A stretch of 64,000 nt of DNA from a virus (lineage: Duplodnaviria; Caudoviricetes): IMG/VR virus record IMGVR_UViG_3300032038_000060, positions 1 to 64,000 of that record. The stretch is one strand, 5' to 3'. Both the position numbers and the translations under genes were made by a program. Positions 1 to 64,000 of this stretch are shown piece after piece. Numbering within the stretch: position 1 is the stretch's first letter; each line of letters starts with the position of its first letter. Under the pieces are notes generated by a model, which worked only from the letters and a program-made list of their open reading frames with translations, did not search any database and was not told where the DNA came from.

Positions 1-293
1 ATGCGCTTTGCACAAATCAAAAAAAAAAGCCGAAATAAGTGGCGATGAAAAAAAAACTATACAGCGACAACACAAAAAAACAAAGAATAAAGTTATTCAT
101 TCTACATGTTCGCGCAGTTGCAATAACTTTATCCTTTAAGAAAAATGGTATAGAGAATCCTTCTCTTTATATTAGATATAAGGTAGATAGTATCTACTAT
201 AGAAACCAGTAATACTATTTCTTCATTCTATATATATATTATAAAGGTATAACGCGCATACACACGCACGTATATATATAATAAGGTACGCAC

Positions 294-644
294 CTACCAA
301 CTGACGCCTAATTTCTTCATGGCTTTGTTGGCATACTGCAAAGTGCCGGGGCCAATGCCGTCCAAGTCGAGCAACTGACCTGGAGTCATGGCAAGGAACT
401 GGCTGAAGGTGGTGACTCCCTGCTTTGCCAGAGCATTACGGAGTCGGGCGGCATAGGCTTTGTGTTTTTTGCCGAACGCCTCGCAAAGATCGTCCATTGT
501 AAACGTTACTTCCTTAGGGCTTTCACCTTCAGCAACGGTTGGTGTCATGCTTTCGGCTATGGCTTTGCGTATCTCACCCAGCTCATACTCCACCTTCTCA
601 ATCCGCTTCAGTATAGCGGCCACGCTTTGTTTACTCTTTTTCAT
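294..644 (-). CDS. Small protein with a C-terminal RNA polymerase alpha-CTD-like (helix-hairpin-helix) domain
   Basis: Start MKKSKQ at 644, since a promoter box at 670-677 lies inside the longer ORF call. The C-terminus RLRNALAKQGVTTFSQFLAMTPGQLLDLDGIGPGTLQYANKAMKKLG follows the alpha-CTD pattern R..N.L...GI.T..DL...T..LL.....G..SL..I...L...G. Confidence 0.65.
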   Translation of the reverse strand: MKKSKQSVAAILKRIEKVEYELGEIRKAIAESMTPTVAEGESPKEVTFTMDDLCEAFGKKHKAYAARLRNALAKQGVTTFSQFLAMTPGQLLDLDGIGPGTLQYANKAMKKLGVSW

Positions 645-669
645 AATGTTATTATTCTTGTAGCTGCTG

Positions 670-677
670 CAAAGGTA
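670..677 (-). promoter_or_regulatory. Bacteroidetes sigma-A type -7 box (TACCTTTG)
   Basis: caaaggta at 670-677, 26 nt upstream of the ATG at 644. No clear -33 TTTG box. Confidence 0.6.
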
Positions 678-746
678 CAAATATTTTTCCAAACAGCAAT
701 GGGTTTGCAGAAAAATACATCGCTGTCACCATCGACAACTGCCCTG

Positions 747-782
747 TGCCCTTGCAGGCGGCAAGGCAAAACCGTAAATTTG
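747..782 (+). promoter_or_regulatory. Variant of the phage late-promoter motif (TGCCCTTG-N20-TAAATTTG)
   Basis: TGCCCTTG 747-754, 20-nt spacer, TAAATTTG 775-782, upstream of the HU-like gene at 892. Confidence 0.55.
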
Positions 783-891
783 CAATTAGTTAATTCACAT
801 TGATGCTTTTCGTTAATCCAATCAATTGGTTTTCGTTAATTGGCATTTATTCGATTAGTTAATATATAAACCATTTAAACATTTTTCAATC

Positions 892-1464
892 ATGGCTCAT
901 AACGTTAAGATAAAGTATTATGCGCGAGAGAACACACAGATGGGTACGCACAGTTTCTACGGACAGGCTATCCCAAACGGGACGTATGGATTTGAAGAGG
1001 TCTGCATCCAGGCCAGTCGCAACACCAGTATCGAGGCTCACACTATCAGGGCTGCCGTACAGGAATACATGGCAATCGTCATGCAGCGTCTGCTCGACGG
1101 CTTCAGAGTAGAGGTAGGCCCGCAGTTCCTCACATGCTCCCCAAGCCTGGTGGCAAAGGTGAAGGACACACTCAACGATGACGGCACCGTAAAGAAAGCC
1201 TGCACAGCCGACGATCTCAGCGCACGCAGTGGTAAGAGCCGCGTGAAGGTGGTTGTCAATCCTGAGTTCTCGCATGAGTTTGCCAGCAGCGTGAAGTGGC
1301 AGAAGAGTGACCGCAAGGGTAACGTCATCGACGAAGAGGAGGAGGATGCTACCCTCGACGACGAAGAGGCTGCTAACAACAACGACGGTAACGAAAACCA
1401 AAACGGTAACCAAAACCAGGGCGGTGGCTCCGGTAACACCGGCGACGGTTGGGAAGAAGGTTAA
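892..1464 (+). CDS. Bacteroidetes-type HU/IHF-like DNA-binding protein with an acidic, N/G-rich tail
   Basis: 190 aa. The pattern 'SIEAHTIRAAVQEYMAIVMQRLLDGFRVEVG...F...PSL' fits the Bacteroidetes HU-like family. Low-complexity D/E/N/G C-terminus. Confidence 0.7.
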   Translation: MAHNVKIKYYARENTQMGTHSFYGQAIPNGTYGFEEVCIQASRNTSIEAHTIRAAVQEYMAIVMQRLLDGFRVEVGPQFLTCSPSLVAKVKDTLNDDGTVKKACTADDLSARSGKSRVKVVVNPEFSHEFASSVKWQKSDRKGNVIDEEEEDATLDDEEAANNNDGNENQNGNQNQGGGSGNTGDGWEEG

Positions 1465-1544
1465 AGGTTAGCCGCTGAAGCTGGTTTCTTGCAGTCGGGC
1501 GTACAAACCCTTTGTGCAAGCGGCAGAGCCGATTACAGGTTTCT

Positions 1545-1650
1545 GGTTTGACTTCGTCGATACCCTCTACTACTTCCATAGTTCTATGTGCTCCCCACAG
1601 GGGTAACTTCGCACAGAACTATCAGGTCATAGCAGAGTGCATTCAGGTTT
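1545..1650. repeat. Structured intergenic (REP-like) element, diverged copy
   Basis: Begins ggtttgacttcgtcgata like the copies at 14701, 21580 and 22057. Internal stem with cccc-aca-gggg. Confidence 0.6.
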
Positions 1651-1762
1651 CAGGCATTGCCGAGGCGCAGCCTAAGCTCGACCGAAGGTCAATGGTTAAA
1701 TCGGTTAAGAACGAAAACGAAAACGATAAACTCTTTTTTCAAGTTTAATATTGCCATTTTGG

Positions 1763-1793
1763 GGGCTGGTGTCGTGAGGCATCAGCCCTTTTT
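1763..1793 (+). terminator. Rho-independent terminator-like hairpin with a CGTGAGG loop
   Basis: gggctggtg (1763-1771) pairs with catcagccc (1780-1788), followed by ttttt. Confidence 0.65.
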
Positions 1794-1875
1794 GTCTGCC
1801 CACTGGCTTCGCCGAGCGCTATTCGCACCTCAGGAATAAATAACATTGCCGTTAATGCATTCCGTTCGGTTTGTC

Positions 1876-1910
1876 TGCCCTTGCTTTTACGCTTGCGCGT
1901 GTGTATTTTG
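1876..1910 (+). promoter_or_regulatory. Phage late-promoter motif TGCCCTTG-N20-TATTTTG
   Basis: Boxes at 1876-1883 and 1904-1910, upstream of ORF 1969 and the tape measure gene. Confidence 0.75.
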
Positions 1911-1968
1911 CGCGTAAAAAAGATAATACAGTTTCAAGTTTCAAGTTTCTGGTTTCAGGTAAAGATAC

Positions 1969-2493
1969 ATGGCTAACGAACTATGGCGGGAGAAAGACCC
2001 GTTTGCGGAGCATATATGGGCGACCAAGTTTGACTGGCGCGACGAGCGGGTGATGCAGTTTATCCGCAACTTCATCAAGTTTGGTAAGGAAGACTCAAAG
2101 AAGAACATACAGCGACTGGTCGCTATAAAATCGGGCAAACTAATCCGCAGTATCGGATGGAAGGCATGGAGCGATAGCGGCGGTGACGCGGAGGTGTTTC
2201 AGGAGACATATCTGAAATACGGTCAGTTCGTAGAACTTGCTGTCGGTAAGAACAATCCTTACACACCTATCGACCCCATAACACAGAGGGCATGGCGACC
2301 TATACCCGTCAGGGGACGCAAGCGCAGGGCAAAGCCACACAGTACTGCCGAAATGCGAAAGCAGGCCCGCAAGTTTGAGAGACTGGTTGTTAATCACCTC
2401 TCATTCATGGGTCTTGGATTCCTCGTCTATGCTGCTGGTGCTAACCGCGAGAACTACGAGGAAATTAACCGCCTGATGATGGCACGGAAGTAA
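1969..2493 (+). CDS. Phage virion protein, possibly neck/tail-completion (HK97 gp10-like)
   Basis: 174 aa, basic, 'KSGKLIRSI' and 'YGQFVELAVGK' motifs, directly upstream of the tape measure gene. Function inferred from position. Confidence 0.4.
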   Translation: MANELWREKDPFAEHIWATKFDWRDERVMQFIRNFIKFGKEDSKKNIQRLVAIKSGKLIRSIGWKAWSDSGGDAEVFQETYLKYGQFVELAVGKNNPYTPIDPITQRAWRPIPVRGRKRRAKPHSTAEMRKQARKFERLVVNHLSFMGLGFLVYAAGANRENYEEINRLMMARK

Positions 2494-2500
2494 GGGACGG

Positions 2501-2563
2501 GTTTCAGGTTTCTGGTTTCAGGTTTCAAGTTTCTGGTTTCAGGTTTCAAGTTTCAGGTTTCAA
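2501..2563 (+). repeat. Tandem heptamer array GTTTCWR x9
   Basis: Nine consecutive units gtttcag/gtttctg/gtttcaa. The longest of many such runs in the window. Confidence 0.95.
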
Positions 2564-2593
2564 GTAAGAACAACACAAACACAATATACGACT

Positions 2594-5500
2594 ATGAGCA
2601 ACAAGATAGCTTTAGCTACTATTCAGTTTCGCGCCGATGCGAAGGGCGCTAACGTAGCTCTCGAATCGCTGCGCAGCAGTGCCGATAATGCACGCCGAAC
2701 CGTAAACGAAATGCAGGCAGCGCTGGATAAGGGCATCAAGACGATGAAGGACTCTACCGGCGTGGAGTTCAACGTGGCTGACCGCCTAAGGGCTGCTACC
2801 AAGGAGGCCAAGGGCTTTGAGTCTGCAATCCACGAACTGATGAAGGGTGCTACAGCTCTGGAAGAGGTAGTACGAAATATCCGTCTGGGTGAGATTGAAA
2901 AGAGCAGTCGTGCCGAACTGAAGGGTGCCATCAACGCAGCGGAGAGCCGCAAGCGTTCTGTGCGTGGAAGTGACGAAGATAGTCTGAAGATGCAGCGTGA
3001 GCTGAACATCGTCATCGAGGAAAGCCGCAAACAGCTGAATAACCTTGACCGTGACACGCAAAAAGTTATTGATACGCTGAAGAACGGCGGTACTGTCGCG
3101 GAGTCGGTTCTTAACAAGGAGCAAAAGGGCTTGCAGGAAATACTCTCACTCATCCCAAAGGGTACTGAGGAATACAAGCAGTATGCTGCACAGCTGAAGG
3201 AAATCAAGACTCTTGTAGCCAACATCAAGCAACAGGAGCAGATAAAGGCCACCTCGCTGCTGGGCGATCAGAACCTTGGCAAATATACCGAGGAGCAGAT
3301 ACGCGCTGCCATTGATGCCGGCAAGTTGCTCATTCAGACTTACAAGACTGCCAGCCCTGAGGCTAAGGCTCTGGCTGACAACATAGCACGTGCCGAGCAG
3401 CACCTGAAGAACTACGGCATCGAGGCGGCTCGCGCTGCTGCAAAAGAGGCAGAGCAGATAAAGACGCAGGAACAGGCGGAGAAGCAACTGCGTATCACGA
3501 TGAATGGACGTCTGCGTGAATTGCCGAAACTGTCTGCCGAAGCTCTGGCTGAGACCAAGAAGTATTGGGAGGCGCAGAAGGCCGGTGCCGCGATGGGCAG
3601 CGCGGAGTTAGCCAAGTACGAGACTAACCTGAAGAAGATTGCCAATCAGGAAGAGAAGCGCCGCAGGGCACAGCTGGACAACGTTCTGACACAGCCAGGA
3701 CAATATGGTGTGGCAGAAGTGAAGGCTGCTACACAGGAGATGGAAAAACTGCGTGACAGCGTAAAGCAAGGTTCTGCTGCATGGCTGCACTATAACAAGA
3801 TGGTGGAGCAGGGTAAGGCGTACCTTGACGGTCTTGCGCTGCAAAAGGTAGAGACTCAGATGCAAAATCTCAGTACTCTCTCTGCTGCCGGACTGGCAGA
3901 GGTGAAGAAGTATTGGGAAGCGCAGGTATCAGGTGCCGCTCTTGGGAGCAGGGAACTTGACGAATACAAGGTAAAGCTGGAACAGGTGACTGCTGAGGAG
4001 CAACGCCGCACACAATTGCAAGCCCAACAACGTGTAGGTGTTCTCTCCAGCGGGAACCTGGGCCAATATACCGAGACGCAGATACGTCAGGCTATAGAGG
4101 CCGGGCAGCAGCTTATCAAGACGTATGCAACCGGTAGCACCGAGGCGCAAGAATTGGCGCAGAAGATTGTCGCTGCCGAGCAGCATTTGCGCCAGTATGG
4201 TGTGGAAGCGGAGCGCACGGCGGCGAAGGAAGCGGAGGCAGTGAGGAAGGCTGCCGAGGAACGTGCCAAGAACGACGCGCTGATGAAAGAGCAGTTGCAG
4301 AAGCAAGGTGCCCTGCTGTCAGAGTCTGCCCTGAAACAGCAGCAGCAGTACTGGCAGAGACTCATTGACGACCCCAAGACGGCAGCATCAAGCCTGCAGG
4401 AGTATAAGAGAAACTTGCTTGACGTACAAAGGGCACAACAAGCACAGACACAGATTAAAGGACAAGAGGCCCTTACCTTCTTCCGTGGCGACACCAGCAA
4501 TGCCAGTGCCGCTCAGATAAAGGAGCAGGCAGATGCTCTGAAGAAATACCGAGACTCGCTGCCACAGCAGACTAATGCCTCTATTATTCAGGAGATAGAC
4601 GGATATCTGGCAAAGACAGGCAAGACAGCCGAAAAAGCGACACAGGAGATGATAGAGCTTTCTAAGGCGATGAGTGTTTCTGCCAATTCGGGCAAGAGTG
4701 CTTTCGGCATTTCTAAGCAAAACATGGAGCAACTGGATTTCCTGAAGGAGCAGAAGAGATTGCTGGAAGAACAAATGGCAAGCGTGGCAAAAGGTTCTTT
4801 CACATGGCAAGAACTGAATAGAGAGTTGGCAGAGGTTAACGCACAGATGCAACGTCTGCCGTTTGCCGGTACTACCGAGGACTTACAGAAGGCACAGAAG
4901 GCAATAGAGCAGGCACTGGCCACCACCGACAAGGGTACGCCAAAGTATGAGCGTCTGCGTATGGCCCTCTCCCGTATCAAGGCTGAAATGGCAGGGGCTG
5001 GTATTTCTGCACAGAAGACGCAGGAGGTGCTGGCAAATCCGAAGGCAGAAAAGAGTATGGATGTCTTAAAGGCTGCCATTGCACGGGCACGTGCTGAAAT
5101 GGACGTGATGGGTCAGCGTGCCGAGCGCCTGAGATATCTTATAGAACAAGCCAGTGGCAGCGAAACATCCAGACACAGATTAGAAAGTCTGCAGAAAGAG
5201 TTGAGAAAGACGGAGGCAGACATGGCACAGCTCACCAAGGGCACCAAGGAATGTGACTTCGCACAGAAGCAACTTGCCAATACTTCCAAGGGTGCTGCCA
5301 GTTCCTTTGAAAAGGCATGGTCTCGCTTGAAGACATACATCACCCTGTATGTCGGTGCAGCCGTTGCTATACAAAAGATTACTGCCTCATTGGGTGACTT
5401 AATGGAACTCAGTGACAAGATGGGTGAGGTGCAGAAGACTACCAATCTGAATGCTGAAGCAGTAGGCCGCTTGTCTGAAAAACTAAAAGCCCTCGATGTG

Positions 5501-8500
5501 CGTACTCCTTTGGCAGACCTCATGGCTGTATCGGCAAGTGCCGGACAGTTGGGTTTGAAGACCGAGGAGGATATCATGGGCTTCACCGAGGCGGCTAACA
5601 AGATGATGATTGCCTTGCCTGAAATGGGTAAGGAGGCTGCAACGGAAATGATGCGTGTAGCTATCGCGACAGGCGAGGTTGACAAGATACGCAAGGAAAT
5701 GAGCCAAGGTTTGATAGAGGGTAGCAGTGCTACGGCTGTGGCAATGGAGAAAATTGCATCTACCGTTGACCGTCTGCGTGCAAGCAGTGCAAGTACGGCT
5801 CCTGAAATTACGGACTTCGTAAAGCGTGTTGGTGCCGTTGGTGCTCAGAGCGGCATATCTATTGATCAGGTAGCAGCCCTGGGTTCTACCATCAGTTCTC
5901 TTGGTATGCGTGTTGAGATGTCGGCAACGGCGTTGTCTCGTATGATACCGGCTATCAAAAACAATGCGTTTTCTGTAGCCAAGGCTATTGGAGTAACACC
6001 TGAGACCCTGCGTAATCTGTTTGAGACAGGCAGGGGTATGGAGGCAATACTGCTGATATTCCAGCACCTGAAGGATGCAGGCAAGGATGCTGACTCCATC
6101 GAGAAAATGCTGGGGCTTGGCGGTATGCAGGACGTGATGAAGCAACTTAACCAACAGGGTGCCAGGGCCGGCATCGTGTTTGCGGGTTTGTCACAAAACG
6201 TTGACGAGTTGCGCAAACAATTGGGTGTAGCTAATCAGGCTTACGAAGAGAACATCGCCATACAGCGGGAATTTGACCGTATGAACGATACCGCCGCCGC
6301 AAAGTGGGAAAGACTGAAAAACCAGTTTGAGGAGTTCTTTATAGGCGATGCCTCACAACGTTTCATGGGTGGACTGATCGATACTCTCCGTGGTTTTGTT
6401 GATGTCCTTACAGGAAACGTAGGTCCTGCTCTTCAGACTGTCACAGTACTTATTCACACATTCCTTGCATATTGGGGTGCATTGAAACTTGGTTTGGGTG
6501 AAGCTATTTTTGTCAAGGCATGGGAGGGCCTAAAGAATTTAGGCACGACCCTTTCTGGACTTACAACGACAACACAAAGGACTATCGTCTATACCAAATT
6601 ACTTGCAAAAGCAAACGAAGAACTGGCGGTAGCAACAACAGCAGTGGCACAAGCTGAAACAAGACAGAAAGTTGCCGCCATCGAGGCACGCATGGCACAG
6701 GAGGGTTTGAACAAAGCTATGGTTGCAAATATATGGATGGCCGTAGCTGTGGCCGTCGGAGCTTTAGTTCTTCAGGTTGTAAGATGGATAGATGCTGCCA
6801 ACGAGGCTGGCAAGGAGGCCGCTAAATTTGAAAGCGAACTGATAAGGGAGCAGATACAGGTAGATAATCTGACGGAGTCCATCGGTAAGGCAAGAGCAAA
6901 AATTGACGAGACAAACAAGGATGTTGAAAAGGCGCAAAAGGCTTTTAATGAAGCAAAGAAGAGTCTCGATGGCACTCGCGAGAGTACAGACAGACTGACA
7001 AAGGCCGAGACGGAACTGATAGAAAAGCAGGAGGCACAGCGCAAGGCTCTGGCCGAGCACAAGCGAATGATTGAACAGTTTAACACAGAGTATGGCAAAT
7101 ACCTGGGCTTTATGCTGAGTGAGGTTTCTTCAAACATTGAACTGGCACAGGCCCGCGAGTTAGTTAATGACAAATTGCGTGAGACTATCACCCTGAAGAA
7201 AAGGGAGGCTGCTATTACCCGTGTGGAGAATAAATACGGAGAAGATAGGGACGATGCTTATGCGTCTCTATTGGGTGCTGCACGCTATGCTTCCACCTCA
7301 AAAGACAACACTGGGAAAATGGTGCAAGACCCTACTAAGGCTGCAAAGGTAATGAATGCCATAACGAAGGCTGCCAATAATGACAAGCTGAGCAGGGAGC
7401 AATTTGAGAAGACCATTACAAGTTTCTTTAAGGAAAACAAGGTTGGCTACCGAGGAACGTCTTTGTTGAGTAAAGCACTCGATTACTTTGACGAGGTGAA
7501 AAAAGTCCGCGAGAAGACTAATGACGTGCTGGAACAATACAAGGGTGAAGACAAGGCTAACCGCGAGCAGTCACAGAAAGGACTGGAGCGACAGTACACA
7601 GCAGCCGTCGGCACTTACCTGGACCTTCAGAGAAAATACGTGAAGGCGACAGGTGATGCAAGAAAGCAGGCTGCCGCCGACATGCTGAAGCAGATGGACA
7701 GCATCAATGAGATGGTGGATAATTCCTCCAACTACTTTGACATGACCGAAGAAGATGAAAAGAGGTCGTATAACACCTTTATAAAGAATGGCGATGCTCG
7801 TCTGAAAGGTATGAACGCACAGCGTGAAAAACTTCTGAAAGAGGCAGGCAATGCCTATCAGTCGCGCAAGAAAGTAGGCGGTGGAGAGACTTCATCCATC
7901 AAGACTAACCCTTGGGGCGGCAGCCATGAGGCAGAGAGCATTGACTGGAAGAACATGAATGCCGATCAACTGGTGGCACGCCGCAAGCAGATGAATGAGT
8001 TCGTAAAAGCCATTCAGACAGACAGCGATGTTCAGAGCGTACTGAAAGAGGATGCCGCACTAAAGAAAGCCATCGAGAAGGGTATGTCGAGCGATATGCG
8101 TACCGTCATAGAATGGTATAACACAGAGCGCCTGAAGATACAGGATGAGTTGCATGCCCGTCACCTGACCAATACCGGCGACTGGCAGGATCCAAAGAAG
8201 CAGGCGGCCCGCAAGAAACAGTTCACGGATGAGATGAAGGCGTATCTGGAGGAACTGGATGCATACTATACAGAGCGCAACCAGAAGATTCAGAACGCCC
8301 GCAACGATGAGGAGATTACAGAAGGCGAGGCATGGCGACAGACCATTGAGAACGAGAGTGAATGGCATCAGCGCAGGGCCGAGCTGCAGAAGATGTACTC
8401 TAACAAGAGTGCCGAGGTGGTGAAGGATGAACAGGATGCTATTCACAGTATCATTGCCAAGAGGACCGGTGACGATGTTGCGTATATCGAAAAGAGCATA

Positions 8501-11500
8501 CAGAAGACAAAGCAGTTTGCCGAGCAGGTGCGCAAGGCTGACCCTCGCGGCGAGGACGAATACCGAAAATGGCAGGCTGACCTTGGACTGGGATGGGAAA
8601 AGGACTTCATGCAGCAGGCAAAGGCCATCGGCAAACAGGTGAAGTTCATGACGGACACACTGGCTAAGGAACGTCCGTTTAACGGCATCACTGAAAACCT
8701 TGAACTGAACCTGACGAAGATGGGTATATTGGTTGGCAACGTGCCCGACAAGATGCACTTCCTGTTAGGACAGATAGAGGATGCATATACACTGGACGTT
8801 AAGCAAATGGTTGACCGTGTGGCTCAGGCAGGCTTTACAGAGTGGGCTAAGCAGTTGCAGGGCGACGTATCTATGCAACAGGCTATGCTGGCACAGTTGC
8901 GCACGGCATACGAGGCGGTACAGGAGGCTATACGTAAAGAGGGTGCCCGCATAAAGAAGGATGCTGACATGATGTGGAAACTGGCTCTGACTCCTGACGG
9001 AAAGAATCTGAAGCAGGAGATTGATGCAGCAATGGTGAACATGACACAGCAGCAGGAGGCTGTAAGCAGAGCCAACTCCCTCATTGGTGCCGGAACGGCA
9101 TCGGAGAATGTGGCTTCAAGAGTAGCCATCAAACAGATGCAACTGCAGCTGAGTGTACAGCAGGCTCAGTTTGCCTTAATGAGAAAGATGGGCGACGAGA
9201 AGGCTCAGTACCTGGATCAGCTGGCAGAGCAGTATGAAAAGGAAAATAAACTGAAGGAGGCTGAAAGGGCTCGTCTGGATGCTGAAAACGTAAGAAAGAG
9301 TCTTGACATTGCCATTACGGAAGAGAAAAAGAAGCAGGCTGAGATTACAAAACATATTGCAAAGGAGCAGGAAGAAATACAGAATCGCCTGTATAAGGAC
9401 TTGCGCGAACTGAGCGGTCTCCTCACCAAAGGCTTGCAGGGTGTCTTTGAGGCGGTGAACTTCTACAACAGCAGCGACTATAATAATCTGGCTGTGACGC
9501 GGGCTGGTGGCTCGTATAACAAGAATACCACCAAGACGACTTCCTACAGCACCAGCAGTAAGGTGACGGACACGGGAAAGCATTCTACCTCGACGTCCGC
9601 TTCTTCTACCTCTACCAAGACGAACAAGACGGACTCGTCGGATGCATCACAGGCATCAAAGTCTTCTTACTCTGATACCAACCGCGACCAGAGTGTGAAC
9701 CGTTCTGCTACGTCAGACACTCACTCTACCACCAACACGTCGCAGTCGAAGACCTCTACCACCACGACGGAGAAGATACAGAGCTACTACATCATCGACA
9801 ATGCAGGTACGAAGGATGCTGTGGCCCGTGAGGTGGAGATGTCGGAGGAGGAGTATTACGAGAAGAAGATAGAACTCGACCGCGATAATGCCATCAAGGA
9901 AGCATGGAAGAATCTGCTCGACGAACTGAACATGAAGATGTCAGAGACCATCACTGATCAGATCAATGCCATGTTCCAGCAGGAGGCTATCGACACCAAT
10001 ACGGCTGCCCTCCGTCTGAATACTGATGCCCTTACAGGACTGACAGCCGCACTGGGTGCTTCACCTGAAACCAGAAACCAGAAACCTGAAACCGGCGATT
10101 GGGCCCGCGACGCACAGGGCATGGCTTTGGATGACAGCGGCAACATCGTTTATCCAATCCATCCGACAGAGACGGAAAGTGCCAAGCCGCTATTCCCAAC
10201 CTCTGCAGAAGATTGGGAAAAGACGAGGGAGCAGATGGGTGAAACCTTCCAGTTTGCCGGTGAGAAGATGATTGAGACCAACGAAATGCTCAACGAGGCA
10301 GGTGTCAAGCCGCTCTTCCCACAGCCAATGACCGACGACGAGGTGACGAAGACCATTGACAACTATGGCCTGATTCAAGACTCAATGGCAGAGAAGGTCA
10401 TTGAGACAGGTCAGATGGTACAGGATGCTGGCGTGCAGCCACTTACTCCGCAGATGATGTCGGACGAGGAGGTGCAGGCACAAATCGACCAGGCAAACAC
10501 TCTGGCACAGGGTAAGATTGATGCCCAGAACGCGGTAGCTGCCAATAAGGTAAATACTGACCAGCAACAGGTGAAGAGCGAAACATCTACTGACCAGCAG
10601 ATGACGACAAGTGCCAACAGCATGTATGCGAAGATGATACAGGCTGCAAATCTCTATGGTATTGCATATCAGGCAATGTCAAACGATAATTTGAATACGG
10701 CACAGAAATTCGAGATGATTGCAGTGCAGGCAGCAGGTCAGGCTGCAATATCTGCCTTGACAGCTTCTATGTCGCAAAATGCTGCACAGGTCGCTGCTGA
10801 CACTCCTGCCGTCGCATCTAAGACTTTTGCGCAACTTGGTCCTATCGGTGGACCTGCTGCCTTTGCTGCTATCACAGCTTTGCTTGGTGGTTTGCTTGGT
10901 GTTGCAGTCAGTAAGATTGCCAAAAGTAAGCAGGAAATCGCTCAGGCTACGGGTGTCAGTGCCTCTGGTACCAACGTCAGTGCCGGAAAGCTGATGACGG
11001 GTATGCTGACGTATGGCGAGGGTAACGTAAATGAGTTTACGGACCCAAGCAGTCTGACGCCGGGCAGGTCGTACAACGTTGACAGCGCGGACGGAAGGAC
11101 GTACAGGGCAAGGTATATGGGGGCTGACCCGAAGACACACCTGACGAACGGACCGGAGTTCCACCTGGTAGGCGAACGTGGCAGAGAGGCTATCATCGAC
11201 GCTCACACGACACGTCTGATGCAGATGGACGATACGGGCATCTGGCAGGCTATACAGACGTTGTATAACGGCGGCTCACTGCGCCACAGCGTCATGCGCC
11301 GTAAGGGACGTGGCATGGCTGCCTTCGCCGACGGAAACATTGACGAGTTCGAGACGACGGCTGATGGCGGAGGTCTGATGGCTGGCGGTGCAGGGTTATC
11401 ACCTGAACAGATGATGGCGCTGCAGGCGAGCATCGACAGACAGAGCGACTTGCTGGAGCGTGCTATGACGGACGGCATCCATGCATACTTCGACGTGTAT

Positions 11501-11572
11501 GGCAGAGGCGGTCTGATTGATAGCTACGACACTGGCAAGAAGACTGTCAACAGTCACGGGGAGAGGTACTAA
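2594..11572 (+). CDS. Tail tape measure protein
   Basis: 2992 aa, Ala/Gln/Lys/Glu-rich helical protein. TP901-type core ('MGEVQKTTNL', 'ASAGQLG', 'SIDQVAALGSTI') and C-terminal 'THLTNGPEFHLVGERGREAII' and 'FADGN' motifs. Confidence 0.9.
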   Translation: MSNKIALATIQFRADAKGANVALESLRSSADNARRTVNEMQAALDKGIKTMKDSTGVEFNVADRLRAATKEAKGFESAIHELMKGATALEEVVRNIRLGEIEKSSRAELKGAINAAESRKRSVRGSDEDSLKMQRELNIVIEESRKQLNNLDRDTQKVIDTLKNGGTVAESVLNKEQKGLQEILSLIPKGTEEYKQYAAQLKEIKTLVANIKQQEQIKATSLLGDQNLGKYTEEQIRAAIDAGKLLIQTYKTASPEAKALADNIARAEQHLKNYGIEAARAAAKEAEQIKTQEQAEKQLRITMNGRLRELPKLSAEALAETKKYWEAQKAGAAMGSAELAKYETNLKKIANQEEKRRRAQLDNVLTQPGQYGVAEVKAATQEMEKLRDSVKQGSAAWLHYNKMVEQGKAYLDGLALQKVETQMQNLSTLSAAGLAEVKKYWEAQVSGAALGSRELDEYKVKLEQVTAEEQRRTQLQAQQRVGVLSSGNLGQYTETQIRQAIEAGQQLIKTYATGSTEAQELAQKIVAAEQHLRQYGVEAERTAAKEAEAVRKAAEERAKNDALMKEQLQKQGALLSESALKQQQQYWQRLIDDPKTAASSLQEYKRNLLDVQRAQQAQTQIKGQEALTFFRGDTSNASAAQIKEQADALKKYRDSLPQQTNASIIQEIDGYLAKTGKTAEKATQEMIELSKAMSVSANSGKSAFGISKQNMEQLDFLKEQKRLLEEQMASVAKGSFTWQELNRELAEVNAQMQRLPFAGTTEDLQKAQKAIEQALATTDKGTPKYERLRMALSRIKAEMAGAGISAQKTQEVLANPKAEKSMDVLKAAIARARAEMDVMGQRAERLRYLIEQASGSETSRHRLESLQKELRKTEADMAQLTKGTKECDFAQKQLANTSKGAASSFEKAWSRLKTYITLYVGAAVAIQKITASLGDLMELSDKMGEVQKTTNLNAEAVGRLSEKLKALDVRTPLADLMAVSASAGQLGLKTEEDIMGFTEAANKMMIALPEMGKEAATEMMRVAIATGEVDKIRKEMSQGLIEGSSATAVAMEKIASTVDRLRASSASTAPEITDFVKRVGAVGAQSGISIDQVAALGSTISSLGMRVEMSATALSRMIPAIKNNAFSVAKAIGVTPETLRNLFETGRGMEAILLIFQHLKDAGKDADSIEKMLGLGGMQDVMKQLNQQGARAGIVFAGLSQNVDELRKQLGVANQAYEENIAIQREFDRMNDTAAAKWERLKNQFEEFFIGDASQRFMGGLIDTLRGFVDVLTGNVGPALQTVTVLIHTFLAYWGALKLGLGEAIFVKAWEGLKNLGTTLSGLTTTTQRTIVYTKLLAKANEELAVATTAVAQAETRQKVAAIEARMAQEGLNKAMVANIWMAVAVAVGALVLQVVRWIDAANEAGKEAAKFESELIREQIQVDNLTESIGKARAKIDETNKDVEKAQKAFNEAKKSLDGTRESTDRLTKAETELIEKQEAQRKALAEHKRMIEQFNTEYGKYLGFMLSEVSSNIELAQARELVNDKLRETITLKKREAAITRVENKYGEDRDDAYASLLGAARYASTSKDNTGKMVQDPTKAAKVMNAITKAANNDKLSREQFEKTITSFFKENKVGYRGTSLLSKALDYFDEVKKVREKTNDVLEQYKGEDKANREQSQKGLERQYTAAVGTYLDLQRKYVKATGDARKQAAADMLKQMDSINEMVDNSSNYFDMTEEDEKRSYNTFIKNGDARLKGMNAQREKLLKEAGNAYQSRKKVGGGETSSIKTNPWGGSHEAESIDWKNMNADQLVARRKQMNEFVKAIQTDSDVQSVLKEDAALKKAIEKGMSSDMRTVIEWYNTERLKIQDELHARHLTNTGDWQDPKKQAARKKQFTDEMKAYLEELDAYYTERNQKIQNARNDEEITEGEAWRQTIENESEWHQRRAELQKMYSNKSAEVVKDEQDAIHSIIAKRTGDDVAYIEKSIQKTKQFAEQVRKADPRGEDEYRKWQADLGLGWEKDFMQQAKAIGKQVKFMTDTLAKERPFNGITENLELNLTKMGILVGNVPDKMHFLLGQIEDAYTLDVKQMVDRVAQAGFTEWAKQLQGDVSMQQAMLAQLRTAYEAVQEAIRKEGARIKKDADMMWKLALTPDGKNLKQEIDAAMVNMTQQQEAVSRANSLIGAGTASENVASRVAIKQMQLQLSVQQAQFALMRKMGDEKAQYLDQLAEQYEKENKLKEAERARLDAENVRKSLDIAITEEKKKQAEITKHIAKEQEEIQNRLYKDLRELSGLLTKGLQGVFEAVNFYNSSDYNNLAVTRAGGSYNKNTTKTTSYSTSSKVTDTGKHSTSTSASSTSTKTNKTDSSDASQASKSSYSDTNRDQSVNRSATSDTHSTTNTSQSKTSTTTTEKIQSYYIIDNAGTKDAVAREVEMSEEEYYEKKIELDRDNAIKEAWKNLLDELNMKMSETITDQINAMFQQEAIDTNTAALRLNTDALTGLTAALGASPETRNQKPETGDWARDAQGMALDDSGNIVYPIHPTETESAKPLFPTSAEDWEKTREQMGETFQFAGEKMIETNEMLNEAGVKPLFPQPMTDDEVTKTIDNYGLIQDSMAEKVIETGQMVQDAGVQPLTPQMMSDEEVQAQIDQANTLAQGKIDAQNAVAANKVNTDQQQVKSETSTDQQMTTSANSMYAKMIQAANLYGIAYQAMSNDNLNTAQKFEMIAVQAAGQAAISALTASMSQNAAQVAADTPAVASKTFAQLGPIGGPAAFAAITALLGGLLGVAVSKIAKSKQEIAQATGVSASGTNVSAGKLMTGMLTYGEGNVNEFTDPSSLTPGRSYNVDSADGRTYRARYMGADPKTHLTNGPEFHLVGERGREAIIDAHTTRLMQMDDTGIWQAIQTLYNGGSLRHSVMRRKGRGMAAFADGNIDEFETTADGGGLMAGGAGLSPEQMMALQASIDRQSDLLERAMTDGIHAYFDVYGRGGLIDSYDTGKKTVNSHGERY

Positions 11573-11600
11573 AGCCTCTCCGCCTTAGGCGGCGGGCTTT
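11573..11600 (+). terminator. Terminator-like hairpin after the tape measure gene
   Basis: aagcc..ccgcc-tta-ggcgg..ggcttt immediately after the stop codon. Confidence 0.5.
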
Positions 11601-11960
11601 GGTTTCAGGTTTCAAGGTTTCAGGTGGCTGGCGCATGGGCGGTGGGCTTTGGTTTCAGGTTTCAAGTTTCAGGTTTACCTCCGGTCTGGGCTTTGAAAAA
11701 AAACCGAGAAAACATCTTTCTTCGGTCTTGAAGCTCTTGCGAGCCTTTATGTTAAGCGTTACGCCTGTGTCATTGAAAGTACACTCTCATGCCACCGCAT
11801 AACTCTTATCATATCCACCACCGTGGTTACAAGCCCTCGAAAGCAAAAACCCCGGCCTGAGCTCATCGCCGGCCTGGAAAACCAGTTATACCATTTGACT
11901 CCCTCATGTTTTTACTTGTCAGTCTAATACAATATTTGGTTTTTCTGATTGTGAAAACAA

Positions 11961-12133
11961 TCGGGGTTTTTTCTGACAAGGCACTGCCTTACTGTAAGGA
12001 AGGTGCAGAGGTTCAGGGAAGGGTGACATGGGAGCTCGCTCACGATGGCGCAATTACTTGAAGCACTGCAAGATCTTAACAAGACCAGTGCCGATGGCAG
12101 GGTTTTTTAGGTTTTTGTTTCCATACGCAAAGG
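11961..12133. ncRNA. Candidate structured RNA, element A (paralog of 13080-13253)
   Basis: Colinear similarity to element B. Two hairpins keep their pairing despite substitutions. Shared tail gggttttttaggtttttgtt..cgcaaagg. Confidence 0.4.
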
Positions 12134-12197
12134 AGGGTTAAGGTTAGGGTTAACGTTAAGGTTGAATTAAATTAGAAACTTATATTTAACAATTTTT

Positions 12198-12698
12198 ATG
12201 AAGTGGTTCAGAAATTTATTTAAGAAGAAATCTACCTCCCCTGAGGAGGCCGTACCTCTCACCATCGAGGGTGTAGAGCCTGCTCCTATGACACCGGAGC
12301 CTGACGATGCAGAACTGGCTGCACAAGCCATTCTTGAAACGCTGGCAGAGCCGAAGGCGGCAACGAAAACGAAGACGAAAACAAAAAAGAAAACCGTGAA
12401 CCGTGAACCCTTAACCGAGAACCGTGCCTCTGCCGACCATTTTCGTGAGCTCGCGAAAAAGATACGCCAGGCACATGAGCAGTCACGGCAACGGACGCTG
12501 CGGTTTATATGTTACTGCGAGCAGGAACTGCAAAAGCCTGATCTGCCGGAGGTGGGTAAGGGCTCGCTCAGTCTGCTGGAGGCAGAACTGTATAAGCGCA
12601 TCGACACGGTAGAGCGCGAGGGTGGCGACTTGAAACGCCGCTGGCAGCACTGCCTGGCCGAGGTTACAGTAAGGCGGATAGGAGTGGATAACGGTTAA
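12198..12698 (+). CDS. Hypothetical protein (coiled-coil)
   Basis: 166-aa ORF with an AT-rich leader. No recognisable motif. Confidence 0.6.
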   Translation: MKWFRNLFKKKSTSPEEAVPLTIEGVEPAPMTPEPDDAELAAQAILETLAEPKAATKTKTKTKKKTVNREPLTENRASADHFRELAKKIRQAHEQSRQRTLRFICYCEQELQKPDLPEVGKGSLSLLEAELYKRIDTVEREGGDLKRRWQHCLAEVTVRRIGVDNG

Positions 12699-12825
12699 CG
12701 GTTAGAGGTTAGAGAGGGCTGCGCGGTGGGCTCAGACCGAGGTTTTTCCATGATAGTATGCGGAAAACCTGTTAGGGTGTGTGATGTGAGGTGGGCGCTT
12801 TGGATGGATGCTTGCATACAAGAAA

Positions 12826-12908
12826 AAGCGAATGCCTCGCATCATAAGGTGCTGCAGGCACTCGCATACTGTCATGGGGTTTTTTAGGTTTTTGTTAATA
12901 CTCGCAAA
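12826..12908. ncRNA. Candidate structured RNA, element C (partial paralog)
   Basis: Hairpin gcga-a-tgcct..gcatc[ataa]ggtgc..aggca-c-tcgc followed by the same ggggttttttaggtttttgtt..cgcaaagg tail. Confidence 0.35.
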
Positions 12909-13079
12909 GGGGATAGGGTTTTGTTTCCATACGCACCTCGTGCTTTTTCATTAGTATTCATGGGACTTGGAGACATAAAACGTGAAAGGCAAAACGCAAT
13001 TAGAAACATGCGTTTAACATTTATTATGTTTAAGGGAGTCAAGTACATTTCTGTGTTTTTTTAGCGACTGATGAAGGAG

Positions 13080-13253
13080 CGGGGTTTTTCCTGACAAGGC
13101 ATAAACCTGACGCAAGGCAGGTGTAGAAGTTCAAGGACTGACGACATAGGAGCTTGTTCATAGTGACGGCAGAACTTGAATTGCGACATCAGTCTGTAAA
13201 GACTTTATGTCGATGGCAGGGGTTTTTTAGGTTTTTGTTTATCTTCGCAAAGG
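13080..13253. ncRNA. Candidate structured RNA, element B
   Basis: Paralog of element A. Hairpins cctg-ac[gcaa]gg-cagg and gacat-c-agtct[gtaa]agact-tt-atgtc. Confidence 0.4.
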
Positions 13254-13459
13254 GGCACAAAAAAGCGCCACCCCAATGAAAAGCTACAACATGGGATGGC
13301 GCGAGGGATGACACGAAAGTCATCCGCTGCATGGCTTTCTTAGGACAATTAATATACAAAAGCAGCACCTCACGGTGGTTATGGAAAAATGAGTGTAAGC
13401 AAATATCGCAGGAAACAGTCCTGACTCCAGAAAGAGTTCACAGAACTGATTTCTGAGTG

Positions 13460-13491
13460 CAAAGGTACTACTTTTTTATGTATCTCGCAAA
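13460..13491 (-). promoter_or_regulatory. Host-type promoter TTTG-N20-TACCTTTG pointing into the ORF-poor region
   Basis: caaaggta 13460-13467 and caaa 13488-13491, exactly 20 nt apart. Confidence 0.7.
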
Positions 13492-14034
13492 TAATCAGTG
13501 AGTTATCTTCGCCGCCGCAAAAAATATTTTTAAGGAGTTCCGCCGTTCGCAGCATCTTATATTTTTGTAAAATACCGCGTAATGTATTGATTTACAATTA
13601 TTTATAATATATTTTTGCGGTTATATATATTTTTTCCTTAATATAAAGTATAGTAAAAATAAATAAAAGTTATCTATATATTATATGTAATAGACTGATA
13701 ATCAATCTTTTCTTTTCTTTGTTAAATCCTTTTTATATAATGAGGAGAGCGGGGAGTTCTTACCTTTCAGAGAAAGATATGATTTGTAGGAATATTTTAT
13801 GTTTATAAAAGGTTTTGTCTAAAAACGGGGGTTTTTCGGGAACAGGGTGTTTTTAGGCTTGTAACTTGTTGATTTTCATATATGTTACATGTGCCCAGAC
13901 GCTTTAGGAACTGAACAAGGCTAAAAGGGTGCGAAATTTGTCGTAACTTATTGATTATCAGGTGCGCCCCTAAATCGTACCAAAAGTGCCCAAATAAACA
14001 TTTTTTCGGGGAATTAAAGATAACTCGCAGATTA

Positions 14035-14066
14035 TTTGTGAGGAATTAAAATAATGCGTACCTTTG
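14035..14066 (+). promoter_or_regulatory. Host-type promoter TTTG-N20-TACCTTTG
   Basis: tttg 14035-14038 and tacctttg 14059-14066, upstream of the ATG at 14083. Confidence 0.75.
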
Positions 14067-14082
14067 CAGAAAATTAAAACCG

Positions 14083-14682
14083 ATGACGAACAATACCTAT
14101 ACTATGCCGGCGATATGCTGGCTGAAGATTACTGACTACATGAGGCCGTGGATGGAGCATGAGCTTGGCGGCGAGGTGAGGGCTGGCGAACAGCGTGTGA
14201 TATGCGTACAGCATCTTCCTGGGGCGCGTGAAATACTCCGGATGGAAACGAAGGAGGAGATGATGGAGCAGCGTATCGTCGGCAATACTATGTCGGCCAC
14301 CTTACGCAACTGTATTGATGCAGGCATGGTACTGGATGCTTCGGCAGTAGAAAGGATGTATGGTATTACAAAAGAGAATCTGAAAGCGTATATGCCAATA
14401 GAGTGTCCGAAGATGTGCCTGACGAAGGACGGCGTACTGCGCCCGTGGACTCAGGATGTGTATTTCGGACGACAGCAGGCTATAGATTTGCAAAGGCTGC
14501 TGAGAGTGGAATATTGGAAGGCGGTAGAGAGATTCAACGAAAGTTACAAGCGCAAAAAGAACGGACGCTGGTATCCTGCGGTCGAGATGATTGAGGACTT
14601 CTGCCAGGAGACGAACACTCCGGACATGTATATCGAGGCCATCAGGAGGGAGTGGCAGAGGAGGTGCAAATCAAAGGCGTAG
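14083..14682 (+). CDS. Conserved-looking phage protein, possible DNA-binding regulator
   Basis: 199 aa. The C-terminal 'AVEMIEDFCQETNTPDMYIEAIRREWQRR' is helix-turn-helix-like. Has its own host-type promoter. Confidence 0.5.
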   Translation: MTNNTYTMPAICWLKITDYMRPWMEHELGGEVRAGEQRVICVQHLPGAREILRMETKEEMMEQRIVGNTMSATLRNCIDAGMVLDASAVERMYGITKENLKAYMPIECPKMCLTKDGVLRPWTQDVYFGRQQAIDLQRLLRVEYWKAVERFNESYKRKKNGRWYPAVEMIEDFCQETNTPDMYIEAIRREWQRRCKSKA

Positions 14683-14700
14683 GCTTTGATTTGGGTTTCA

Positions 14701-14809
14701 GGTTTGACTTCGTCGATACTCCCAAGTTCTCCCAGTTCTGTCTAAGCCTCTTCGCAGAAGCAACATCGGCTTGACATCACTGGTCGCTTTGGGCGCATTC
14801 AGGTTTCAA
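14701..14809. repeat. 109-bp exact repeat (copy 1), REP-like structured element
   Basis: Identical to 21580-21688. Confidence 0.95.
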
Positions 14810-14827
14810 GTTTCAGGTTTCAAGCCG

Positions 14828-15487
14828 TCAGCCGCGCATACTTTTGCCTTCAAAGACTATTACCTTCGTAATAGCTCTGAGGCGGTCGAGGGTGCGAAGG
14901 CCATAGCGGCCTTCGATGGAAGGTATGGCAGTGTCTGTGGCGCGAGTGGTACGCAGGTTGGTGGTAAGGACAAGCAGACCGCCGCGACGCTCGCAGCTGT
15001 CAACGATTTCGTTGAAGGGAATGTGACGGTTGCCATAAATGTTAACCTCCACGGGCTCGGTACCGATGTCGTCGATAAACAGGAGTGCGCCACACTTATC
15101 CTGTATTGTATCAAACTTCTGTGTCATGTCGATGGCCGTATAGCAGTTAGGGACTTTTCTGGCATAGCGGTTTATTAGCACCGGGATGATGTACTGACAG
15201 ATTACTGTCTTACCCAGACCGCAACTTCCCTGGCATAGCAGTCCCCTACCCTTGTTATCCGTTAGCCATTCAACCACCTTGTCATAGGCTGGGAGCCACT
15301 GATACTTCTCACCGAGATAATATTGCAGGCCAGCACGCAGCTTTGCCTCTGCATCAGCGATGTGTATATGATGCTGCAGTTCTACTCGCGGTGTGTAGTT
15401 ATACAACGCTTTACCATCATGTCTGCTGGTGAGGTCGGCCACTCCGGCCCCGAAGTCATTCACGAGATTTTGATTTTCCATTACCAT
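14828..15487 (-). CDS. DnaC/IstB-like AAA+ ATPase (helicase loader)
   Basis: Walker A GSCGLGKT, Walker B LFIDDIGTE, sensor LTTNL. Overlaps the end of the Rep gene. Confidence 0.85.
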   Translation of the reverse strand: MVMENQNLVNDFGAGVADLTSRHDGKALYNYTPRVELQHHIHIADAEAKLRAGLQYYLGEKYQWLPAYDKVVEWLTDNKGRGLLCQGSCGLGKTVICQYIIPVLINRYARKVPNCYTAIDMTQKFDTIQDKCGALLFIDDIGTEPVEVNIYGNRHIPFNEIVDSCERRGGLLVLTTNLRTTRATDTAIPSIEGRYGLRTLDRLRAITKVIVFEGKSMRG

Positions 15488-16770
15488 TCCTTCTGTCCTT
15501 TAAAATAATCTTCTGTCGTATTCTGTATTATAGTGTCATTCCCACTACCCTTCTTCAGCGGCTGTGATGACACCTCTTGTGCGGAGGTGAAGCATTTGTT
15601 TTCCTCCTCACGGATATAATCGTCTATGGCCTTATGAGTCCATGCTGCGATGTTACGGACATCGCTGTGTCTGCCTGCCATGAACTCGTCGTGCCACGTC
15701 TGCAGCTGTATGACAAACCCGGGCATGATAACGGGTGTTACACGACGGAGCAGGGCACGTGCCTGGTTGATGTGGAGTCGGAAAAATTCTATCATAAGTT
15801 TCTGACATAACTCACGGTTTGGGGCGTAATCATTTTCTTCTTGAATGGTTCGTCCGGCTTCTGTGGGCAATATAGTAAAGGCCACTGAATCAGGTCGTTT
15901 ATATGGTGGCAGAGGTGTTCCATGTAATAATCCCTGGTAGGTGAAGGTGAAGTCAGAACCTCCACTCTCTGCAAGTTTATCAAGTTCTTTCTGGGCCTGA
16001 TTGAGTACCTTTTCGCAGAACTGACTCCATGAACCATAACGATTCTCACGTTCAGGATCGTCGCTATCCTTTACAAAACCAAGACGTGTGCGTAAATCGC
16101 GCATAGGTATAACAAACTGTTCACTCTTTAGCCGACGCCATTCTTCAGAAAGGTATATGTATAGGGGGTATGAAAAACTGCTACGCAGACGACCTGCTGT
16201 ATATCCTATAAACCGAGTATAGTTACTGAAGAGATTTATATCAAGAATATTTTCTGCCGTAAGTCGTGGAATGATAACTGTAAAATCAGTACCTATAAAT
16301 TTTCCGCCCTCGCGCTTGCCATGTATCTGCATCAAATTCTCTGTACGGAAGGACCCCGGATTATTTTTGTCTGGGATAAAGCATTGCACATGAGTAAGGG
16401 ACGCAAGAACAATTCGCGCCTCTTCATAATGTGTATCGTCGGCTATATCGGACATGTGAAGTTTGAAAAGGATATCGCCCTCGTTATAAATATCCCTCTT
16501 CTCCCTGACGACCTCAAATTCATCCGTAATAAAGTTTAGGTATAATTGTCCGGTCTTGTCAGCCTGTGGCATCTTGGCAATGCGCCACAAACCTTGCAGA
16601 CGCTGGAGCACGGCTATCAGCACACGGTAGCCAGTAACCTTATTCATCATCGGTAAGTGGGCCAACTGACGGGGCTGTGTAATCAAGTCCTGAAGACTTA
16701 GAGTAACGGCTTTTTTCTTCTTTTTCTTTGCCTTGGGTTTAGTTCCTTCGGCAGATTTCTTTGTAACCAT
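15481..16770 (-). CDS. Plasmid-type replication initiator (Rep_3/RepB-like winged helix)
   Basis: Start MVTKK at 16770, below a promoter at 16798-16829. 'LRSSFSYPLYIYLSEEW', 'IPMRDLRTRLG' and 'YGSWSQFCEKVLNQAQKEL' fit the Rep_3 pattern. Adjacent to iterons. Confidence 0.8.
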   Translation of the reverse strand: MVTKKSAEGTKPKAKKKKKKAVTLSLQDLITQPRQLAHLPMMNKVTGYRVLIAVLQRLQGLWRIAKMPQADKTGQLYLNFITDEFEVVREKRDIYNEGDILFKLHMSDIADDTHYEEARIVLASLTHVQCFIPDKNNPGSFRTENLMQIHGKREGGKFIGTDFTVIIPRLTAENILDINLFSNYTRFIGYTAGRLRSSFSYPLYIYLSEEWRRLKSEQFVIPMRDLRTRLGFVKDSDDPERENRYGSWSQFCEKVLNQAQKELDKLAESGGSDFTFTYQGLLHGTPLPPYKRPDSVAFTILPTEAGRTIQEENDYAPNRELCQKLMIEFFRLHINQARALLRRVTPVIMPGFVIQLQTWHDEFMAGRHSDVRNIAAWTHKAIDDYIREEENKCFTSAQEVSSQPLKKGSGNDTIIQNTTEDYFKGQKEW

Positions 16771-16797
16771 AAGAGTATTTTTTGTTGTAGCTGGGTG

Positions 16798-16829
16798 CAA
16801 AGGTAAGTATTTAAATCGTAACCTCCAAA
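16798..16829 (-). promoter_or_regulatory. Host-type promoter TTTG-N20-TACCTTTG for rep/dnaC
   Basis: caaaggta 16798-16805 and caaa 16826-16829. Confidence 0.75.
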
Positions 16830-17013
16830 TTTTTTGAAAGATTTTTTTATTTTTAATTGCATTTTTATTTGTTTTGATATTCAGAGATTTACATTTCATG
16901 GCCTTATATTTTGGGCAAGCACAACTATAAATTCGGAAAACCTTTCCTTATATTTAGGGCAGTTCTGGCTGCTATTTCGGTAAATAAAATCTTCATTTTC
17001 GAGAAACTTCTTT

Positions 17014-17586
17014 ACCTACCAATTCGGAAAACTACCACCTACCAACTCGGGAAACTGATTGTATTTTACCTACCAATTCGGGAAACTGTCACCTACCAAT
17101 TCGGGCAATTATAACCTACCATCAGAGGAAAATGATACCTACCAACACGGAAAACCACCACCTACCAATTCGGGAAACTTTCTCTTGTAACTTATTGATA
17201 ACCAGTACGGATATCTGCCCATATATAGTATTTCTATATAATATTCTATATGGATTCTATAGGAAAAACGATTCGGGGAAAATCATATTTTTATGGGGAA
17301 AGGATATCTCGGACATATTTATAATTTTACCTACCAATTCGGAAAACCACCTCTTCCGGCAAATTACCGGCAAATAAAAACGCATTGATATACAAGCACT
17401 TACAGAGCGCATGGATTTCCTGCGCAAATAAAACAATCCTGAAGGTTTTCCGGAAACATAGGTTTCCCGAATACGTAGGCATTACGTGTACGCGCGTAAA
17501 CACAAGCGCCTTGTGCAGGTTTCCCAAATTGGTAGGCGCATGTGCTCGCGCTATACAACGCCCACGAGTTTTCCGAAATAGTAGGT
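17014..17586. repeat. Iteron array / replication origin (consensus ACCTACCAATTCGGRAAA)
   Basis: Direct copies start at 17014, 17037, 17068, 17091, 17114 (degenerate), 17137, 17160 and 17329, mostly 23 bp apart. Inverted copies at about 17463-17480, 17520-17537 and 17569-17586. Confidence 0.85.
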
Positions 17587-17669
17587 AAAGTTCCCGTTTT
17601 GTCCGAAAACAAAAATCGCCAGCAATCTGGATGACTGCTGACGAGATTGTTACATTTTGTAATTGTTTG

Positions 17670-18050
17670 TCACTTAGTGTATGTCGTGGTGAGCTGCGAT
17701 GCCATTTCGCGGAAGCGCTTATAATCTTCGTCGCTGATCGTACCAGAGGAACGTAGGCCGTCAATAATGAACATATAGATAGCACGGTGCTTTGGGGTGT
17801 CGCTGTCCGTACAGTAATGCTGTAGAGCATTAAACACCTCCTTTGGCATAATGGTTGTTGCCTTCTTGGTAGGGAATGGCATTACTACCCCGCCCTGCTT
17901 ATTCTGCACACTTTGTATAACAGTCTGGGGGTGCTGCACTTGTTGTGGTTCAATATCCAAACCTGCTATTTGTGTATTCTCTTCGTTGGCTATTGCCGTG
18001 TCAATACGGCTCTGTAAAGAACGGCGCTGTGGTTGATTTTTAGTACTCAT
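17670..18050 (-). CDS. Small partition partner, probable ribbon-helix-helix (ParG-like) centromere-binding protein
   Basis: 126 aa directly downstream of parA. 'ATTIMPKEVFNALQHYCTDSDTPKHRAIYMFIIDGL' is strand-helix-helix-like. Confidence 0.5.
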   Translation of the reverse strand: MSTKNQPQRRSLQSRIDTAIANEENTQIAGLDIEPQQVQHPQTVIQSVQNKQGGVVMPFPTKKATTIMPKEVFNALQHYCTDSDTPKHRAIYMFIIDGLRSSGTISDEDYKRFREMASQLTTTYTK

Positions 18051-18120
18051 AGTTAATTCATGTTATGCAACCGCACAAATATGCAAATGTGCAAATGCGT
18101 GGTTGCTGGTTAATATTTTT

Positions 18121-18984
18121 TTATTTACCCCATTTCTTTAAATATTCATTAGCGAGTGCAATGAAATCATCGGTAGCGCGTCCACGTCCTTTGCGATAAG
18201 AGAATATGTCATGACACATACCAGGCTGATTGTCAAAGTCTCTGTCTTGCGAGTTAGGAACATCGTTGGTTCTGCTGATAACGGTCTTAAACACATCGCC
18301 CTCTGCGCGTAGAGCTTCTTCATAACTCTTAGCGCTGTTCAGACGGGAATCCTTCTTGGTTAACAGAACACCATGTATCTGAAGGTTCGGATTAGAGACC
18401 TTCTTTATCTTCATTATCTTACCGATTGTCTCTACATAGCCATCCACTGCCAGCGGTTCAAGTTCTACTGGTATTATTATTCCCGTAGCTGCACACACGA
18501 CATTAACGGTTACACGCGACATCGCAGGCTGTGTGTCGATGAAGACAAAATCGAAAGCACTCTCCCACTCTTTCAGACCTTCGCCTGTATGGTCGTCAAT
18601 AGGCTCGGCGAAAAGAGATTTCAGAACACGTACAGGGTCTGTCACTTTTGTGCTGTTGAGATAGACATCTGCATCTGCCATATTCTTTGAGGATGGAGTA
18701 AAATACAGTCCTATTTCATTACGATATACCGGAATGTTTGCACCAAGACAGATAGCATTGAAAATGGTGGGCTCTCCTGGATTGTCTTTCGTCCCCTCGC
18801 GAGCCATATCCCATCCTGCCGATACAGAGAGATTACATTGTGGGTCAGTGTCTATAATAAGCACCTTGTAACCTTGCTTACTGATGGCTGCTGCCAGATT
18901 AAGTGTTGTTGTGGTCTTTCCTGCCCCACCCTTACTGTTGCTCACGGCGACAATGTGCCTGAGATGTGTTTCTTTCTTTTTCAT
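18121..18984 (-). CDS. parA: ParA/Soj family partition ATPase
   Basis: Deviant Walker A 'SNSKGGAGKTTT', 'LIIDTDPQCNL' and 'FVFIDTQP'. Confidence 0.95.
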   Translation of the reverse strand: MKKKETHLRHIVAVSNSKGGAGKTTTTLNLAAAISKQGYKVLIIDTDPQCNLSVSAGWDMAREGTKDNPGEPTIFNAICLGANIPVYRNEIGLYFTPSSKNMADADVYLNSTKVTDPVRVLKSLFAEPIDDHTGEGLKEWESAFDFVFIDTQPAMSRVTVNVVCAATGIIIPVELEPLAVDGYVETIGKIMKIKKVSNPNLQIHGVLLTKKDSRLNSAKSYEEALRAEGDVFKTVISRTNDVPNSQDRDFDNQPGMCHDIFSYRKGRGRATDDFIALANEYLKKWGK

Positions 18985-19042
18985 TGTTGTAGCTTTTAAA
19001 AATGAGTAAAATATTTTTTTAATAATAATATTTCCTTATTAT

Positions 19043-19535
19043 TATGCAACCGCACAACTGCATAATACCATAGTTCCATAACTGTGCAACTATTCAATTT
19101 TACCTATTCTAAAATATGCATCTGCACATTTATGCATGTATGTAACTATGCGATTATGTAGCCGCACAGCTGCACAATAACGAACCCACACATATTTGCG
19201 GTTGCATAACCACACAAGTACACAACTGCGCATATATGTAGTAATGCGGTTGCAGAAATGCCTAACTGTGCAAATGTGCAAATATGTAATTACTTGTCTG
19301 TATAGTTGCACACATGTGCAGTTATGCGGTTCTGCAAATTTAATATTGCGTGGTCGCATACTTGTGCTTTTGTGCAGTTGTGCAACTCTGCGATTACATA
19401 AACTATATTCCGATGATGGGAAATTATATTCCTTCGTCGTCCCTAAGCTGGGTATATCCATAGTGTTGTCTTATTTGTTGTAGCTGGTGCAAAGGTATGC
19501 ATAATTTTGCAACTGCACAACTTTGCAACTGCAAA
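19043..19535. repeat. Degenerate 8-bp-phased repeat array (parC/centromere-like). A short array also lies at 18062-18105.
   Basis: For example actgtgca aatgtgca aatatgta attacttg tctgtata gttgcaca catgtgca gttatgcg gttctgca. The arrays flank parA and surround its promoter box at 19490-19497. Confidence 0.7.
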
Positions 19536-19781
19536 CGTGTATAATTTTAAGTTTTTTTAATGATTCAGGTCTGCCCACTGGCTTTGCCGAGCGCGTTTTG
19601 ATTTTACTTTGCCCACTGGCTGCGCCGAGCGCTATTCGCACCTCAGGAATAAATAACGGCAACCTTGCAGGTTTTACATCAATTCTTTAATCATCAACTG
19701 ATGCGAGCATCGTTGAATGCTTCAAGATTTATTGTATTGTTGTTTCACAACATTGTCGTTATTTATTCCGTTCGGTTTGTC

Positions 19782-19816
19782 TGCCCTTGCATTGTGAAAG
19801 CTGCTATTGTATATTG
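19782..19816 (+). promoter_or_regulatory. Phage late-promoter motif TGCCCTTG-N20-TATATTG
   Basis: Boxes at 19782-19789 and 19810-19816. Heads the 19844-28140 lysis/terminase cluster. Confidence 0.75.
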
Positions 19817-19843
19817 CACGAAAAAACAAAAATCAGGTTTGAT

Positions 19844-21034
19844 ATGGTAGTTAAAATCGGAAATAGTGAATACCTGAAGCGGGTGAATAATATGACCGCT
19901 GTGGAGAAGGAAGAGTATCTGAGCAGGGTAGGGGAGTGGCTGAAGGAGCAGGCTCCGTTGCTTGTGCCTAAGATGGAGGAAGAGACTGCGCGGTTTCAGA
20001 ACGTCATTCAGTGCAGTGTAGGATGGAACGATGCGGAGTGCAATGCTTGGACGGATGGTGTACGTCTGCTGACGGCGTATGCTGCTACTGGTGAGACTTG
20101 GCTGCCGGACATGCTGTATGTGAAAGCGGCAAAGAGAAGCATCAGGAGGATGGTGGACATACTGCAAGCGGCTGTGATACCTCTTCGTGTGGTAAATGAA
20201 GTTGCAGAAGTTGATACCGGAAATGAGACAATTACCGAAGAACAGCGGCAACGCATTCTCCAGAAATACGGGGAGGCAAAAGAGGACCCTGCGGAGGAAA
20301 CCAGCAAGGCAACGCAGGATGTCGCTTCCTTTCAGGCTGATGCCAGTAATGGCGATATCGCTGGCGGGGATAAGGACGGAGAAGCGAAGGTAAACGATAA
20401 CCTTAACGTTAACGATAACAAACCTGAAACCAGGAACCTGAAACCAGAAACTAAGATGGTGCCGGTGCGTCCGAAGCACATTGACCAGTATGTGCATTTG
20501 TTGCCGAAGAAAACGCAGGAGAGGGCGGCGATGGTGCAGAGTTTATTGCGTGAACTTGATATGGCACGTGAAAATGAGCGTAAGCTGATGGATAACAATG
20601 CGCACCCTGACACTATAGCACAGTGGGCTAAGATGGCTACCAATATCGACAATAAACTGAAGTCTATCTATCAGGAGCTGGACGACGAATGGGAACGTCT
20701 GGCAAAGAGCGGCAGGGTGACTGTTGATGATTTTGGGAATGCGCACGTGGTTCCTGGCGAAAACGATAACGAAAACGATAACGAAAACGATAACGTTAAC
20801 GAAAAGGCTGAGTTGACGCCGGAGCAGAGGGAGAGACGTCGTAATCTGAGAAAGTGGCTTACTGACACTCGCAGGGGTAATGGTGCTGCACGTGAGGAGC
20901 GTGTAAAGAAGTGGCGCGAGAACTTTGCGGAGTATCTAACTCTGGAGGGTGATACTGCCTTCAAGGATGAGAAGATTATCGAGGCGGCGGAGCATTATGG
21001 GATAGACATGGAAGATGTAAGAGGTAAGATGTAA
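19844..21034 (+). CDS. Hypothetical phage protein (acidic, ND repeats)
   Basis: Start MVVKIG at 19844, downstream of the promoter motif. Contains in-frame KPETRNLKPET and NDNEND repeat insertions. Confidence 0.7.
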   Translation: MVVKIGNSEYLKRVNNMTAVEKEEYLSRVGEWLKEQAPLLVPKMEEETARFQNVIQCSVGWNDAECNAWTDGVRLLTAYAATGETWLPDMLYVKAAKRSIRRMVDILQAAVIPLRVVNEVAEVDTGNETITEEQRQRILQKYGEAKEDPAEETSKATQDVASFQADASNGDIAGGDKDGEAKVNDNLNVNDNKPETRNLKPETKMVPVRPKHIDQYVHLLPKKTQERAAMVQSLLRELDMARENERKLMDNNAHPDTIAQWAKMATNIDNKLKSIYQELDDEWERLAKSGRVTVDDFGNAHVVPGENDNENDNENDNVNEKAELTPEQRERRRNLRKWLTDTRRGNGAAREERVKKWRENFAEYLTLEGDTAFKDEKIIEAAEHYGIDMEDVRGKM

Positions 21035-21062
21035 GAGGTAAGAACAACAACACAAACGAGAT

Positions 21063-21578
21063 ATGACTTTTGAGAGAATAGTTAGGAAATGGTGTAAACT
21101 GTACACCCCGATGCTTGATAGTCCCAAGAACCGTAGATTCTTCTTTACGGATTCGAGGGAGAACATGATCGAGATGGTGAAGCAGTGGAACCCCAAGATG
21201 ACGCCATGTGTGGTAATGGAGGGAGTTGCAGAGGGCGGAGGTCCGCTTAGACGTCCGTCGATGAACTATCCGATATACTTCTTTGTCAGAGCGAATGATA
21301 TGAAAGACGGAGATTCAACATGGCTGGCTGTTCAGGATGCTCTGATGCATAAGGATAATTTCCTTGCCTGGCTGCTAAAAAAGCACGAAGAGGAATTGGA
21401 TGAAGGGAAGAATGACGGTGACTTCGCACGTATAAACCTTGACGATGCACAGCAGGACATTATGACTATCGGTCCTATTGGTGACGGATGGTATGCAATT
21501 CTGCTGCAGATTGATCGTGAGGAGCCTCTGAATCTGTGTGTGGATCCGAATTTGTATATAGAAGAGGAGGAGTGTTGA
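21063..21578 (+). CDS. Hypothetical virion protein (tail-terminator-like size and acidity)
   Basis: 171-aa ORF in a late cluster. The function is a guess. Confidence 0.5.
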   Translation: MTFERIVRKWCKLYTPMLDSPKNRRFFFTDSRENMIEMVKQWNPKMTPCVVMEGVAEGGGPLRRPSMNYPIYFFVRANDMKDGDSTWLAVQDALMHKDNFLAWLLKKHEEELDEGKNDGDFARINLDDAQQDIMTIGPIGDGWYAILLQIDREEPLNLCVDPNLYIEEEEC

Positions 21579-21579
21579 C

Positions 21580-21688
21580 GGTTTGACTTCGTCGATACTC
21601 CCAAGTTCTCCCAGTTCTGTCTAAGCCTCTTCGCAGAAGCAACATCGGCTTGACATCACTGGTCGCTTTGGGCGCATTCAGGTTTCAA
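21580..21688. repeat. 109-bp exact repeat (copy 2)
   Basis: Identical to 14701-14809. Confidence 0.95.
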
Positions 21689-21712
21689 TTTTCAGGTTTC
21701 AAGTTTCAGGTT

Positions 21713-21865
21713 ATGAAGAAGAATTGTTTGAATTGTATGAGGGTAAAACCTCTGCTTGATGGAATTGCGAAGAAGGGTCACGGCTGTATAAATAATCCTG
21801 ACATGCGTGTCAACGGACGTATGGTATGTGAGGAGTGGAAGTCGGGAGACGTGACAATAGTTTAA
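21713..21865 (+). CDS. Small Cys-rich protein
   Basis: MKKNCLNC...GC...CEEW, 50 aa. The ATG directly follows a heptamer run. Confidence 0.5.
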   Translation: MKKNCLNCMRVKPLLDGIAKKGHGCINNPDMRVNGRMVCEEWKSGDVTIV

Positions 21866-21898
21866 AGTTTAAAGTTTAAAGTTTAAAGTTAAAGAGTT

Positions 21899-22057
21899 AT
21901 GTATCACATGTTTAAGGATGACCCGTGGGGAAACAAGATACCAATAATGTCGATTGCACACAAGAGTGTTGCTGATGATTTTCTTCAGAAGCACAAAGAC
22001 ATTATCACAAAGGTGGTGAATGTTCCAAGCAATGTTCAATCTCTGATAGTGGTGTAG
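21899..22057 (+). CDS. Small hypothetical protein (not in the ORF track)
   Basis: 52 aa, MYHMFKDDPWGNKIPIMSIAHKSVADDFLQKHKDIITKVVNVPSNVQSLIVV. The ATG follows a (taaagtt)n run. Confidence 0.45.
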   Translation: MYHMFKDDPWGNKIPIMSIAHKSVADDFLQKHKDIITKVVNVPSNVQSLIVV

Positions 22058-22173
22058 GTTTGACTTCGTCGATAATCCCAAGACTCCCTATAACGTCTAA
22101 GCCTCCCCACGGGGGTAACATCGGCTTGTCGCTATTCGGTCGCTTTGGGCTCATTCAAGTTTCAAGTTTCAGG
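22057..22173. repeat. REP-like structured element, diverged copy
   Basis: Same ends as 14701/21580. The inner stem cttc-gca-gaag is replaced by cccc-acg-gggg. Confidence 0.75.
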
Positions 22174-22175
22174 TT

Positions 22176-22523
22176 ATGGGTAGGAGGAAACAGCAGGAAG
22201 AGGAGAAGGCGCCGCAGAGTGTCACTGATATTGAGTCGCTGAAGAACAATGTCGATACGGCGGTGATGGACTTTGCGGAGAGGTATATGTCCGTGCCGAG
22301 GTTTACGGAGTTCTGCGAGGTGAAGGACCAGCGACAACTACGTGACGCTATGGGGCTGCGTGCCACAGATGCCGGAGACCCGTGGCCACAGGCAGAGAAA
22401 CAGTTGTTGAGTCTGGGCTTCCATTGGCAATGGCTTGGTGGCAGCCGTGTGATGTTTCTGCAGGAGAGAGAGGACTACCAGCCTGACGACGGATGGCAGG
22501 AGGCGATACCGGTTAATGGTTAG
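22176..22523 (+). CDS. Hypothetical protein
   Basis: 115-aa ORF in a co-oriented cluster. Confidence 0.6.
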   Translation: MGRRKQQEEEKAPQSVTDIESLKNNVDTAVMDFAERYMSVPRFTEFCEVKDQRQLRDAMGLRATDAGDPWPQAEKQLLSLGFHWQWLGGSRVMFLQEREDYQPDDGWQEAIPVNG

Positions 22524-22567
22524 CGGTTTCAGGTTTTAAGTTTCAGGTTTCAAGTTTCAAGTGAGTT

Positions 22568-22996
22568 ATGACACCGAAAGAGAATTGCAAACGTTTTGTT
22601 TCTGCTGTGTCGAAGCGCAGCGGGATATGTAAGGCGACTGTCGAGCAGGTGCTGCCGGCAATATTTGACGAGATACGTTATCAGTTGGTAGAGGGTAAGA
22701 TTCCACATGTGCCTATTGATTCGTTCGGCACCTTTGCCATAAAAGAGATGCCGCAACGTCAGTATCACTATACTCGCGGCGGTAAGGATGAGTTGCGCAT
22801 TCTGGAGGCAAAGAAGATAATAAAGTTTGCTCCGGCACATAACCTTGCCAAAGAGGTGAAGTGTGGGGTATTTGACCCTACGCGAAGAGCATTCACCCGT
22901 CATCCTGACGACCCGATAATCAGGCGTCGCAAGAACTTTAAGTATAAGCCTTTGATAGGAGATATACCGAAGGGGCAAGTAACGGTTATAGGTTAA
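22568..22996 (+). CDS. HU/IHF family DNA-binding protein
   Basis: 'VSKRSGICKATVEQVL...IDSFGTFAIKEMPQR...IIKFAPA' is the HU/IHF signature. Confidence 0.85.
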   Translation: MTPKENCKRFVSAVSKRSGICKATVEQVLPAIFDEIRYQLVEGKIPHVPIDSFGTFAIKEMPQRQYHYTRGGKDELRILEAKKIIKFAPAHNLAKEVKCGVFDPTRRAFTRHPDDPIIRRRKNFKYKPLIGDIPKGQVTVIG

Positions 22997-23028
22997 AGGT
23001 TAACGGTTAAAGATTAAAGATATAGGTT

Positions 23029-23682
23029 ATGGAAGACAATGATTATCGCTATGATGGCGACGAACCTGTAAAGGAGATTATACGCAGATTCTTTTATGTT
23101 ATGATTGTTTTTTTCTCAACAATCATTGGGTGTCTGTTGATATGTTCGTTTTTCAGCAGCTGCAGCGCACCGAGGGAAACCTCGTACATAGAGCAGCATA
23201 AAATGGAGAGGATGATGGAACGCATGGATTCTGTCATCAGCACAAAGACTATTATACAGCAGGATAGTGCTTGGCGTGAGTCTATCATGCGCCAGTTTGA
23301 GAGCATACGGGAAAAGAGTGACACGAGCCATACCATAGTGCTTGACTCCGCCGGAAATGTTATCAGGGAGAAAATAATTATAAACAATATCCGCGAGACA
23401 ACCAGCGAGAAGGAGCGTAAGGAACGCGAAGGGATGATACACCGTATGGAGGTGATGGATTCTACTATGAATATCATGCGTCAGCAACTCAGCACTACTG
23501 ACTCCCTTCTACGTTCGAGGGAAGATACAAAGATAAAGGAGGTAGAGAAAGACCTGTCATGGTGGCAACAGGCAAGGATATGGTTAGGTAATATGGTACT
23601 GATAGCACTTGTCATCGCGGCTGCGATATGGGTAGTTAAGAAGAGGACTTGGTGGCTGACGTTGATAAGGAAGATTATATAG
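23029..23682 (+). CDS. Lipoprotein with a C-terminal TM helix, probable unimolecular spanin
   Basis: Hydrophobic N-region ending in the lipobox FSSC, coiled-coil middle, C-terminal TM 'WLGNMVLIALVIAAAIWVV', near the endolysin. Confidence 0.6.
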   Translation: MEDNDYRYDGDEPVKEIIRRFFYVMIVFFSTIIGCLLICSFFSSCSAPRETSYIEQHKMERMMERMDSVISTKTIIQQDSAWRESIMRQFESIREKSDTSHTIVLDSAGNVIREKIIINNIRETTSEKERKEREGMIHRMEVMDSTMNIMRQQLSTTDSLLRSREDTKIKEVEKDLSWWQQARIWLGNMVLIALVIAAAIWVVKKRTWWLTLIRKII

Positions 23683-23726
23683 TTTCAGGTTTCAGGTTTC
23701 TGGTTTCAGGTTTCAAGTTTTAGGTT

Positions 23727-23993
23727 ATGAAGACTTTAGCATTATCAGAATTGCGCCGTGTTGCTGAGCGCTTTGACGCTAAGCATGAGCGCATACCGTG
23801 GAAGGTTTGGTATGTGGCGGCCAGTAATGGCGACTGCATAAGGGGTGAGGCGTGTGTCACTATTGCAGTTGATGTTAATGGTCCGGGAGCTTTTCCTTCA
23901 CGGCTGGTACAGTTTACCGCCAGCGGACAGACACGCCGCCTGCGCGACTGCTGCATACTGAGGGCGGACGATTTTATACTGAGGGTGTTATAA
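23727..23993 (+). CDS. Hypothetical phage protein
   Basis: 88-aa ORF in the late cluster. Confidence 0.6.
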   Translation: MKTLALSELRRVAERFDAKHERIPWKVWYVAASNGDCIRGEACVTIAVDVNGPGAFPSRLVQFTASGQTRRLRDCCILRADDFILRVL

Positions 23994-24055
23994 CGGTTAA
24001 CGGTTAAAGGTTAACGGTTAAAGGTTAGAGATTTTAAAAAAAAAATATAAAGACT

Positions 24056-24784
24056 ATGACTATCTACAAAGAGGGTTCAAGTAATCGAACCATAAATAAA
24101 TTGATACAGAAAGCAGTGGGGGCTTATCCCGATGGTGTATGGGGGCCTATCACGACAGAATGTCTGAAGGCATGGCAGAGAGAAAATAATCTGACTCCAG
24201 ATGGTATAGCGGGTCCGGCCACTTTAGCCAAGATGGGACTTGCGGCAACGAGCACATCTTCTTCCCAAAACTCTTCAACAATAAAGCATGCTGACCTTAT
24301 ACTGAAAAAATCGAAGCGACGTATTGACTACATTGCCGTGCATTGTACCGCCTCACGTGAAGGTCAGGCAATGACGGTGGAGGAGATACGCAAGAACCAT
24401 CGGGCACAAGGATGGAGTGATATAGGGTATCACTACGTAATAACACTTGACGGCAGCGTACATCTGGGGCGCGACGTGGATATTGCAGGCTCTCACGTGA
24501 AGGGTTATAATGCCAATTCTATCGGCGTAGTATATGTCGGTGGACTTGAAAACAAAACCAATGTGCCGTATGTTCAGCTGAAGCCAAAGGATACACGCAC
24601 AGAGGCGCAGAAGGCGGCGCTGCTGTCGCTGCTGATGGATTTAAGGAAGTTATATCCCAAGGCAAAGATACAGGGGCACAGGGATTTTTCGCCCGATAAA
24701 AACCATGACGGGATTATCTCTGCCGATGAATGGATAAAGGATTGTCCGTGCTTTGATGCGAAGAAGGAATATAGGGATGTTTAA
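24056..24784 (+). CDS. Endolysin: peptidoglycan-binding domain plus N-acetylmuramoyl-L-alanine amidase (T7-lysozyme-like)
   Basis: PG-binding repeats 'DGVWGPIT' and 'DGIAGPAT'. Amidase motifs 'IAVHCTA', 'GWSDIGYHY', 'GSHVKGYNANSIG', 'IQGHRDF' and 'KDCPCFD'. Confidence 0.95.
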   Translation: MTIYKEGSSNRTINKLIQKAVGAYPDGVWGPITTECLKAWQRENNLTPDGIAGPATLAKMGLAATSTSSSQNSSTIKHADLILKKSKRRIDYIAVHCTASREGQAMTVEEIRKNHRAQGWSDIGYHYVITLDGSVHLGRDVDIAGSHVKGYNANSIGVVYVGGLENKTNVPYVQLKPKDTRTEAQKAALLSLLMDLRKLYPKAKIQGHRDFSPDKNHDGIISADEWIKDCPCFDAKKEYRDV

Positions 24785-24817
24785 TGGTTTCAAGTTTCAA
24801 GTTTCAGGTTTCAAGTT

Positions 24818-25468
24818 ATGGCACAGGTCAGTACTATACCGCAGCAGTTGATGACGTCGGCTCTGCTGCATTTCCAGAACGGCGTACCTATTGACGATTG
24901 CAACTGCCGGGCGGAGCACAAGCGCCGTCTGGCAAGGGTGAGTCATGTATATTGGCAGTGGGTGAGAAACCCTTTCCTTGATGCGTTTGCTATGTTCAAG
25001 CAACTGTCGAAAGGTAAATATGCTGACGTACAGAGTGCATGGCGAGTGGCGCAGAAAGATAAGATTCTGTTTGACTTTGTGGTAGATAATGTTTCGCCGT
25101 CATCACGTAAGCAGGATGAAGCGAAGGTAAGGTTTGCTGCAGAGCAGGCTATGAGGATAGGTGCGGAGACGGACAACCCTGATGCACTCGTAAAAGGTGG
25201 CAGGTTATTGTCAGACGTAGCCCATTTGAAAGATCCTGAGAGCGAGAACAGGGATATGAGCAAGGCAGTGTTCCTACCACCTGTAGTTACAACGAGCGCA
25301 CACGAGGTGGATGATACTAAGGAGGATATGAGTGACAAGCAGTCTTTGGCTATCATGGATAAGTATAATGCCTATGTCGATGAGAAGCGTAAGATGATTG
25401 ATGACAGAGTGTCCGTCATGGAAGCAGAATCGGTAGTGATTCTCCAGAATGACGACATAACGGAATAA
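24818..25468 (+). CDS. Probable terminase small subunit
   Basis: 216-aa helical protein directly upstream of the large terminase. Positional inference. Confidence 0.5.
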   Translation: MAQVSTIPQQLMTSALLHFQNGVPIDDCNCRAEHKRRLARVSHVYWQWVRNPFLDAFAMFKQLSKGKYADVQSAWRVAQKDKILFDFVVDNVSPSSRKQDEAKVRFAAEQAMRIGAETDNPDALVKGGRLLSDVAHLKDPESENRDMSKAVFLPPVVTTSAHEVDDTKEDMSDKQSLAIMDKYNAYVDEKRKMIDDRVSVMEAESVVILQNDDITE

Positions 25469-25487
25469 CGATATAACGACAAGTATA

Positions 25488-27419
25488 ATGAGCCGCATTG
25501 GAACTAACATAAATGTCAGTTCAGACAATCTGGAGGCGAAGATGATGCCAGATATTGACGAGGAAAGACCCGAACCCGAAGAGGGTGGGGAAGTAGATTT
25601 GCTGGGTGACGGTCAGCATAAGATATACATGCACCGTGGGCAGTTGGACATCTACAACTTTGGCTCATCTCATTCTATCGTCCGTGCGGCCCGTGGCTTC
25701 GGCAAGACCTCGCTCTTAGGCATCGACAGCATGAAGTGTGTGCTTGGCTTGCCGCGTCTGATAGGACTTTTCCTTGGTGCCAGTGCCAAGCAGCTGATGT
25801 GCCGCACCATGCCCAATGTACTGAAGATATACGACATGCTGGGTTTTCAGGAGGGTGTCTTCTATTTTCGTGGGCAGGCTCCTGCCAAGCTGCGATGGGA
25901 GATGCCGTTAGCGAAGATACGCAACTGGGAGAGTGCCGTGCATTTCCAAAATGGCGCAGTCATGCTTGGAATTTCAATGGCAGTGAAGGGTAGTTGTAAC
26001 GGCATAAACGCCGGATGGATGAGGGGTGACGAGACAAAGTATATGCCGTGGTCGAGAGTAAAGGAAGAAGCCTTCCCTACTGTGCGTGGTGAATATCTGC
26101 CTAAGGCCATGCGTAAAACTGAGCAGAAGCGGTGGGGCTACGGCACTGATCCGAAGATGAACAACTATTATTGCTCCACCATGTTCGTCAGCGATGCCGG
26201 TCTGACTCAGAAGCAATGTGAGTGGGAGAAGGAGGAGATGTATGAGACTCACGACATTAACAAGCAAATTGCGGAAATGCTGGCAGACCTAAAGTATCTG
26301 GAACGTCACAATCCAAAGATGGCGGTACAGCTGGCACAGAATGAAACGTTTTTGAAGAAGTTGCACCTGCTGCGCTCGCAGAGCGAGACATTCTGGAACT
26401 TCTCTTCCTTGGAGAACGCTGCTATGCTCGGCGGTGAGGCGTGGATACGCCAGATGAAACGGCAGTTGCCAGACCTGATGTTCCGTATCCAGATTCTCGG
26501 TCAGAAGAAAGGTGCCGCCAAGGATGGCTTCTATTCCAACTTCGACATAGACATCCACGGCTACACATGTGATGACTTTGAGACCTATAGCCTGATGGCC
26601 GACATGTTTACCGTGAAGCAGAAGGGTAAGGCGCTCGACGTGCAGAAGTGGCCGACCGCCTACGAGACGGAGAGCATTGACTACGACCGGTGTAAGGCTG
26701 CTGCCGACAACTGCAGCCTTGATACGGACGTGGACTATACAGAGCCGCTGCGTATTGCTATCGACTGCAATGCCAACCTGAACTGTATGATTATCGGACA
26801 GACAAGGAACTTCGAGGGCCGTCAGTCGCTGATGATACTGAAGAGCATATATGTTATGAACGAACGGAAGTTGCGTGCGCTTTGCCGTGACTTCACGGAT
26901 TATTATAAACCCCATCTCAGACGTAACGGCAATGTGGTGTTTTATTTTACCAGCACGATTAAACAAGGCGCAGCAACTGCGTACGCCGTAGAAGGGGCGG
27001 AGGATAACCGTTTTGACAGGGTGGTTATTCAGGAGCTCTCGCAGATGGGCTGGGATGTGACGGACGTAGATATGGGCGGTGCGATGTTCCGTGAGGACAA
27101 GTATCAGTTTATCAACGACGTGCTGGCTTTCCAGCAGACACCAGCACTGCGTATCAACCGCGAGGCTGGTCGTAACGACTACCTGATTACCGCCATCGAG
27201 AATGCCGGCATCCTGCCTGGCACGTTCAAGAAGGACAAGAGCAGGGAGAAACTGAAGAGTACCGACCCGGACTCTCTGGGCGGCGACCCCCGTGAGCGTA
27301 CCGACGTGACGGACGCGCTGGATGATTTGCTCATAGGTGTGCGCTTCCACGGAGAGGGACGCCCGAAGATTGGCGGTGGACTGCGTGGCAGGTACAGAAA
27401 TATCAGATTAGGGCATTGA
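25488..27419 (+). CDS. terL: Terminase large subunit
   Basis: Walker A 'RAARGFGKTS', Walker B 'MRGDETK', nuclease motifs 'IAIDCN' and 'TDVTDALDDL'. Confidence 0.9.
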   Translation: MSRIGTNINVSSDNLEAKMMPDIDEERPEPEEGGEVDLLGDGQHKIYMHRGQLDIYNFGSSHSIVRAARGFGKTSLLGIDSMKCVLGLPRLIGLFLGASAKQLMCRTMPNVLKIYDMLGFQEGVFYFRGQAPAKLRWEMPLAKIRNWESAVHFQNGAVMLGISMAVKGSCNGINAGWMRGDETKYMPWSRVKEEAFPTVRGEYLPKAMRKTEQKRWGYGTDPKMNNYYCSTMFVSDAGLTQKQCEWEKEEMYETHDINKQIAEMLADLKYLERHNPKMAVQLAQNETFLKKLHLLRSQSETFWNFSSLENAAMLGGEAWIRQMKRQLPDLMFRIQILGQKKGAAKDGFYSNFDIDIHGYTCDDFETYSLMADMFTVKQKGKALDVQKWPTAYETESIDYDRCKAAADNCSLDTDVDYTEPLRIAIDCNANLNCMIIGQTRNFEGRQSLMILKSIYVMNERKLRALCRDFTDYYKPHLRRNGNVVFYFTSTIKQGAATAYAVEGAEDNRFDRVVIQELSQMGWDVTDVDMGGAMFREDKYQFINDVLAFQQTPALRINREAGRNDYLITAIENAGILPGTFKKDKSREKLKSTDPDSLGGDPRERTDVTDALDDLLIGVRFHGEGRPKIGGGLRGRYRNIRLGH

Positions 27420-28140
27420 TGATTGAACTCGATACGATATACAACGAGGACTGTCTGGAGGGTATGCGGCGCATGCCGGACGGGTGTGTGGATTTGGTTA
27501 TTACAGACCCACCATATCTGATAGGCAATCAGGGTGGGGGATTCTGGAGCAAGGCAGCGGAGGGCAACCATTACAATGCTCGCGGTACTCGCAAGGGTAT
27601 GGAGAAGCTGGGCAATATCAAAGACGGCTTTGATGATGCCATTCTTGACGAACTCTGCCGCGTGATGAAAAAGATAAACCTCTACGTCTTTTGTTCGCAG
27701 AAGCAGATACAGCGTTACCTCGATTACTTTGTCAACAAGAGAGGCTGCAACTGGAACCTGATATCATGGCACAAGACGAACCCGATACCAGCCTGCGGTA
27801 ACAAATATCTGAGTGATACGGAATTTATCCTGTTCTTCAGAGAGAAGGGCGTGAGGGTGTATGGCACCTACGAGACAAAGCGCACGTTCTATGTCACGCT
27901 GCGTAACCAGGAGGATAACGTGCGCTATAACCATCCCACAGTGAAGCCGCTGAATATCATCCGCAACCTTATCATCAACAGCAGCGAAATGGGGGGGTAA
28001 TTTTAGACCCTTTCATAGGAACGGGCACTACTGCCGTCGCTGCAATGCAGGAGGGTAGGCGATATATAGGCTTCGAGATAGACAAAGGATATTACGAGAC
28101 GGCGAAGGGACGAGTCTCTGCCCTTGCAAATCACGTGTGA
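27416..28140 (+). pseudogene. Beta-class N4-C/N6-A DNA methyltransferase, frameshifted at a G7 tract (27991-27997)
   Basis: The catalytic 'LVITDPPY' lies in the first frame, which stops at 28000. The SAM-binding 'VILDPFIGTGTTAVAA...IGFEIDKGYY' continues in the shifted frame to TGA 28138-28140. G8 or G5 restores the frame. Confidence 0.85.
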
Positions 28141-28153
28141 GCACCTTATTTTG
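28119..28153 (+). promoter_or_regulatory. Phage late-promoter motif TGCCCTTG-N20-TATTTTG
   Basis: Boxes at 28119-28126 and 28147-28153, upstream of the portal gene. Confidence 0.75.
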
Positions 28154-28181
28154 GGGATAAAATAAAAACACAAACACAGCT

Positions 28182-29984
28182 ATGAGTAAGAAGAATAGCA
28201 ATAAGGGTAATGGCGTTACTATCCACCGCCCATCGACCTATAATGAGTTTTCCAAAATTCACAGTTCACTGCTGTCGAGACGCTTTGCTGCTATTGACAC
28301 GCTAAAGCCCGGCACAGTGCGTGACATATCACTGGCACTGGGCGATGCTGCCAATGCCGGTGCTGAGCAGATGGCAGCCGGCATGGGCTGCGGTGCATGG
28401 AGTACTGGGCCGTTGTCAAAGGTGGCATGGGCGTTCGACGGTCGCGACAATACTGTTCATTCCGTCAAAGACAAAGACGGCAAGGATATGGGCCTTGGCT
28501 ATGTGGACTGGGGTGCCGGCAATAATGTTCCGTCGGTCATACCGCCGTTGGCGATGTCAAGCCCTTATACTGCCGCACCTTTGAGGTATATCGCCGACCT
28601 GATATCCGGACTGGGTGTCAGACTGATGTACCGCTTTCCTGACGACAAGCTGGTGCAATATAAGTATGCAGGTGAGATACTGAAGCAAAAGGTGCGTGAA
28701 TTGGAGAAGCAGAACCCCGTAGAAGATGTCATCGACGAGGTAAACGGTGTAGTTGCTATGGCTACAGGCTCAGAGCAACAAGCCCGTAAGGAAAACCCTG
28801 AACTGAAAGATGCCAAGGAGGCGTTGGATAAGTGGGAGAGGGTATGGTATGGCTATGAGGAAAAGGACGAGATTTTGGGTAGTACTCACATCCCCGGTGC
28901 CAAGGAATTCCTGGAGGACAATAACCTCGACCTACACCTGTCACAGTGCATGCAGGACCACGTGATGCTGGACATCCACTTCCCGACGGTGGGTCTGGAA
29001 CGCGGGCACAAGGGGTCTTGGAATCCCAAGGTGATACAGGTGGGACATATAAGCGCTGCTACGATGCGCATTGAGAAACAAAATGAACATGGGCACTCAA
29101 ACCACTGTTACCGTTCAGAGCAGTGGCGTACCCTCGGCATAGGTTCCAAGGTTGTCACCGACCCAGATAATCAGAAGATTGTGATGTACCCTGCGTGCAT
29201 GCCGCAGCATCTGCTCAGTGACTTGAAATATATCGTGAAATCGAACCAGAAGACACGCATAAAGGCACGTCCTACGTGGGTGGTATGCCCTACGTTCTAT
29301 CCGTCACTCAACAAGCCGTATTACCCACAGCCTGCATGGTGGAGCGTCTTTACGAGTAAGGCGTTTGATTTCTCGGCGACCATTTTGTATGACAAGTATA
29401 AGGCCCGCGAGAACTCTACCTCGTGGGGTAAAATTATATACATCAGCCTTGACTACCTGAACATGGTGTTCGGCGACATGGGCATTGCGGGCAACAAAGA
29501 GGAGCAGGACAAGTATGTCGAAGAGCTTGATCAGGAAATCGAACGGTTCCTGCAGCAGCGCGAGAACAACGGCAAGATGATGCGCCAATTTATGTGGGAA
29601 GGGAAGGACAGTAAGCAGAATAAGAACATTGAGATTGTCGATGTTGCAGAGACCGTGAAGGATGCCGTGCAGGCCGGCAAGGACGAGTTGGAACTGGCTA
29701 CCTCTCCTATATTTCTGGCGTTAGGAATAGATCCGCGCCTGGTCGGTGTGCCGATGGTAAAGTCAAGCAACGGCGGTACGGCTGTCAGGGAGTTGCACCT
29801 GCTGAAGCAGCAGCAGCTGAACATTCATCAGAGGCTATACCTGAACTGGCTCAATACGGCTGTCTGTGCCTTCAACGGCTGGACCGAAGGCAATGCAGAG
29901 TTCCATATTGTGCAGCAGACGCTAACCACGCTTGACAACAGCAAGACCGGCACGGTAGAGACCATCGCCGGCGAAGAGGCGTAG
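28182..29984 (+). CDS. Portal protein
   Basis: 600 aa, follows the terminase. 'DWGAGNNVP', 'YYPQPAWWS' and 'IFLALGIDPRLVG' resemble Bacteroidales phage portals. Confidence 0.75.
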   Translation: MSKKNSNKGNGVTIHRPSTYNEFSKIHSSLLSRRFAAIDTLKPGTVRDISLALGDAANAGAEQMAAGMGCGAWSTGPLSKVAWAFDGRDNTVHSVKDKDGKDMGLGYVDWGAGNNVPSVIPPLAMSSPYTAAPLRYIADLISGLGVRLMYRFPDDKLVQYKYAGEILKQKVRELEKQNPVEDVIDEVNGVVAMATGSEQQARKENPELKDAKEALDKWERVWYGYEEKDEILGSTHIPGAKEFLEDNNLDLHLSQCMQDHVMLDIHFPTVGLERGHKGSWNPKVIQVGHISAATMRIEKQNEHGHSNHCYRSEQWRTLGIGSKVVTDPDNQKIVMYPACMPQHLLSDLKYIVKSNQKTRIKARPTWVVCPTFYPSLNKPYYPQPAWWSVFTSKAFDFSATILYDKYKARENSTSWGKIIYISLDYLNMVFGDMGIAGNKEEQDKYVEELDQEIERFLQQRENNGKMMRQFMWEGKDSKQNKNIEIVDVAETVKDAVQAGKDELELATSPIFLALGIDPRLVGVPMVKSSNGGTAVRELHLLKQQQLNIHQRLYLNWLNTAVCAFNGWTEGNAEFHIVQQTLTTLDNSKTGTVETIAGEEA

Positions 29985-30188
29985 TCTGTTGGAAACAGGA
30001 TGGTTTCTGGTTTCTGGTTCCAGGTTTTAAGTTTCAGGTTTCAAAAAATACAAAACAGGAAGTAAGTTTTTTTCATACATGTTTTTTGGTGCAGCTGGCC
30101 GTGACGGTTCGCTGCATTTTTTATGCAAAAAGGGTGGGGGCTTAGCGCCTCCACCCACCATCACACGGCAATGTAATGGTCGTTCCGG

Positions 30189-30680
30189 TCAAACACCGAA
30201 GTACTTACGGATGTTATACACGCCATCCTTGTCCTTCAGGTTCTTCAGTGCCAGCTTATAGCAGGCGGTGATGATATCCTTGTCGGTAGGAACAAGTGTC
30301 TTGCCTATAAGCTCTGCAATGTTTTCTCCGAAATCAGAGTAAATCTTGTTCATTTCCACCCAGAGTGCGCAACGATTGTAGGCAGGCTGTTCTTCAAGCG
30401 GCAGACCGAAAGATTCCATAGTATTCTTCCATGCCTCACGCTTCCAAGGAGCTGACGGGTCCATCTTTGAGACGATAGCTTCTGCCTCCTTCGGAGTGAG
30501 ATACTGTTTCCACTTGATAGCCTCCAACTTGTCAATCATCTCTTCTGCCTCTGCAGGCATCTTCTGGATCATGACGTCCATCATTTCGGTCATGACATTG
30601 CCAAAGACCTTCATGTTCTTCGGGTTCTGGCTCTGAGCCATCATATTGTACAGCTCAGAATACTTTTCCTTTAAATTCAT
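30189..30680 (-). CDS. Hypothetical helical protein (cassette gene 7)
   Basis: 163 aa, 'YNRCALWVEMNKIYSDF' motif. Confidence 0.75.
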   Translation of the reverse strand: MNLKEKYSELYNMMAQSQNPKNMKVFGNVMTEMMDVMIQKMPAEAEEMIDKLEAIKWKQYLTPKEAEAIVSKMDPSAPWKREAWKNTMESFGLPLEEQPAYNRCALWVEMNKIYSDFGENIAELIGKTLVPTDKDIITACYKLALKNLKDKDGVYNIRKYFGV

Positions 30681-30725
30681 TTCTTTGTACGTTTTGTGCG
30701 GAGGTTCCCCGCTGGTTTATTACAA

Positions 30726-31079
30726 TTAGGACACGGTGCCTGCGGTATTACCGCTGTCGGCATCTGCGGCAGGCGTGTCGTTCTCGGTGTTTGGATAATT
30801 CTTCTCATAAAGCCACAAGTATAAAGTGTCGACAAATCCTTCTAACAGTTCAAGCCACAAGGCCAGATAGGCGCACAGGAAAGATATTGCAAGCAATAGT
30901 GGTATGTCGGAAAAACCGACTACCCACACTTCGTATATCAGGACAGACCAGAAGGTGAAGCACTTTGGGCAGTTGATGATGGGAATCTCTATGTCCACCA
31001 CTTTTTCTGCTGCCTTGACAAGTCCGAGGTGGTTTGCCGTGACGCAGACGAAGACTATGCTTGCAATATCAATCCACAT
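30726..31079 (-). CDS. Membrane protein with CxxC (DUF1360-like; cassette gene 6)
   Basis: Three hydrophobic segments, 'INCPKCFTFWSVL'. Confidence 0.6.
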   Translation of the reverse strand: MWIDIASIVFVCVTANHLGLVKAAEKVVDIEIPIINCPKCFTFWSVLIYEVWVVGFSDIPLLLAISFLCAYLALWLELLEGFVDTLYLWLYEKNYPNTENDTPAADADSGNTAGTVS

Positions 31080-31081
31080 GG

Positions 31082-31540
31082 TTACGCTCCTGTTGCCACG
31101 TTAAGCGTTACGGTGATGGCAATGCAGTTGGTTACATTGCAGCAAGGCTGTACGTTTGTAGGAGCTGCAACAGCCGTTCCTACTATCACTGTAGGCGTTG
31201 TAGCCGCAGAGCATGGCACGCATACTGTGCAGTAGATGTTCTCCGTCCGTGGGCACTGGTTGCACTGACAGCCGCAAGTGTAAGGCATGTAGGTGCAGGT
31301 GCCGGAGATAAGCACTTCCTGACAGTATTCCGTTGTACCATTGACTGTCTGTGCGACGGGCAAGCCGAGGGGTGTTGCCTTCAGGTCAGCCGAAACTGGA
31401 TAGGTTTCAGAAGTACAGAGTTTCTTGTTGCCACATGTGTAGTGGTCCAACTGAAGCAGATAGTTAGCATCTGCTGCAGTGCCTCCGGGATAAGGCGTGA
31501 GCGATAGCACGAAGGTCTTTCCGTTGTTGTTACAGTTCAT
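31082..31540 (-). CDS. Cys/Thr-rich beta protein (cassette gene 5)
   Basis: 152 aa with clustered cysteines, including 'CGCQCNQC', 'CTVCVPC' and 'PCCNVTNC'. Confidence 0.75.
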   Translation of the reverse strand: MNCNNNGKTFVLSLTPYPGGTAADANYLLQLDHYTCGNKKLCTSETYPVSADLKATPLGLPVAQTVNGTTEYCQEVLISGTCTYMPYTCGCQCNQCPRTENIYCTVCVPCSAATTPTVIVGTAVAAPTNVQPCCNVTNCIAITVTLNVATGA

Positions 31541-31575
31541 AGTGTTTGTGTTGTTGATTGTTTAGGGAGTCTATT

Positions 31576-31866
31576 TTATTCGCCGCTTCCCATTTGCGAT
31601 ATTTCGTTGGCAGGAAAAATCGGCATTTCCGATTTTGCTTCTGTGTCTATCGCAACAGCCTCACTGTTCTGGATGTCATCTATCTTTTCGGACAGTCCCT
31701 TAATAGTGCCTTGCATGCTTACGATTGACATTTGCATTGCCTCCATCATACGCATGGAGTTGTAGGTGTGTTGTGCTGCGCAATACTGCCACTGCACCTT
31801 ACGGTCTGTAATCGCCCTACAGTTCAGGCAATCGCCGTTACATTGGAATTTCTGTGTTTCGTCCAT
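31576..31866 (-). CDS. Small protein with a Cys cluster plus coiled coil (cassette gene 4)
   Basis: Start MDETQKF at 31866. Motif 'CNGDCLNC....QWQYCAAQ'. Confidence 0.7.
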   Translation of the reverse strand: MDETQKFQCNGDCLNCRAITDRKVQWQYCAAQHTYNSMRMMEAMQMSIVSMQGTIKGLSEKIDDIQNSEAVAIDTEAKSEMPIFPANEISQMGSGE

Positions 31867-31871
31867 AGCTC

Positions 31872-32096
31872 TTACGGTATTTGAAAATATTGTATAATCT
31901 GTTTCTTGACGAGATAGTTCTTGTCCCAATTCCTAAGGGCCTGCGTCACTTTCCTTGCGGTGACTGCGCGGCACTGTGAGGCTTGGAAACCGATGAAGGT
32001 GATGATGGCCTGGCGGCATTCTTCTACCTCCTGTTCATTCTCCGCATAGATATTGAAGGAGAGCGGAAATCCTTTGAGTTGTTTCTGTGCGTCCAT
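31872..32096 (-). CDS. Hypothetical protein (cassette gene 3)
   Basis: 74-aa ORF tightly packed in the operon. Confidence 0.65.
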   Translation of the reverse strand: MDAQKQLKGFPLSFNIYAENEQEVEECRQAIITFIGFQASQCRAVTARKVTQALRNWDKNYLVKKQIIQYFQIP

Positions 32097-32111
32097 ACTA
32101 TTGCCGTGTTA

Positions 32112-32477
32112 TTAGTTGATTTCTGGTAATGGTTCTTCTTCTGCAGCTTCTGCCACGTCTTCGCCTATTGACGGCAGTGCGCCCCTGTTGGCGATTATCG
32201 AGCGTATGAAATCATAGCCGCTGATGATATCGTTCTTATTGTTTTTGATGAACGAGAAGAAGTCTGACGTACCACTCTTCATCTGATCCATGAAAGTTGG
32301 CGGCACTGGGTCGAAGTCGGGCAGCTTCATATTCTTGTTATAGAAGTCCACCATCTCTTGTGCCTTCTGCATATCACCTTTATGATACCACATGGCAACC
32401 TGTATAAGTTGCGCCTTGCTTGTGGGTATGTATGACTGAATAAATTCCATACGCTTTTTGTCTTTAAACCATAACAT
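32112..32477 (-). CDS. Hypothetical protein (cassette gene 2)
   Basis: 121-aa ORF. Confidence 0.7.
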   Translation of the reverse strand: MLWFKDKKRMEFIQSYIPTSKAQLIQVAMWYHKGDMQKAQEMVDFYNKNMKLPDFDPVPPTFMDQMKSGTSDFFSFIKNNKNDIISGYDFIRSIIANRGALPSIGEDVAEAAEEEPLPEIN

Positions 32478-32544
32478 TTTTGCCGTGTATTAAATGAAAA
32501 AGGGAAGGTGCCGAAACCGACACCTTGTCCCAAAGGTTGTGCCT

Positions 32545-33099
32545 TTACATGCCACATCCGCAGCCGCTTGCAGGGCAAGCACATGGCTTAGCATCCTGAT
32601 ACAGTGCTACACGCTGTGGATTCTCAGAGTAACGGCCTGTCATAAGACCTGTCATTACCTGCTGTGTTGCCACTTGCGATGCAGCAAGCTCTGCCTGCTG
32701 TTGTGCTGTGAGAGAGGATGTCTGCTGACCTGAGATGGTATCAGTTATTGTCTGACTGATATTCAAATCACCTTGCAGACGCTCCTGGCGCTCTGCTGCG
32801 AACAAGTTGGTGAGCTGGTCAAGCTGACGCTGAGAAGCAGCAATCTGTGCATTGGCGAGTTCCTTTGCAGCGATAGCAGCCTCACGTGCCTGGTTGGCTT
32901 TGGCATTACCATACAGAGGAGCGAAGATCCAGGCTGTCACGCCTGCAACCGTCCCGACAATACCTGTTACAAGGCCTGTCACTGCGATGCCGGAGGTGTG
33001 TCCTTTGGCCTGCATGTTCTGAGTCTTGAACTGCTCATAGGGTGACATGCCGCTTTCGAGGCTCTTCAATGTCATAAGGTCATTCAATTCGAGTGCCAT
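32545..33099 (-). CDS. Membrane-anchored coiled-coil protein with a CACPASGCGCG tail (cassette gene 1)
   Basis: Gly-zipper TM 'GIAVTGLVTGIVGTVAGVTAWIF', Q/A-rich coil, Cys-rich C-terminus. A TACTTTTG -7 box lies at 33159-33166. Confidence 0.75.
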   Translation of the reverse strand: MALELNDLMTLKSLESGMSPYEQFKTQNMQAKGHTSGIAVTGLVTGIVGTVAGVTAWIFAPLYGNAKANQAREAAIAAKELANAQIAASQRQLDQLTNLFAAERQERLQGDLNISQTITDTISGQQTSSLTAQQQAELAASQVATQQVMTGLMTGRYSENPQRVALYQDAKPCACPASGCGCGM

Positions 33100-33225
33100 A
33101 GTTGAAAAGTTTTAAGAGTGAATAAATTAGGTTACACGTCAAAGCGCTTTTGACAATGCAAAAGTAGTAACCTTTTTACCCTTAAAACAGAGGTAAAACA
33201 CTCTTTCAGACTTCACAAAATGAAG

Positions 33226-33389
33226 TCATTTAACATCTTGACCGAGCCTGCGGATTATCCGTTGTATCCTGGATTTGTTGATGCCATGTGCCAAAGAGAG
33301 TCGCATAATAACAAAACGGTATTTGAAGCCTTTCCGTCGCATTTCCAGTTACTCTCCTTGGCACCATAATCTGACATCGTTTTTAACAT
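33226..33389 (-). pseudogene. Frameshifted paralog of the small HTH gene at 51497-51730
   Basis: Reads LKTMSDYGAKESNW, then after a deletion of about 31 nt MRRKGFKYRFVIMRLSLAHGINKSRIQRIIRRLGQDVK*. The intact gene reads LKTMSDYGVKEGDW-RYIDLYEEYRE-MRRKGFKYRFVIMQLSMTHCISKSKVERIIRRLGQDVKC. Confidence 0.85.
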
Positions 33390-33555
33390 AATCCTTGCTA
33401 ATTCTTTCAAAACTTGCAAGCGCTCGGCATCCCGAAGGGTGACGCTTGCTACCAACGGGACGCAAGAATTGGAAAGAAATAAGCAGATTTAAACCTGCTT
33501 AATCGGCAAGGTATAGTTAATTATTGCAAATAAATAAACTTTTTCGGGGTTTTAT

Positions 33556-33587
33556 ATTGCATATATTATATTTTCTTATTACCTTTG
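33556..33587 (+). promoter_or_regulatory. Host-type promoter (ATTG-N20-TACCTTTG)
   Basis: tacctttg 33580-33587, upstream of 33613. Confidence 0.65.
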
Positions 33588-33612
33588 CACTCGAAAAGAT
33601 AACCGAAACGAC

Positions 33613-33810
33613 ATGAAACGAAATAAAGGAGGCCGCCCAGAGACTGACCGCAAGAACGCCATCACCATTCGCATCAGCGATGAAGCGCAGCGCATCTTGG
33701 ACGGCGAACACAATAAGAGTGAGTTAATAGATGCCCTCATTCGAGGCAAAGCAGCACGCCTGCAATGCCCGAACTGTGGCACAGTGATTACGATTAAAAC
33801 GGAGGACTGA
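33613..33810 (+). CDS. Ribbon-helix-helix-like regulator with a CxxC knuckle
   Basis: 'GGRP', alternating strand 'AITIRIS', 'NKSELIDALI' and 'CPNCG'. Confidence 0.6.
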   Translation: MKRNKGGRPETDRKNAITIRISDEAQRILDGEHNKSELIDALIRGKAARLQCPNCGTVITIKTED

Positions 33811-33989
33811 TGATGGCAAAGGATTTACTTGACATCGGAATAGAGTTTCTTAGGGAGTACATAAATGCGACGCCCGAAGAACGACAGCAGTTTGCCCATA
33901 GAGTTAGTACGATGGGGTGTAGTGCCGATGAACTCTTAGAGGCTTCTGAGAGAATCAGAGAAATAGCAAAAACAATTAAGGAGGAATGA
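33810..33989 (+). CDS. Small hypothetical protein (not in the ORF track)
   Basis: 59 aa, MMAKDLLDIGIEFLREY...AKTIKEE. The start overlaps the previous stop (TGATG). Confidence 0.55.
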   Translation: MMAKDLLDIGIEFLREYINATPEERQQFAHRVSTMGCSADELLEASERIREIAKTIKEE

Positions 33990-33992
33990 ACT

Positions 33993-34454
33993 ATGGGAGC
34001 ATATATTGCAAGACAGCCAAACGGCCTGCTGTGCCGGTTCTCGTCAGTTGTGGATGCCGTGACGCACTACAACTACAGCGAGGAAGAGTATATAGAACTT
34101 TGTGCGGAGAAGGCGAGAGAAGAAGCACGTCGCAATCTGCAAGACCCGCACTTCATCGAGCCGTTTGACCGCGTGGTGGATGATGTCCGCTTTGACAACA
34201 TCACTTACGAGGAATGGGTGAAGCAAGCGGGCGAAATGGGTTACACGGAGCCCGACTGGAAGTTCAAGCCTGGCGACTGGGTGATAGTCCACAGCGACAA
34301 GGACAATACGGACGGTCACGAGGGCGAGGTGTGGAAATCGTCAAAGGATAAGGACGGCAGGATAAGGGTCGAAGTGTTCATAGAAGAGTTGGGAGGTTCG
34401 TGGCTATTTGACGAATCGGAACTAACGAAGACAAATAATGGAGCCACCGCTTGA
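33993..34454 (+). CDS. Hypothetical protein with a C-terminal KOW/SH3-like segment
   Basis: 'FKPGDWVIVHSDKDNTDGHEGEV'. Confidence 0.65.
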   Translation: MGAYIARQPNGLLCRFSSVVDAVTHYNYSEEEYIELCAEKAREEARRNLQDPHFIEPFDRVVDDVRFDNITYEEWVKQAGEMGYTEPDWKFKPGDWVIVHSDKDNTDGHEGEVWKSSKDKDGRIRVEVFIEELGGSWLFDESELTKTNNGATA

Positions 34455-34484
34455 CGATAAGGAATTGTTGAAGGAGGACTGAAT

Positions 34485-34817
34485 ATGGAAGACTGGAAAA
34501 TCAAGGTTGGTCTATGGGAGTGCAAGAACATGTACGGCTTGACCGAAGAGGAAGAAATGCTGCCGTTCCTGCCGAGAGTGAACGACGTGTTTTGGATGTC
34601 TGATGCCTGCGAGGAAAGGCTTAGGAAAAGGCTGCGCAAATGTTTGAAAGAGCATGGATGTGGCGACGGGTGCCCGTTCACCAACGAGAAGGGCAAGACG
34701 GACATCAAGGACGAGGTGATGGTACACGAGGTTTTTTTCAAGGTCGAAGACCACGAGGTCGAGCTGACGTTGAGAAAGGAAGGCGATGTTGTATGGGACC
34801 AGTACAAAATAGATTAA
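34485..34817 (+). CDS. Hypothetical protein
   Basis: 110-aa ORF in an accessory operon. Confidence 0.6.
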   Translation: MEDWKIKVGLWECKNMYGLTEEEEMLPFLPRVNDVFWMSDACEERLRKRLRKCLKEHGCGDGCPFTNEKGKTDIKDEVMVHEVFFKVEDHEVELTLRKEGDVVWDQYKID

Positions 34818-34821
34818 GACT

Positions 34822-35181
34822 ATGCCGCATAAGATAGCACTCAACGGATTCGGAAGGCTGGGCAGGCTTGCGCTGATGGCGCAGACGTTGCCGCTCATGC
34901 CACCGGTGGCGAAACGGGTATTTGAGGATGGCATAGAATCGCTGAAAGACGTGATTAACGAGAAGGACAATCGGAATGTCAGCCTGCGGATGTACCCGAC
35001 ACCAACCAGCAGGGAGTTCAAACTGAGACCGCCTGAGTCTGTCGTGACGGATGCTGTGGTCGATACGTCGGGCATACCAAATCCACGATATCACGACCGC
35101 ACGTTCCCGAAGGACTACTACAAACGGAAGAAGGCGAAACGTCGTCAGCAGAAGCAATCAAAGAAGAGGAGCCGTAAGTGA
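34822..35181 (+). CDS. Hypothetical protein with a GAPDH-like N-terminal motif and a basic tail
   Basis: Begins MPHKIALNGFGRLGRLA and ends in a K/R-rich tail. Confidence 0.6.
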   Translation: MPHKIALNGFGRLGRLALMAQTLPLMPPVAKRVFEDGIESLKDVINEKDNRNVSLRMYPTPTSREFKLRPPESVVTDAVVDTSGIPNPRYHDRTFPKDYYKRKKAKRRQQKQSKKRSRK

Positions 35182-35340
35182 CTCCTCTTCTTGTTTCGCA
35201 GGGCGTGGTTGGCGTTACCCAACTCTCGACGTTCTGTGCGGTGTCGCTGGTCAGCCACGTGTTCGGCTGTGCTTCCTGCGGAAGTGTAAGCAGAACGTGT
35301 TAATCTTCTACGGACATACCGAACGCCCCGATGGTTTATT

Positions 35341-35904
35341 CTATCCCGCCATTGTTCTCGCCTCCGGCGTGGGCGTTTCGTCCTCCGGGAAAAGTTCCTC
35401 GTAGGGTGCCCAGTCGATGCCGTCCTTCTCAGCCCAGCCTGCCTGCTGACAGGCGAGCACGTGGTTGGTGGTGGCGACGCAGATGGCGTGCATCTCACTG
35501 GCGTCGGCAAACTCCTCATACACGGGTGTGTTGTCAGACAGCTCGCCAATCTTGTAGCGCAGGGGGAACGTCAGGTCGTCGGCCTGCTGGTGCATGGCGT
35601 GGAAGTCGCTCTGGTTCTCCTTCGAGAGCCATACCTTTACCGCCGTGCCTGCCTGCCCGCCGTGCTTCACGGTGTAGGCAAAGCCGCTGATGATGCGTTC
35701 GGTGGTGCGGGCGTTGATGTCGCCGATGATGGCATCCTTCACCGTTTGCAGATTCAGCTGCGATGTCTGCTTCTTCGGCAGATACACCTCCAGCCACTCG
35801 TACAGGTCTTTACTCAGTTTCTTCAAGCCGTAGCAGATGGTGATACGGCTGCCGTCTTCGCGTACTGGTGCGAAGGAGGCTTGTGTTCCGTTTACTTTGT
35901 TCAT
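35341..35904 (-). CDS. Phage tail-associated protein (DUF4376-like)
   Basis: 'VKVWLSKENQ', 'FPLRYKIG' and 'GWAEKDGIDWAPY'. Preceded by the variant late motif CGCCCTTG-N20-TATTTTA (35948-35982, - strand). Confidence 0.5.
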   Translation of the reverse strand: MNKVNGTQASFAPVREDGSRITICYGLKKLSKDLYEWLEVYLPKKQTSQLNLQTVKDAIIGDINARTTERIISGFAYTVKHGGQAGTAVKVWLSKENQSDFHAMHQQADDLTFPLRYKIGELSDNTPVYEEFADASEMHAICVATTNHVLACQQAGWAEKDGIDWAPYEELFPEDETPTPEARTMAG

Positions 35905-35986
35905 TGCTGTTTTTAATTTTAAAATTGTTTGTGTTGAACTTTTTCCGTAAAATATATCTTTTTTGCTTCCGCGTCAAGGGCGCATG

Positions 35987-37237
35987 TCATGCCACTAAAG
36001 GTTTACATTTTAACATATCGGCATCGAACTCTATAATCTGTGAGATGTCGTTCGTATCAAAAATCTCGCGGCGAAGGTTATAACTGGCTGTGTGAGAGAG
36101 TATTCCAAGATAGCTGCTGATAGTGAGGTTTGCGGATTTGACATTGCGAAGATCTATTTCCTGCATTCTAACCTTTATACGCTCCAGCGTCTTGTTACTC
36201 ACATAATCACGGTACGGTTTCACAAAAGTACCCAGAAACTCTACTCCCTTATGCACCTCCTGTATATGTAGCTTGCCCATAAGTAATTCCAGCCCAAGTT
36301 CATCATATAAAAACTCTCGCACCTTTGGCACTTGGGCCAAAAGCCATTCCTTGTCAGGGTCAATCATATTGCTGTCATCAACATATCTGCCATAATGTCT
36401 GCACAAAAGGATACGCTTTACGTATTGGTCGAACACATTCAGATAGACATTACTGAAGAGTTGTGAGGTAAGATTGCCGATTGGCAGAGCCAATCCTTTC
36501 TCGACAAAGCGCATGCACTTAGCATGGTCAATATCATCCCAGTCAGAGGGGTCGCCTACTATCTGGCAATTTTCCATCGGGTCAAGCATCACAATCTGCT
36601 CGGTGAGCCACAAGATAAAATCGAAGTCACGTATGTCTGCCCATGTGGTTTCAGAAGTCAGTAGCACACCAGAAGGTATTGACACCTCATCGGACACACC
36701 TACTTTGTGTGTTGCCATTTTCTTTAACGAGGCCGTCGCTATCTTCAGTAACTTCTCGCGATTTATGTGCATAAAATAACCGCGAATATCAAGGCTCATA
36801 GCGTATGCTTCCTCCTGCCAATTAAGCGACGCCTCACGCACATGTTTACGAATACGTTCTATTCCATAGCCTGTTCCACGTCCCTCTATGCAAGAATAGG
36901 AGTCGGCAATAAAGGTGCGTTCAAACAGTTGGTGCGTATAGTTGAAATACAGGTGATGCACGATGCGGTCACGAAAAATTGCAGCGAACACTTCGCGTTT
37001 CTTAGGATATGTAACAACAAAGCACTTTGATGGAAGTGCTTTGTATCTGCGCATTAGCAGGTCATCACAAAGAGAATTTAGATTCTCTGCCAGATTGCGC
37101 TCGAACTTCTGCACGTACGACATCTTGTGCTTATGCCTTGCGGCATCATAAAATGCTACATATAGGTCGTAAAGAAGTTGCTGGCGGGTAAGATGATACG
37201 TATGGCTAAGAGAGGAATTGACTGACTCGTATGTCAT
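35987..37237 (-). CDS. DGR reverse transcriptase
   Basis: Start MTYESV at 37237 (416 aa). Motifs 'FRDRIVHH', 'SLDIRGYFMHI', 'LPIGNLTSQLFSNVYL' and 'YGRYVDD'. Confidence 0.95.
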   Translation of the reverse strand: MTYESVNSSLSHTYHLTRQQLLYDLYVAFYDAARHKHKMSYVQKFERNLAENLNSLCDDLLMRRYKALPSKCFVVTYPKKREVFAAIFRDRIVHHLYFNYTHQLFERTFIADSYSCIEGRGTGYGIERIRKHVREASLNWQEEAYAMSLDIRGYFMHINREKLLKIATASLKKMATHKVGVSDEVSIPSGVLLTSETTWADIRDFDFILWLTEQIVMLDPMENCQIVGDPSDWDDIDHAKCMRFVEKGLALPIGNLTSQLFSNVYLNVFDQYVKRILLCRHYGRYVDDSNMIDPDKEWLLAQVPKVREFLYDELGLELLMGKLHIQEVHKGVEFLGTFVKPYRDYVSNKTLERIKVRMQEIDLRNVKSANLTISSYLGILSHTASYNLRREIFDTNDISQIIEFDADMLKCKPLVA

Positions 37238-37249
37238 CGTAGATAAGGG

Positions 37250-37428
37250 CTGGACTGGACGCACAGGGAAACCGTTGTACCGGTTGTTGTTGTTCTGTGG
37301 ATTGACACCACCACTGTTGAAGTTCAGGTTGCGGGCATTACGACTGCTGTTGAACGTAGAAGACCAGTAGTTCCCGTTTGAACCGCGATTATTGCGAGAC
37401 GTACCATTACCGTTGCCAGAGCAGGCAA
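37250..37428 (-). ncRNA. DGR template repeat (TR), 179 bp
   Basis: Aligns without gaps to 38327-38505. All 16 differences are at TR adenines. Rich in Asn (AAC/AAT) codons. Confidence 0.97.
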
Positions 37429-37638
37429 TCGGGAAAATATACCTCAAAACAAAACCTGCATACGTCCTGAGTAATGCGTCGGTTGTTACCTATATGGCAG
37501 CAAGGAAGAACACTGGGAGCCACCTTGCGTCTTTACTTTTTCCCACATCCTACGGATGGAGGACGAACAACCTATGAACTTGTCTAATTCCTGACATCGG
37601 ACTTTCCTTGTCTTTTTATCACTTTACGTATCTTATAG

Positions 37639-38214
37639 TTACAATATTGCAGAGACCTGCTGTTTAAGCGATTGAATAAACTGGATATTGTCAACTGCCG
37701 TCCGTTCACTAAGGGGATAAGACATAATTTGCGAAAGCATACCACCCGACGGCTTTTGTTCCTGCTGGTGCGTGATTTCCACTATTTTCCCCTTTTTCTT
37801 TTCAGTAACTTTTATACTTTCTTTCCAACTCCCAAAATTATTAACGAGGCTGTCTTCTGTGAGCTCGCTACCTTCATCTGGTTGGGGCAAGGCAACAGTT
37901 ATGATAATATGGCTATCATCAATGCTCTCAAAATTCTGGCGATTCGGAATGAATTTCTCAATCGAACGAAGCGGAAAGCCAACACTGCAGTATGTACCAT
38001 TTTCGTCAGCCAGGTTCATTCTGGAAACCTTTAGCGGCCTCCGTGATTTTGTATTCATCCTGGCCTCTTCGGTATAGGTGACAGTAGCAATGAGCCAAGC
38101 GCTCCATTCATACGCTTTCCAGAAATCACCTTGCTTGAACAAATGGATTTTATTCCATGTTGACGATTCTTTGCGTTCGCTTTCGATCGCCAAGCACTCT
38201 GTAAGTTGCGCCAT
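37639..38214 (-). CDS. DGR accessory protein, MutS domain-I-like (MSL type)
   Basis: 'KIHLFKQGDFWKAYEWSAW' resembles MutS_I 'LLFRVGDFYE'. Lies between the VR and the TR. Confidence 0.7.
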   Translation of the reverse strand: MAQLTECLAIESERKESSTWNKIHLFKQGDFWKAYEWSAWLIATVTYTEEARMNTKSRRPLKVSRMNLADENGTYCSVGFPLRSIEKFIPNRQNFESIDDSHIIITVALPQPDEGSELTEDSLVNNFGSWKESIKVTEKKKGKIVEITHQQEQKPSGGMLSQIMSYPLSERTAVDNIQFIQSLKQQVSAIL

Positions 38215-38242
38215 ATTTTTTTCTTTTGTTATTTACACGTCG

Positions 38243-38313
38243 CTCACACTTTCACCCACACCGCGCCGCGCCTTGTGGGGGCGCGACATAGCGCGGTGGG
38301 ATAAAAGTGTGAG
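38243..38313 (-). other. GC-rich hairpin/cruciform downstream of the VR (DGR homing element)
   Basis: ctcacacttt 38243-38252 with aaagtgtgag 38304-38313, accgcgc with gcgcggt, and cgcgcc with ggcgcg. Confidence 0.75.
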
Positions 38314-38323
38314 AATTGACAAG

Positions 38324-40483
38324 TTACTGGACTGGACGCACAGGGAAACCGTAGTACCGGTAGTTGTTGTTCTGTGGATTGACACCACCACTGCTGAAGG
38401 ACAGGCCGCGGGCACTACGACTGCTGTAGAACGTAGAAGACCAGTAGTTCCCGCCTGAACCGCGAACATAGCGAGACGTACCACTACCGTAGCCAGAGCA
38501 GGCAAAGAACAATCGCGCACCATTTATCTTGCTCTCAATGTAAAGACCTCTAATGCCATTAACTATTACACGCTTATCGGTTTTGGTTGTATCTACTTCT
38601 GTTCCATCAGCGTTTATATAGATGATATTGTTGAAGAGCTCAACAAATTCTTCTCTGGTAGGCATACGCCAAGGAGCACCGAGATTGGCACGTGCTGCAT
38701 CAAACTCTTCTCCGACAGCGATATTACCTGTTAGGGTATTACCCTTGGTGCTGCCATACACCTGTCCTTCATAGTAAGGTTCAGCATCGTTAACTCCTCC
38801 CCAATTCCAAGGACTGAAGGAACTGTCACTTGTCGGATTGTGACCATCAATGTTTCCCCAACTGAAGAATGTCTTCTCATATACAAAAGGTGTATCACAA
38901 AAACCACCTGGCTTTGTAATATCTATATCTCTTGCAGCCCATTTCACTCCACTTGGTAAACCCATATCAACAATCAATGCGGCTGGGTCAAAGGATGCAT
39001 CAGGACAGAACATATTGACAATATTCCACGCTGTGCCGGCGTACACCAATGTTACGTAGGTTTGTGCTTTGATGACACCGGCAGGCAATTTCTGCCCAAG
39101 AATATGGATAGGTTTCGCACCTGTCATGCTCACGTTGAGCGTTGCGTTCTCTGTGTTGATTGGCGTGGTGAAGAGTACATTTATAGTACCGTTCTCCAAT
39201 AGCACAAATTGAGGGATAGCAACCATCTTTGCTGCATCATAGGTGCCGGTCGAGCAGATGCCGTAGCCGAGACTGACGGCAGCGGCAGAAGTGCGCAGCA
39301 CGTTCAGACGGGGAGCGGCATTGGCCAGCGAATCGGCGACGTTCTGTGCATATTCGCAGATGAAGGTGGCCTCGCCTTCTGCACCCTCCTTCATTTCCAC
39401 GCCCACATCGTTCAGCGCATAGTCGCTGGAGAGGTTGACGGTGGCAATGGCAGGGATTTCCTTCTCATAGCGCACAGCACCGCTGATGGCAGTAGCGTTG
39501 GTGTCGCTGTAGCTGACGGTCGTACCATTGACTGACAGTGCCTGCTCTGAACCTTCAATCATGGCTGAGCCAGAGGCGGCAATGCCGCTGATAACCAGCG
39601 AGTGTGTGTAGGTCTGTGTCTCACCTTCCTCCACCTCGTCGGGGGTGTCGGTCCATACAGGCGAAGCGATGCGTGCAATCGGATCGGTAATCTGCCACTG
39701 GCTTGCACTGATGCGCTCTGCGACGGTCTTGGCACGTCCGCAAACGAGGAACTTGCCTGTGCCATTAGGTGCTGCAGCGAACAGTGCGCTCAGGCTCAGG
39801 CTGCCGCCGAGGTCGTCTTCTGCCGTAGGACTGATAAACTTGTTGTACCAATCCTCCCAGGCGATGCGGGCACAAGTCTCGGCATAGATGATGCCGCTGA
39901 CGATGATATAGCCAGGGCCGCTGGTGGTATATACCTTATAGGTGTTGCCGTTATAGGTAACTGTCTGAGGCGTGAGGGCAATGCCGTCGTTTACGGCTGT
40001 AGGTACACCACTTTCGGGAGCCTTGAAATAGATGGTGGCATTCTGGATATTCGAGCCGTCCTGAGCCACGAGAATCATTCCGTTGTTCTCGTCGGTCGTT
40101 CCGAAGGTGCCGAGTGTCAGCTTAGGCACGGGGAAATACCAACCGGCACCCACGGCCACCGCACCGCCTCCGTTTGTCTTCAGGCGCAACTGGTTCTCAG
40201 CTGTTGCCAACAGTCCTGTACACTTGAAGTCAGTGACAGGCACGATGCTCTTCAGCACACCGCCATCATCGCTGTTGATGGGGTCGTTGCCAGCCGTCGT
40301 GCGGACGGTATCGTCGAAATCGTTCTCTACAGGGAGGTTCTCCTCCGCCCACGATTCGAGATTACCAGCATTCAGGTCGGGGTAGGACCCGTCTGTGCTC
40401 GCCTTCTTAGGCATTTCTGTTTTCATCAACTCATCATGGTAAGCACCAAGCAAGCCTTCATTGATTAAATCTGTCTGTGCCAT
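38324..40483 (-). CDS. DGR target: tail fibre/receptor-binding protein with a C-terminal C-type-lectin-fold domain
   Basis: 719 aa. 'VDMGLPSGVKWA', 'WRMPTREEFVEL' and 'GNYWSST...GFPVRPVQ*'. The last 59 codons are the VR. Confidence 0.9.
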   Translation of the reverse strand: MAQTDLINEGLLGAYHDELMKTEMPKKASTDGSYPDLNAGNLESWAEENLPVENDFDDTVRTTAGNDPINSDDGGVLKSIVPVTDFKCTGLLATAENQLRLKTNGGGAVAVGAGWYFPVPKLTLGTFGTTDENNGMILVAQDGSNIQNATIYFKAPESGVPTAVNDGIALTPQTVTYNGNTYKVYTTSGPGYIIVSGIIYAETCARIAWEDWYNKFISPTAEDDLGGSLSLSALFAAAPNGTGKFLVCGRAKTVAERISASQWQITDPIARIASPVWTDTPDEVEEGETQTYTHSLVISGIAASGSAMIEGSEQALSVNGTTVSYSDTNATAISGAVRYEKEIPAIATVNLSSDYALNDVGVEMKEGAEGEATFICEYAQNVADSLANAAPRLNVLRTSAAAVSLGYGICSTGTYDAAKMVAIPQFVLLENGTINVLFTTPINTENATLNVSMTGAKPIHILGQKLPAGVIKAQTYVTLVYAGTAWNIVNMFCPDASFDPAALIVDMGLPSGVKWAARDIDITKPGGFCDTPFVYEKTFFSWGNIDGHNPTSDSSFSPWNWGGVNDAEPYYEGQVYGSTKGNTLTGNIAVGEEFDAARANLGAPWRMPTREEFVELFNNIIYINADGTEVDTTKTDKRVIVNGIRGLYIESKINGARLFFACSGYGSGTSRYVRGSGGNYWSSTFYSSRSARGLSFSSGGVNPQNNNYRYYGFPVRPVQ
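38327..38505 (-). repeat. DGR variable repeat (VR)
   Basis: See TR. Ends at the stop codon of the target gene. Confidence 0.97.
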
Positions 40484-40522
40484 AATTCAATATGTTTTTG
40501 TTGTTAATAAAATTGTCGATGT

Positions 40523-40963
40523 CTATGCGCTTGGAGTATAGTTCTTCACTATATTCCTTACGTTACTTTCTGTTGCTACGGCTGGCAGTTCTGCCGTCAC
40601 CACAGCGTCGAGTGCAGCCTGTGCCGCTTCATTAGCTGCCTGAGCAGCACTGTTAGCGCCTTGCGCCGCCGTGTTAGCCTGGCCTGCCTTGTCGCTGGCA
40701 AGGGTGGCCGCACTTCTGGCATCAGCGGCAGCGGCGTCGGCATCGGCAGCAGCCTGCGTGGCCACCTTGCCATTGAGAGCCTTATGCCACTTGGTAGCGC
40801 TGTCTGAAGGTGTTTCAGTGTTCTGGTTGTCAAGGCTTATCCAGTAGCAGTTGTCTTTTGTCACGCCGTCCAGATACTCGTAGCCCTGACCGCTGTTGTA
40901 GGATGCCGACCAGTCACCCCTGTCGGTATATCCTATCTTTCCAAAGTCTAAATCTGTTCCCAT
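40523..40963 (-). CDS. Short tail-fibre-like protein (Ala-rich coiled coil)
   Basis: 'DRGDWSASY...YEYLDGV' cap and AQ/AN heptads. Confidence 0.6.
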   Translation of the reverse strand: MGTDLDFGKIGYTDRGDWSASYNSGQGYEYLDGVTKDNCYWISLDNQNTETPSDSATKWHKALNGKVATQAAADADAAAADARSAATLASDKAGQANTAAQGANSAAQAANEAAQAALDAVVTAELPAVATESNVRNIVKNYTPSA

Positions 40964-40990
40964 ATATTCTATGTCATTTAAATGTTATTA

Positions 40991-41236
40991 CTACGTCGTC
41001 TGGTGCATGATGAGGTGGCCGTTCACCACCTCGAACGTGCCGTCGGCAGGGTTTCGACCCTTCAGGTGCATGTCGGCAGGGTCAACGTAAAGTCTGAACA
41101 TCGACGCCAGCGCCATGTTGTCTACCTCCGCTTTAGTATAGGTGTCCTGCTTGGTGGCGAACTCGTCTTCCAGTTTCTCCTTGAACCGCCCGAGCCGTCG
41201 GGTGGTTACATACTTTGTGGGATTCGTTATTGCCAT
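40991..41236 (-). CDS. Small tail-cluster protein
   Basis: Start MAITNPTKY. Shares its N-terminus with the next gene. Confidence 0.65.
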   Translation of the reverse strand: MAITNPTKYVTTRRLGRFKEKLEDEFATKQDTYTKAEVDNMALASMFRLYVDPADMHLKGRNPADGTFEVVNGHLIMHQTT

Positions 41237-41319
41237 AATCTTTTTCAAATTGAAAATTGAAAATTAAAAATTGAAGCTCCGTGGGGAGTCGAACCCCACG
41301 AAGCCAATGAGAAAGAGAT

Positions 41320-42207
41320 TTAGCTGAAGATGCTGTCGATGTCGTCGTCAGAGCACTCGTTGATACCAGCGAGCTTTTCAGCCTGAGCAGCGGTCATAAG
41401 ACCGTTGTTGCCACCTACGCCAGAGGTGGAAGCAGAAACGACCTTCACACCCTTCTTGGTAGCGGTGATGACACCGTTAGCGTCCTGACTGATAGAGTCG
41501 ATGAACTCGTCGTCAGTACCGTCAGCAGATGGGTCGTTGACAGCTGTCTGCACGGTCTTGTAGTTACCAGCAGCCTGGAAGTCAGAAGGCTTGCAGCTAC
41601 CATCGACAGGGTTGCCGTTCTCGTCGAACACAGCGAAGTTGCCAGTAACGGCGTCGGTGTCCTTGTCGGCCTTGCCAGAGATATCCTGGTGCTCAACAAC
41701 TACGCGCTGAGTCAGACCACTCTTCAGGGTGATGTCCTTCTTGGTGCTGTCGCCAGAAACGGCTTCAACAGCCATCTCACTCTTCAGAGCGTAGCCTGAG
41801 AGGTCGTACATACCCTGGAAGATGTCGTACTTGTAAGAAGGCTCAGCAGCTGTGCCTACGTTTGCCACGTAGATGTTTGCACCTGCAGGGATGCTCTTGC
41901 CAGCACCTTCTGCAAAGTCAGCAGTTGTTGTGAACGCATCGCTGATGTTCCACATAAAGCCCAGGTTACCGGCAGCGAGGTCGGTAGAAGGAGCAAGTTG
42001 CGAGAACGTGCGAGTTCCCTTTGGAATGATAGCAGAAGGGATAGCTTGAATCTTGCCAAGGAGTTCAGCAAGAGCAGCCTCTACGGTTTCTGCATTAAGA
42101 CCTGTGATGGCGGTAATCGCCTGTGTCTGATACTTAGCGGCGAGCTTGGACTCGAAACGGCTAAGCCTTTGTACGCTAACGTACTTTGTAGGATTTGTTA
42201 ATGCCAT
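41320..42207 (-). CDS. Tail-fibre-like structural protein
   Basis: Start MALTNPTKY. 'GKADK', 'NGLMTAAQAEKLAGI' and C-terminal 'DDDIDSIF'. Confidence 0.65.
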   Translation of the reverse strand: MALTNPTKYVSVQRLSRFESKLAAKYQTQAITAITGLNAETVEAALAELLGKIQAIPSAIIPKGTRTFSQLAPSTDLAAGNLGFMWNISDAFTTTADFAEGAGKSIPAGANIYVANVGTAAEPSYKYDIFQGMYDLSGYALKSEMAVEAVSGDSTKKDITLKSGLTQRVVVEHQDISGKADKDTDAVTGNFAVFDENGNPVDGSCKPSDFQAAGNYKTVQTAVNDPSADGTDDEFIDSISQDANGVITATKKGVKVVSASTSGVGGNNGLMTAAQAEKLAGINECSDDDIDSIFS

Positions 42208-42334
42208 AGTGGTAAACAAATTTTGAGGTTAATAATTGAGTAAACAAAATATCTGGGGGCGGTAGTTATCCGCCAATACAGATTATTTCCAAGCGGCAGG
42301 GAATTGTGCGGAGTAAATTCTTAACTCTTCACTT

Positions 42335-42595
42335 TTAACTCTTAACTCCCTCTGCCTCTCCTGCCTGTACTTTGGCAGGAACCTTCATTGCGACGAACAG
42401 TTGTCCGTCAGCATCCTGCATCAGCATCTGCTTCTGCCCGCTTTCCTCGCAGTAGTCGTTGAAGAACTTCGTGAACATCGTCATGATGTCATTGCCCGTG
42501 AGCTTGTAGGCTCCCTTTGCGGGCTTACCGTTCTTACACATGCGGCCTACATAGAAGCCGTCTTCCTGCTGAAAAATGTCTAATGCCTGTGCCAT
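42335..42595 (-). CDS. Hypothetical protein
   Basis: 86-aa ORF in the operon. Confidence 0.6.
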   Translation of the reverse strand: MAQALDIFQQEDGFYVGRMCKNGKPAKGAYKLTGNDIMTMFTKFFNDYCEESGQKQMLMQDADGQLFVAMKVPAKVQAGEAEGVKS

Positions 42596-42603
42596 AGTTT
42601 TTT

Positions 42604-42834
42604 TTATTGTTTATTGTTGAAGATGCTGTCGATATCATCCTCGGCAGCCTCGATGTCAGGAGAAAGGTCTTCCTGATGAACACCTCCGTCGATAATCTCC
42701 TCTGTGCCCACGCTGTCGGGACCAGGCTTGCCGCCCTCATGGTCTTCCGGCCAGATAACCGGCACCTGACGTATGCCCCAGCCAAACTCGCGGAGGTCAA
42801 TCCAAATCTTCTCGAATCTGTCTTCCTTGTCCAT
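42604..42834 (-). CDS. Small tail-cluster protein
   Basis: 76 aa, ends 'AAEDDIDSIFNNKQ'. Confidence 0.6.
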   Translation of the reverse strand: MDKEDRFEKIWIDLREFGWGIRQVPVIWPEDHEGGKPGPDSVGTEEIIDGGVHQEDLSPDIEAAEDDIDSIFNNKQ

Positions 42835-42839
42835 AGTCG

Positions 42840-43523
42840 TTATGAATTAAAGATTTCGTCGATGTCCTCGTCTGTGGCCTCGTTGTCCTGGTCGTGTTCT
42901 TCGATGTCCTGCTGAATCTTCTGAGGGATGGTCTCGTCATCGCTTATTCCCTGTGCAGCATCGAGCATTTCGGGAACAGTGTCGATGACACCGTTAGGGT
43001 CACGGCCTTCCCATTTCTCCAGGAACTCGTCGCCAGTCATCTTCATTCTTATTTTTCCCATATCTTCTATCTGTTGTGATTTGTCTGAATGAAAACATAT
43101 GCGCTTGCCGTCACTTGTCAGTATATACTTTCCGTCACAGTCGCAGAGGTATTCGTCACCATCGACGCTTACCGTCCACACCTGCTCATACTGCACCACG
43201 TGCTCGCATTTGCAATGGCACGTCTTACCGAGGTAGCCCACACGGCACAGCTCCTGCGCATCGGTGAAGTCGCGCCGCTGGTCGTCGTAGTCCTCGTCCT
43301 CATAGCGCCCGTGAAAGTAGGCGTAATAGATACCTCGCTTGACATTATCCATCACGAAATACCAACTGCCCTCATCATCCCAAAAGCAGTCGCTCTTCGT
43401 CAAGTTATACCTCACACGTCCGCACTGGTCCTTAATCTTTATCTCGAAGTTATCCTCCGAAAGATTAAAGTCCGGCTGCGTCGTGGTGATACGGAACTTT
43501 AGGTCAGTACCGGGGTAAATCAT
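42840..43523 (-). CDS. Tail/baseplate-associated protein
   Basis: The N-terminus 'GTDLKFRI...FNLSEDNFEIKI' resembles 45290-45706 'GEEKKFAI...FSMDDNDFEIEV'. Ends 'ATDEDIDEIFNS'. Confidence 0.55.
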   Translation of the reverse strand: MIYPGTDLKFRITTTQPDFNLSEDNFEIKIKDQCGRVRYNLTKSDCFWDDEGSWYFVMDNVKRGIYYAYFHGRYEDEDYDDQRRDFTDAQELCRVGYLGKTCHCKCEHVVQYEQVWTVSVDGDEYLCDCDGKYILTSDGKRICFHSDKSQQIEDMGKIRMKMTGDEFLEKWEGRDPNGVIDTVPEMLDAAQGISDDETIPQKIQQDIEEHDQDNEATDEDIDEIFNS

Positions 43524-43559
43524 TTTTCAAGTTGAGAGTTGAAAGTTGATAGTTGACAG

Positions 43560-43850
43560 TTACTCACCGGATTCCTCTTCTTCCTCTTCCGGTTCGGGTT
43601 CAAGCTCTGGTTCAGCGTCTGGACTCCAATTCTTCACGATGCCACGAACTCCCTCTTCGCTGGCCATCTTTAGGTTCTCCTTGGCTACATAACTGCCCAG
43701 CGCTTCATGTACTGCACCACTACTAATCATGTTACCACTCTCTGCTGTTGGCTCAGCATCGGCGTTGTTTACCTTGTCGAGTAATGCCTCTACCTCGTCT
43801 TTGGTCCTGTACTTCATGTAGCGAGGATCTACTGTTACGTTGTTTCCCAT
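43560..43850 (-). CDS. Small tail-cluster protein
   Basis: 'DAEPTAESGNMISSGAVHEAL' is a common fibre motif. First gene after a late promoter. Confidence 0.6.
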   Translation of the reverse strand: MGNNVTVDPRYMKYRTKDEVEALLDKVNNADAEPTAESGNMISSGAVHEALGSYVAKENLKMASEEGVRGIVKNWSPDAEPELEPEPEEEEEESGE

Positions 43851-43882
43851 ACTTCAAAAATTTTGCGTTTGTGTTTTTGTTT

Positions 43883-43917
43883 CAAAATAGGATTTTACCT
43901 CCCCGAAGTCAAGGGCA
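43883..43917 (-). promoter_or_regulatory. Phage late-promoter motif (leftward)
   Basis: caagggca 43910-43917 and caaaata 43883-43889, 20-nt spacer. Confidence 0.75.
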
Positions 43918-43949
43918 GAGAATTTGTATCAGTTTTATGCTGACGACCC

Positions 43950-43984
43950 TGCCCTTGACCTCGCACATGTTTGGCGCTATTTTG
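43950..43984 (+). promoter_or_regulatory. Phage late-promoter motif (rightward)
   Basis: TGCCCTTG 43950-43957 and TATTTTG 43978-43984. Confidence 0.75.
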
Positions 43985-44007
43985 CGGAAAAAAGAAACAG
44001 CAAAAAT

Positions 44008-45216
44008 ATGTTTATTACAAGAGAAAGTGAAATCATATCGCTCATGCCAACGGCACGATGGAAAAAACCGGAACAGCTGAAAGGTTATCTGGAGGAAGAG
44101 GAACGTGTTGCACTCGAACCATTACTTGGCACTCCCCTGTATGAATATCTGTGTGAAGAATACGAAAGGCTTATAGGTGTATATGGCGATATCACTTCTT
44201 CAACGATAACGCCGACAAAGAAGGCAAAGGATGATCCAGAAGTACCGTATGTTGACGTTACGGAAATTCACGAGAATACTCGTCGTAAAGATGCACACGT
44301 TCCATGTGCAATATGCGAAGACACATTCTCTGAGGTCCCGGATAAAGATATGGTTACAATCTGCCTTCTCCGCATCTGCCAGCGCATCGAGTTTTATAAG
44401 ATGCTTTCGCACAAGGCTGGTCTGCTGGCTGTCAGCTTCAATGAGGGTGGCGGCATGAACGTTGTCAGTGCCGATGGCTACGACCCTGCGTCGGACAAGG
44501 ACCGCGACGAAGCAAGAAAGGATGCCTTTATGTCAGCCGGACGCGCTGTGGATGACCTGCTGATTTATCTTGAAACAGACGCAAAAGGCAAAAAGTATTT
44601 TACTGAACTCTGGCAGCAGGCGGATGCTTACTACCTCCATAAGGATCTGCTGTTCCAAACGGCTCGCATCCTTAACGAATACCTTGACATCAAGGGTGAT
44701 AGGATGGCATACGTGGCATTGGTACGTGACATTCGCTTCTGTCAGAACACATACCTGAAACCACGCATAGGTAGCAAACTGCTAAAGGCGGTGGTGGAGT
44801 TTGAGAATGACGGGGCGGCTTCTCAGGATGACAGAATTACGGAATCTCGATATAACGAAATAATGACTGAATTGGCCGTTCTCCTCCGCACCGCTTTGGC
44901 ATTCTACGTAGAAAGCCGAAAAGTTGAGATTGGACCTAAGCAGGAGAAGTTGGCACGCCGTGACTCCATGACCGATGCACAGCAGGCAATGGCAATGGCA
45001 TGCCAGTATATCGAAGAAAATCTCGATGACCTGGGAGATGCAGCCGTAGGCACACCTATATATAACGCGATACGTACACGCGAGGAGCAGGCAGCGAAAG
45101 ACGCTGCCAGCGTTCAGGCCGCCTGTGACCGCCGCCGCAAAGAGGCGTGTGAGACAAGCCGTAAGAAACTGTTTACGGCTTTTCCGGCAACGCATAGAAT
45201 ACCGGAATATAAATAG
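44008..45216 (+). CDS. Probable head completion/adaptor protein
   Basis: Start MFITRE at 44008, after the promoter. Helical, 'LEPLLGTPLYEYL' and 'YLKPRIGSKL'. Precedes the head genes. Confidence 0.45.
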   Translation: MFITRESEIISLMPTARWKKPEQLKGYLEEEERVALEPLLGTPLYEYLCEEYERLIGVYGDITSSTITPTKKAKDDPEVPYVDVTEIHENTRRKDAHVPCAICEDTFSEVPDKDMVTICLLRICQRIEFYKMLSHKAGLLAVSFNEGGGMNVVSADGYDPASDKDRDEARKDAFMSAGRAVDDLLIYLETDAKGKKYFTELWQQADAYYLHKDLLFQTARILNEYLDIKGDRMAYVALVRDIRFCQNTYLKPRIGSKLLKAVVEFENDGAASQDDRITESRYNEIMTELAVLLRTALAFYVESRKVEIGPKQEKLARRDSMTDAQQAMAMACQYIEENLDDLGDAAVGTPIYNAIRTREEQAAKDAASVQAACDRRRKEACETSRKKLFTAFPATHRIPEYK

Positions 45217-45227
45217 CAGAAAAAGTC

Positions 45228-45262
45228 TGCCCTTGACTGTGGCGAGGTAAAATCCTATTTTG
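45228..45262 (+). promoter_or_regulatory. Phage late-promoter motif
   Basis: TGCCCTTG 45228-45235 and TATTTTG 45256-45262. Heads the protease/capsid operon. Confidence 0.75.
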
Positions 45263-45289
45263 CAATCAAAAACACAAATACAAAAAATT

Positions 45290-45706
45290 ATGGCACAAGC
45301 AAACGTATTCTTCAAAGGCGAAGAGAAGAAGTTCGCCATCAACATCGAAGCTGCTGGCTTCAGCATGGACGATAACGACTTCGAGATCGAGGTAACTAAC
45401 GGCAAGGAGAGTATCTCAGCCTTAAAGGCAGGCGAGCCTACTGCGTCAGGCATCTGGACTAACGAGGACGGTTCGCTGGTCATCTTCTACGAGGAAGAGA
45501 CAGTCACCATACCTCCTGTAGAAGAAGGCGGAGAGCCTACCGCTAACACCGTTAAGAACTGGTTCGCCATCATCGACACACAATACTTTGAAAAAACAGG
45601 TGAGCTGAAGGTTATCGGAACGGCCTACATCGTTGATTCGAAGGCTTACGACGGCGTGCGCAAGTCTATCGACGTGGCTACACTTGGAACACTAAAAAGC
45701 AAGTAA
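45290..45706 (+). CDS. Structural beta-sandwich protein
   Basis: Start MAQANV. Paralogous to the N-terminus of 42840-43523. Confidence 0.55.
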   Translation: MAQANVFFKGEEKKFAINIEAAGFSMDDNDFEIEVTNGKESISALKAGEPTASGIWTNEDGSLVIFYEEETVTIPPVEEGGEPTANTVKNWFAIIDTQYFEKTGELKVIGTAYIVDSKAYDGVRKSIDVATLGTLKSK

Positions 45707-45709
45707 ACT

Positions 45710-46033
45710 ATGGGCTGCATAAATATCACCGTAAATCCCGTTGCTCCTACCGTGCTCGGTATTACTCCACAAGAGGGTGCCAGCATGGATATGAGCCCCG
45801 TGGCCGGTGCGTCGCTCGAAGCTACTCCTGCAGAACCTGCCTTGATTGGTGTAACTCCTGCAGCGCCGTCTGCACTACAGGTTATACCGCAAAATGGCTG
45901 CACGTTAACTATCGGCGAGATATGCAGTGTCAGTGGTGGTACTATTGTCGTACTTGCCGCAGCAGATGGGCCTCTGCGCCTAAGGGATGGAGGATATCTT
46001 CTGTTGGACCCAGAGGCAAACCCACCTGAATAG
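45710..46033 (+). CDS. Hypothetical protein (P/A/V/T-rich)
   Basis: 107-aa ORF in the operon. Confidence 0.55.
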   Translation: MGCINITVNPVAPTVLGITPQEGASMDMSPVAGASLEATPAEPALIGVTPAAPSALQVIPQNGCTLTIGEICSVSGGTIVVLAAADGPLRLRDGGYLLLDPEANPPE

Positions 46034-46058
46034 AAACAACACAAGAACAATAAGTAAT

Positions 46059-48029
46059 ATGAATATCGGACTATTATCAATTTTGCACAACAAAATATGG
46101 GACTTCCGCCCAGATATGGCACAGACCTATGCCAATGCGCTGAAGAATGCCATTGAGTTGCAACTTGACAATGACATCGAGAAGCAGCATGGCTACTTCC
46201 TTTCAAAGAAGGGTTATAAGGACAAGGATGGCAAGATTGTTGGTGCCAACTTCGAGGATAAGTTGTATGTCGGCAATATCTATCGTGTAGAGGATCACCT
46301 TTACTGGGACGGCGAGGAACTGGCCGACGATGACCAGATTATTGATGTCGTTGTAGTTGACGGCCCTATCACCCGTGACGGTGGTGGCTGTTCTTATGGC
46401 TCAAAGGACTGGCGTGACCAGGTGTTATATGCTAACACTATTCCGCAGGTGGTGGGCCATCTGTTCATCATTAACACTCCAGGCGGAGAGGCTGCAGCCC
46501 GTAACGACTATGAGATGATGATTAACGACTGCCGTGAGAAAGGTAAGCCCACTGTTGCCTTCGTGGATGGCATGTGTGCATCATCAGGCGTTAACCTTGC
46601 TTGTCGCTGTGACCGTGTGATTGTGATGAACCCTAAGGATGAGTTTGGCTGTATCGGCACGATGGCTGCCTTTTGGGCAGTAGCTCACGATACTGTTGAC
46701 CAGGACGGCTACCGCTATGTCGAACTTGTCGGCAAGGATTGTCCTGAGAAGAACGCCTGGTGGCGTGAAGCTGCCAAAGGTGAGTATGAGAAACTGCAGG
46801 CAGACCTCGACAAGGACACAGTGGAGTTCCATCAGACTGTCCGTGAGAATCGCCCATTGGTTACTGACGATATGCTTTCAGGGAAGGTGTTCGAGGCACA
46901 GGAGGTCATCCCTGCACTCGTAGATGAGATAGGTAGCATGGAGCGTGCCATTGAATGTATCTTCGCACTTGCCAACGAGGAGATGCAGGCTGCACGCTTT
47001 ATGACTGCACCAGAGCCTAACGGAGAAGGCGGTGAACCGGAGCCCGGAAACGAACCGGAGGAACTGGCTAAGCTCAATGCACAGCAGAAGGCTGCCATCA
47101 ATAAGGAAAAAGGAAATCTTACAGTTGTTGACGACGGCCATGTCTCCGCCGAGAGACAAGGAATGTTTGGTCCACACATGGAAGAAATAGCAACCCCTAA
47201 AAACGATAAAGAAATGACAGACGAAGAGAAGAAGGCCCAGGAGGCTGCAGCAGCCCAGGCCGCAGAAAAGAAAGAAGAAGCAGCACAGGCAGAAACCCAA
47301 GGGGCTGAAGCTCCCGCTGCTGATGGAACCGATGAAGGTACACAGGAAGGTGCCGGAAATGGTTCAGGCGAAGGTGCAGGCACTGAAGGTGCAGGCACTG
47401 AAGGTACTGGCGAAGGTACTGGAGAAGGTGCTGGTACAGGAGGAACAGGCGAAGGCACTGGTTCTGAAGGTACTGGAGAAGGTGCTGGTTCCGAGGGTAC
47501 TGGTTCCGAGGGTACTGGCGAAGGAACAGGTACAGAAGGGACTGGCGAAGGTGCCGGAGAGGGCGCAGGCTCTGACGGTGCAACTATCGAGAACGCTCAG
47601 GCCGAAATCGACAAGATCAGCGAGACCCTGCACAACGCAGAGCAGATGATTGCCGACAAGGACAAAGAGATTGCTGAACTGAAGGCTGCTGCCGAAGAGA
47701 AGGAGACAGACTTTAAGGCAAAGGAAGTAGCTATCGAAACACTTACAAAGGAGCGTGACGATGCTAACTCTCAACTCTCAACTCTTAACTCTCAACTCTC
47801 AGAGAAGGACGCTACTATCGAGACACTCACCAAGCAGGTCGCTGATCTTCAGGCAGAAGTCAAGGAGTTGGCGGGCAAGCCAGGCTCTATGACTAACGAG
47901 CAGGCAGGCATCCCAGCCGGCAACGGCATAGGCGACGCTCCGAAGGTACACCAGAAGCGCATCACCCGCGAGAACATGACCTACGAGCACTGTCGCGAGG
48001 TAGCCAAGGAACGCCAGGCACAGAAGTAA
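46059..48029 (+). CDS. S49/ClpP-like prohead protease fused to a scaffold domain
   Basis: Start MNIGLL. 'INTPGG', 'VDGMCASSG' and 'GCIGTM' motifs, an EGAG/TEGTG repeat linker, then a coiled coil. Directly upstream of the capsid gene. Confidence 0.85.
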   Translation: MNIGLLSILHNKIWDFRPDMAQTYANALKNAIELQLDNDIEKQHGYFLSKKGYKDKDGKIVGANFEDKLYVGNIYRVEDHLYWDGEELADDDQIIDVVVVDGPITRDGGGCSYGSKDWRDQVLYANTIPQVVGHLFIINTPGGEAAARNDYEMMINDCREKGKPTVAFVDGMCASSGVNLACRCDRVIVMNPKDEFGCIGTMAAFWAVAHDTVDQDGYRYVELVGKDCPEKNAWWREAAKGEYEKLQADLDKDTVEFHQTVRENRPLVTDDMLSGKVFEAQEVIPALVDEIGSMERAIECIFALANEEMQAARFMTAPEPNGEGGEPEPGNEPEELAKLNAQQKAAINKEKGNLTVVDDGHVSAERQGMFGPHMEEIATPKNDKEMTDEEKKAQEAAAAQAAEKKEEAAQAETQGAEAPAADGTDEGTQEGAGNGSGEGAGTEGAGTEGTGEGTGEGAGTGGTGEGTGSEGTGEGAGSEGTGSEGTGEGTGTEGTGEGAGEGAGSDGATIENAQAEIDKISETLHNAEQMIADKDKEIAELKAAAEEKETDFKAKEVAIETLTKERDDANSQLSTLNSQLSEKDATIETLTKQVADLQAEVKELAGKPGSMTNEQAGIPAGNGIGDAPKVHQKRITRENMTYEHCREVAKERQAQK

Positions 48030-48088
48030 CAACAGACAAACAACACAATTAACAGTTTTTATTCACTCATTCAAACACAAACACAACT

Positions 48089-49375
48089 ATGGCTTACGCA
48101 CTAAACATTTCTGACATCCAGCATGTCAAAGAGCAAATCCATGAGGAACTGGTGGCCAAGGCTTACCTGCTCGACGATGCCATGTTCGGTAATCTCGGTA
48201 TCATGGTGACAACAGACGTTGAGAATATCGACGTTTGTCAGATTTTCAACCGTAAGGGCCTTGTGGCACGTCCTTATCGTGTGGGCAACGTGAAGAACTC
48301 ACAGCTTGCTAAGATTGTGGACAACCCTGCAAAGGTTGAGCCTTACTACATCAAGGCAGAGGACTCTATCGAGCGCTACCGTGAGAAGGGCCCATTCAAC
48401 GTGGTTAACGCCGCTGACGAGGCAGTCATGTCTCGTAAGAACATGGAGGAGATTGCAGGTCGTGCCGCAGAGGACGTCCGCTTCAATATCTTCTTCGGTA
48501 ACAAGGCTAACCGTAACCTGCAGGACATTCCTGCAAATCAGGTGAAGCTGGGTCTCTCTCTGTTCGATGGTTTCTACACTCTCATTGCACAGAAGCGTAC
48601 AGACGGTACTATCAGCGTTGCCAACCGCAACCTGATAATGACCGGTGGTTTGACAAAGATCGTTGGCGGCAATACTGTTGCCCTGACTCCTGTAGAGGTT
48701 TACGAGTTGCTGACAAAGTTCTACGCTGCTCTTCATCCTCACATGAAGAAGCCAGAGAACAAGCTCACTATCCTCGCTTCTGACGAGTTCTGCCGCTTGG
48801 CTGTGAAGGGTTACATGCTTACCTTCCCACAGATTTCTCCGACTATCCTGGAGAATAACTGGAAGTTTGCCGAGATGCCTAACCTGACGCTGAAGACTTC
48901 AGCTGCTATGGGTACCGGCGGTCAGCTCATTGCTACCTGCCGCGAGGACATCCTGGAGTTCATCTGTGACGTTCGCGAGGGTAAGGCAAACATCCGTATC
49001 GGCCAGACCAACGACGACCTGTCAATCATTGGCTACCAGATTAACTCTGCTGCCACAACACGTATCCGTGATTACGACCCAATGTACTTCGCCTGCAACG
49101 ACGCAGTCAACACTTACGACTGGACTCCTGGTCAGTACATTGCTGACATCTTCACTGTCACCAGTGCTGACGAGAACGAGGGTACTGTTGCTATCACCAG
49201 CGGTCAGAAGGACCTTTACGCTGACGGCGACATCATTCAGGTTACTGCTACTCCACAGACTGGCTTCAAATTCGTGGGCTGGAGCGACGGTCAGAAGAAC
49301 TTCACTGACAACCCACTTAACTACGAGTTCGGCGGCGGCGTGAAGAACCTCGTCGCACAGTTCGAGACTGCGTAG
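48089..49375 (+). CDS. Major capsid protein with a C-terminal InlB-B/Ig-like domain
   Basis: 428 aa after the protease. 'DGFYTLI'. C-terminal 'GTVAI...IQVTATPQTGFKFVGWSDG...LVAQFE'. Confidence 0.75.
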   Translation: MAYALNISDIQHVKEQIHEELVAKAYLLDDAMFGNLGIMVTTDVENIDVCQIFNRKGLVARPYRVGNVKNSQLAKIVDNPAKVEPYYIKAEDSIERYREKGPFNVVNAADEAVMSRKNMEEIAGRAAEDVRFNIFFGNKANRNLQDIPANQVKLGLSLFDGFYTLIAQKRTDGTISVANRNLIMTGGLTKIVGGNTVALTPVEVYELLTKFYAALHPHMKKPENKLTILASDEFCRLAVKGYMLTFPQISPTILENNWKFAEMPNLTLKTSAAMGTGGQLIATCREDILEFICDVREGKANIRIGQTNDDLSIIGYQINSAATTRIRDYDPMYFACNDAVNTYDWTPGQYIADIFTVTSADENEGTVAITSGQKDLYADGDIIQVTATPQTGFKFVGWSDGQKNFTDNPLNYEFGGGVKNLVAQFETA

Positions 49376-49486
49376 TTCTCTCGCATCGGAGGTGCTGCGG
49401 GGTGAGTAAGAAGGCCCCTGAAAGCCCTGCCCTCTGACTTTTCTTACTGATTATTTTTCACAACAACACAAACACAAATTAGAATT

Positions 49487-50080
49487 ATGGCTTGCAATTT
49501 TAATTCCGTCCTGAAAGGCGCAAACGCCTGTAAGGAAAACCCCGCTGGCGTATCGAACTATTGCATGATTGTTCCTTTCGCCAACGCTGTCGATATGACA
49601 AGTGAGGACGGCTTCATTGATAGCGTGGAGATCAATGAGGAGAAGAACCAGTACAACATTATTCCAACAGGCTCTGGCACAACTTTGAAGGGCTACCGCG
49701 TGGACTTCAAGAATCAGACTGGTCAGGTGACTTCTGAGGACAACGGTTCTGGTAAGGGTAACACCGTCACTGGTACTGGCCGTGTAGAGATAGGCATCGA
49801 CGAGATGGCCGTACTCTCTCGCACACTGTCTAACCTCGACGGTAACTTCCTCGCTTTCTTCCCAACTGGTATCAAGAAGGATCCAACAGGTGGCAGTAAT
49901 CCTGTCACAGAGTGGTTGGTTGTCGGCAACCCACAGGGCGACATCTCTTGGAGCCGCGCTTCCGACACGGGCGCCGCACGTCAGGACGATCACGGTGTAA
50001 CTTTTACTGTTTCCTGTGATTTCCAGGTTTATGATACCGTTAAGTTCTACGGCGAAATCAATCAGGCTGACGCTCAGTAA
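49487..50080 (+). CDS. Probable major tail (tube) protein
   Basis: 197 aa, beta-rich, 'CKENPAGV' and 'DTGAARQDDHGVTFTV'. Follows the capsid gene. Confidence 0.5.
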   Translation: MACNFNSVLKGANACKENPAGVSNYCMIVPFANAVDMTSEDGFIDSVEINEEKNQYNIIPTGSGTTLKGYRVDFKNQTGQVTSEDNGSGKGNTVTGTGRVEIGIDEMAVLSRTLSNLDGNFLAFFPTGIKKDPTGGSNPVTEWLVVGNPQGDISWSRASDTGAARQDDHGVTFTVSCDFQVYDTVKFYGEINQADAQ

Positions 50081-50101
50081 GCATCACCACAATCTTTATA
50101 A

Positions 50102-50138
50102 AACCGAGGCTCGGGCTTAGGTAGCCTGAGCCTCGGTT
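50102..50138 (+). terminator. Strong hairpin terminator after the capsid/tail tube genes
   Basis: aaccgaggctc (50102-50112) pairs with gagcctcggtt (50128-50138). Confidence 0.8.
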
Positions 50139-50181
50139 ATTAGTTTACAATTTACAGTTTATAGTTTAGAGAAATCGAGTT

Positions 50182-50787
50182 ATGCACTTGATTGAACCTT
50201 GTTGCTCACAGAGACATTTACGAGAGTTGCGCAACGCCATTGCGAAAGGCGGCACGATGGACTTCAAGGGCTACGGCGACCTGAGTCTAACGGAGTTGCT
50301 GGGGCCACTGCTGGCACGATACAACGGTGTAGAGATGATGATTATAGCACCGACATTACCTGACCAGGCTGCGGAGATTATTGACAGATGGATGCGCAAG
50401 AAATGGGCAAGAATGGATGGTAGGGGAGAGGTGGATGCTATCAGTCACCTTACCATCATTGCCAAACTGGAGAAGGAAAAGTCTGACTATATCTTCGCAT
50501 GGCTGAAGAATAAACCTTTTGGCGACCGTCTGACGCTCATAGACATTGAGCAGGAAGATACGGCAATACTGCTGCCGGACTTTGCCATTACCGGACCTGT
50601 GAATATGCGCTATGGCAATAACTTTGTGGCAACGGCAACGACCATGCCGGAGAAGATTAAGGAGTTGTGGGAGCGATTTCGTAATTACGAGGGCGGCGCT
50701 CGTAATAACAAAATAACGGAGTCGCGGGATATCGAAAAAAAGAAAGCCGCCACAAAGAAAAAGAGAACCCCAAAACAAAAGAAGTAG
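50182..50787 (+). CDS. Hypothetical protein, possibly a degenerate PLD-like fold
   Basis: 'DLSLTELL', 'MIIAPTL' and 'FAITGPVNM' follow the PLD-nuclease scaffold, but there is no HxK. Confidence 0.4.
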   Translation: MHLIEPCCSQRHLRELRNAIAKGGTMDFKGYGDLSLTELLGPLLARYNGVEMMIIAPTLPDQAAEIIDRWMRKKWARMDGRGEVDAISHLTIIAKLEKEKSDYIFAWLKNKPFGDRLTLIDIEQEDTAILLPDFAITGPVNMRYGNNFVATATTMPEKIKELWERFRNYEGGARNNKITESRDIEKKKAATKKKRTPKQKK

Positions 50788-50791
50788 CGCT

Positions 50792-51292
50792 ATGACTAAT
50801 TGTAAGGAATTTGTTCTCGACGACCTTATGGCCATTACTGCCATACCCGTCAGCGATATATCAGCAGGCGACCCTGACTCGCCTGTCAACAGACTCACGC
50901 CTACCATTCCTGCAGAATACTTCAATCCAACTATGGACAATGCCATTGTCATTGGTAGGCAGCCAGCAACGACAGACGGTGTACTCATCCCCATCAAGCG
51001 TATGTCAGGTAAGGCGAAGGACGATGTGTCTGACAGCGTGGCAGGTCGGCTGCATACAGTCAGCGTATCCTGTGAGGTTGATGACCGCGATGCAGAAGTG
51101 TGGAACCATCTGCTTACACTGGAACGCACACCAAGTCATCTGCTGCTGATGTTTCGTGGCGGCAACAGGGCTTTCGTTCCTGTCACCGAAGATACATACC
51201 AATGCAGCGTAGAGCGTGACGGGGCCAAGACATCCGCCAGCTTCAAAATACAATGCCTTATGGGCATGCAACTTATCGTGCCTATGAGTTGA
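50792..51292 (+). CDS. Hypothetical phage structural protein (gene X)
   Basis: 166 aa. A diverged 5' fragment recurs at 51734-51844. Confidence 0.65.
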   Translation: MTNCKEFVLDDLMAITAIPVSDISAGDPDSPVNRLTPTIPAEYFNPTMDNAIVIGRQPATTDGVLIPIKRMSGKAKDDVSDSVAGRLHTVSVSCEVDDRDAEVWNHLLTLERTPSHLLLMFRGGNRAFVPVTEDTYQCSVERDGAKTSASFKIQCLMGMQLIVPMS

Positions 51293-51298
51293 TTTCCA

Positions 51299-51486
51299 TG
51301 TCGGGGTGGAAATAAAAAATCCCCCGACATTACAATAAGAAGTACCACCAACTTATTATATTAAAAGCCTAACCGCAGCTGTCGGGGGAGATAATTTCCC
51401 TTTATCGCTGTGATTAGGCTAATTATATTTATTCTAAAGTAGTGGTACTGGGTGCAAAATTAGTTATTTTATTTCAAACAAACAAA
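51299..51486 (-). ncRNA. Candidate structured RNA with its own host-type promoter
   Basis: Promoter TTTG-N20-TAATTTTG at 51455-51486. Pairings agtaccac/gtggtact, agcctaa/ttaggct and tcccccgaca/tgtcggggga, then a T-run. Confidence 0.55.
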
Positions 51487-51496
51487 TTTTTGCACG

Positions 51497-51730
51497 ATGA
51501 AAATTGTAAAAATTATCAGATTCGGTAAAGAAGTGTTAAAAACGATGTCAGATTATGGCGTCAAAGAGGGTGACTGGAGGTACATCGACCTGTACGAGGA
51601 ATACAGGGAGATGCGCCGGAAGGGTTTTAAGTACAGATTTGTCATCATGCAACTCTCCATGACACACTGCATCAGCAAATCCAAGGTAGAAAGGATAATC
51701 CGCCGCCTCGGACAGGATGTGAAATGTTAG
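51497..51730 (+). CDS. Small HTH DNA-binding protein
   Basis: 'FVIMQLSMTHCISKSKVERIIRRL' is a helix-turn-helix. Confidence 0.7.
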   Translation: MKIVKIIRFGKEVLKTMSDYGVKEGDWRYIDLYEEYREMRRKGFKYRFVIMQLSMTHCISKSKVERIIRRLGQDVKC

Positions 51731-51733
51731 TCG

Positions 51734-51844
51734 TTAGGAAACAAAAAGCCCTATATCGTACTCGGACATAGGGCTGTGGTCTGTTACCGGAATGGCGGTA
51801 ATCGCCATCAGGTCGTCGAGGATAAATTCTTTACAGTTGTTCAT
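51734..51844 (-). pseudogene. Truncated, inverted paralog of gene X (50792)
   Basis: MNNCKEFILDDLMAITAIPVTD versus MTNCKEFVLDDLMAITAIPVSD. It then runs into a hairpin (agccctat/atagggct) and stops after 36 aa. Confidence 0.85.
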
Positions 51845-51904
51845 ATATTATATTGTTGTTTTTTTGCGTGAAAAAGATTTATGGAAAAATATAAAAGAAT
51901 AAAA

Positions 51905-54900
51905 TTATTGTTTGTAATATCCAAACATTGTTCTGGATTCTCTGAATTTAACTATATTGTCGCTATCGACATATATATAGCCCATAGGAACAAGTTGACT
52001 GCCGTTATGCTTAACCATGCGTACATAAGAATTTTTATGAATGTCAAAAGTATCTTTGGAAAAGTCAAACCACGTACCAGAACCCCCGTAAGCATCCCCT
52101 ATATGAATCTTTCTCCCAATATTAGCACTTTGAATTGTTCCAGACTCGAAGTAACAAAAATCCCCTCTTATGTCACCATTAAAATCGCCATAAGCGTTGT
52201 TAAGCGCGGTTTTTCCGTTGTCACCATTGACAGCGAAGTTGGGCAAGAAATAACATGTATTTAATTTAAACCAAGCAACGTAGCAACTATTTGCATCATT
52301 GGATTTGTCAAATCTTATTCTATATTCTCCCTCATCCCTTACTGCGAACTGGCAAGACGCTCGTTGATAACCTTGTGTGTCCGGTGAAAATATTGTGGTT
52401 AATTCTACAGGGTAGTCAACATCGTCTGGGGCAATTACTTTGCATAAATTCACTTTTGCACAATCCTTGCACCTTGCAGTAATTGTAAGTATGGTGTTAG
52501 CAGGTAGTGTTATAGGTGGGAAATCTTCCGAATCCTCTCCGTATGGAAAATATATAGGCTGTGTACGAAGAGTTTCATCATCTATTAAAGATTCTCCGCT
52601 TATGCTTGGATTGTCGTTTATAAACGTTAGGATGGGGGCGTTATTTATTTTGTCTGCATACCCCGTTAGACCTTCCCAGTAGCACAAATCGTAGTTAATG
52701 GTAGAATCAACATCGGCAGATTCCCCCTTCCATTGTCCCGACTTGGAAAACAACCAAGGGTCGTTTATAATAAATGCCCCAAAATTAGCAAATTTACCAA
52801 ATATAGCTTCGGTAATAAGGTACTTGAACTTGCTCTGCATTTGTTCCCAATTAGGATTTGATGTGCTCGGCGTTCCCATATCGTGCATGGAAATGGAATC
52901 ATTCACATCTCCTACAGGGTTGTAAACGTAATACTCTCCCAAATACTCAAAATATGGGGCTACCGAATCATTGACAAGATAAGCAAAAGAATCATTTTCC
53001 CACGGCTGTGCGTAATAGTATGAGCGGCCACGCTTACCGCGAGAGCCAGGCGCTCCGTCTGTTCCATAAACCCCTTTCGGAATGTTAGCGTCGGCCACCT
53101 GCTTACCGTCTATTTTCAAAATAGCAAGGAAAGTTTTCTCACCGTTCCATGCGCGACCATTACGATTGTTTGTGGAGAAGGCTCCATTGTTAATAGTAAT
53201 AATGTCTGGATTAGGATCGATTCTCTCTCGATTGCCATTTTCTAACACAAAGTATAGTTCCAGCATTTCCATAGTTAGCCCCGTAAACACCGTGGTATTA
53301 CCTCCGTCAGCCTTATAGACAATGCCTCGGATGTCAACAATATTTCTTGCCGTATTCGGGTTATATGCAAAGGTGCTGTCGGTGAACTCTATCTTATATA
53401 CCACAGCATTGTCGCCCTTGAAGCGGCCTTCATCTTGCCAGCCGTTGGCAGTGGCGCGATAGAGGTGGTTGTCTAACCTGCAGACAAACATTGTGCCGTC
53501 AGGATAATCGTTTTCGCCATAACCCTTCCATACGTAGCCGCTGGAGCCATCAGTTTCGCAGACGGCAATTCTGTACTGACTACTGCTGTTATAGGAAAGG
53601 AGGTCTATCTTCCCCAGCAGGCTTGCCGATGCAGCAGGGCGATTATTGCCCTGGTCATCCTTGCTGTACAAGTAGTCGGCATATCCCCTTATGGCATCCA
53701 TGCCTTTTTCGCCTGTCAGCCGGATATAACTTGTGCTACTTGCAGTACCGCTTCCATCCTTTTTCACAACCTTTGACCACAGGTATGGCTTGGCAGTAGT
53801 TACTTCTATAGGGCTGTCACTCCATGTGGTAATATCGCTTGGTGCGGTCTCTGCGTTGGTTGTAGTCTTATATTGCGAAATGCCAAATGAGTAGTCTGTT
53901 TCACTTCCGTTCTCTCCGACAATCTTCATGGCAGCACCCCATGTCGTACCATCTTCAGATGTGCGCATCCAGACATCGCCAGTCTGGAAAGGTGAATGCC
54001 AGTTGGAGCCGTCAGCACTATACTGCGCAATGATGCTTGTTCCGTCGGTGCCGTCGGTGACAACAGGGATAGTCTCTTTGTCAACGAGTACTCCGCTCGT
54101 ATTTGGCACATACAGCTCATACACTATGCCGGTATTTACATCGGCAGGGTTAACAGGGCCGTTCATTCTGAGAACGCCGTCAACGTATGTCTTCAGCACA
54201 AAACCTGTTGTGACCGCTGTCCTGCTGTTGCCATCGGTTTTGATGACGGAGCAAGTGATGTTGCTGTTTGGTTCTGTGCCGCCGTTTTTCTTTTTGACAA
54301 TCTCCGAAGCCGACGGGTTAAGGCTATACAATACGGCATTGGTTCCATCGGCTCCAGGTCGAACACCGTTAACAGTAAACGTCAGTTGCTTTGATTCGCC
54401 TCCTGCACTTGCATTGATAGTGAAGTGCTCGACATTATTAACACTTTCACCTTCGTCATTAAGGAATCTGAAGATAATGGTGGCTCTGTTGTTTTCATAC
54501 GACACTTTAATTTTCAGGCTTGACATATCCCTACATTCAGCCCAAGTGCTGCCGCCATAGTAATCAGCGGTAAAGGTTTCTTCTGTATCCTCTCTGACAA
54601 TAGATGTGATTGATAAACCTGTCATCAGGGTATTGCCTCTGAACATGCTCACATGGGTTTCTACATCCTGTTCACTAACAACAAAGCCTTCTTTGTCACA
54701 TGCCACAGAATCCATTTCATTGTCGATGTCGGCGAAGACAGGACTTGTTCCGTCCTTACCGTCTTCGCCTGTCATGCGGAAATATTTCGGTGTGCCTACG
54801 GTTTCGCTGCCGCCGGTGAAGGAATGCTTTACCTGCTTGCACCACAGGTAAGGCATAGCGTTCGTTGTTGGTACGGGTCCATCCTGCCACTGCTGATAGC

Positions 54901-57900
54901 CCAGATGAGACGATGGCGTTGAACCATCAACGCCTGTAAGCAGGTCACTGATGTTGAACGATGAATCTATATAGTCGCCGTTCTCACCATCACTGCCATT
55001 CTCACCATCCTTACCGTCCTCTCCGACAATCTTCTGCCATGCACTCCATGAGCCACCAGTAGTGCGGGTGCGCATATACTTATCTCCTGTCTGAAAAGTG
55101 GTATGTATATCTTGGGCAGACGGGCTACTGTTGGGCGCATACTGTGCCTCTACGCTCGTTCCGTCTGTGCCCGCATAGCCTATCTGCTGGACATCGGTAT
55201 AGGTGGTTGGTGGTGCGCCATTTACCCATGTGATAATTTCATAGTTCCACAGGTATTGCCCCTGCCCTGGAGCGACAGGGCTGTTTCTCCAGCCAGTTCC
55301 ACCCTCATGCTCACGGTCTGGGGGGGTGTCGTTGCTGTCAGTCACCTTATACTTGTTTACTATAGTATCAATACCACGGCCTGCTGCGCCGTCCTTCGTC
55401 CATATAGCGAGTATCTGTGGTGTAGTGCGCTCAACAGTAACACCGCTGCTGTATTCTACCTTCTCATAATTCCACAGATATTTATTGGCTTCATTCCATC
55501 GCTCGGCAGCAGGCTTGTCAGCAAGATTAGGATCGGTACTCCAGCCTTGTGCAGACTCCTGTCCGTCAGCAGGTGCTGTTTCACTGTGCTGCGCATCGCT
55601 GCCATCAAGATTGCTTGCCTTGTAATACTCCGTAACTCTAACAATGCTCCTACCATCCTTGCCGTCTTTGCCGTCTTTGAGGGTCAGGGCACCATTGGCT
55701 ACATACGCTGCCAGTTCTACAACGTCAGTATAGGCCCCAATGTTACGCATCCTTGTGTGGCCATTTCCTTTGCCGAGGTTCTTGTATCCTATGAACAGGA
55801 ATGGATAGCGGCCTGCAGCGGTGTATGGCAAGTCGCTCATACCATAGCCTTGAAGGGCTGTGATAAGAGGATATGTGCCTGCTGTCACATCTGCCGGACG
55901 CTGCCAGCCAATAGCATCAAAGCTCACAAGACATACAAATACACTATCGTCAAGACTGTTAAGTCTCGCTATAAGGTCGGTTATGCCTGGATTCAACGCC
56001 TGCTGGCTGCCCACCGCTTCTCCGTAGGTGTCGTAATGTGCTTCTTCAACCTTTGCCAGTGTCTGCCTGTTAATAGTGACAAGGTTAAGTCCACGCTGAT
56101 ATAATGTGACAAGATTACTTCCACCGTTTACCTTTACTTCACATGGCTGAGTATCGGTCTCAGCAGAATTGATGTCACGCGCTGTACCCTTTAGGTATAT
56201 GTATTGCGCGTTCTCGCCATCCGTGCCGATGTATGATACGTTATAGTTGACAGAAGAACCAGCGCTTCCTGAGCCATCAGCCTTTTTGTAGTTTGTCGTT
56301 GCCTGACTCCACAGCCATTTGCCTGGAACAATTTGCGACTTGATATTATCGTAGTCAAACCATTGAGTAGGTCGAACGGCGTTGCTATCGCTTACAGCAT
56401 ACTTCATCACGGTAGCACCATCGACGATAATATCCTGACCAGGCTGACCGTCATTAGGGTTACGCTCTGAGGAGTATAGGTTGGTCTTGCTGTTGTCGCT
56501 CCATGTGATGATGGTCTTCGTCCAGAAATATCTGCCTGCAGTCCATAGCGGCAATACCCTGTCTTTGCTCTCGTACCATTTACTGAGGTCAGCATCTCCT
56601 GTCGGGCTGCCGTCCTGAATAGGCTGTACTGTGTCGATAGTTACAGCATAGCGATACTCTTCGCTTTGCTTTGTTATGCTTTCGCCATCCTTTGCCCACT
56701 TCGACCATAGTCCCAGTTTGCCGAAGCCACCCCATGTGCCGTTTATCCTTTGTATTACTGAGCAATAGCAGAATGGCATTTCCTCTGTCGGAGCCAATGG
56801 GTCGTCATCCCAACCGTCGCATTCCCACTCTTTTGTGGTGTCATTGAATGTTGCGCCGGACGGTTTAAGGCTGTCTCGTTCAGAATCGGTAAGTTCGTGG
56901 TTGAACAGTTTATACAGATATTGCACGCCGTCACCGTCAGCGCCCTGTACTCCCCAGTTGGTCCACAGCACAGGAGAAGAGAACGCGCCCCATTGCTGCC
57001 CAGATTCTTTGATACGGATAGAGATGTACACATATTTCTCGCTGCTCGTTGCAGGCATAGCAGTGTCGCTCCAGTCGTCGGGCACCCAGTCATTCTTTGT
57101 CTTGTCGTTACTGCTGATGCGCTGGCCCTGATGCTCAGGGTCGGGAATTGTACCCGTATTGATGCTTGCAGGGACGGTTCCGCTAAACGGATAAGTATTC
57201 AGTCTCTTATAGATATACTCCCTGTCTTCCGCATCTGCGCCAGGCTCTCCCTTAATGCCACTGATACAGACCGGGCCGCTCCATGCATCGCGTGTATTGT
57301 CACCATGACGTATGCTGCTGCACATCCACAGCAGCCACTCGCCCGTAGAAGGACGGTCAGGAACGGTGCTGCTCCAATTGCCGAGAGGAGATACTTTGTC
57401 TGCACCGCTATGGTCGGTCTCTGCAGGGGCCGGTTCGTCGCTGTCGGTGGCTGTAGGCTTTGCTGGTGTAAGGCCCTCTTTGTACCACCTGTAGCAGTTG
57501 ATAGGGGTGTCGCCTTTTGCGCCAAAACGTATATAGGTAATGGTACGGTTAGTGAGGATGATGTTATCGCCCTCTTCTTCTGGTTCTGGCTGCCATTCGC
57601 CTACTTGCAGCCATGTGTTTACCCCCTTGCCTGCAAGGAATGGGGCAGAAGGCAGAGTGCCGCTACCATTAGTTAGGTCGAGCTCTGTTGGATCATTGGT
57701 GTCATCTATCGGTTGGTAATAGACGTGCAGGTCAATAGCCTTGATCTGTTCATTGGTTGGGTAAAAGATATTGCCGTCAGCATCTTTGGCCCTGACACGT
57801 ACTGTCACGCCAGAGTCTGTGGAATACGTTTGCGTCTGCTCGTCGTATTCAATGGCTGGTACATATTCCCCCGTCTGAGGATTATACGTTACGGTTTCTG

Positions 57901-58873
57901 ATGACACCTCCAGCTCGTAACTCTCCACTGGCTCTGCCATTACAGAGAAGGTACTGGAGATGAGAGGTATGTATTGTGGCAGTTCCGAACCTTCAGTATA
58001 GTCAGGATTTTTCTCATACGCCGTAAAGGTAAAGATAGCAGAGAACATTCCGTTAAAGTCATCACCCTGGCCGCGAGTGTGAGCAAGATATAAATCCGTT
58101 TCTGTCGTCCTGATGTCTGTATGCGCTGCATTCCAAGTGTTATCTGCATCGCTGCCGGTATTGCGGGTTATCTCCCAATGGTGGAAGTGTGTAATGTCTG
58201 TTCCCGTCCAACCTTCTATAAGTTTTGCATTGACATGAAGCACCTGTTCCCAGCGCACATAGCGTACATCGGCAGTCCATTCCTCGCCGAGGATAGTGCC
58301 AAGCATATAATTCATGTCTATCCTCAGCGGCAGGGCATCGGGGTTGAGAGCCCACTCAGAGTTCCACTGGTCAGTGCCAAGGATACCGGTATCGAGGTCA
58401 ACGGCACGCTGGTTGGTACTGTCTGCAGCGCTTACTTCGCCCAGCTTCACGTACCAGTATGTGTCGTTATCCACTACTCCGGGCTCGCTGCCTGGGACGC
58501 TTGGGTTATAGCTTATGCTGAGTCCGTCTTTGGTGATGTAACTGTACTTGTCGTACCACTCGTTGTTGTATTGCTGCTTGGGAGTGAATACGATGTAGCC
58601 GTCTCTGATGTCGGTCTTAGAGAGGCGGGCATAGATGGTGTGGGGCTTTGTGCTCGCATAGCTTTCTATGCTGTCGGCAAGACGGCGGTTCCTGCCATAC
58701 AGTTGCCATACGCTATAGGTGCCGTTGGCAGTGCCTATCCCAAGACGGGGGCAATAGACCTTGATGTCTGTCACAGGTGCTATATATACTGCGAGGTCGT
58801 TATACGAGTTATTGGCATTGGGTGTAATCTCAATGCTCGATGGAGTAATGTAGTGAGTTGGTGAAGTGCGCAT
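51905..58873 (-). CDS. Large tail fibre/host-specificity protein with an ILEI/PANDER-like domain and collagen-like linkers
   Basis: 2322 aa. Repeated GxDG/DGKDG linkers, duplicated 'AQY..W..FQTGD..MRT..W...KIVGE.G' modules, and 'RGLNLVTINRQ..HYDTYG..VCLVSFDA'. Confidence 0.75.
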   Translation of the reverse strand: MRTSPTHYITPSSIEITPNANNSYNDLAVYIAPVTDIKVYCPRLGIGTANGTYSVWQLYGRNRRLADSIESYASTKPHTIYARLSKTDIRDGYIVFTPKQQYNNEWYDKYSYITKDGLSISYNPSVPGSEPGVVDNDTYWYVKLGEVSAADSTNQRAVDLDTGILGTDQWNSEWALNPDALPLRIDMNYMLGTILGEEWTADVRYVRWEQVLHVNAKLIEGWTGTDITHFHHWEITRNTGSDADNTWNAAHTDIRTTETDLYLAHTRGQGDDFNGMFSAIFTFTAYEKNPDYTEGSELPQYIPLISSTFSVMAEPVESYELEVSSETVTYNPQTGEYVPAIEYDEQTQTYSTDSGVTVRVRAKDADGNIFYPTNEQIKAIDLHVYYQPIDDTNDPTELDLTNGSGTLPSAPFLAGKGVNTWLQVGEWQPEPEEEGDNIILTNRTITYIRFGAKGDTPINCYRWYKEGLTPAKPTATDSDEPAPAETDHSGADKVSPLGNWSSTVPDRPSTGEWLLWMCSSIRHGDNTRDAWSGPVCISGIKGEPGADAEDREYIYKRLNTYPFSGTVPASINTGTIPDPEHQGQRISSNDKTKNDWVPDDWSDTAMPATSSEKYVYISIRIKESGQQWGAFSSPVLWTNWGVQGADGDGVQYLYKLFNHELTDSERDSLKPSGATFNDTTKEWECDGWDDDPLAPTEEMPFCYCSVIQRINGTWGGFGKLGLWSKWAKDGESITKQSEEYRYAVTIDTVQPIQDGSPTGDADLSKWYESKDRVLPLWTAGRYFWTKTIITWSDNSKTNLYSSERNPNDGQPGQDIIVDGATVMKYAVSDSNAVRPTQWFDYDNIKSQIVPGKWLWSQATTNYKKADGSGSAGSSVNYNVSYIGTDGENAQYIYLKGTARDINSAETDTQPCEVKVNGGSNLVTLYQRGLNLVTINRQTLAKVEEAHYDTYGEAVGSQQALNPGITDLIARLNSLDDSVFVCLVSFDAIGWQRPADVTAGTYPLITALQGYGMSDLPYTAAGRYPFLFIGYKNLGKGNGHTRMRNIGAYTDVVELAAYVANGALTLKDGKDGKDGRSIVRVTEYYKASNLDGSDAQHSETAPADGQESAQGWSTDPNLADKPAAERWNEANKYLWNYEKVEYSSGVTVERTTPQILAIWTKDGAAGRGIDTIVNKYKVTDSNDTPPDREHEGGTGWRNSPVAPGQGQYLWNYEIITWVNGAPPTTYTDVQQIGYAGTDGTSVEAQYAPNSSPSAQDIHTTFQTGDKYMRTRTTGGSWSAWQKIVGEDGKDGENGSDGENGDYIDSSFNISDLLTGVDGSTPSSHLGYQQWQDGPVPTTNAMPYLWCKQVKHSFTGGSETVGTPKYFRMTGEDGKDGTSPVFADIDNEMDSVACDKEGFVVSEQDVETHVSMFRGNTLMTGLSITSIVREDTEETFTADYYGGSTWAECRDMSSLKIKVSYENNRATIIFRFLNDEGESVNNVEHFTINASAGGESKQLTFTVNGVRPGADGTNAVLYSLNPSASEIVKKKNGGTEPNSNITCSVIKTDGNSRTAVTTGFVLKTYVDGVLRMNGPVNPADVNTGIVYELYVPNTSGVLVDKETIPVVTDGTDGTSIIAQYSADGSNWHSPFQTGDVWMRTSEDGTTWGAAMKIVGENGSETDYSFGISQYKTTTNAETAPSDITTWSDSPIEVTTAKPYLWSKVVKKDGSGTASSTSYIRLTGEKGMDAIRGYADYLYSKDDQGNNRPAASASLLGKIDLLSYNSSSQYRIAVCETDGSSGYVWKGYGENDYPDGTMFVCRLDNHLYRATANGWQDEGRFKGDNAVVYKIEFTDSTFAYNPNTARNIVDIRGIVYKADGGNTTVFTGLTMEMLELYFVLENGNRERIDPNPDIITINNGAFSTNNRNGRAWNGEKTFLAILKIDGKQVADANIPKGVYGTDGAPGSRGKRGRSYYYAQPWENDSFAYLVNDSVAPYFEYLGEYYVYNPVGDVNDSISMHDMGTPSTSNPNWEQMQSKFKYLITEAIFGKFANFGAFIINDPWLFSKSGQWKGESADVDSTINYDLCYWEGLTGYADKINNAPILTFINDNPSISGESLIDDETLRTQPIYFPYGEDSEDFPPITLPANTILTITARCKDCAKVNLCKVIAPDDVDYPVELTTIFSPDTQGYQRASCQFAVRDEGEYRIRFDKSNDANSCYVAWFKLNTCYFLPNFAVNGDNGKTALNNAYGDFNGDIRGDFCYFESGTIQSANIGRKIHIGDAYGGSGTWFDFSKDTFDIHKNSYVRMVKHNGSQLVPMGYIYVDSDNIVKFRESRTMFGYYKQ

Positions 58874-58936
58874 GCTTCTGAAGTTAAGAATTAAGAGTGA
58901 AGAGTGAAGAATTATATTCTCCTATAAACTTAACCC

Positions 58937-59011
58937 CAAAATACGTTCGCGTCTCTTTAAAATCAAGGGCAACTACTGCCCTTGCAAACGCGAGGTGCGC
59001 ACACTATTTTG
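58937..59011. promoter_or_regulatory. Back-to-back pair of late-promoter motifs
   Basis: Leftward: caaaata 58937-58943 and caagggca 58964-58971. Rightward: TGCCCTTG 58977-58984 and TATTTTG 59005-59011. Confidence 0.8.
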
Positions 59012-59026
59012 CAGAATAAAAAACTT

Positions 59027-61618
59027 ATGGAAAATAATCTTGCTCTCGAAATATTTGACCTCGAAGGCACAGGCAGTCAGTTCGCCACTCTTGACGAGGG
59101 CGCAAGCATCAGCATCACCGACACCAGCGAGATATTCGCCAGCGGTGACGTATGGAGCTTCTCGTTTACGCTGAATGTCTTTGCCAATGCCCACATCTTC
59201 GGCACTACGGGAGATATACACGGAGGCCGTCTGCATGAGCAGATCGATCACCGCCGCGCCCGTCTGTGGGTAAAGGGTCTGCCAATATATCTGGGCTACC
59301 TGAAACTCGGTGACGAGGTGGACGTGAAGGAGAACGGTGATGTGTCTGTCAGTCTGGAGAGCGGCCACAAGACTTTCGACGATATGATTGAGGGCATGAG
59401 TGCTCAGGATGTCAGCGTAGGCGACGTGGTGATAGGCATTGCGCTGAACCGTAAGAGGACAATAAGTGCCCAAGCATCAGGTAAGATAACTTTTAGATCA
59501 ATGTCTGTCAAAACAGATAACAAGCATATTGTCGAAGAAGGATGGGCTGATTTTTCGGGTAGCATAGATTCAAGTTCTTATACTGCACGGTGGCCGAAAC
59601 TGGTATTGTCAAAGGGCGTTGTTACAGATTCATCAGGTATGAGAGTTGAAATAAACCGCACCAACGTGGATCATCCTTACGATGCTGCCTACCCGTGCTG
59701 TAACATCAATGTGTGTTATCAGAAAAAGGTTCTTAATGCAGATAAACAAGAAGAAAAAGTACGCGGTTATTATCTCCGTCTTGGAAGCGGATTAAACACA
59801 ACGAATGGCGGCGACGTGGAGACACGCTATAATAATGCTCCTAACTTTTTCCTCCTTTACTGGCTTGACCGCCTATTCTTGGACAAAGGTATTCACGTAG
59901 AGGAAAACCAGATGATGAATGTTGAAGGTCTGCGACGCGTGTTCCTTGCCAACCTCGGTTGCTTCTATGAAGAAATGGATACCGACAACGACAAGGACGA
60001 ACTTGCACCTGGTACTCCTGAACGTGAACACTATGGAATGTATTCTTTTCCCAATAATTTTCTTATAAATGATGGTGAAATTTTTCCATACGATAGTGAC
60101 GGTGGCTTAGTACGATTGGATGAAATAAAAATGAATGGCCAGAGAACGCAAGAGGTATATGCCGAAGTTTCCATAGGGGATGTTTCTTATACATACAAAT
60201 CACCTTTAACCGGTTACAAGGCTTATGCTACAGGAGAGAACTATCCCAAGGTTGATGCCTCGGAGATAATCAAGTCTGTAGAAGCGGCTTTTGGCGTGAG
60301 GTTTCTGTTCGACAAAGACTATACAAAAGTGCGCATAATTCTTTTGCGTAATATCTTTCAAAACAAAGAGGTGCAGAACATAGAGTGCGAGGTGATAGAA
60401 GAGCAGAAAACGGAAAACAAGATAAGAGGTTTCGTGATGACATACGGCGGCAGCGATGATGACACCACCTATAACTACAGTGACTGGAGTCGTCTCGACA
60501 CCTCCAAGACCTATCAGCAAATAAAGGATAGGTGTGTAACATCGTTTAACAAGACGTGTTACCTCACTCCTAACAATGGCAACGCCTACCGCATAAAGAT
60601 TGACGAAGATGAAGCCGTTCTGTATCCAGTACTGATGGAAGTCGCAGGCTTTGCAGATGCTAAAGACGGTAACTGCGACGGAGAGGACGATACCATACAG
60701 ACCGTCACCATACCCGCCAAACCACTTATCATGAACGACGTTGATGGCACATACGCAGTATTATTCAGCGGCGATATGAAAGTACCAGGTGAAGAAGTTC
60801 CTATAGCATGTCATACTTCAACAACAAGGTTTACTGTAAATTCTGGGATAGCCGTCTGGACTTATGCCGCTGGCAGGCAAGAAACAGAAAACAAATTGGA
60901 TGAACTTTATAATATGCTACATAATGCTTGGAGTGAACAGGTTGAAAAATATGCCAAATCAGAAATAGATAAACTCGAATTAACCATAAATCAAGAGTTT
61001 TATCGTATTGAAGCGAGCGGAGAAGTGTTTCTCAAAGAAGGCTACAAAGCCTCTCTTCAGGACAATTATAGTTTTGAGGGCAATGACGGTACTCCTTTTG
61101 ACAAAGCGGAGATAGGACTACAATTTGGCGTAATGCGTAGCAGCGGATTTGATTCCTTTATATACTACAATAATGACAACGAAGAAAATGAGGGTAATGA
61201 CTATTGGGAGACTGTGCCCGGAAATAGTGTTGTTGACCATCCTGACACCTGTGACAACTACGGCAACAGTTGGGGTGTCAATCTCTCTCTAAAACTACGT
61301 GCGGAGAAGCAAAACCCGGACTTCGACCCAAAGAAGCCGGAGAGTGCAAGCAATCCGCGCTTCGTAGCGGACATCACCAACCCGAATCTGCGGCGCAGGG
61401 GACTGATGGATCAGTTCTATAAGGAATACTCTTACTGGATTCGTAATGCCCGCATCGTTACCAAGAAGGTGAACATGACGCTGGCGCAGCTGCTCTCCAT
61501 CGACAAGACCAAGCGCATACGCATCGGCGATGTGACGGGCTATGTCCGCAAGATACAATACACAGTCAGCAAAAAGACGGGCCTCGGACCCGTCACGCTG
61601 GAGATAATGTATATTTGA
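59027..61618 (+). CDS. Tail/baseplate hub-like structural protein
   Basis: Start MENNLA after the promoter, 863 aa. The N-terminal 'SISITDTSEIFASGDVWSFSFTL' is typical of siphovirus tail-tip proteins. Confidence 0.55.
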   Translation: MENNLALEIFDLEGTGSQFATLDEGASISITDTSEIFASGDVWSFSFTLNVFANAHIFGTTGDIHGGRLHEQIDHRRARLWVKGLPIYLGYLKLGDEVDVKENGDVSVSLESGHKTFDDMIEGMSAQDVSVGDVVIGIALNRKRTISAQASGKITFRSMSVKTDNKHIVEEGWADFSGSIDSSSYTARWPKLVLSKGVVTDSSGMRVEINRTNVDHPYDAAYPCCNINVCYQKKVLNADKQEEKVRGYYLRLGSGLNTTNGGDVETRYNNAPNFFLLYWLDRLFLDKGIHVEENQMMNVEGLRRVFLANLGCFYEEMDTDNDKDELAPGTPEREHYGMYSFPNNFLINDGEIFPYDSDGGLVRLDEIKMNGQRTQEVYAEVSIGDVSYTYKSPLTGYKAYATGENYPKVDASEIIKSVEAAFGVRFLFDKDYTKVRIILLRNIFQNKEVQNIECEVIEEQKTENKIRGFVMTYGGSDDDTTYNYSDWSRLDTSKTYQQIKDRCVTSFNKTCYLTPNNGNAYRIKIDEDEAVLYPVLMEVAGFADAKDGNCDGEDDTIQTVTIPAKPLIMNDVDGTYAVLFSGDMKVPGEEVPIACHTSTTRFTVNSGIAVWTYAAGRQETENKLDELYNMLHNAWSEQVEKYAKSEIDKLELTINQEFYRIEASGEVFLKEGYKASLQDNYSFEGNDGTPFDKAEIGLQFGVMRSSGFDSFIYYNNDNEENEGNDYWETVPGNSVVDHPDTCDNYGNSWGVNLSLKLRAEKQNPDFDPKKPESASNPRFVADITNPNLRRRGLMDQFYKEYSYWIRNARIVTKKVNMTLAQLLSIDKTKRIRIGDVTGYVRKIQYTVSKKTGLGPVTLEIMYI

Positions 61619-61768
61619 TGGATGAAAGGGGAATGGTGATATGGAGGAAGGAAGAAGGACGAAGGAATAAGGTTTATTTGTGGGGATGTTGGTATTAAAC
61701 TTTCACCCTTCATCCATAAACCTTTTACCCCAAAACAATATTTAATTTTCAATGTTCAATGATTTAAG

Positions 61769-62971
61769 ATGGCAAACGTAGTAACAGTTTCGGGAATGTT
61801 CGGCAAGGGTCACACCTATTTCGCCGACGCACCGGTAGTGATAGATATCAGTGGACTGTACTGGGGCGACCCTGTCAGTAGTCCGTTTACGGTAGTCCGC
61901 GTAGAGGTGGTATGGCTGAAGGACACAGGCGGTCAGGAGCCAGAGAAGATAACGGTGGGTGACTTCCGTGCCGACACGGGCGGACAGACCTCCATCAGCT
62001 TCGACATATCGTCGGCGCTGCATACCATCTGGAGCGGATATGACTTCAGCAAGGAGGTGGCTGCAGCACAGGAGGCGGCAGACGCAAACGACTATGCCGG
62101 ACACGTGGCAACAGAGGGAGGCGACATCGGCAGCGAGGGTTACAGAAAGTACCGTGCCTATATCCTGCGTATATGGACAGAATACCTGGCAAGCGACGGG
62201 AATTTCGTACAGACGCAGTGTGAGGACTCTCTCGGTAATACCGACATCCCCGGAGGTCAGTGTTTGATAGGCGGACTGACAGAGTGGGAGAGGAGTATGG
62301 TTATAGAGGCTAAGCATGACAAGAAGTATGCCGACGCCTCTTATTGGGAACACAAAGGCCCTCGTAACGGTGATGCCAGCACCAAGCCGACAAGCTCTCC
62401 GGAACGGGTGGGGAGCAACAGCATAACGTCATGGGCTGACGTAGCAAAAGAGGGTACAAAGAGCATCTTCTATCCGGCTGGAGTATTCCCTGCCCCAGAC
62501 GATCCGGAAAACAGTCTGAACCCTCGCTACTACAAGGGTCATGCGCCACTCGTGCTGCGCGACAGCCAGCCGTATATAGACTTCCTGTTCGTCAACCGAC
62601 GTGGAGCAGTAGAGACATGTAGCGCACTGATGAAGGAGGCATTGAGCATTACTGCCGAGACAACAGAGTATTCCCGTGTGGAGCGGCCTACGTTCAAGCC
62701 GTCACGCTCGCTGATGACAATATCGGCAGGCGGCAGGAGGAGTTGGAGTATGTCATCAGGCAAGCAGACACGCGAATGGTTGGAGTGGTGGACAATAGAG
62801 TTTCTGCCTGCTCGTCAGAAGTGGATGCTCTACAGGGGCCCGGGCGCTGACAAGGCTATGTTCGTACCTGTAACGGTTACGCCTGCAAAAAAAAGTGTCA
62901 GCATCTATGACCGGAGCAAACAGCAATTAGAGAGTGTAGAGTTCACCGTCACCCTTGGACTGGAAGGATGA
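61769..62971 (+). CDS. Tail structural protein
   Basis: 400 aa, 'DFLFVNRRGAVET' motif of Bacteroidales phage tail proteins. Confidence 0.5.
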   Translation: MANVVTVSGMFGKGHTYFADAPVVIDISGLYWGDPVSSPFTVVRVEVVWLKDTGGQEPEKITVGDFRADTGGQTSISFDISSALHTIWSGYDFSKEVAAAQEAADANDYAGHVATEGGDIGSEGYRKYRAYILRIWTEYLASDGNFVQTQCEDSLGNTDIPGGQCLIGGLTEWERSMVIEAKHDKKYADASYWEHKGPRNGDASTKPTSSPERVGSNSITSWADVAKEGTKSIFYPAGVFPAPDDPENSLNPRYYKGHAPLVLRDSQPYIDFLFVNRRGAVETCSALMKEALSITAETTEYSRVERPTFKPSRSLMTISAGGRRSWSMSSGKQTREWLEWWTIEFLPARQKWMLYRGPGADKAMFVPVTVTPAKKSVSIYDRSKQQLESVEFTVTLGLEG

Positions 62972-63019
62972 AACGATTTTTAATTCATAATTCACAATTC
63001 ATAATTCATAATTATCTTT

Positions 63020-63054
63020 TGCCCTTGAAGTTGGAAAGATGAAACACTATATTG
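63020..63054 (+). promoter_or_regulatory. Phage late-promoter motif TGCCCTTG-N20-TATATTG
   Basis: Boxes at 63020-63027 and 63048-63054, upstream of the holin. Confidence 0.75.
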
Positions 63055-63075
63055 CAGGCAAACAAGATAGAAACG

Positions 63076-63645
63076 ATGGTTATAAAACTCTTGGCGGCTA
63101 TTGCCGCATCATACAATGAATTTATGCAAGCGATGGCAGGCGTGACATGGACAGAGTGGATATGCCTTACCTTAGGAGGTCTCCTCGGATGGGTGATAGG
63201 CGAGTTTGCCCCCGCATTCCCGCTGCTGGCAGTAGCATTCCTCTTTGTGTTATACGATGCTTGGTCAGCTTTCGAGTTAGACAAGCGAGTACATAAGGTC
63301 TATCCCGACAAGGTAAAGCGCGAGCAGGCGAAGTTCGTCAGTTATAAATTCAGGTCCGTCATACCTACGCTCATCGAGCGCATGATAATCATCATCCTGG
63401 CATTCTGCTGCGAGCGTTGGGTCTTCGTACACGTCAGCGTACCATTCAGCTATATTGCAGCTGCCGTAGTCTGCGCGGAGCAGGCACTGAGCATTGCAGA
63501 GAACAAGGCATCATGCCGTCTGCCGGGCGACAAGCACGCAAGGCTGTGGAAGATGCTGGCGAAGGTGCTGATAGACAAGACGGAGAGGCACTTCGACATA
63601 GACCTCGGCCCTGAAGTCCATAAAGAAGAATTTAAAGAGCAGTAA
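63076..63645 (+). CDS. Holin (phage holin family 4-like)
   Basis: Start MVIKLL after the promoter. Several TM segments, 'FVLYDAWSAF', 'SYKFRSVI' and 'EQALSIAEN'. Confidence 0.75.
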   Translation: MVIKLLAAIAASYNEFMQAMAGVTWTEWICLTLGGLLGWVIGEFAPAFPLLAVAFLFVLYDAWSAFELDKRVHKVYPDKVKREQAKFVSYKFRSVIPTLIERMIIIILAFCCERWVFVHVSVPFSYIAAAVVCAEQALSIAENKASCRLPGDKHARLWKMLAKVLIDKTERHFDIDLGPEVHKEEFKEQ

Positions 63646-63820
63646 AGATTTTACAGCAGTTAGTTTTTTTCATACATGTTTTTGAAGGTTTTAGCCTTTT
63701 AAAGGTATTTAGGTTAGTTTTTTGGTTAGATTAGAAACGAAGAAGACCGCAGTCCGTGAGGATAGCGGTCTTTGCTTTAAGGCTCATGTGCCAGCCTACC
63801 TGAGACATGGAGCCTGAAAC

Positions 63821-64000
63821 TCAAAATCCAAAGGCTTTGTCTATCTCCTCCTCGGTCTCGTCACGCTCCTCGGAACGTAAGTACTTCGGCGGCGGTATTG
63901 GGGTCAGCAGGAAGTCCGGCAGCCATGCCTCTTCATGCAGCCCGCCAAGACTATCGCAGAAATGTAACAGGACAAAATTGTTCTTGATGCCTATGCCCTC
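63821..64000 (-). CDS. 3' end of a CDS truncated by the window edge
   Basis: Open frame ...EGIGIKNNFVLLHFCDSLGGLHEEAWLPDFLL...DKAFGF*. Confidence 0.5.
   Translation of the reverse strand, partial: EGIGIKNNFVLLHFCDSLGGLHEEAWLPDFLLTPIPPPKYLRSEERDETEEEIDKAFGF

Follow-up and report, generated by a model that had tools for sequence, protein, structure and literature searches.

The C-terminal domain of the RNA polymerase (RNAP) alpha subunit (alpha-CTD; PF03118) has a five-helix, double helix-hairpin-helix (HhH) fold, which is represented in the PDB by entries 1LB2, 3N4M, 3K4G, 1DOQ and 8HVR (chain K). In the E. coli subunit, RpoA, the DNA-binding surface known as the '265 determinant' consists of R265, N268, C269, G296, K298 and S299, and R265 is the residue most needed for the binding of UP elements. 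HhH domains read the shape of the minor groove, and the same general double-HhH arrangement is found in the N-domains of Rad51 and Dmc1 and in HHH_5 (PF14520).

Free proteins of the alpha-CTD type are widespread among phages, mobile elements and bacteria of the candidate phyla. Several proteins of tailed phages, which carry a free-standing alpha-CTD-like domain in a chain of about 100-160 aa, have been labelled 'RNA polymerase, alpha subunit, C-terminal' (BFVD A0A6J5L490 and A0A6J5NZM6; A0A5Q2WLP1 of the Mycobacterium phage Mithril; A0A2P1JY10 of the Rhodococcus phage Finch). A search of the literature found no functional study of free alpha-CTD homologues.

Here we describe a gene of this kind that is carried by a Bacteroidales (rumen/gut) phage-plasmid. 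The stretch of DNA that was analysed, hereafter the window, has a length of 64,000 nucleotides and is the leftmost part of an IMG/VR virus record of 72.8 kb, the CheckV completeness of which is 61%. The gene comprises 116 codons, with the ATG at positions 642-644 and the stop codon at 294-296 of the minus strand (Table 1). In a search of 5.8 billion proteins (E ≤ 0.001), we found at least 37 homologues of 104-124 aa and 55-96% identity, all of which share the start Met with the 116-aa protein. Because these 37 homologues begin at the same Met, a TTG-extended frame of 132 aa was rejected as the gene, and the -7 box of Table 1 falls within the discarded extension. Two plus-strand ORFs, 460-663 and 462-803, were likewise rejected as genes and represent antisense shadows of the coding sequence. 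The dN/dS ratio in comparison with the 75%-identical copy of locus L005 is 0.14, with dS being near saturation. The gene is thus real, conserved and under purifying selection. Neither the gene nor the protein has a match in the phage GenBank collection at the DNA or protein level, and a comparison with PHROGs and NCBIfam gave, apart from a weak match to PRK07758/rpoA, nothing but spurious coiled-coil matches to tape measure and phasin entries. The family is unannotated ('hypothetical') and so far confined to Bacteroidales-associated elements.

Table 1. Coordinates of the alpha-CTD-like gene, its parts and its flanking elements in the window.
Feature	Position	Strand	Basis
alpha-CTD-like coding sequence (P0001), 116 aa, stop codon included	294..644	minus	ORF, 37 homologues, dN/dS
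Amphipathic helix, residues 8-33, conserved heptad core, probable coiled-coil oligomerisation element	546..623	minus	AlphaFold pLDDT ~90; conservation
Flexible variable linker, residues 34-49	498..545	minus	pLDDT < 50 at residues 36-44; column entropy 1.72
alpha-CTD-like (HhH)2 domain, residues 50-116	297..497	minus	Fold, profile, residue mapping; column entropy 0.66
Bacteroidota-type -7 box TACCTTTG, 25 nt before the ATG (predicted function)	670..677	minus	TAnnTTTG consensus; kept in relatives
Alternating purine-pyrimidine hairpin tract, ~20 nt past the stop codon, probably a terminator or stabiliser	248..276	minus	Folding

The AlphaFold2 model of the protein, which was calculated from a 24-sequence alignment and has a mean pLDDT of 85, consists of an N-terminal helix, a disordered linker and a compact five-helix domain, with the pLDDT reaching 93-95 across residues 50-110. 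The preliminary description of this locus had recognized an alpha-CTD pattern at the C-terminus and had pointed to a generic HhH or SAM domain as the competing assignment. On its own, the window protein is matched by HHH_5 (16.3 bits, E 0.014, for a cut-off of 27 bits) on a par with PF03118 (14.5 bits, E 0.03, for a Pfam gathering threshold of 23.8). At the family level, PF03118 matches 23 of the 24 members with a best E of 4.9e-6, and HHH_5 matches 19 of them with a best E of 2e-4. Two relatives have precomputed PF03118 matches, and the best PDB matches of the family profile are alpha-CTDs (1doq, E 0.0097). Furthermore, the family profile, when searched against 1.8 billion representatives, pulls out proteins that pass PF03118 at E values of 1e-10 to 1e-49; among them are tandem arrays as well as proteins fused to sigma-70 region 4 or to another helix-turn-helix (HTH) domain.

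A comparison of folds gives a similar picture. The top PDB matches of the model in Foldseek are RNAP alpha chains or alpha-CTDs with a probability of 1.00. Upon VIA re-alignment, in which model residues 40-116 cover residues 246-314 of the E. coli subunit, the first 31 entries are all alpha-CTDs (Z 8.9-7.6, rmsd 1.3-2.9 Å over 53-68 residues), and the best of them aligns 68 residues with a Z of 8.9 and an rmsd of 2.1 Å. The N-domains of Rad51 and Dmc1 rank after them with Z of 7.6-6.8. The lead of alpha-CTD amounts to about one unit of Z, and for small helical domains a Z below 8-9 is no more than moderate; alpha-CTD thus ranks first, but the margin is not wide. No other solved fold comes as close to the modelled C-terminal domain as alpha-CTD does. 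The assignment of the preliminary description is borne out at the family level.

The residues of the domain were mapped with hhalign and MAFFT onto E. coli RpoA (L004) and onto a Bacteroidaceae RpoA (L009), and the result is consistent with the structural offsets. The latter sequence is a genuine 330-aa rpoA product (81 bits) from a metagenome-assembled genome (MAG) that also carries a member of the present family. The domain has about 20% identity to the CTDs of both RpoA proteins. Four residues, D52, R67, G98 and L102, which correspond to E. coli D259, R265, G296 and L300, do not vary, either within the family or in the two RpoAs. N70, the counterpart of N268, is present in the closer members and is lost in the distant ones, and T101 stands in for S299. 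C269 is replaced by Ala and E261 is not retained. In place of K297 and K298 there are Pro and Gly, so that the hairpin reads GIGPGT, which is of the generic HhH type and is invariant in the family. In addition, a nine-residue basic insertion, CEAFGKKHK, is found ahead of the Arg helix. The residues in common with the RpoA CTD are those of the core and of the DNA-contact positions, and not those of the activator-contact surfaces. The invariance of R67 and of the hairpin residue G98 argues that contact with DNA is retained in the family, as far as the alignment can tell. The alpha N-terminal dimerisation and assembly domain (PF01000/PF01193), on which the formation of alpha2-beta-beta' depends, is absent from the 116-aa protein according to domain searches, and without it the protein cannot be a polymerase subunit.

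The N-terminal coiled coil that had been proposed for this protein corresponds to the confidently modelled helix of residues 8-33. Positions 15, 18, 22, 25 and 29 of this helix are occupied by I, L, M, V or F in all 24 sequences of the alignment, and hydrophobic residues are found at positions 8 and 11 in 83% of them. These hydrophobic positions are spaced 3-4-3-4 with charged residues in between, a pattern that in sequence terms is a coiled-coil signature, and the helix has weak GCN4-type matches. The helix probably oligomerises the protein. The linker that follows it is the most variable part of the family alignment and contains insertions and deletions; its column entropy exceeds that of the C-terminal domain more than twofold (Table 1).

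The host-type -7 box that the preliminary description had placed ahead of the gene is present on the minus strand. TACCTTTG fits the Bacteroidota -7 consensus TAnnTTTG, and on the strength of this consensus we take it to be the promoter of the gene. The 8-mer itself shows no enrichment across the window (45 copies, with 37 expected), and the box is found at an equal distance before the ATG in a 66%-identical relative (L002/L012; TATCTTTG) and, as a one-mismatch variant, in L003/L007. In both of these pairs it comes after a terminator-like hairpin of the upstream gene. Downstream of the gene, the purine-pyrimidine tract folds into a hairpin in four of four loci, with z of -4.95 in L002, -4.52 in L003 and only 0.06 in the window copy. 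With a TAnnTTTG box upstream and a hairpin downstream, the gene has the appearance of a transcription unit of its own, made up of promoter, gene and hairpin.

Past the stop codon there is conserved, repeat-rich non-coding DNA (window 1-293, L002 1819-2600, L005 10358-11370). It contains copies of TACCTT(T)ATAATATATA and long A/T runs in addition to the purine-pyrimidine hairpin, and in L002 (2170-2540) there are three tandem repeats of about 125 nt each. Five of six assemblies, that of the window included, break 0.3-1 kb past the gene. A telomere or packaging-site role of the purine-pyrimidine tract was considered and dropped, as the gene is internal in contigs of 108 kb and 99 kb. Rfam and tRNA scans of the flanks of the gene gave no matches.

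On the other side of the gene, a late-motif variant had been noted in divergent orientation, and we found it on the plus strand at 747-782 in the form TGCCCTTG-N20-TAAATTTG, with the same 20-nt spacer as in the other copies. The TGCCCTTG element occurs 11 times in the window against 2.6 expected. The record contains nine exact copies of GCCCTTG-N20-TAWWTTG (the TGCCCTTG-N20-TATTTTG class), whereas the reversed control contains none, and each of these copies is located 20-65 nt ahead of a gene start. In the window, the motif is found between 747 and 63054. The copy at 747-782 heads away from the alpha-CTD-like gene and towards ORF 892-1464, an HU-HIG gene (PF18291, 28.5 bits) with a long acidic, Asn/Gly-rich tail, and is predicted to be the promoter of that neighbouring gene. 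Virion genes and HU-type genes carry this special motif, and the alpha-CTD-like gene has the host-type promoter.

Downstream of the -7 box of the plus-strand promoter (775-782) and ahead of the start codon of the HU-HIG gene (892), the window contains four copies of TT(C/A)GTTAAT in exact 23-bp phase (786-863, plus strand). This is the sole such array in the record, and owing to its position between promoter and start codon it looks like an operator. The idea that the alpha-CTD-like protein uses it as its own operator was rejected, since only the window has this array, and G003, a relative that also carries the gene, lacks it.

The explanation that we favour, with a probability of roughly 0.5, is that the protein is a free-standing alpha-CTD homologue, probably an oligomeric DNA-binding module, which serves the element as an accessory transcription factor or architectural factor. 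With a heptad helix and a flexible linker in front of the CTD, the protein resembles a 'mini-alpha' that is devoid of the polymerase-assembly domain. In this model, the helix would oligomerise the protein, probably into a dimer in which, as in alpha2, two alpha-CTD-like heads are held by flexible tethers, and the heads would bind DNA via the minor groove and the backbone with little sequence specificity. The protein would then assist the element as a DNA-binding accessory factor. It might modulate transcription by occupying A/T-rich upstream DNA that is otherwise used by the RNAP alpha-CTD, or it might be an architectural partner for the HU-type proteins that are encoded nearby. As the gene has a host-type promoter, the protein could be synthesized ahead of the genes of the TGCCCTTG class.

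The main rival, which we consider possible, is a generic (HhH)2 DNA binder that is unlinked to transcription, i.e. an architectural or a replication/recombination accessory that would act on the downstream repeats or beside HU. It draws on the equal standing of HHH_5 and PF03118 for the window protein taken alone, on the GIG type of the second hairpin and on the placement of the Rad51 and Dmc1 N-domains in the fold search. It also draws on the G003-type contigs, in which the gene comes after an HU gene within an early region that contains Rep_3, DnaA_N and ParA genes, with 1.4 kb of repeat-rich DNA devoid of ORFs behind it. In the window, however, the gene is more than 14 kb away from the replicon genes. 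Moreover, the R-x-x-N helix fits alpha-CTD and not the Rad51 N-domain, and the family-level sequence and profile searches single out PF03118 relatives.

The association with HU requires some care. The window encodes two HU-type proteins, both on the plus strand: the HU-HIG protein that adjoins the alpha-CTD-like gene and a classical HU (22568-22996; PF00216, 47.5 bits). It is a homologue of the latter that immediately precedes the alpha-CTD-like gene in the G003-type relatives, and HU synteny was rejected for the window, where this HU is located at 22.6 kb and not beside the gene. The adjacent HU-HIG matches none of the ORFs in the related loci at E ≤ 1e-5, not even the HU-HIG of L005. In four loci (the window, L002, L005 and L017) a gene for HU or HU-HIG is found next to the alpha-CTD-like gene or in its vicinity, and this proximity may reflect merely the typical content of Bacteroidales mobile elements.

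The other neighbourhoods vary as well. In L003, a gene of the GreA/GreB family (6682-7134, 150 aa) precedes the alpha-CTD-like gene by about 870 nt and itself comes after genes for a DinB-like polymerase, a NUDIX protein and an SNF2 helicase; the alpha-CTD-like protein of this element is identical to that of a red-deer Bacteroidaceae MAG contig. In L005 (7686-9998) and L006 (1585-3897), a 770-aa TnpB/Cas12f-like ORF (OrfB_IS605, Cas12f1-like_TNB) ends 3 nt before the alpha-CTD-like ATG and replaces the usual promoter region. Since this ORF is found in these two loci only, it represents a lineage-specific insertion, and a functional link to TnpB was rejected. On two contigs of a distant lineage (L020 749-5824; L021), the gene of the full-length member P0053 (118 aa) is embedded in a type I restriction-modification (R-M) operon, with hsdS on one side and hsdR on the other, and overlaps the end of hsdS by 8 nt. 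The other members that were checked are found among small unannotated genes.

Larger relatives of 273-320 aa (P0044, P0189 and P0051) carry the helix and CTD module behind a domain of about 175 aa, which is also found alone (P0196 and relatives). This domain is unannotated and is modelled by AlphaFold with a pLDDT of 93.6, and in an unbiased search its best fold matches are almost all HTH domains of the Xre/lambda-repressor type, with a Z of only 5-6.7. One such fusion, at L017 6001-6963, belongs to a Bacteroidales chromosomal island with VapE-like, HU-HIG and HTH_3 genes. As the neighbourhood differs between relatives, the context gives no firm functional anchor. The recurring company across these contexts is that of DNA-binding proteins of mobile elements.

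The preliminary description had gone further and proposed that a free, dimerised mimic of alpha-CTD could be a decoy for host activators or help to direct RNAP to the phage promoters. In the form considered here, the mimic would draw activators or UP elements away from the host RNAP, or it would be an early co-factor for the TGCCCTTG-N20-TATTTTG promoters. The alpha-CTD identity on which this proposal was built stands, by the fold and by R67 and G98, whereas the decoy of activators and the redirection of RNAP are without support, and we regard this reading as unlikely. The presumed tethered-pair architecture, which would be like that of alpha2, is compatible with it, and so is the division of promoters between this gene and the virion and HU-type genes. 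Searches for sigma-70 region 2, region 4, region 4_2 and GreA found none in the 61%-complete record; that no sigma factor was found to explain the motif speaks for this reading, but with 39% of the genome missing it proves nothing. Against the titration of activators there is the low identity to the Bacteroidaceae RpoA CTD, in which the activator surfaces are not among the common residues, and family members are also found outside phage settings.

The co-occurrence of the gene and the motif across relatives is partial. The motif is present in the close relative G003 (108 kb, 91% complete), which encodes a 66%-identical protein and has four TGCCCTTG-N19/20-TAnnTTG sites (62327, 68888, 90186 and 99581), including the related form TGCCCTTG-N19/20-TATCTTG. 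This co-occurrence is not independent, because G003 and the window phage share many genes. In two of three other carriers the exact motif is not found on the carrying contig; these are G001 and G002 (MAGs, Prevotellaceae/Bacteroidaceae, with copies of 49-57% identity). The motif copy next to the gene serves the HU-HIG side, and A/T-richness is not a consistent feature of the DNA ahead of the motif copies. As HhH domains respond to minor-groove shape, recognition of a G/C-rich 8-mer is also unlikely. In short, there is no evidence that links the alpha-CTD-like protein to the TGCCCTTG motif. The most elaborate version, in which an early-made, dimeric 'mini-alpha' competes with or complements the host RNAP alpha-CTDs and switches transcription to the TGCCCTTG-N20-TATTTTG class, we consider highly doubtful; if true, it would be a host-takeover mechanism that has not been described for any phage.

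That the family serves R-M systems, with the phage copy mimicking or interfering with them, is a long shot that takes its cue from the position of P0053 and from an ArdC-like anti-restriction gene about 5.6 kb downstream in the G003-type contigs, but the hsd context was rejected as a general one because it is confined to one lineage and absent for P0057 and the other members checked, and there is no mechanistic link between the alpha-CTD fold and type I R-M.

The reading of the protein as a free alpha-CTD homologue has consequences beyond this element. The family is a compact and conserved test case, in which helix, linker and alpha-CTD are contained within 116 residues, the key Arg is kept and the carriers are gut and rumen Bacteroidales elements. 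If such proteins compete with RNAP for upstream DNA or activators, they would constitute a new route by which phages and plasmids seize control of transcription in the host. Should they be no more than generic binders of DNA, phage annotations that read 'RNA polymerase alpha subunit' are misleading.

Compared with the described systems, the window protein is closest in fold to the RpoA alpha-CTD, with which it shares the five-helix double-HhH fold, the D-D-L motif, the equivalents of R265, N268, G296 and S299 and a preceding flexible linker. Unlike RpoA, it has a heptad helix as the likely oligomerisation element, judging by the model, instead of the alpha N-terminal domain, and it differs from the alpha-CTD itself in the basic insertion, in the Pro/Gly pair of the hairpin and in the loss of E261. 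With the Rad51 and Dmc1 N-domains and HHH_5 it has the general arrangement and the GIG-type second hairpin in common; however, its first helix bears the R-x-x-N of alpha-CTD, and the family profile retrieves PF03118 proteins and not recombinases. The fusions of HTH domains and alpha-CTD in phages and mobile elements share the alpha-CTD-like module, which is combined with sigma-70 region 4 or HTH_17 in P0128 and P0134, and the Xre-like fusions P0044, P0189 and P0051 additionally have the heptad helix and the T-L-D-D-L...F-G-K-K signature of the window protein. In contrast to these fusions, the window protein has no sequence-specific HTH and is a bare helix-linker-CTD module. The labelled phage proteins are its top matches in the viral structure library, and its neighbours in the ESM Atlas include clusters of viral PF03118 proteins of similar size (110-121 aa). 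It has no detectable close sequence kinship with the labelled proteins (Foldseek E 0.05-0.6), and the present family has a heptad helix of its own. The window protein is thus an additional, unannotated member of a widespread and functionally unstudied class of free alpha-CTD-like proteins.

Follow-up and report, generated by a model that had tools for sequence, protein, structure and literature searches.

The 64,000-nucleotide stretch analysed here (the window) is the 64-kb part of a 72.8-kb IMG/VR phage contig with a completeness rating of 61%. We assign the contig to a rumen Bacteroidales phage, the host assignment coming from contigs that were binned into metagenome-assembled genomes (MAGs). 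ParA and a replication initiator are encoded in the phage genome and no integrase was recognised, a gene content consistent with a plasmid-like lifestyle. Among the gene identities proposed by the first-pass annotation, those of the tape measure, the amidase, the large terminase, the prohead protease and the 2322-aa tail-fibre-like protein were confirmed, while the labels 'portal', 'major capsid' and 'holin' reflect gene position only, with no family match.

Motif sites and the genes they precede

The bipartite motif TGCCCTTG-N20-TATWTTG has nine exact matches in the window and none in 100 dinucleotide-preserving shuffles; coordinates, strands and the 20-nt spacer are as first reported. The upstream part, TGCCCTTG, occurs 11 times on its own, compared to 2.6 expected. 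Ten of these occurrences belong to the nine exact sites and to the variant at 747, and the eleventh (5243, minus strand) lies within the tape-measure gene, where it has no downstream box. All exact sites are intergenic and oriented toward a start codon, with 15–63 nt between the end of TATWTTG and the ATG, in agreement with the originally claimed distance of about 20–65 nt. Every site scoring above 20 bits (10/10) is likewise intergenic and points in the same direction as an ATG located 10–58 nt past the predicted +1. When short −7 boxes in promoter position were listed, 8 of 11 carried the upstream box; the ninth exact site, at 19782, is missing from this list and is masked there by a spurious short ORF call.

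Two variants, at 747 (plus strand) and 35982 (minus strand), are plausible members of the same family. The latter scores 20.6 bits, compared to a best score of 18.7 across 30 shuffles. Both variant forms recur in the relative G212: the box followed by TAnnTTT(G), as at 747, is the main form there, and the CGCCCTTG box is also present. The window phage has no box upstream of the gene at 61769, whose orthologues have one.

Table 1. Motif sites, a host-type promoter and candidate transcription proteins in the window
Feature	Coordinates	Strand	Sequence and context
Candidate transcription protein	294..644	-	116 aa, weakly alpha-CTD-like; behind host-type −7 box; not universal
Variant site	747..782	+	TGCCCTTG-N20-TAAATTTG; host-length −7 box; 110 nt upstream of HU-HIG gene 892-1464
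Exact site	1876..1910	+	Upstream of 1969-2493 and 2992-aa tape-measure gene 2594-11572
Host-type promoter (example)	14035..14066	+	TTTG-N20-TACCTTTG; upstream of non-structural gene 14083-14682
Exact site	19782..19816	+	Upstream of plus-strand run 19844-28000 (amidase, large terminase, methyltransferase)
Exact site	28119..28153	+	Upstream of 600-aa portal-position gene 28182-29984
Variant site	35948..35982	-	CGCCCTTG-N20-TATTTTA; upstream of DUF4376 gene 35341-35904, which adjoins reverse transcriptase
Exact site	43883..43917	-	Upstream of minus-strand small tail genes, the first being 43560-43850
Exact site	43950..43984	+	Upstream of 402-aa structural gene 44008-45216
Exact site	45228..45262	+	Upstream of head module 45290-50080 (protease-like, capsid-position genes)
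Candidate reader	51497..51730	+	77-aa four-helix helix-turn-helix protein, phrog_17790; sigma-region-4-like, remotely Mor-like
Exact site	58937..58971	-	Upstream of 2322-aa tail-fibre-like gene 51905-58873
Exact site	58977..59011	+	Upstream of 863-aa gene 59027-61618; back to back with 58937..58971, 5 bp between
Exact site	63020..63054	+	Upstream of 63076-63645

A second class of promoter serves other genes. Host-type TACCTTTG boxes are found upstream of 14083, 33613, the 19090-19461/parA operon, 294-644 and the 32545-33099 operon, and upstream of non-structural genes only. The host form had been attributed to rep, parA, 14083 and 33613; this holds for the last three, and the rep box falls just inside the ORF call. 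The shared motif precedes structural and lysis operons; early genes and the host lack it. This pattern would be expected of a late or middle phage regulon. The earlier proposal of a structural and lysis regulon is upheld.

Anatomy of the proposed promoter and its persistence in related phages

For numbering, we took the conserved A located six bases past the TTG as +1. The upstream box, yTGCCCTTGAyyt, then spans −41 to −29 and places its TTG at −35 to −33, which is the position of the host TTTG. It is followed by a spacer of exactly 20 nt with unconserved sequence and by TAnnTTG(C) at −12 to −5, which is one base short of the Bacteroidota −7 box. The leader between +1 and the ATG is A-rich and 8–58 nt long. 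As the first reading had it, the host geometry is kept (20-nt spacing, TTG on the −33 position) while the −7 box is shortened by one base and the upstream box is lengthened.

Relatives were collected via their proteins. The signal is present upstream of orthologous structural genes in about 45 related rumen phage contigs, at a protein identity of only 35–65%, and these include five complete genomes of 125–145 kb. INPHARED contained no near DNA match to the phage, and an exact-pattern scan of IMG/VR yielded, among the matches listed, mostly single chance matches. The phages form a large uncultured group of 100–145 kb and may be carried as plasmids.

The arrangement of the two boxes is rigid across these genomes. 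The −7 partner lies 20 nt from 62 of 161 boxes, and 19 or 21 nt from none. Among 113 sites taken from relatives, information content in the spacer is close to zero, whereas columns that had played no part in site selection are conserved: A after the box in 86%, C after the TTG in 62% and A at +1 in 91%. The 91% conservation of an A six bases past the TTG fits a transcription start; within the window, 8 of the 9 exact sites have an A at the presumed +1.

Orthologous genes in G002, G005, G212 and many of the ~45 related loci retain the site. It lies immediately upstream of the orthologues of 28182-29984 in G005, G002 and G212, is present at the orthologues of 51905-58873 in the same three genomes, and is kept by the orthologues of 59027-61618. 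The orthologue of 44008-45216 has a site ~55 nt upstream in most of 25 related loci. For the tape-measure operon, G005 has a site (132694, minus strand), and the nearest G002 site (80899, plus strand) is located ~580 nt upstream. In one close relative, G210 (TerL 80% identical), six sites carry yTCCCTTGA, a lineage-specific change that fits a co-evolving reader. A search for further relatives of the yTCCCTTGA lineage found none.

Both divergent pairs described initially are real, and at one of them the boxes 58964-58971 and 58977-58984 are inverted with a gap of 5 bp. In relatives, the gap between back-to-back boxes ranges from about 3 to 39 bp, so that the arrangement looks like two back-to-back promoters rather than a single palindromic site.

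Known promoter systems and the search for a reader

The Bacteroidota primary-sigma consensus, as quoted in PMC7366714, is TTTG (−33)/TAnnTTTG (−7) with variable spacing. The phage promoters share with it the TTG at −35 to −33, the 20-nt spacer, the TA at −12/−11 and the A-rich leader. They differ in three respects. At 9/9 exact sites a T is missing from the −7 box, TATWTTG being followed by C, G or A, and TAAATTTG is found only at variant 747; the −33 element is a CTTG within an invariant 9–12-bp TGCCCTTGA box rather than TTTG; and the spacing is rigid, whereas that of the host is variable.

The first-pass annotation was not aware of any description of this promoter class, but its shortened TAnnTTGY box is already known as SM5, a motif at −12 to −5 in Flavobacterium psychrophilum that was mapped by 5′-end RNA-seq and probed by mutagenesis (Guerin et al. 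2021, PMC9723704). The two have in common the short box, the G at −6, the pyrimidine at −5 and the implied start. TAnnTTG is present at 9/9 exact sites with a pyrimidine next at 6/9, and in relatives C (62%) and T (6%) together account for ~68% of that position. In contrast to the phage sites, SM5 is a host motif from a different bacterial order, and the text available to us mentions neither an upstream box nor condition-specific induction for it (PMC9723704). In uninfected F. psychrophilum, SM5 promoters are active in the absence of such a box (PMC9723704), which suggests that the phage −7 box alone may give basal activity. Only the pairing of an SM5-like box with TGCCCTTGA appears to be new: a literature search for the upstream box returned primers only, and a search of the phage-promoter literature returned nothing relevant.

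Phages of other hosts provide further points of comparison. T4 middle promoters combine a MotA box at −30 with the host −10 element, and MotA/AsiA appropriate the sigma factor. The phage sites resemble them in joining a host-type downstream element to a phage-specific box at the −35 place, an arrangement that by analogy would yield a phage-timed regulon read by the host polymerase. Box sequence and host phylum differ, and no MotA or AsiA relatives were found among ~65 proteins scanned against Pfam or PHROGs. In phage Mu, dimers of Mor and C bind dyad-symmetric sites located upstream of −33. The window phage resembles Mu in that its candidate is a small helix-turn-helix protein remotely similar to Mor and in that the target promoters are devoid of a host −35/−33 element; unlike the Mu sites, however, the box is asymmetric and spans −41 to −29, and the candidate protein is missing in G212. 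Promoters of ECF sigma factors likewise have a strongly conserved upstream element and a rigid spacer, but the phage downstream element is of the primary-sigma type (TAnnTTG) and not a CGT-type −10. We rejected an ECF-sigma promoter on the grounds of this −7 box and because searches of the contig and the five complete relatives revealed no sigma region-2 domain.

Searches for the protein that might read the box gave candidates of unequal merit. Sigma70_r2 had no match in the contig or the five complete relatives, and Sigma70_r4_2 gave only weak, sub-threshold matches in two of these relatives, the best being a 273-aa protein of G002 that also carries a strong alpha-CTD domain. The initial observation that the window holds no recognisable sigma factor thus extends to the rest of the contig and to all five complete relatives. 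A universal 1148-aa protein was considered as an RNA polymerase and rejected: its CHC2 zinc finger, Toprim-like motif and Walker A and B motifs identify it as a primase-helicase. No other large non-structural protein is universal, so there is no evident phage RNA polymerase.

The 77-aa protein encoded at 51497-51730 is the best candidate for a factor that reads the box, albeit a doubtful one. It has no Pfam match. Among its relatives, 29 of 144 match Pfam Mor (PF08765) below the family cut-off, at E 9e-5 or weaker, and hhalign aligns it to Mor with a probability of 69% across the 25-residue helix-turn-helix. Fold searches gave best Z scores of 4.3–6.4, chiefly against sigma region 4 and the helix-turn-helix domains of transposases, with the Mor complex ranking 50th in Foldseek. 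Most relatives encode the protein, and in some its gene sits downstream of a box site. Co-occurrence rejects it as a universal reader: the complete genome G212 lacks it yet has about seven box sites. In distant phages with a homologue, the box is absent, and one of them has a different intergenic repeat.

The other candidates fare no better as universal readers. The 294-644 product may be an accessory transcription protein; it has no counterpart in G001, G005 or G212. Alpha-CTD-like proteins were found in only three of the genomes searched and were rejected as the universal reader, as a custom profile detects none in G005, G212 or G210. The 14083-14682 gene had no BLAST match in G002. None of the three genes originally nominated (294-644, 14083-14682, 51497-51730) is therefore universal among box-bearing relatives. 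A universal protein encoded at 64582-64995 has a confident predicted model (pLDDT 87.6) that returned no fold match above Z 4.4, and the ESM Atlas gave no lead for it or for the 14083-14682 product.

Host reading, repression or a probable phage-specific promoter class

With a probability of roughly 60%, we take the motif as the core element of a promoter class that is specific to this phage lineage and from which the virion, packaging and lysis operons are expressed. The promoter class as such is well supported. We further infer transcription start at the sites, use of the host polymerase, the requirement for a phage factor and the timing.

The main rival is that these are strong host-read promoters without any phage factor. 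A holoenzyme with the primary or an SM5-reading sigma would recognise TAnnTTGY plus an extended −33 element, and the box would be an optimised, always-on version of it. This would account for the exact coincidence of the TTG with the host −33 position, with the usual spacing of 20 nt, for the activity of SM5 promoters in uninfected F. psychrophilum (PMC9723704), and for the lack of a universal phage regulator in our searches. We nevertheless judge it unlikely. The 9–12 invariant bases far exceed the loosely conserved host TTTG; the phage spacing is never 19 or 21 nt, whereas that of the host varies; and in one close lineage the box has changed to yTCCCTTGA. An element native to the host would also be expected upstream of host genes, but box and −7 partner together occur at close to chance frequency across about 0.57 Gb of sequence from the host family, which counts against host reading. 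The motif had 32 matches in 199 other host-family genomes, compared to 17 for a reversed control in the same 199 (18 across all 201), and its density there is roughly one per 18 Mb; in the phages it is roughly one per 10 kb. For the extended box, 13 matches were obtained in 16.8 Mb (~8 expected), and in five MAGs the matches fall on few contigs, identified phage contigs among them. The earlier view that the motif is not a host promoter class is thus borne out by near-chance frequency in ~200 host-family genomes. A host factor with a very small regulon would still fit the genome counts.

It is less probable still that the upstream box is the operator of a phage repressor that silences host-read structural promoters during plasmid-prophage carriage, in a manner resembling C1 operators. 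In the phage-plasmid P1, these operators are numerous, scattered and asymmetric, and their placement with respect to the promoters varies. ParA, the replication initiator and the missing integrase fit such a lifestyle, the box is likewise scattered and asymmetric and coincides in part with the −33 position, and most relatives encode a small helix-turn-helix protein. Unlike in P1, however, the distance to the −7 box is invariant at more than 100 sites in diverged genomes, and the box stands in place of the host −33 element, not alongside it. Furthermore, the gap of about 3–39 bp between back-to-back boxes means that no cooperative operator geometry is kept. That the motif is a non-transcriptional repeat (for packaging, replication, recombination or as a mobile mini-element) is highly improbable: it is dispersed, and the boxes at 58964-58984 form an inverted repeat, but every site is intergenic and aimed at the next gene, with an A-rich leader and an ATG behind it, conservation is confined to two short boxes around a free spacer, and sites are kept upstream of orthologous genes despite genome rearrangement.

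If the motif is indeed a phage-specific promoter class, the host RNA polymerase would transcribe the structural operons, with primary-sigma-type domain 2 reading the −7 box. A phage-encoded specificity protein would contact the 9–12-bp upstream box at the −33 position, acting beside sigma region 4 or replacing it, comparable to T4 MotA/AsiA or Mu Mor/C. All structural operons would thereby be switched on together, and replication, partition and accessory genes would use ordinary host TACCTTTG promoters. More specifically, and only tentatively, a small free-standing phage protein may read TGCCCTTGA at −33 and take over the role of host sigma region 4; the sigma-region-4/Mor-like 77-aa protein is one possibility for this reader, a universal protein of unknown function another.

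To our knowledge, almost nothing is known about the timing of gene expression in tailed phages of gut and rumen Bacteroidales, apart from crAss-like phages. Those phages carry their own polymerase. The signal provides a precise, testable promoter map for an uncultured phage group, links that map to the unexplained SM5 box, and can serve in metagenomes as a practical marker by which these phages are recognised and their operons annotated. Should there be a dedicated reader, it would form with the signal a compact orthogonal expression switch for Bacteroides/Prevotella engineering. The proposed mechanism, if true, would represent a Bacteroidota counterpart of sigma appropriation, with an orthogonal promoter/factor pair that co-evolves by lineage (TGCCCTTGA versus yTCCCTTGA).

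Two predicted classes of promoter in one phage genome

An exact-pattern scan of the window returned nine matches to TGCCCTTG-N20-TATWTTG, identical in coordinates and strands to the nine copies of the first-pass annotation; 100 dinucleotide-preserving shuffles contained none. The octamer TGCCCTTG alone occurs 11 times versus 2.6 expected: ten copies belong to the nine exact sites and the variant at 747, and the other lies inside the tape-measure gene, with no downstream box. A position weight matrix trained only on sites from relatives and then scored on the window recovered the nine exact sites at 26–37 bits; the variant at 35982(-) reached 20.6 bits, against a top score of 18.7 among 30 shuffles. 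The window covers the opening 64 kb of one IMG/VR virus record (72,819 bp, rated 61% complete), whose last 8.8 kb holds no more copies.

All sites are intergenic, each directed at a start codon 15–63 nt past the TATWTTG box. The identifiable downstream genes encode the tape measure (2992 aa; phrog_28, PF10145), an amidase/endolysin, the large terminase (tblastn to annotated terminases), a prohead-protease-like protein and a tail-fibre-like protein (2322 aa). 'Portal' and 'holin', likewise 'capsid', are labels by size and position only.

Non-structural genes in the window are preceded by host-type TACCTTTG boxes (TAnnTTTG form), some with TTTG 20 nt upstream. This agrees with the host-form promoters claimed for rep, parA, 14083 and 33613, the replication gene having its box just within its called ORF. 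Two more such boxes face apparent RNA loci. Among the 11 short −7 boxes listed in promoter position, eight have the upstream box; site 19782, the remaining exact one, is hidden by a spurious short ORF call and falls outside this count.

Features of the window, the whole contig (G000) and related phages (other G-numbers, genomes; L-numbers, loci)
Feature	Position	Strand	Basis or remark
Alpha-CTD-like gene	294-644		host-type box 5′; weak alpha-CTD match (14 bits)
HU-family DNA-binding protein	892-1464	+	HU-HIG
Gene	14083		host-type box 5′
19090-19461/parA operon	19090-19461		host-type box 5′
HU-family DNA-binding protein	22568-22996	+	Bac_DNA_binding
Seven-gene cassette	32545-33099		host-type box 5′
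40-codon open frame	33229-33348	-	C-family profile, E = 2.8e-10; looks like a truncated second C copy
Gene	33613		host-type box 5′
DUF4376 protein	35341-35904	-	adjoins reverse transcriptase
Reverse transcriptase	35987-37237	-	phrog_1423, E = 1.8e-76
Divergent boxes by C gene	51299-51496 and counterparts	opposite to C	TAATTTTG, TACCTTTG, TACATTTG or TATCTTTG
C	51497-51730		77 aa
A	G000:63821-64141	-	straddles window end; acidic-aromatic tail EEEIDKAFGF
B	L164:582-995 = G000:64582-64995	-	137 aa; universal; 167 homologue clusters
Dam-like methyltransferase, YopX protein, PAPS-reductase-domain protein	L164:4438-6176	-	last 8.8 kb of contig
273-aa protein	L180:6603-7421 = G002:66603-67421	-	N-terminal helix-turn-helix, weak sigma region-4-like segment, alpha-CTD
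161-aa alpha-CTD protein	L191:1177-1659 (G003)	+	37.6 bits
1148-aa primase-helicase	L173:4901-8347 = G005:84901-88347	-	CHC2 zinc finger, Toprim-like motif, Walker A and B; orthologues in G002, G212, G210

The reverse transcriptase and DUF4376 pair fits a diversity-generating retroelement; in G005 and G002 an RVT_1 protein is encoded at another place in the genome.

Conservation and promoter geometry

Protein searches yielded about 45 related IMG/VR loci and six phage contigs placed by binning in MAGs of rumen Bacteroidaceae, Prevotella and Bacteroidales. For five relatives the genome is complete (125–145 kb), in one case with terminal repeats. The motif recurs across these loci and contigs, directly 5′ of orthologues of the portal-position gene and the 402-aa, 2322-aa, 863-aa and 400-aa genes; it also lies ahead of the tape-measure operon and, in relatives, of the capsid-position gene. 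The orthologues share just 35–65% protein identity, and the genomes are rearranged.

Relatives supplied 113 distinct sites, whose spacer columns carry nearly zero information. Columns unused in site selection are conserved: a Y 5′ of the box, an A right after it (86%) followed by y-t-t, and a C after TTG (62%). Six bases past the G of TTG stands an A (91% of these sites; 8/9 in the window), and an A-rich leader follows it. TAnnTTG stands at exactly 20 nt from 62 of 161 distinct TGCCCTTG boxes, and at 19 or 21 nt from none.

If the conserved A is taken as +1, TAnnTTG(C) would span −12 to −5, with the upstream-box TTG at −35 to −33. In Bacteroidota, the primary sigma factor reads TAnnTTTG at −7 and, at a variable distance, TTTG near −33 (PMC7366714); the phage −7 box is one base shorter and its spacing fixed. 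The first-pass annotation knew of no description of this class, but the one-base-short box is already known as SM5 of Flavobacterium psychrophilum, TAnnTTGY spanning −12 to −5 (G at −6, pyrimidine at −5), which was mapped via 5′-end RNA-seq, confirmed via promoter mutagenesis and published without an assigned sigma factor (Guerin et al., PMC9723704). The phage box has the same short form and, with that +1, would have the same position. Because both the geometry and SM5 match, the phage signal is, judged by sequence, a core promoter of host style that is altered in two respects: an SM5-variant −7 element, and a −33 element placed inside an invariant 9–12 bp box, yTGCCCTTGAyyt. Site columns and geometry likewise support the earlier description of a retained 20-nt spacing, shortened −7 box and lengthened upstream box.

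Equal frequency in host DNA, which would have spoken against a phage regulon, was not seen. Among 199 further host-family genomes (~0.57 Gb), TGCCCTTG-N20-TAnnTTG matched 32 times; a reversed control matched 18 times in all 201 genomes searched, 17 of these in the 199. The density is ~1 per 18 Mb in the host family versus ~1 per 10 kb in phages. For the extended box by itself, 13 matches turned up in 16.8 Mb (~8 expected). In five MAGs with such phage contigs, matches are confined to few contigs, identified phage contigs among these. By these counts the motif is not a host signal.

Recognition of the upstream box

Comparative evidence gives strong support to the proposed regulon, a promoter class reserved for structural and lysis operons. 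We consider it most probable (about 0.6 for class and reader taken together) that a phage-encoded factor would read the upstream box of this class. Host polymerase is the likely enzyme because the sole universal large non-structural protein is the primase-helicase, which has no Pfam match and is missing from the G000 contig, consistent with the 61% completeness estimate. Recognition by the host machinery alone is unlikely, given the rigid spacing and the replaced host −33 element; the same two features make a repressor operator overlapping the promoters less likely still.

The closest sizeable relative, G210 (IMGVR_UViG_3300031998_000346; L206/L207; TerL 80% identical, 32% complete), has yTCCCTTGA at six promoter-like sites, replacing TGCCCTTGA, a change to be expected if site and reader co-evolve. 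A search for more members of this lineage found none. A distant C-bearing phage (L195:8360-12442) carries another intergenic repeat, GTCCCGTCTGyTGCGAT-N-ATCGCA, at at least six sites, some followed by a host-type −7 box.

As first reported for the window, no sigma factor is recognisable: Sigma70 region 2 has no match in the G000 contig or five complete relatives, and region 4 only weak sub-cut-off matches in two of the relatives. The best of these is the 273-aa protein of G002, whose RNA-polymerase alpha-CTD domain is in addition strong (74 bits). Proteins of alpha-CTD type, present in G002, G003 and weakly the window, are absent from G001, G005, G210 and G212, which speaks against 294-644 as a universal reader; they may be phage transcription accessories that are not universal.

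The small protein C is the best candidate for the reader. Single copies occur in G000–G005, G213 and G214. Its confident model has four helices (pLDDT 89.5), with sigma region 4 and transposase helix-turn-helix domains as nearest structures (Z 4.3–6.4, not decisive). Within its family of 675 representative clusters, 29/144 members matched Pfam Mor below threshold, and the family profile aligns with the helix-turn-helix of Mu Mor (69% probability). We nevertheless regard C as a doubtful reader, because it is absent, even with HMMER filters off, from the complete 101.7-kb G212, which bears ~7 TGCCCTTG-N20 sites, mostly with TAACTTT(C/G) boxes; because its gene is itself downstream of a box site in some relatives; and because of its local context. 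In 5/5 sequences examined (window, G002, G005 and the distant phages L194 and L195) a divergent host-type −7 box accompanies the gene, in most with hairpin-forming sequence just past it. This arrangement, kept among phages whose C proteins are just 22–35% identical, suggests a local regulatory switch.

The universal proteins A, B and HU-like (22568-22996, kept in every complete relative examined) gave no functional lead. For B, no family assignment and no solved structure above Z 4.4 were obtained; AlphaFold models it with confidence (pLDDT 87.6, pTM 0.80). The tail of A resembles the DDIDxIF C-terminal motif noted in the first-pass annotation on several small tail proteins.

In the literature searched, this instance, which uses an SM5-type box and lacks any sigma factor that could be recognised, appears to be undescribed. 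The kind of system is classical, its closest analogues being T4 middle promoters and the Mor/C-dependent promoters of Mu.

Follow-up and report, generated by a model that had tools for sequence, protein, structure and literature searches.

Gene-less arms of a probable host repeat/nuclease cassette: a dispersed structured repeat of rumen Prevotella in a phage genome

The phage locus analyzed here carries copies of a dispersed structured repeat, which is very likely native to rumen Prevotella or Prevotellaceae. Our best explanation, which we consider probable, is that these copies are non-autonomous, gene-less arms of a host repeat/nuclease cassette that probably act as U-tailed RNA 3′-end modules; the RNA 3′-end role of the arms, taken by itself, is put forward tentatively. 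The locus belongs to a 72.8-kb IMG/VR virus record with promoters of the Bacteroidetes type, and a ParA/Rep replicon adjoins it. The analyzed stretch, referred to as the window, comprises 64,000 nucleotides. A preliminary description of the window had proposed an array of three phage riboregulators with a dedicated promoter in an ORF-poor region. The scarcity of reading frames was confirmed, as 12198-12698 is the single convincing ORF between 11.6 and 14.0 kb.

Six copies of the family were found in the record. Four of them (E, A, C and B) are located inside the window, including a fourth full copy (E) in addition to the three elements described before, and two (F and D) just beyond its end. 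Copy E (11679-11854, minus strand) is the inverted left arm of a head-to-head doublet with copy A (11962-12135, plus strand) and folds into a three-way junction, with the terminator hairpin separate from it, and has a U9 run. The 107-nt spacer of the doublet (11855-11961) contains the inverted repeat I2 and ends in a small hairpin (11943-11966), a site that scores terminator-like, followed by a T6 run that is the 5′ box of copy A. Copy A consists of this box, a four-way junction and a U-rich tail, followed by N8-CGCAAAGG. It is 94% identical to copy D (record positions 64406-64579, plus strand), which adjoins copy F (record positions 64142-64315, minus strand). The E/A and F/D clusters share one layout composed of an upstream gene, an inverted copy, a spacer of about 100 nt, a forward copy and a downstream gene. 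ORF166 (12198-12698, plus strand), a conserved phage gene with 408 homologs, lies between A and C; it is context only and outside the repeat. Copy C is a solo element of a distinct subfamily with a 15-bp closing stem. It had been recognized correctly as a family member, but its full length is 12738-12912 and not 12826-12908 (plus strand). It is followed by degenerate duplicates (12914-13030, plus strand; repeat families D3 and D6) of the tail of A (12914-12935, 95% identical, noted earlier as a partial fourth tail) and of the leader and ATG of ORF166 (12998-13028); this stretch is also present in the related phage locus L031. Copy B (13080-13255, plus strand), likewise solo, belongs to the subfamily of A and D with 71% identity and is colinear with A, as had been proposed (71% over 101 nt). 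Across the window, three exact instances of the 20-nt tail GGGTTTTTTAGGTTTTTGTT were counted, at 12100, 12877 and 13220 and all on the plus strand, compared to an expectation of 0 from 100 shuffles.

Each unit comprises about 175 nt. It opens with a small GC hairpin and GGGU5, continues with a 'cloverleaf' of about 135 nt, a four-way junction, and ends with GGGUUUU-NNN-GGUUUUUGUU. The cloverleaf is closed by a U-rich/A-rich stem, such that every element on its own strand displays a closing stem around three hairpins with a U tract directly after it. A positional profile of the family located the conserved sequence at the ends only, namely, on the 5′ side, in the small GC hairpin and GGGTTTTTC and, on the 3′ side, in the A-rich strand of the closing stem and in GGGTTTT-NNN-GGTTTTTGTT, and revealed neither a conserved unpaired seed nor conserved unpaired junction nucleotides. 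The GNRA loops mentioned in the preliminary description are no feature of the family. Its view of A, B and C as real structured paralogs was borne out, the conserved feature being secondary structure and not sequence: A and B share a predicted structure in which seven pairs are doubly compensated, among them the gcactg/cagtgc versus gacat/atgtc stem. The strand, which had been called ambiguous, is the plus strand for A, B, C and D, as it folds 9.6-17.9 kcal/mol better than the minus strand. Calculated minimum free energies were -66.1 kcal/mol for copy C (z -7.5) and -51.6 kcal/mol for copy E, versus -33.3 kcal/mol for the opposite strand of E.

Two covariance models support family membership. 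R1, for which A, B and D served as input, detects C (62 bits), E (35.1 bits) and F, and R2, derived from 76 host-MAG copies only, recovers exactly the six phage copies with 74-157 bits (E, 74.5; C, 103; B, 142.7; A, 148). Compensatory changes, which had been called for as a check, were abundant in the host-copy alignment fitted to R1: double changes were present in 49 of 51 pairs with four pair types at many of them, and 88% of the cells were paired compared to 59% after shuffling and 44-51% after sliding, all of these being pair counts inflated by the fitting of the R1 and R2 alignments to the structure. Since the alignment was fitted to the model, the fold test was repeated without any alignment. 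The MFE shape [[][][]] was obtained for 140 of 174 unique copies, and 172 of 174 were more stable on the sense strand, on average by 10.3 kcal/mol. Interior pairs comprised 197 GU and UG versus 43 AC and CA combinations, and G-A or A-G juxtapositions filled 182 cells. The closing stem and GGGU4-6 were found in all six phage copies and were required by the pattern that selected the 174 copies. In sequence terms, family arms resemble intrinsic terminators, with a stable stem and then a U tract on the folded strand.

A coding function had been suggested for the minus strand, where similar short frames in A and B can be read as peptides (MSPFPEPLHLP.. and MSSVLELLHLP..). That the elements encode such peptides has a negligible probability, as substitutions preserve base pairs and not codons. 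Across the 174 unique copies the peptides are not conserved: LHLP appeared in 13 copies, which we take to be the A/B subfamily, an antisense ATG-ORF of at least 30 aa in 36, and the median longest antisense ATG-ORF was 15 aa. The elements are non-coding and do not represent decayed copies of a known protein gene.

The Rfam search proposed earlier did not yield a known family for phage or host copies: the Rfam 15 covariance models, FopS, ribozymes, HEARO and tRNA-like families included, gave no match with E<=1 in window positions 9000-17000 and no relevant match with E<=0.1 in eight host loci bearing copies. ARAGORN detected no tRNA or tmRNA. A description of the element was not encountered in the literature searched, and we could not find the repeat family described earlier or in Rfam. 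Several known classes were considered and rejected. A hammerhead or other ribozyme and a tRNA-like gene were dismissed since neither Rfam nor ARAGORN gave a match, and a template/variable repeat pair of a DGR because the differences between A and D are not adenine-specific. Integron attC sites, which have R''/R' core sites (RYYYAAC/GTTRRRY) and a simple bulged hairpin and stand in an array beside an integron integrase, were discarded in view of the ends GGGTTTTTC and GGTTTTTGTT, the four-way junction and the dispersed copies, which are mostly arranged in inverted doublets.

The promoter assigned to the array does exist, as TTTG-N20-TACCTTTG has an exact match at 13491-13460 on the minus strand; it is not dedicated to the elements and serves a separate unit (13258-13491, minus strand). 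The predicted product, about 200 nt long, is structured RNA, and the unit is terminated by an 11-bp hairpin with T6 (13310-13258, z -3.5) that ends 2 nt before B, such that the tail of B abuts a converging terminator. Up to the T run the unit is about 97% identical to L031, and similarity stops thereafter. A twin promoter on the plus strand, with its -7 box from 14059, precedes an ORF at 14083. The minus-strand unit is thus separate from the repeat elements.

These data bear on the idea that the copies are independently transcribed, trans-acting phage sRNAs involved in antitoxin, anti-defence or lysogeny-control functions. Stable covarying structures with a terminator-like 3′ end would fit such RNAs, and multicopy sRNA families are known in Bacteroides, one of them in a phage. 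This family, FopS/GibS, possesses its own sigma-ABfr promoters, a conserved single-stranded 5′ seed and only a terminator hairpin (PMC11697453). It resembles the elements as a multicopy non-coding Bacteroidales family with a phage representative and a terminator at its end. In contrast to FopS, the elements have no sigma-ABfr promoter, no conserved 5′ seed and no Rfam model match, and are not merely a terminator hairpin. TAnnTTTG, the Bacteroidetes -7 box, gave 5 scattered matches in 166 regions upstream of members, and the phage late motif TGCCCTTG-N20-TATTTTG was absent upstream of the elements. The sole promoter nearby reads the opposite strand, and its transcript is terminated before B, a conserved single-stranded seed is missing, close phage relatives manage without the elements, and in hosts the copies are scattered over the chromosome. 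An sRNA function is therefore very unlikely, and the array of phage riboregulators turned out to be part of a dispersed repeat of rumen Prevotella chromosomes.

The distribution of the family was determined with a pattern that requires both 5′ box and tail, GGGTTTTT-N110-140-GGGTTTTNNNGGTTTTTGTT. Matches came from at least 119 contigs of rumen metagenomes and from 46 species-genome stretches, nearly all of the latter from rumen Prevotella, Prevotellaceae or Bacteroidaceae MAGs, and 197 pattern matches formed 51 clusters at 80% identity. Five MAGs searched with R1 contained 13-31 copies each. Of 61 genomes sampled evenly from the same GTDB family, only 5 had R1 matches, including the centre genome itself, indicating that the repeat family is lineage-restricted. 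A blastn comparison of the locus with public phage records gave no match, and scans of IMG/VR for the exact 20-mer and the 5′ box returned a single chance match inside a coding region. The tail combined with CGCAAAGG had 0 matches in the metagenomes; this extension is private to the phage lineage of the record.

The phage copies fall into at least four subfamilies, with A/B/D, C, E and F being mutually 45-51% identical. B, C, E and F are each closer to non-phage copies than to other copies of this phage: F matches a copy in Prevotella MAG RGIG5145 with 89.5% identity, and E and B are 77% identical each to host copies. Copy D is a mosaic of an A-like body and a B-like 5′ flank. Since the subfamilies are shared with the host pool, repeated exchange with the host is favored over evolution as a regulator inside the phage. 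Sequence relationships thus point to several acquisitions accompanied by recombination and not to a single in-phage expansion of paralogs. The common repeats also tie this phage(-plasmid) lineage to rumen Prevotella.

Related loci document gain and loss of copies. In L028 and L029, E and A are absent between the giant gene and ORF166, and the site of E, spacer and A is occupied by 57 nt in L029 and by about 205 nt of other sequence in L028. Loci with ORF166 homologs of 48-68% identity or with a relative of the 137-aa gene contained no elements according to blastn and the covariance model. L031 harbors a near-identical C at 9392-9566, there head-to-head with a new copy, as well as two further copies elsewhere, and lacks B; the boundary of similarity between the window and L031 coincides exactly with the outer edge of B (13255/13256). 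A clean empty site was not found; the L028 site holds a different 100-nt insert. Flanks of 36 doublets displayed no consistent target-site duplication beyond the A/T-rich end.

Neighboring copies are predominantly arranged head-to-head, with 38 (-,+) pairs compared to 3 (+,-) and 8 tandem pairs. The U-rich tails of a doublet face outward, most commonly at a tail-to-tail distance of about 390 nt. Single units are devoid of terminal inverted repeats, and doublets end in the inverted tails (T)TTTAACAAAAACC ... GGTTTTTGTTAAAA. The two arms are not inverted repeats of each other (48% identity for E versus A and for D versus F), and a comparison of 24 doublets revealed no conserved motif in the spacers. 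Flanks of copies from the same subfamily are unrelated to each other, and short phased arrays of 7-11 nt accompany the arms in 7-15% of flanks versus about 0.1% in shuffled sequences. The 116 flanking proteins are diverse and represent 139 Pfam families.

Orientation of the arms relative to these genes is close to random. While 73 tails face the 3′ end of a converging gene, often 1-50 nt away, 53 of 126 face the start of a same-strand gene within 400 nt, some of them at a distance of 9-60 nt. In the phage, the tail of A ends 62 nt before ORF166 and the tail of F 16 nt before the ATG of a 106-aa gene. Such positions upstream of same-strand start codons, together with a closing stem and U tract reminiscent of an expression platform, would be expected of cis-acting leaders or attenuators, in which the cloverleaf senses a factor and chooses between termination at the U tract and read-through into ORF166 (A) or the 106-aa gene (F). 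We consider this unlikely, because the downstream genes are unrelated, tails facing gene 3′ ends outnumber those facing starts, the junction offers no conserved unpaired nucleotides that would hint at a ligand pocket, and L028 and L029 carry ORF166 without the element. The same-strand genes located just past the tails of A, F and other copies also argue against a strong terminator role, as efficient termination would silence them.

Proteins of the PDDEXK_3/GxxExxY family (PF13366/TIGR04256) were the only enriched neighbors (6 of the 116 flanking proteins). In five host MAGs, 11 of 12 PF13366 matches, two of the 12 being only weak ones, had at least one arm beside them, compared to a rough chance expectation of about 1%, the part of a genome covered by arms ±400 nt. 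Arm orientation was as expected at ten matches, and one more (L243) also had a partial plus-strand match on its left. Five PF13366 genes are bracketed on both sides, and for two more the other side lies off the contig. In the complete unit at L236, the gene is flanked on either side by a small hairpin, an arm and an outer tail, in this order from the gene outward; the unit is squeezed between two converging genes, with a stop codon on either side. Its arms have only the inner small hairpin in common. GxxExxY, an uncharacterised PD-(D/E)XK protein, is the only gene found between arms, an arrangement present in host MAGs, where most doublets are gene-less and solo arms also occur. The 72.8-kb phage record, with a completeness of about 61%, contained no PF13366 match, and the phage copies are accordingly regarded as gene-less. 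The association could also reflect insertion of the gene into existing palindrome centres. Four-helix 23S_rRNA_IVP genes (PF05635) were rejected as partners, as they are multicopy in the same MAGs and not adjacent to arms.

A DNA-level role is a serious rival, supported among other things by the strong link to a PD-(D/E)XK nuclease gene. Arms might act as folded ssDNA that the GxxExxY nuclease or the host recombination machinery recognizes or cleaves, with the T-rich boxes as protein sites; phage copies would then be inert passengers or recombination hot spots. Conservation of sequence only at the ends (GGGTTTTT and GGTTTTTGTT), with an interior that keeps structure alone, is compatible with such a role, as are the near-random orientation to genes, the mosaic copies and the indels at element borders. 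Moreover, DNA hairpins tolerate G-T wobble, so the strand asymmetry fits ssDNA as well, and REP for RAYT and NTS for Ssn provide analogues with a printed precedent (PMC11893778). On the other hand, a hairpin and U tract that occur twice per arm and always point outward are the signature of intrinsic terminators, the frequent G-A/A-G juxtapositions suggest RNA motifs, and the doublet arms differ from REPINs in not being mutual inverted repeats. We therefore regard action as ssDNA as possible but improbable. Somewhat less probable still is a bolder proposal, according to which the cloverleaf arms are the specific RNA or ssDNA partner of the GxxExxY nuclease and form with it an undescribed class of small selfish cassette that would spread among the chromosomes of rumen Prevotella and into their phages, shielded by structured outward terminators.

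The family shares properties with several known systems. Like REP/BIME and REPIN-RAYT elements, it consists of dispersed intergenic structured repeats that fold strand-specifically and occur in inverted doublets, with many gene-less copies and a few that flank a single small nuclease-type gene. However, its arms are four-way junctions of about 175 nt, whereas REP hairpins comprise about 35 nt, and unlike in REPINs the arms of a doublet stem from different sequence subfamilies. The gene encodes a PD-(D/E)XK GxxExxY protein and not a Y1/HUH transposase; RAYT (PF01797) was detected in two of the five element-bearing MAGs and never adjacent to a copy. NTS/SRM repeats frame Ssn (GIY-YIG) ssDNA nucleases (PMC11893778) and are similar in that a small nuclease gene is framed by a repeat which is also widespread near other genes without it. 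They differ in the fold of the nuclease and are short inverted repeats of 20-50 nt, in contrast to the multi-helix junction and U-tract, terminator-like ends of the arms.

MITEs shared between prokaryotes and viruses link phages to host genera, with Prevotella phages among the cases (PMC11602168). The elements resemble them as non-autonomous host repeats in a phage whose doublets have outer inverted ends of about 20-25 nt (TTTAACAAAAACC...). In contrast to classical MITEs, they lack a transposase and a demonstrable target-site duplication, and their interior is under covariation-type structural constraint, which is absent from MITEs. The DUF3800-I, drum and skipping-rope motifs are structured, carry 3′ terminators and are found near protein genes in either orientation (PMC5737381). 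Like these, the family pairs an ornate covarying RNA-like structure and a terminator with one particular small protein gene, which can be found to either side and can point in either direction. Sequences and folds are different, and the family is dispersed in high copy number and mostly gene-less.

Returning to the favored reading as gene-less cassette arms, the following scenario is proposed. In the host, a doublet brackets the small GxxExxY (PD-(D/E)XK, PF13366) nuclease gene, which most doublets would have lost, and spread would probably be mediated in trans by the host-encoded nuclease or by host recombination. In the phage, the doublets E/A and F/D, both gene-less, and the solo arms C and B presumably arrived through repeated exchange with the host. 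Transcription of an arm in the outward direction is predicted to generate an RNA ending in a very stable cloverleaf and a U tract, which might function as a 3′-end, partial-terminator or insulator module. At the phage locus, A may reduce the read-through that enters ORF166 from the giant late gene, and C and B may close the plus-strand late transcript against the converging minus-strand unit.

The reassignment of the locus removes a tempting lead towards a phage sRNA regulon. It introduces a large, strongly covarying four-way-junction element with more than 170 unique copies in about 50 sequence subfamilies. The repeats mark the host of the phage and link this phage(-plasmid) to rumen Prevotella, one copy being 89.5% identical to its counterpart in a Prevotella MAG. 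The tight link to the uncharacterised GxxExxY family provides a concrete substrate candidate for these widespread nucleases. If the arms act as efficient or regulated 3′-end modules, they would matter for the annotation of transcription units in rumen Prevotella and their phages.

The late-promoter motif proposed in the preliminary description, TGCCCTTG-N20-TAT(T/A)TTG, was borne out and is located upstream of structural genes. It is present on the plus strand at positions 1876, 19782, 28119, 43950, 45228, 58977 and 63020 of the window and on the minus strand at 43883 and 58937, while none was found between 11.5 and 14.2 kb. Some 5′UTRs directly downstream of these promoters contain short arrays in which 7-8-nt units (GGTTTCA, GGTTAAG/GTTAAC, AATTCAT and AATTGAA) recur in phase, and arrays of this kind are found in most of the phage's intergenic gaps. 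Such arrays were mapped to 11599-11690, 12136-12165, 12686-12712 and approx. 1925-1965 of the window and to 61-110 and 2090-2170 of the DNA stretch L002. Similar arrays flank host copies of the cloverleaf repeat.

At least 13 copies of this repeat were found on a single 53-kb contig (C38) of the Prevotellaceae MAG G009, together with whole and broken GxxExxY nuclease genes and 23S-IVP-type genes. The contig represents a hot spot of the repeat; alternatively, it may be a mobile element that ended up in the MAG bin. Each of the host MAGs G007-G011 displayed 4-9 matches to PF05635 (23S_rRNA_IVP/Avd-like four-helix-bundle), several of them truncated, and no PF05635 gene of these MAGs adjoins cloverleaf arms.

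In the phage, repeat copies adjoin ORF166 (12198-12698, plus strand), which comes from a large unannotated family with 408 hits. In this phage lineage the gene is preceded by a giant 2992-aa gene, and in distant relatives it resides between portal-like and gp10-like genes. The related phage L031 carries ORF166 inverted and adjoining the replicon, again with repeat copies beside it. A degenerate duplicate of the copy A tail and the ORF166 leader, including the ATG, is located at 12914-13030 (plus strand), where the start codon now opens onto a frame of 12 codons. As the same duplicate exists in L031, it is an old rearrangement scar.

The minus strand harbors a self-contained unit at 13258-13491, composed of promoter, structured RNA (approx. 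200 nt, MFE z -3.5) and terminator. This unit is approx. 97% conserved in L031 and adjoined by an AT-rich region and a Rep/ParA module. It is a candidate for a replication- or lysogeny-control RNA, or for a small gene. Furthermore, a 67-nt inverted repeat (13458-13524 and 14002-14068; 72% complementary) carries the same TTTG-N20-TACCTTTG promoter on both arms, in a back-to-back arrangement spaced by approx. 480 nt with very AT-rich DNA in between. The region (13458-14068) is reminiscent of an origin or of a divergent control region.
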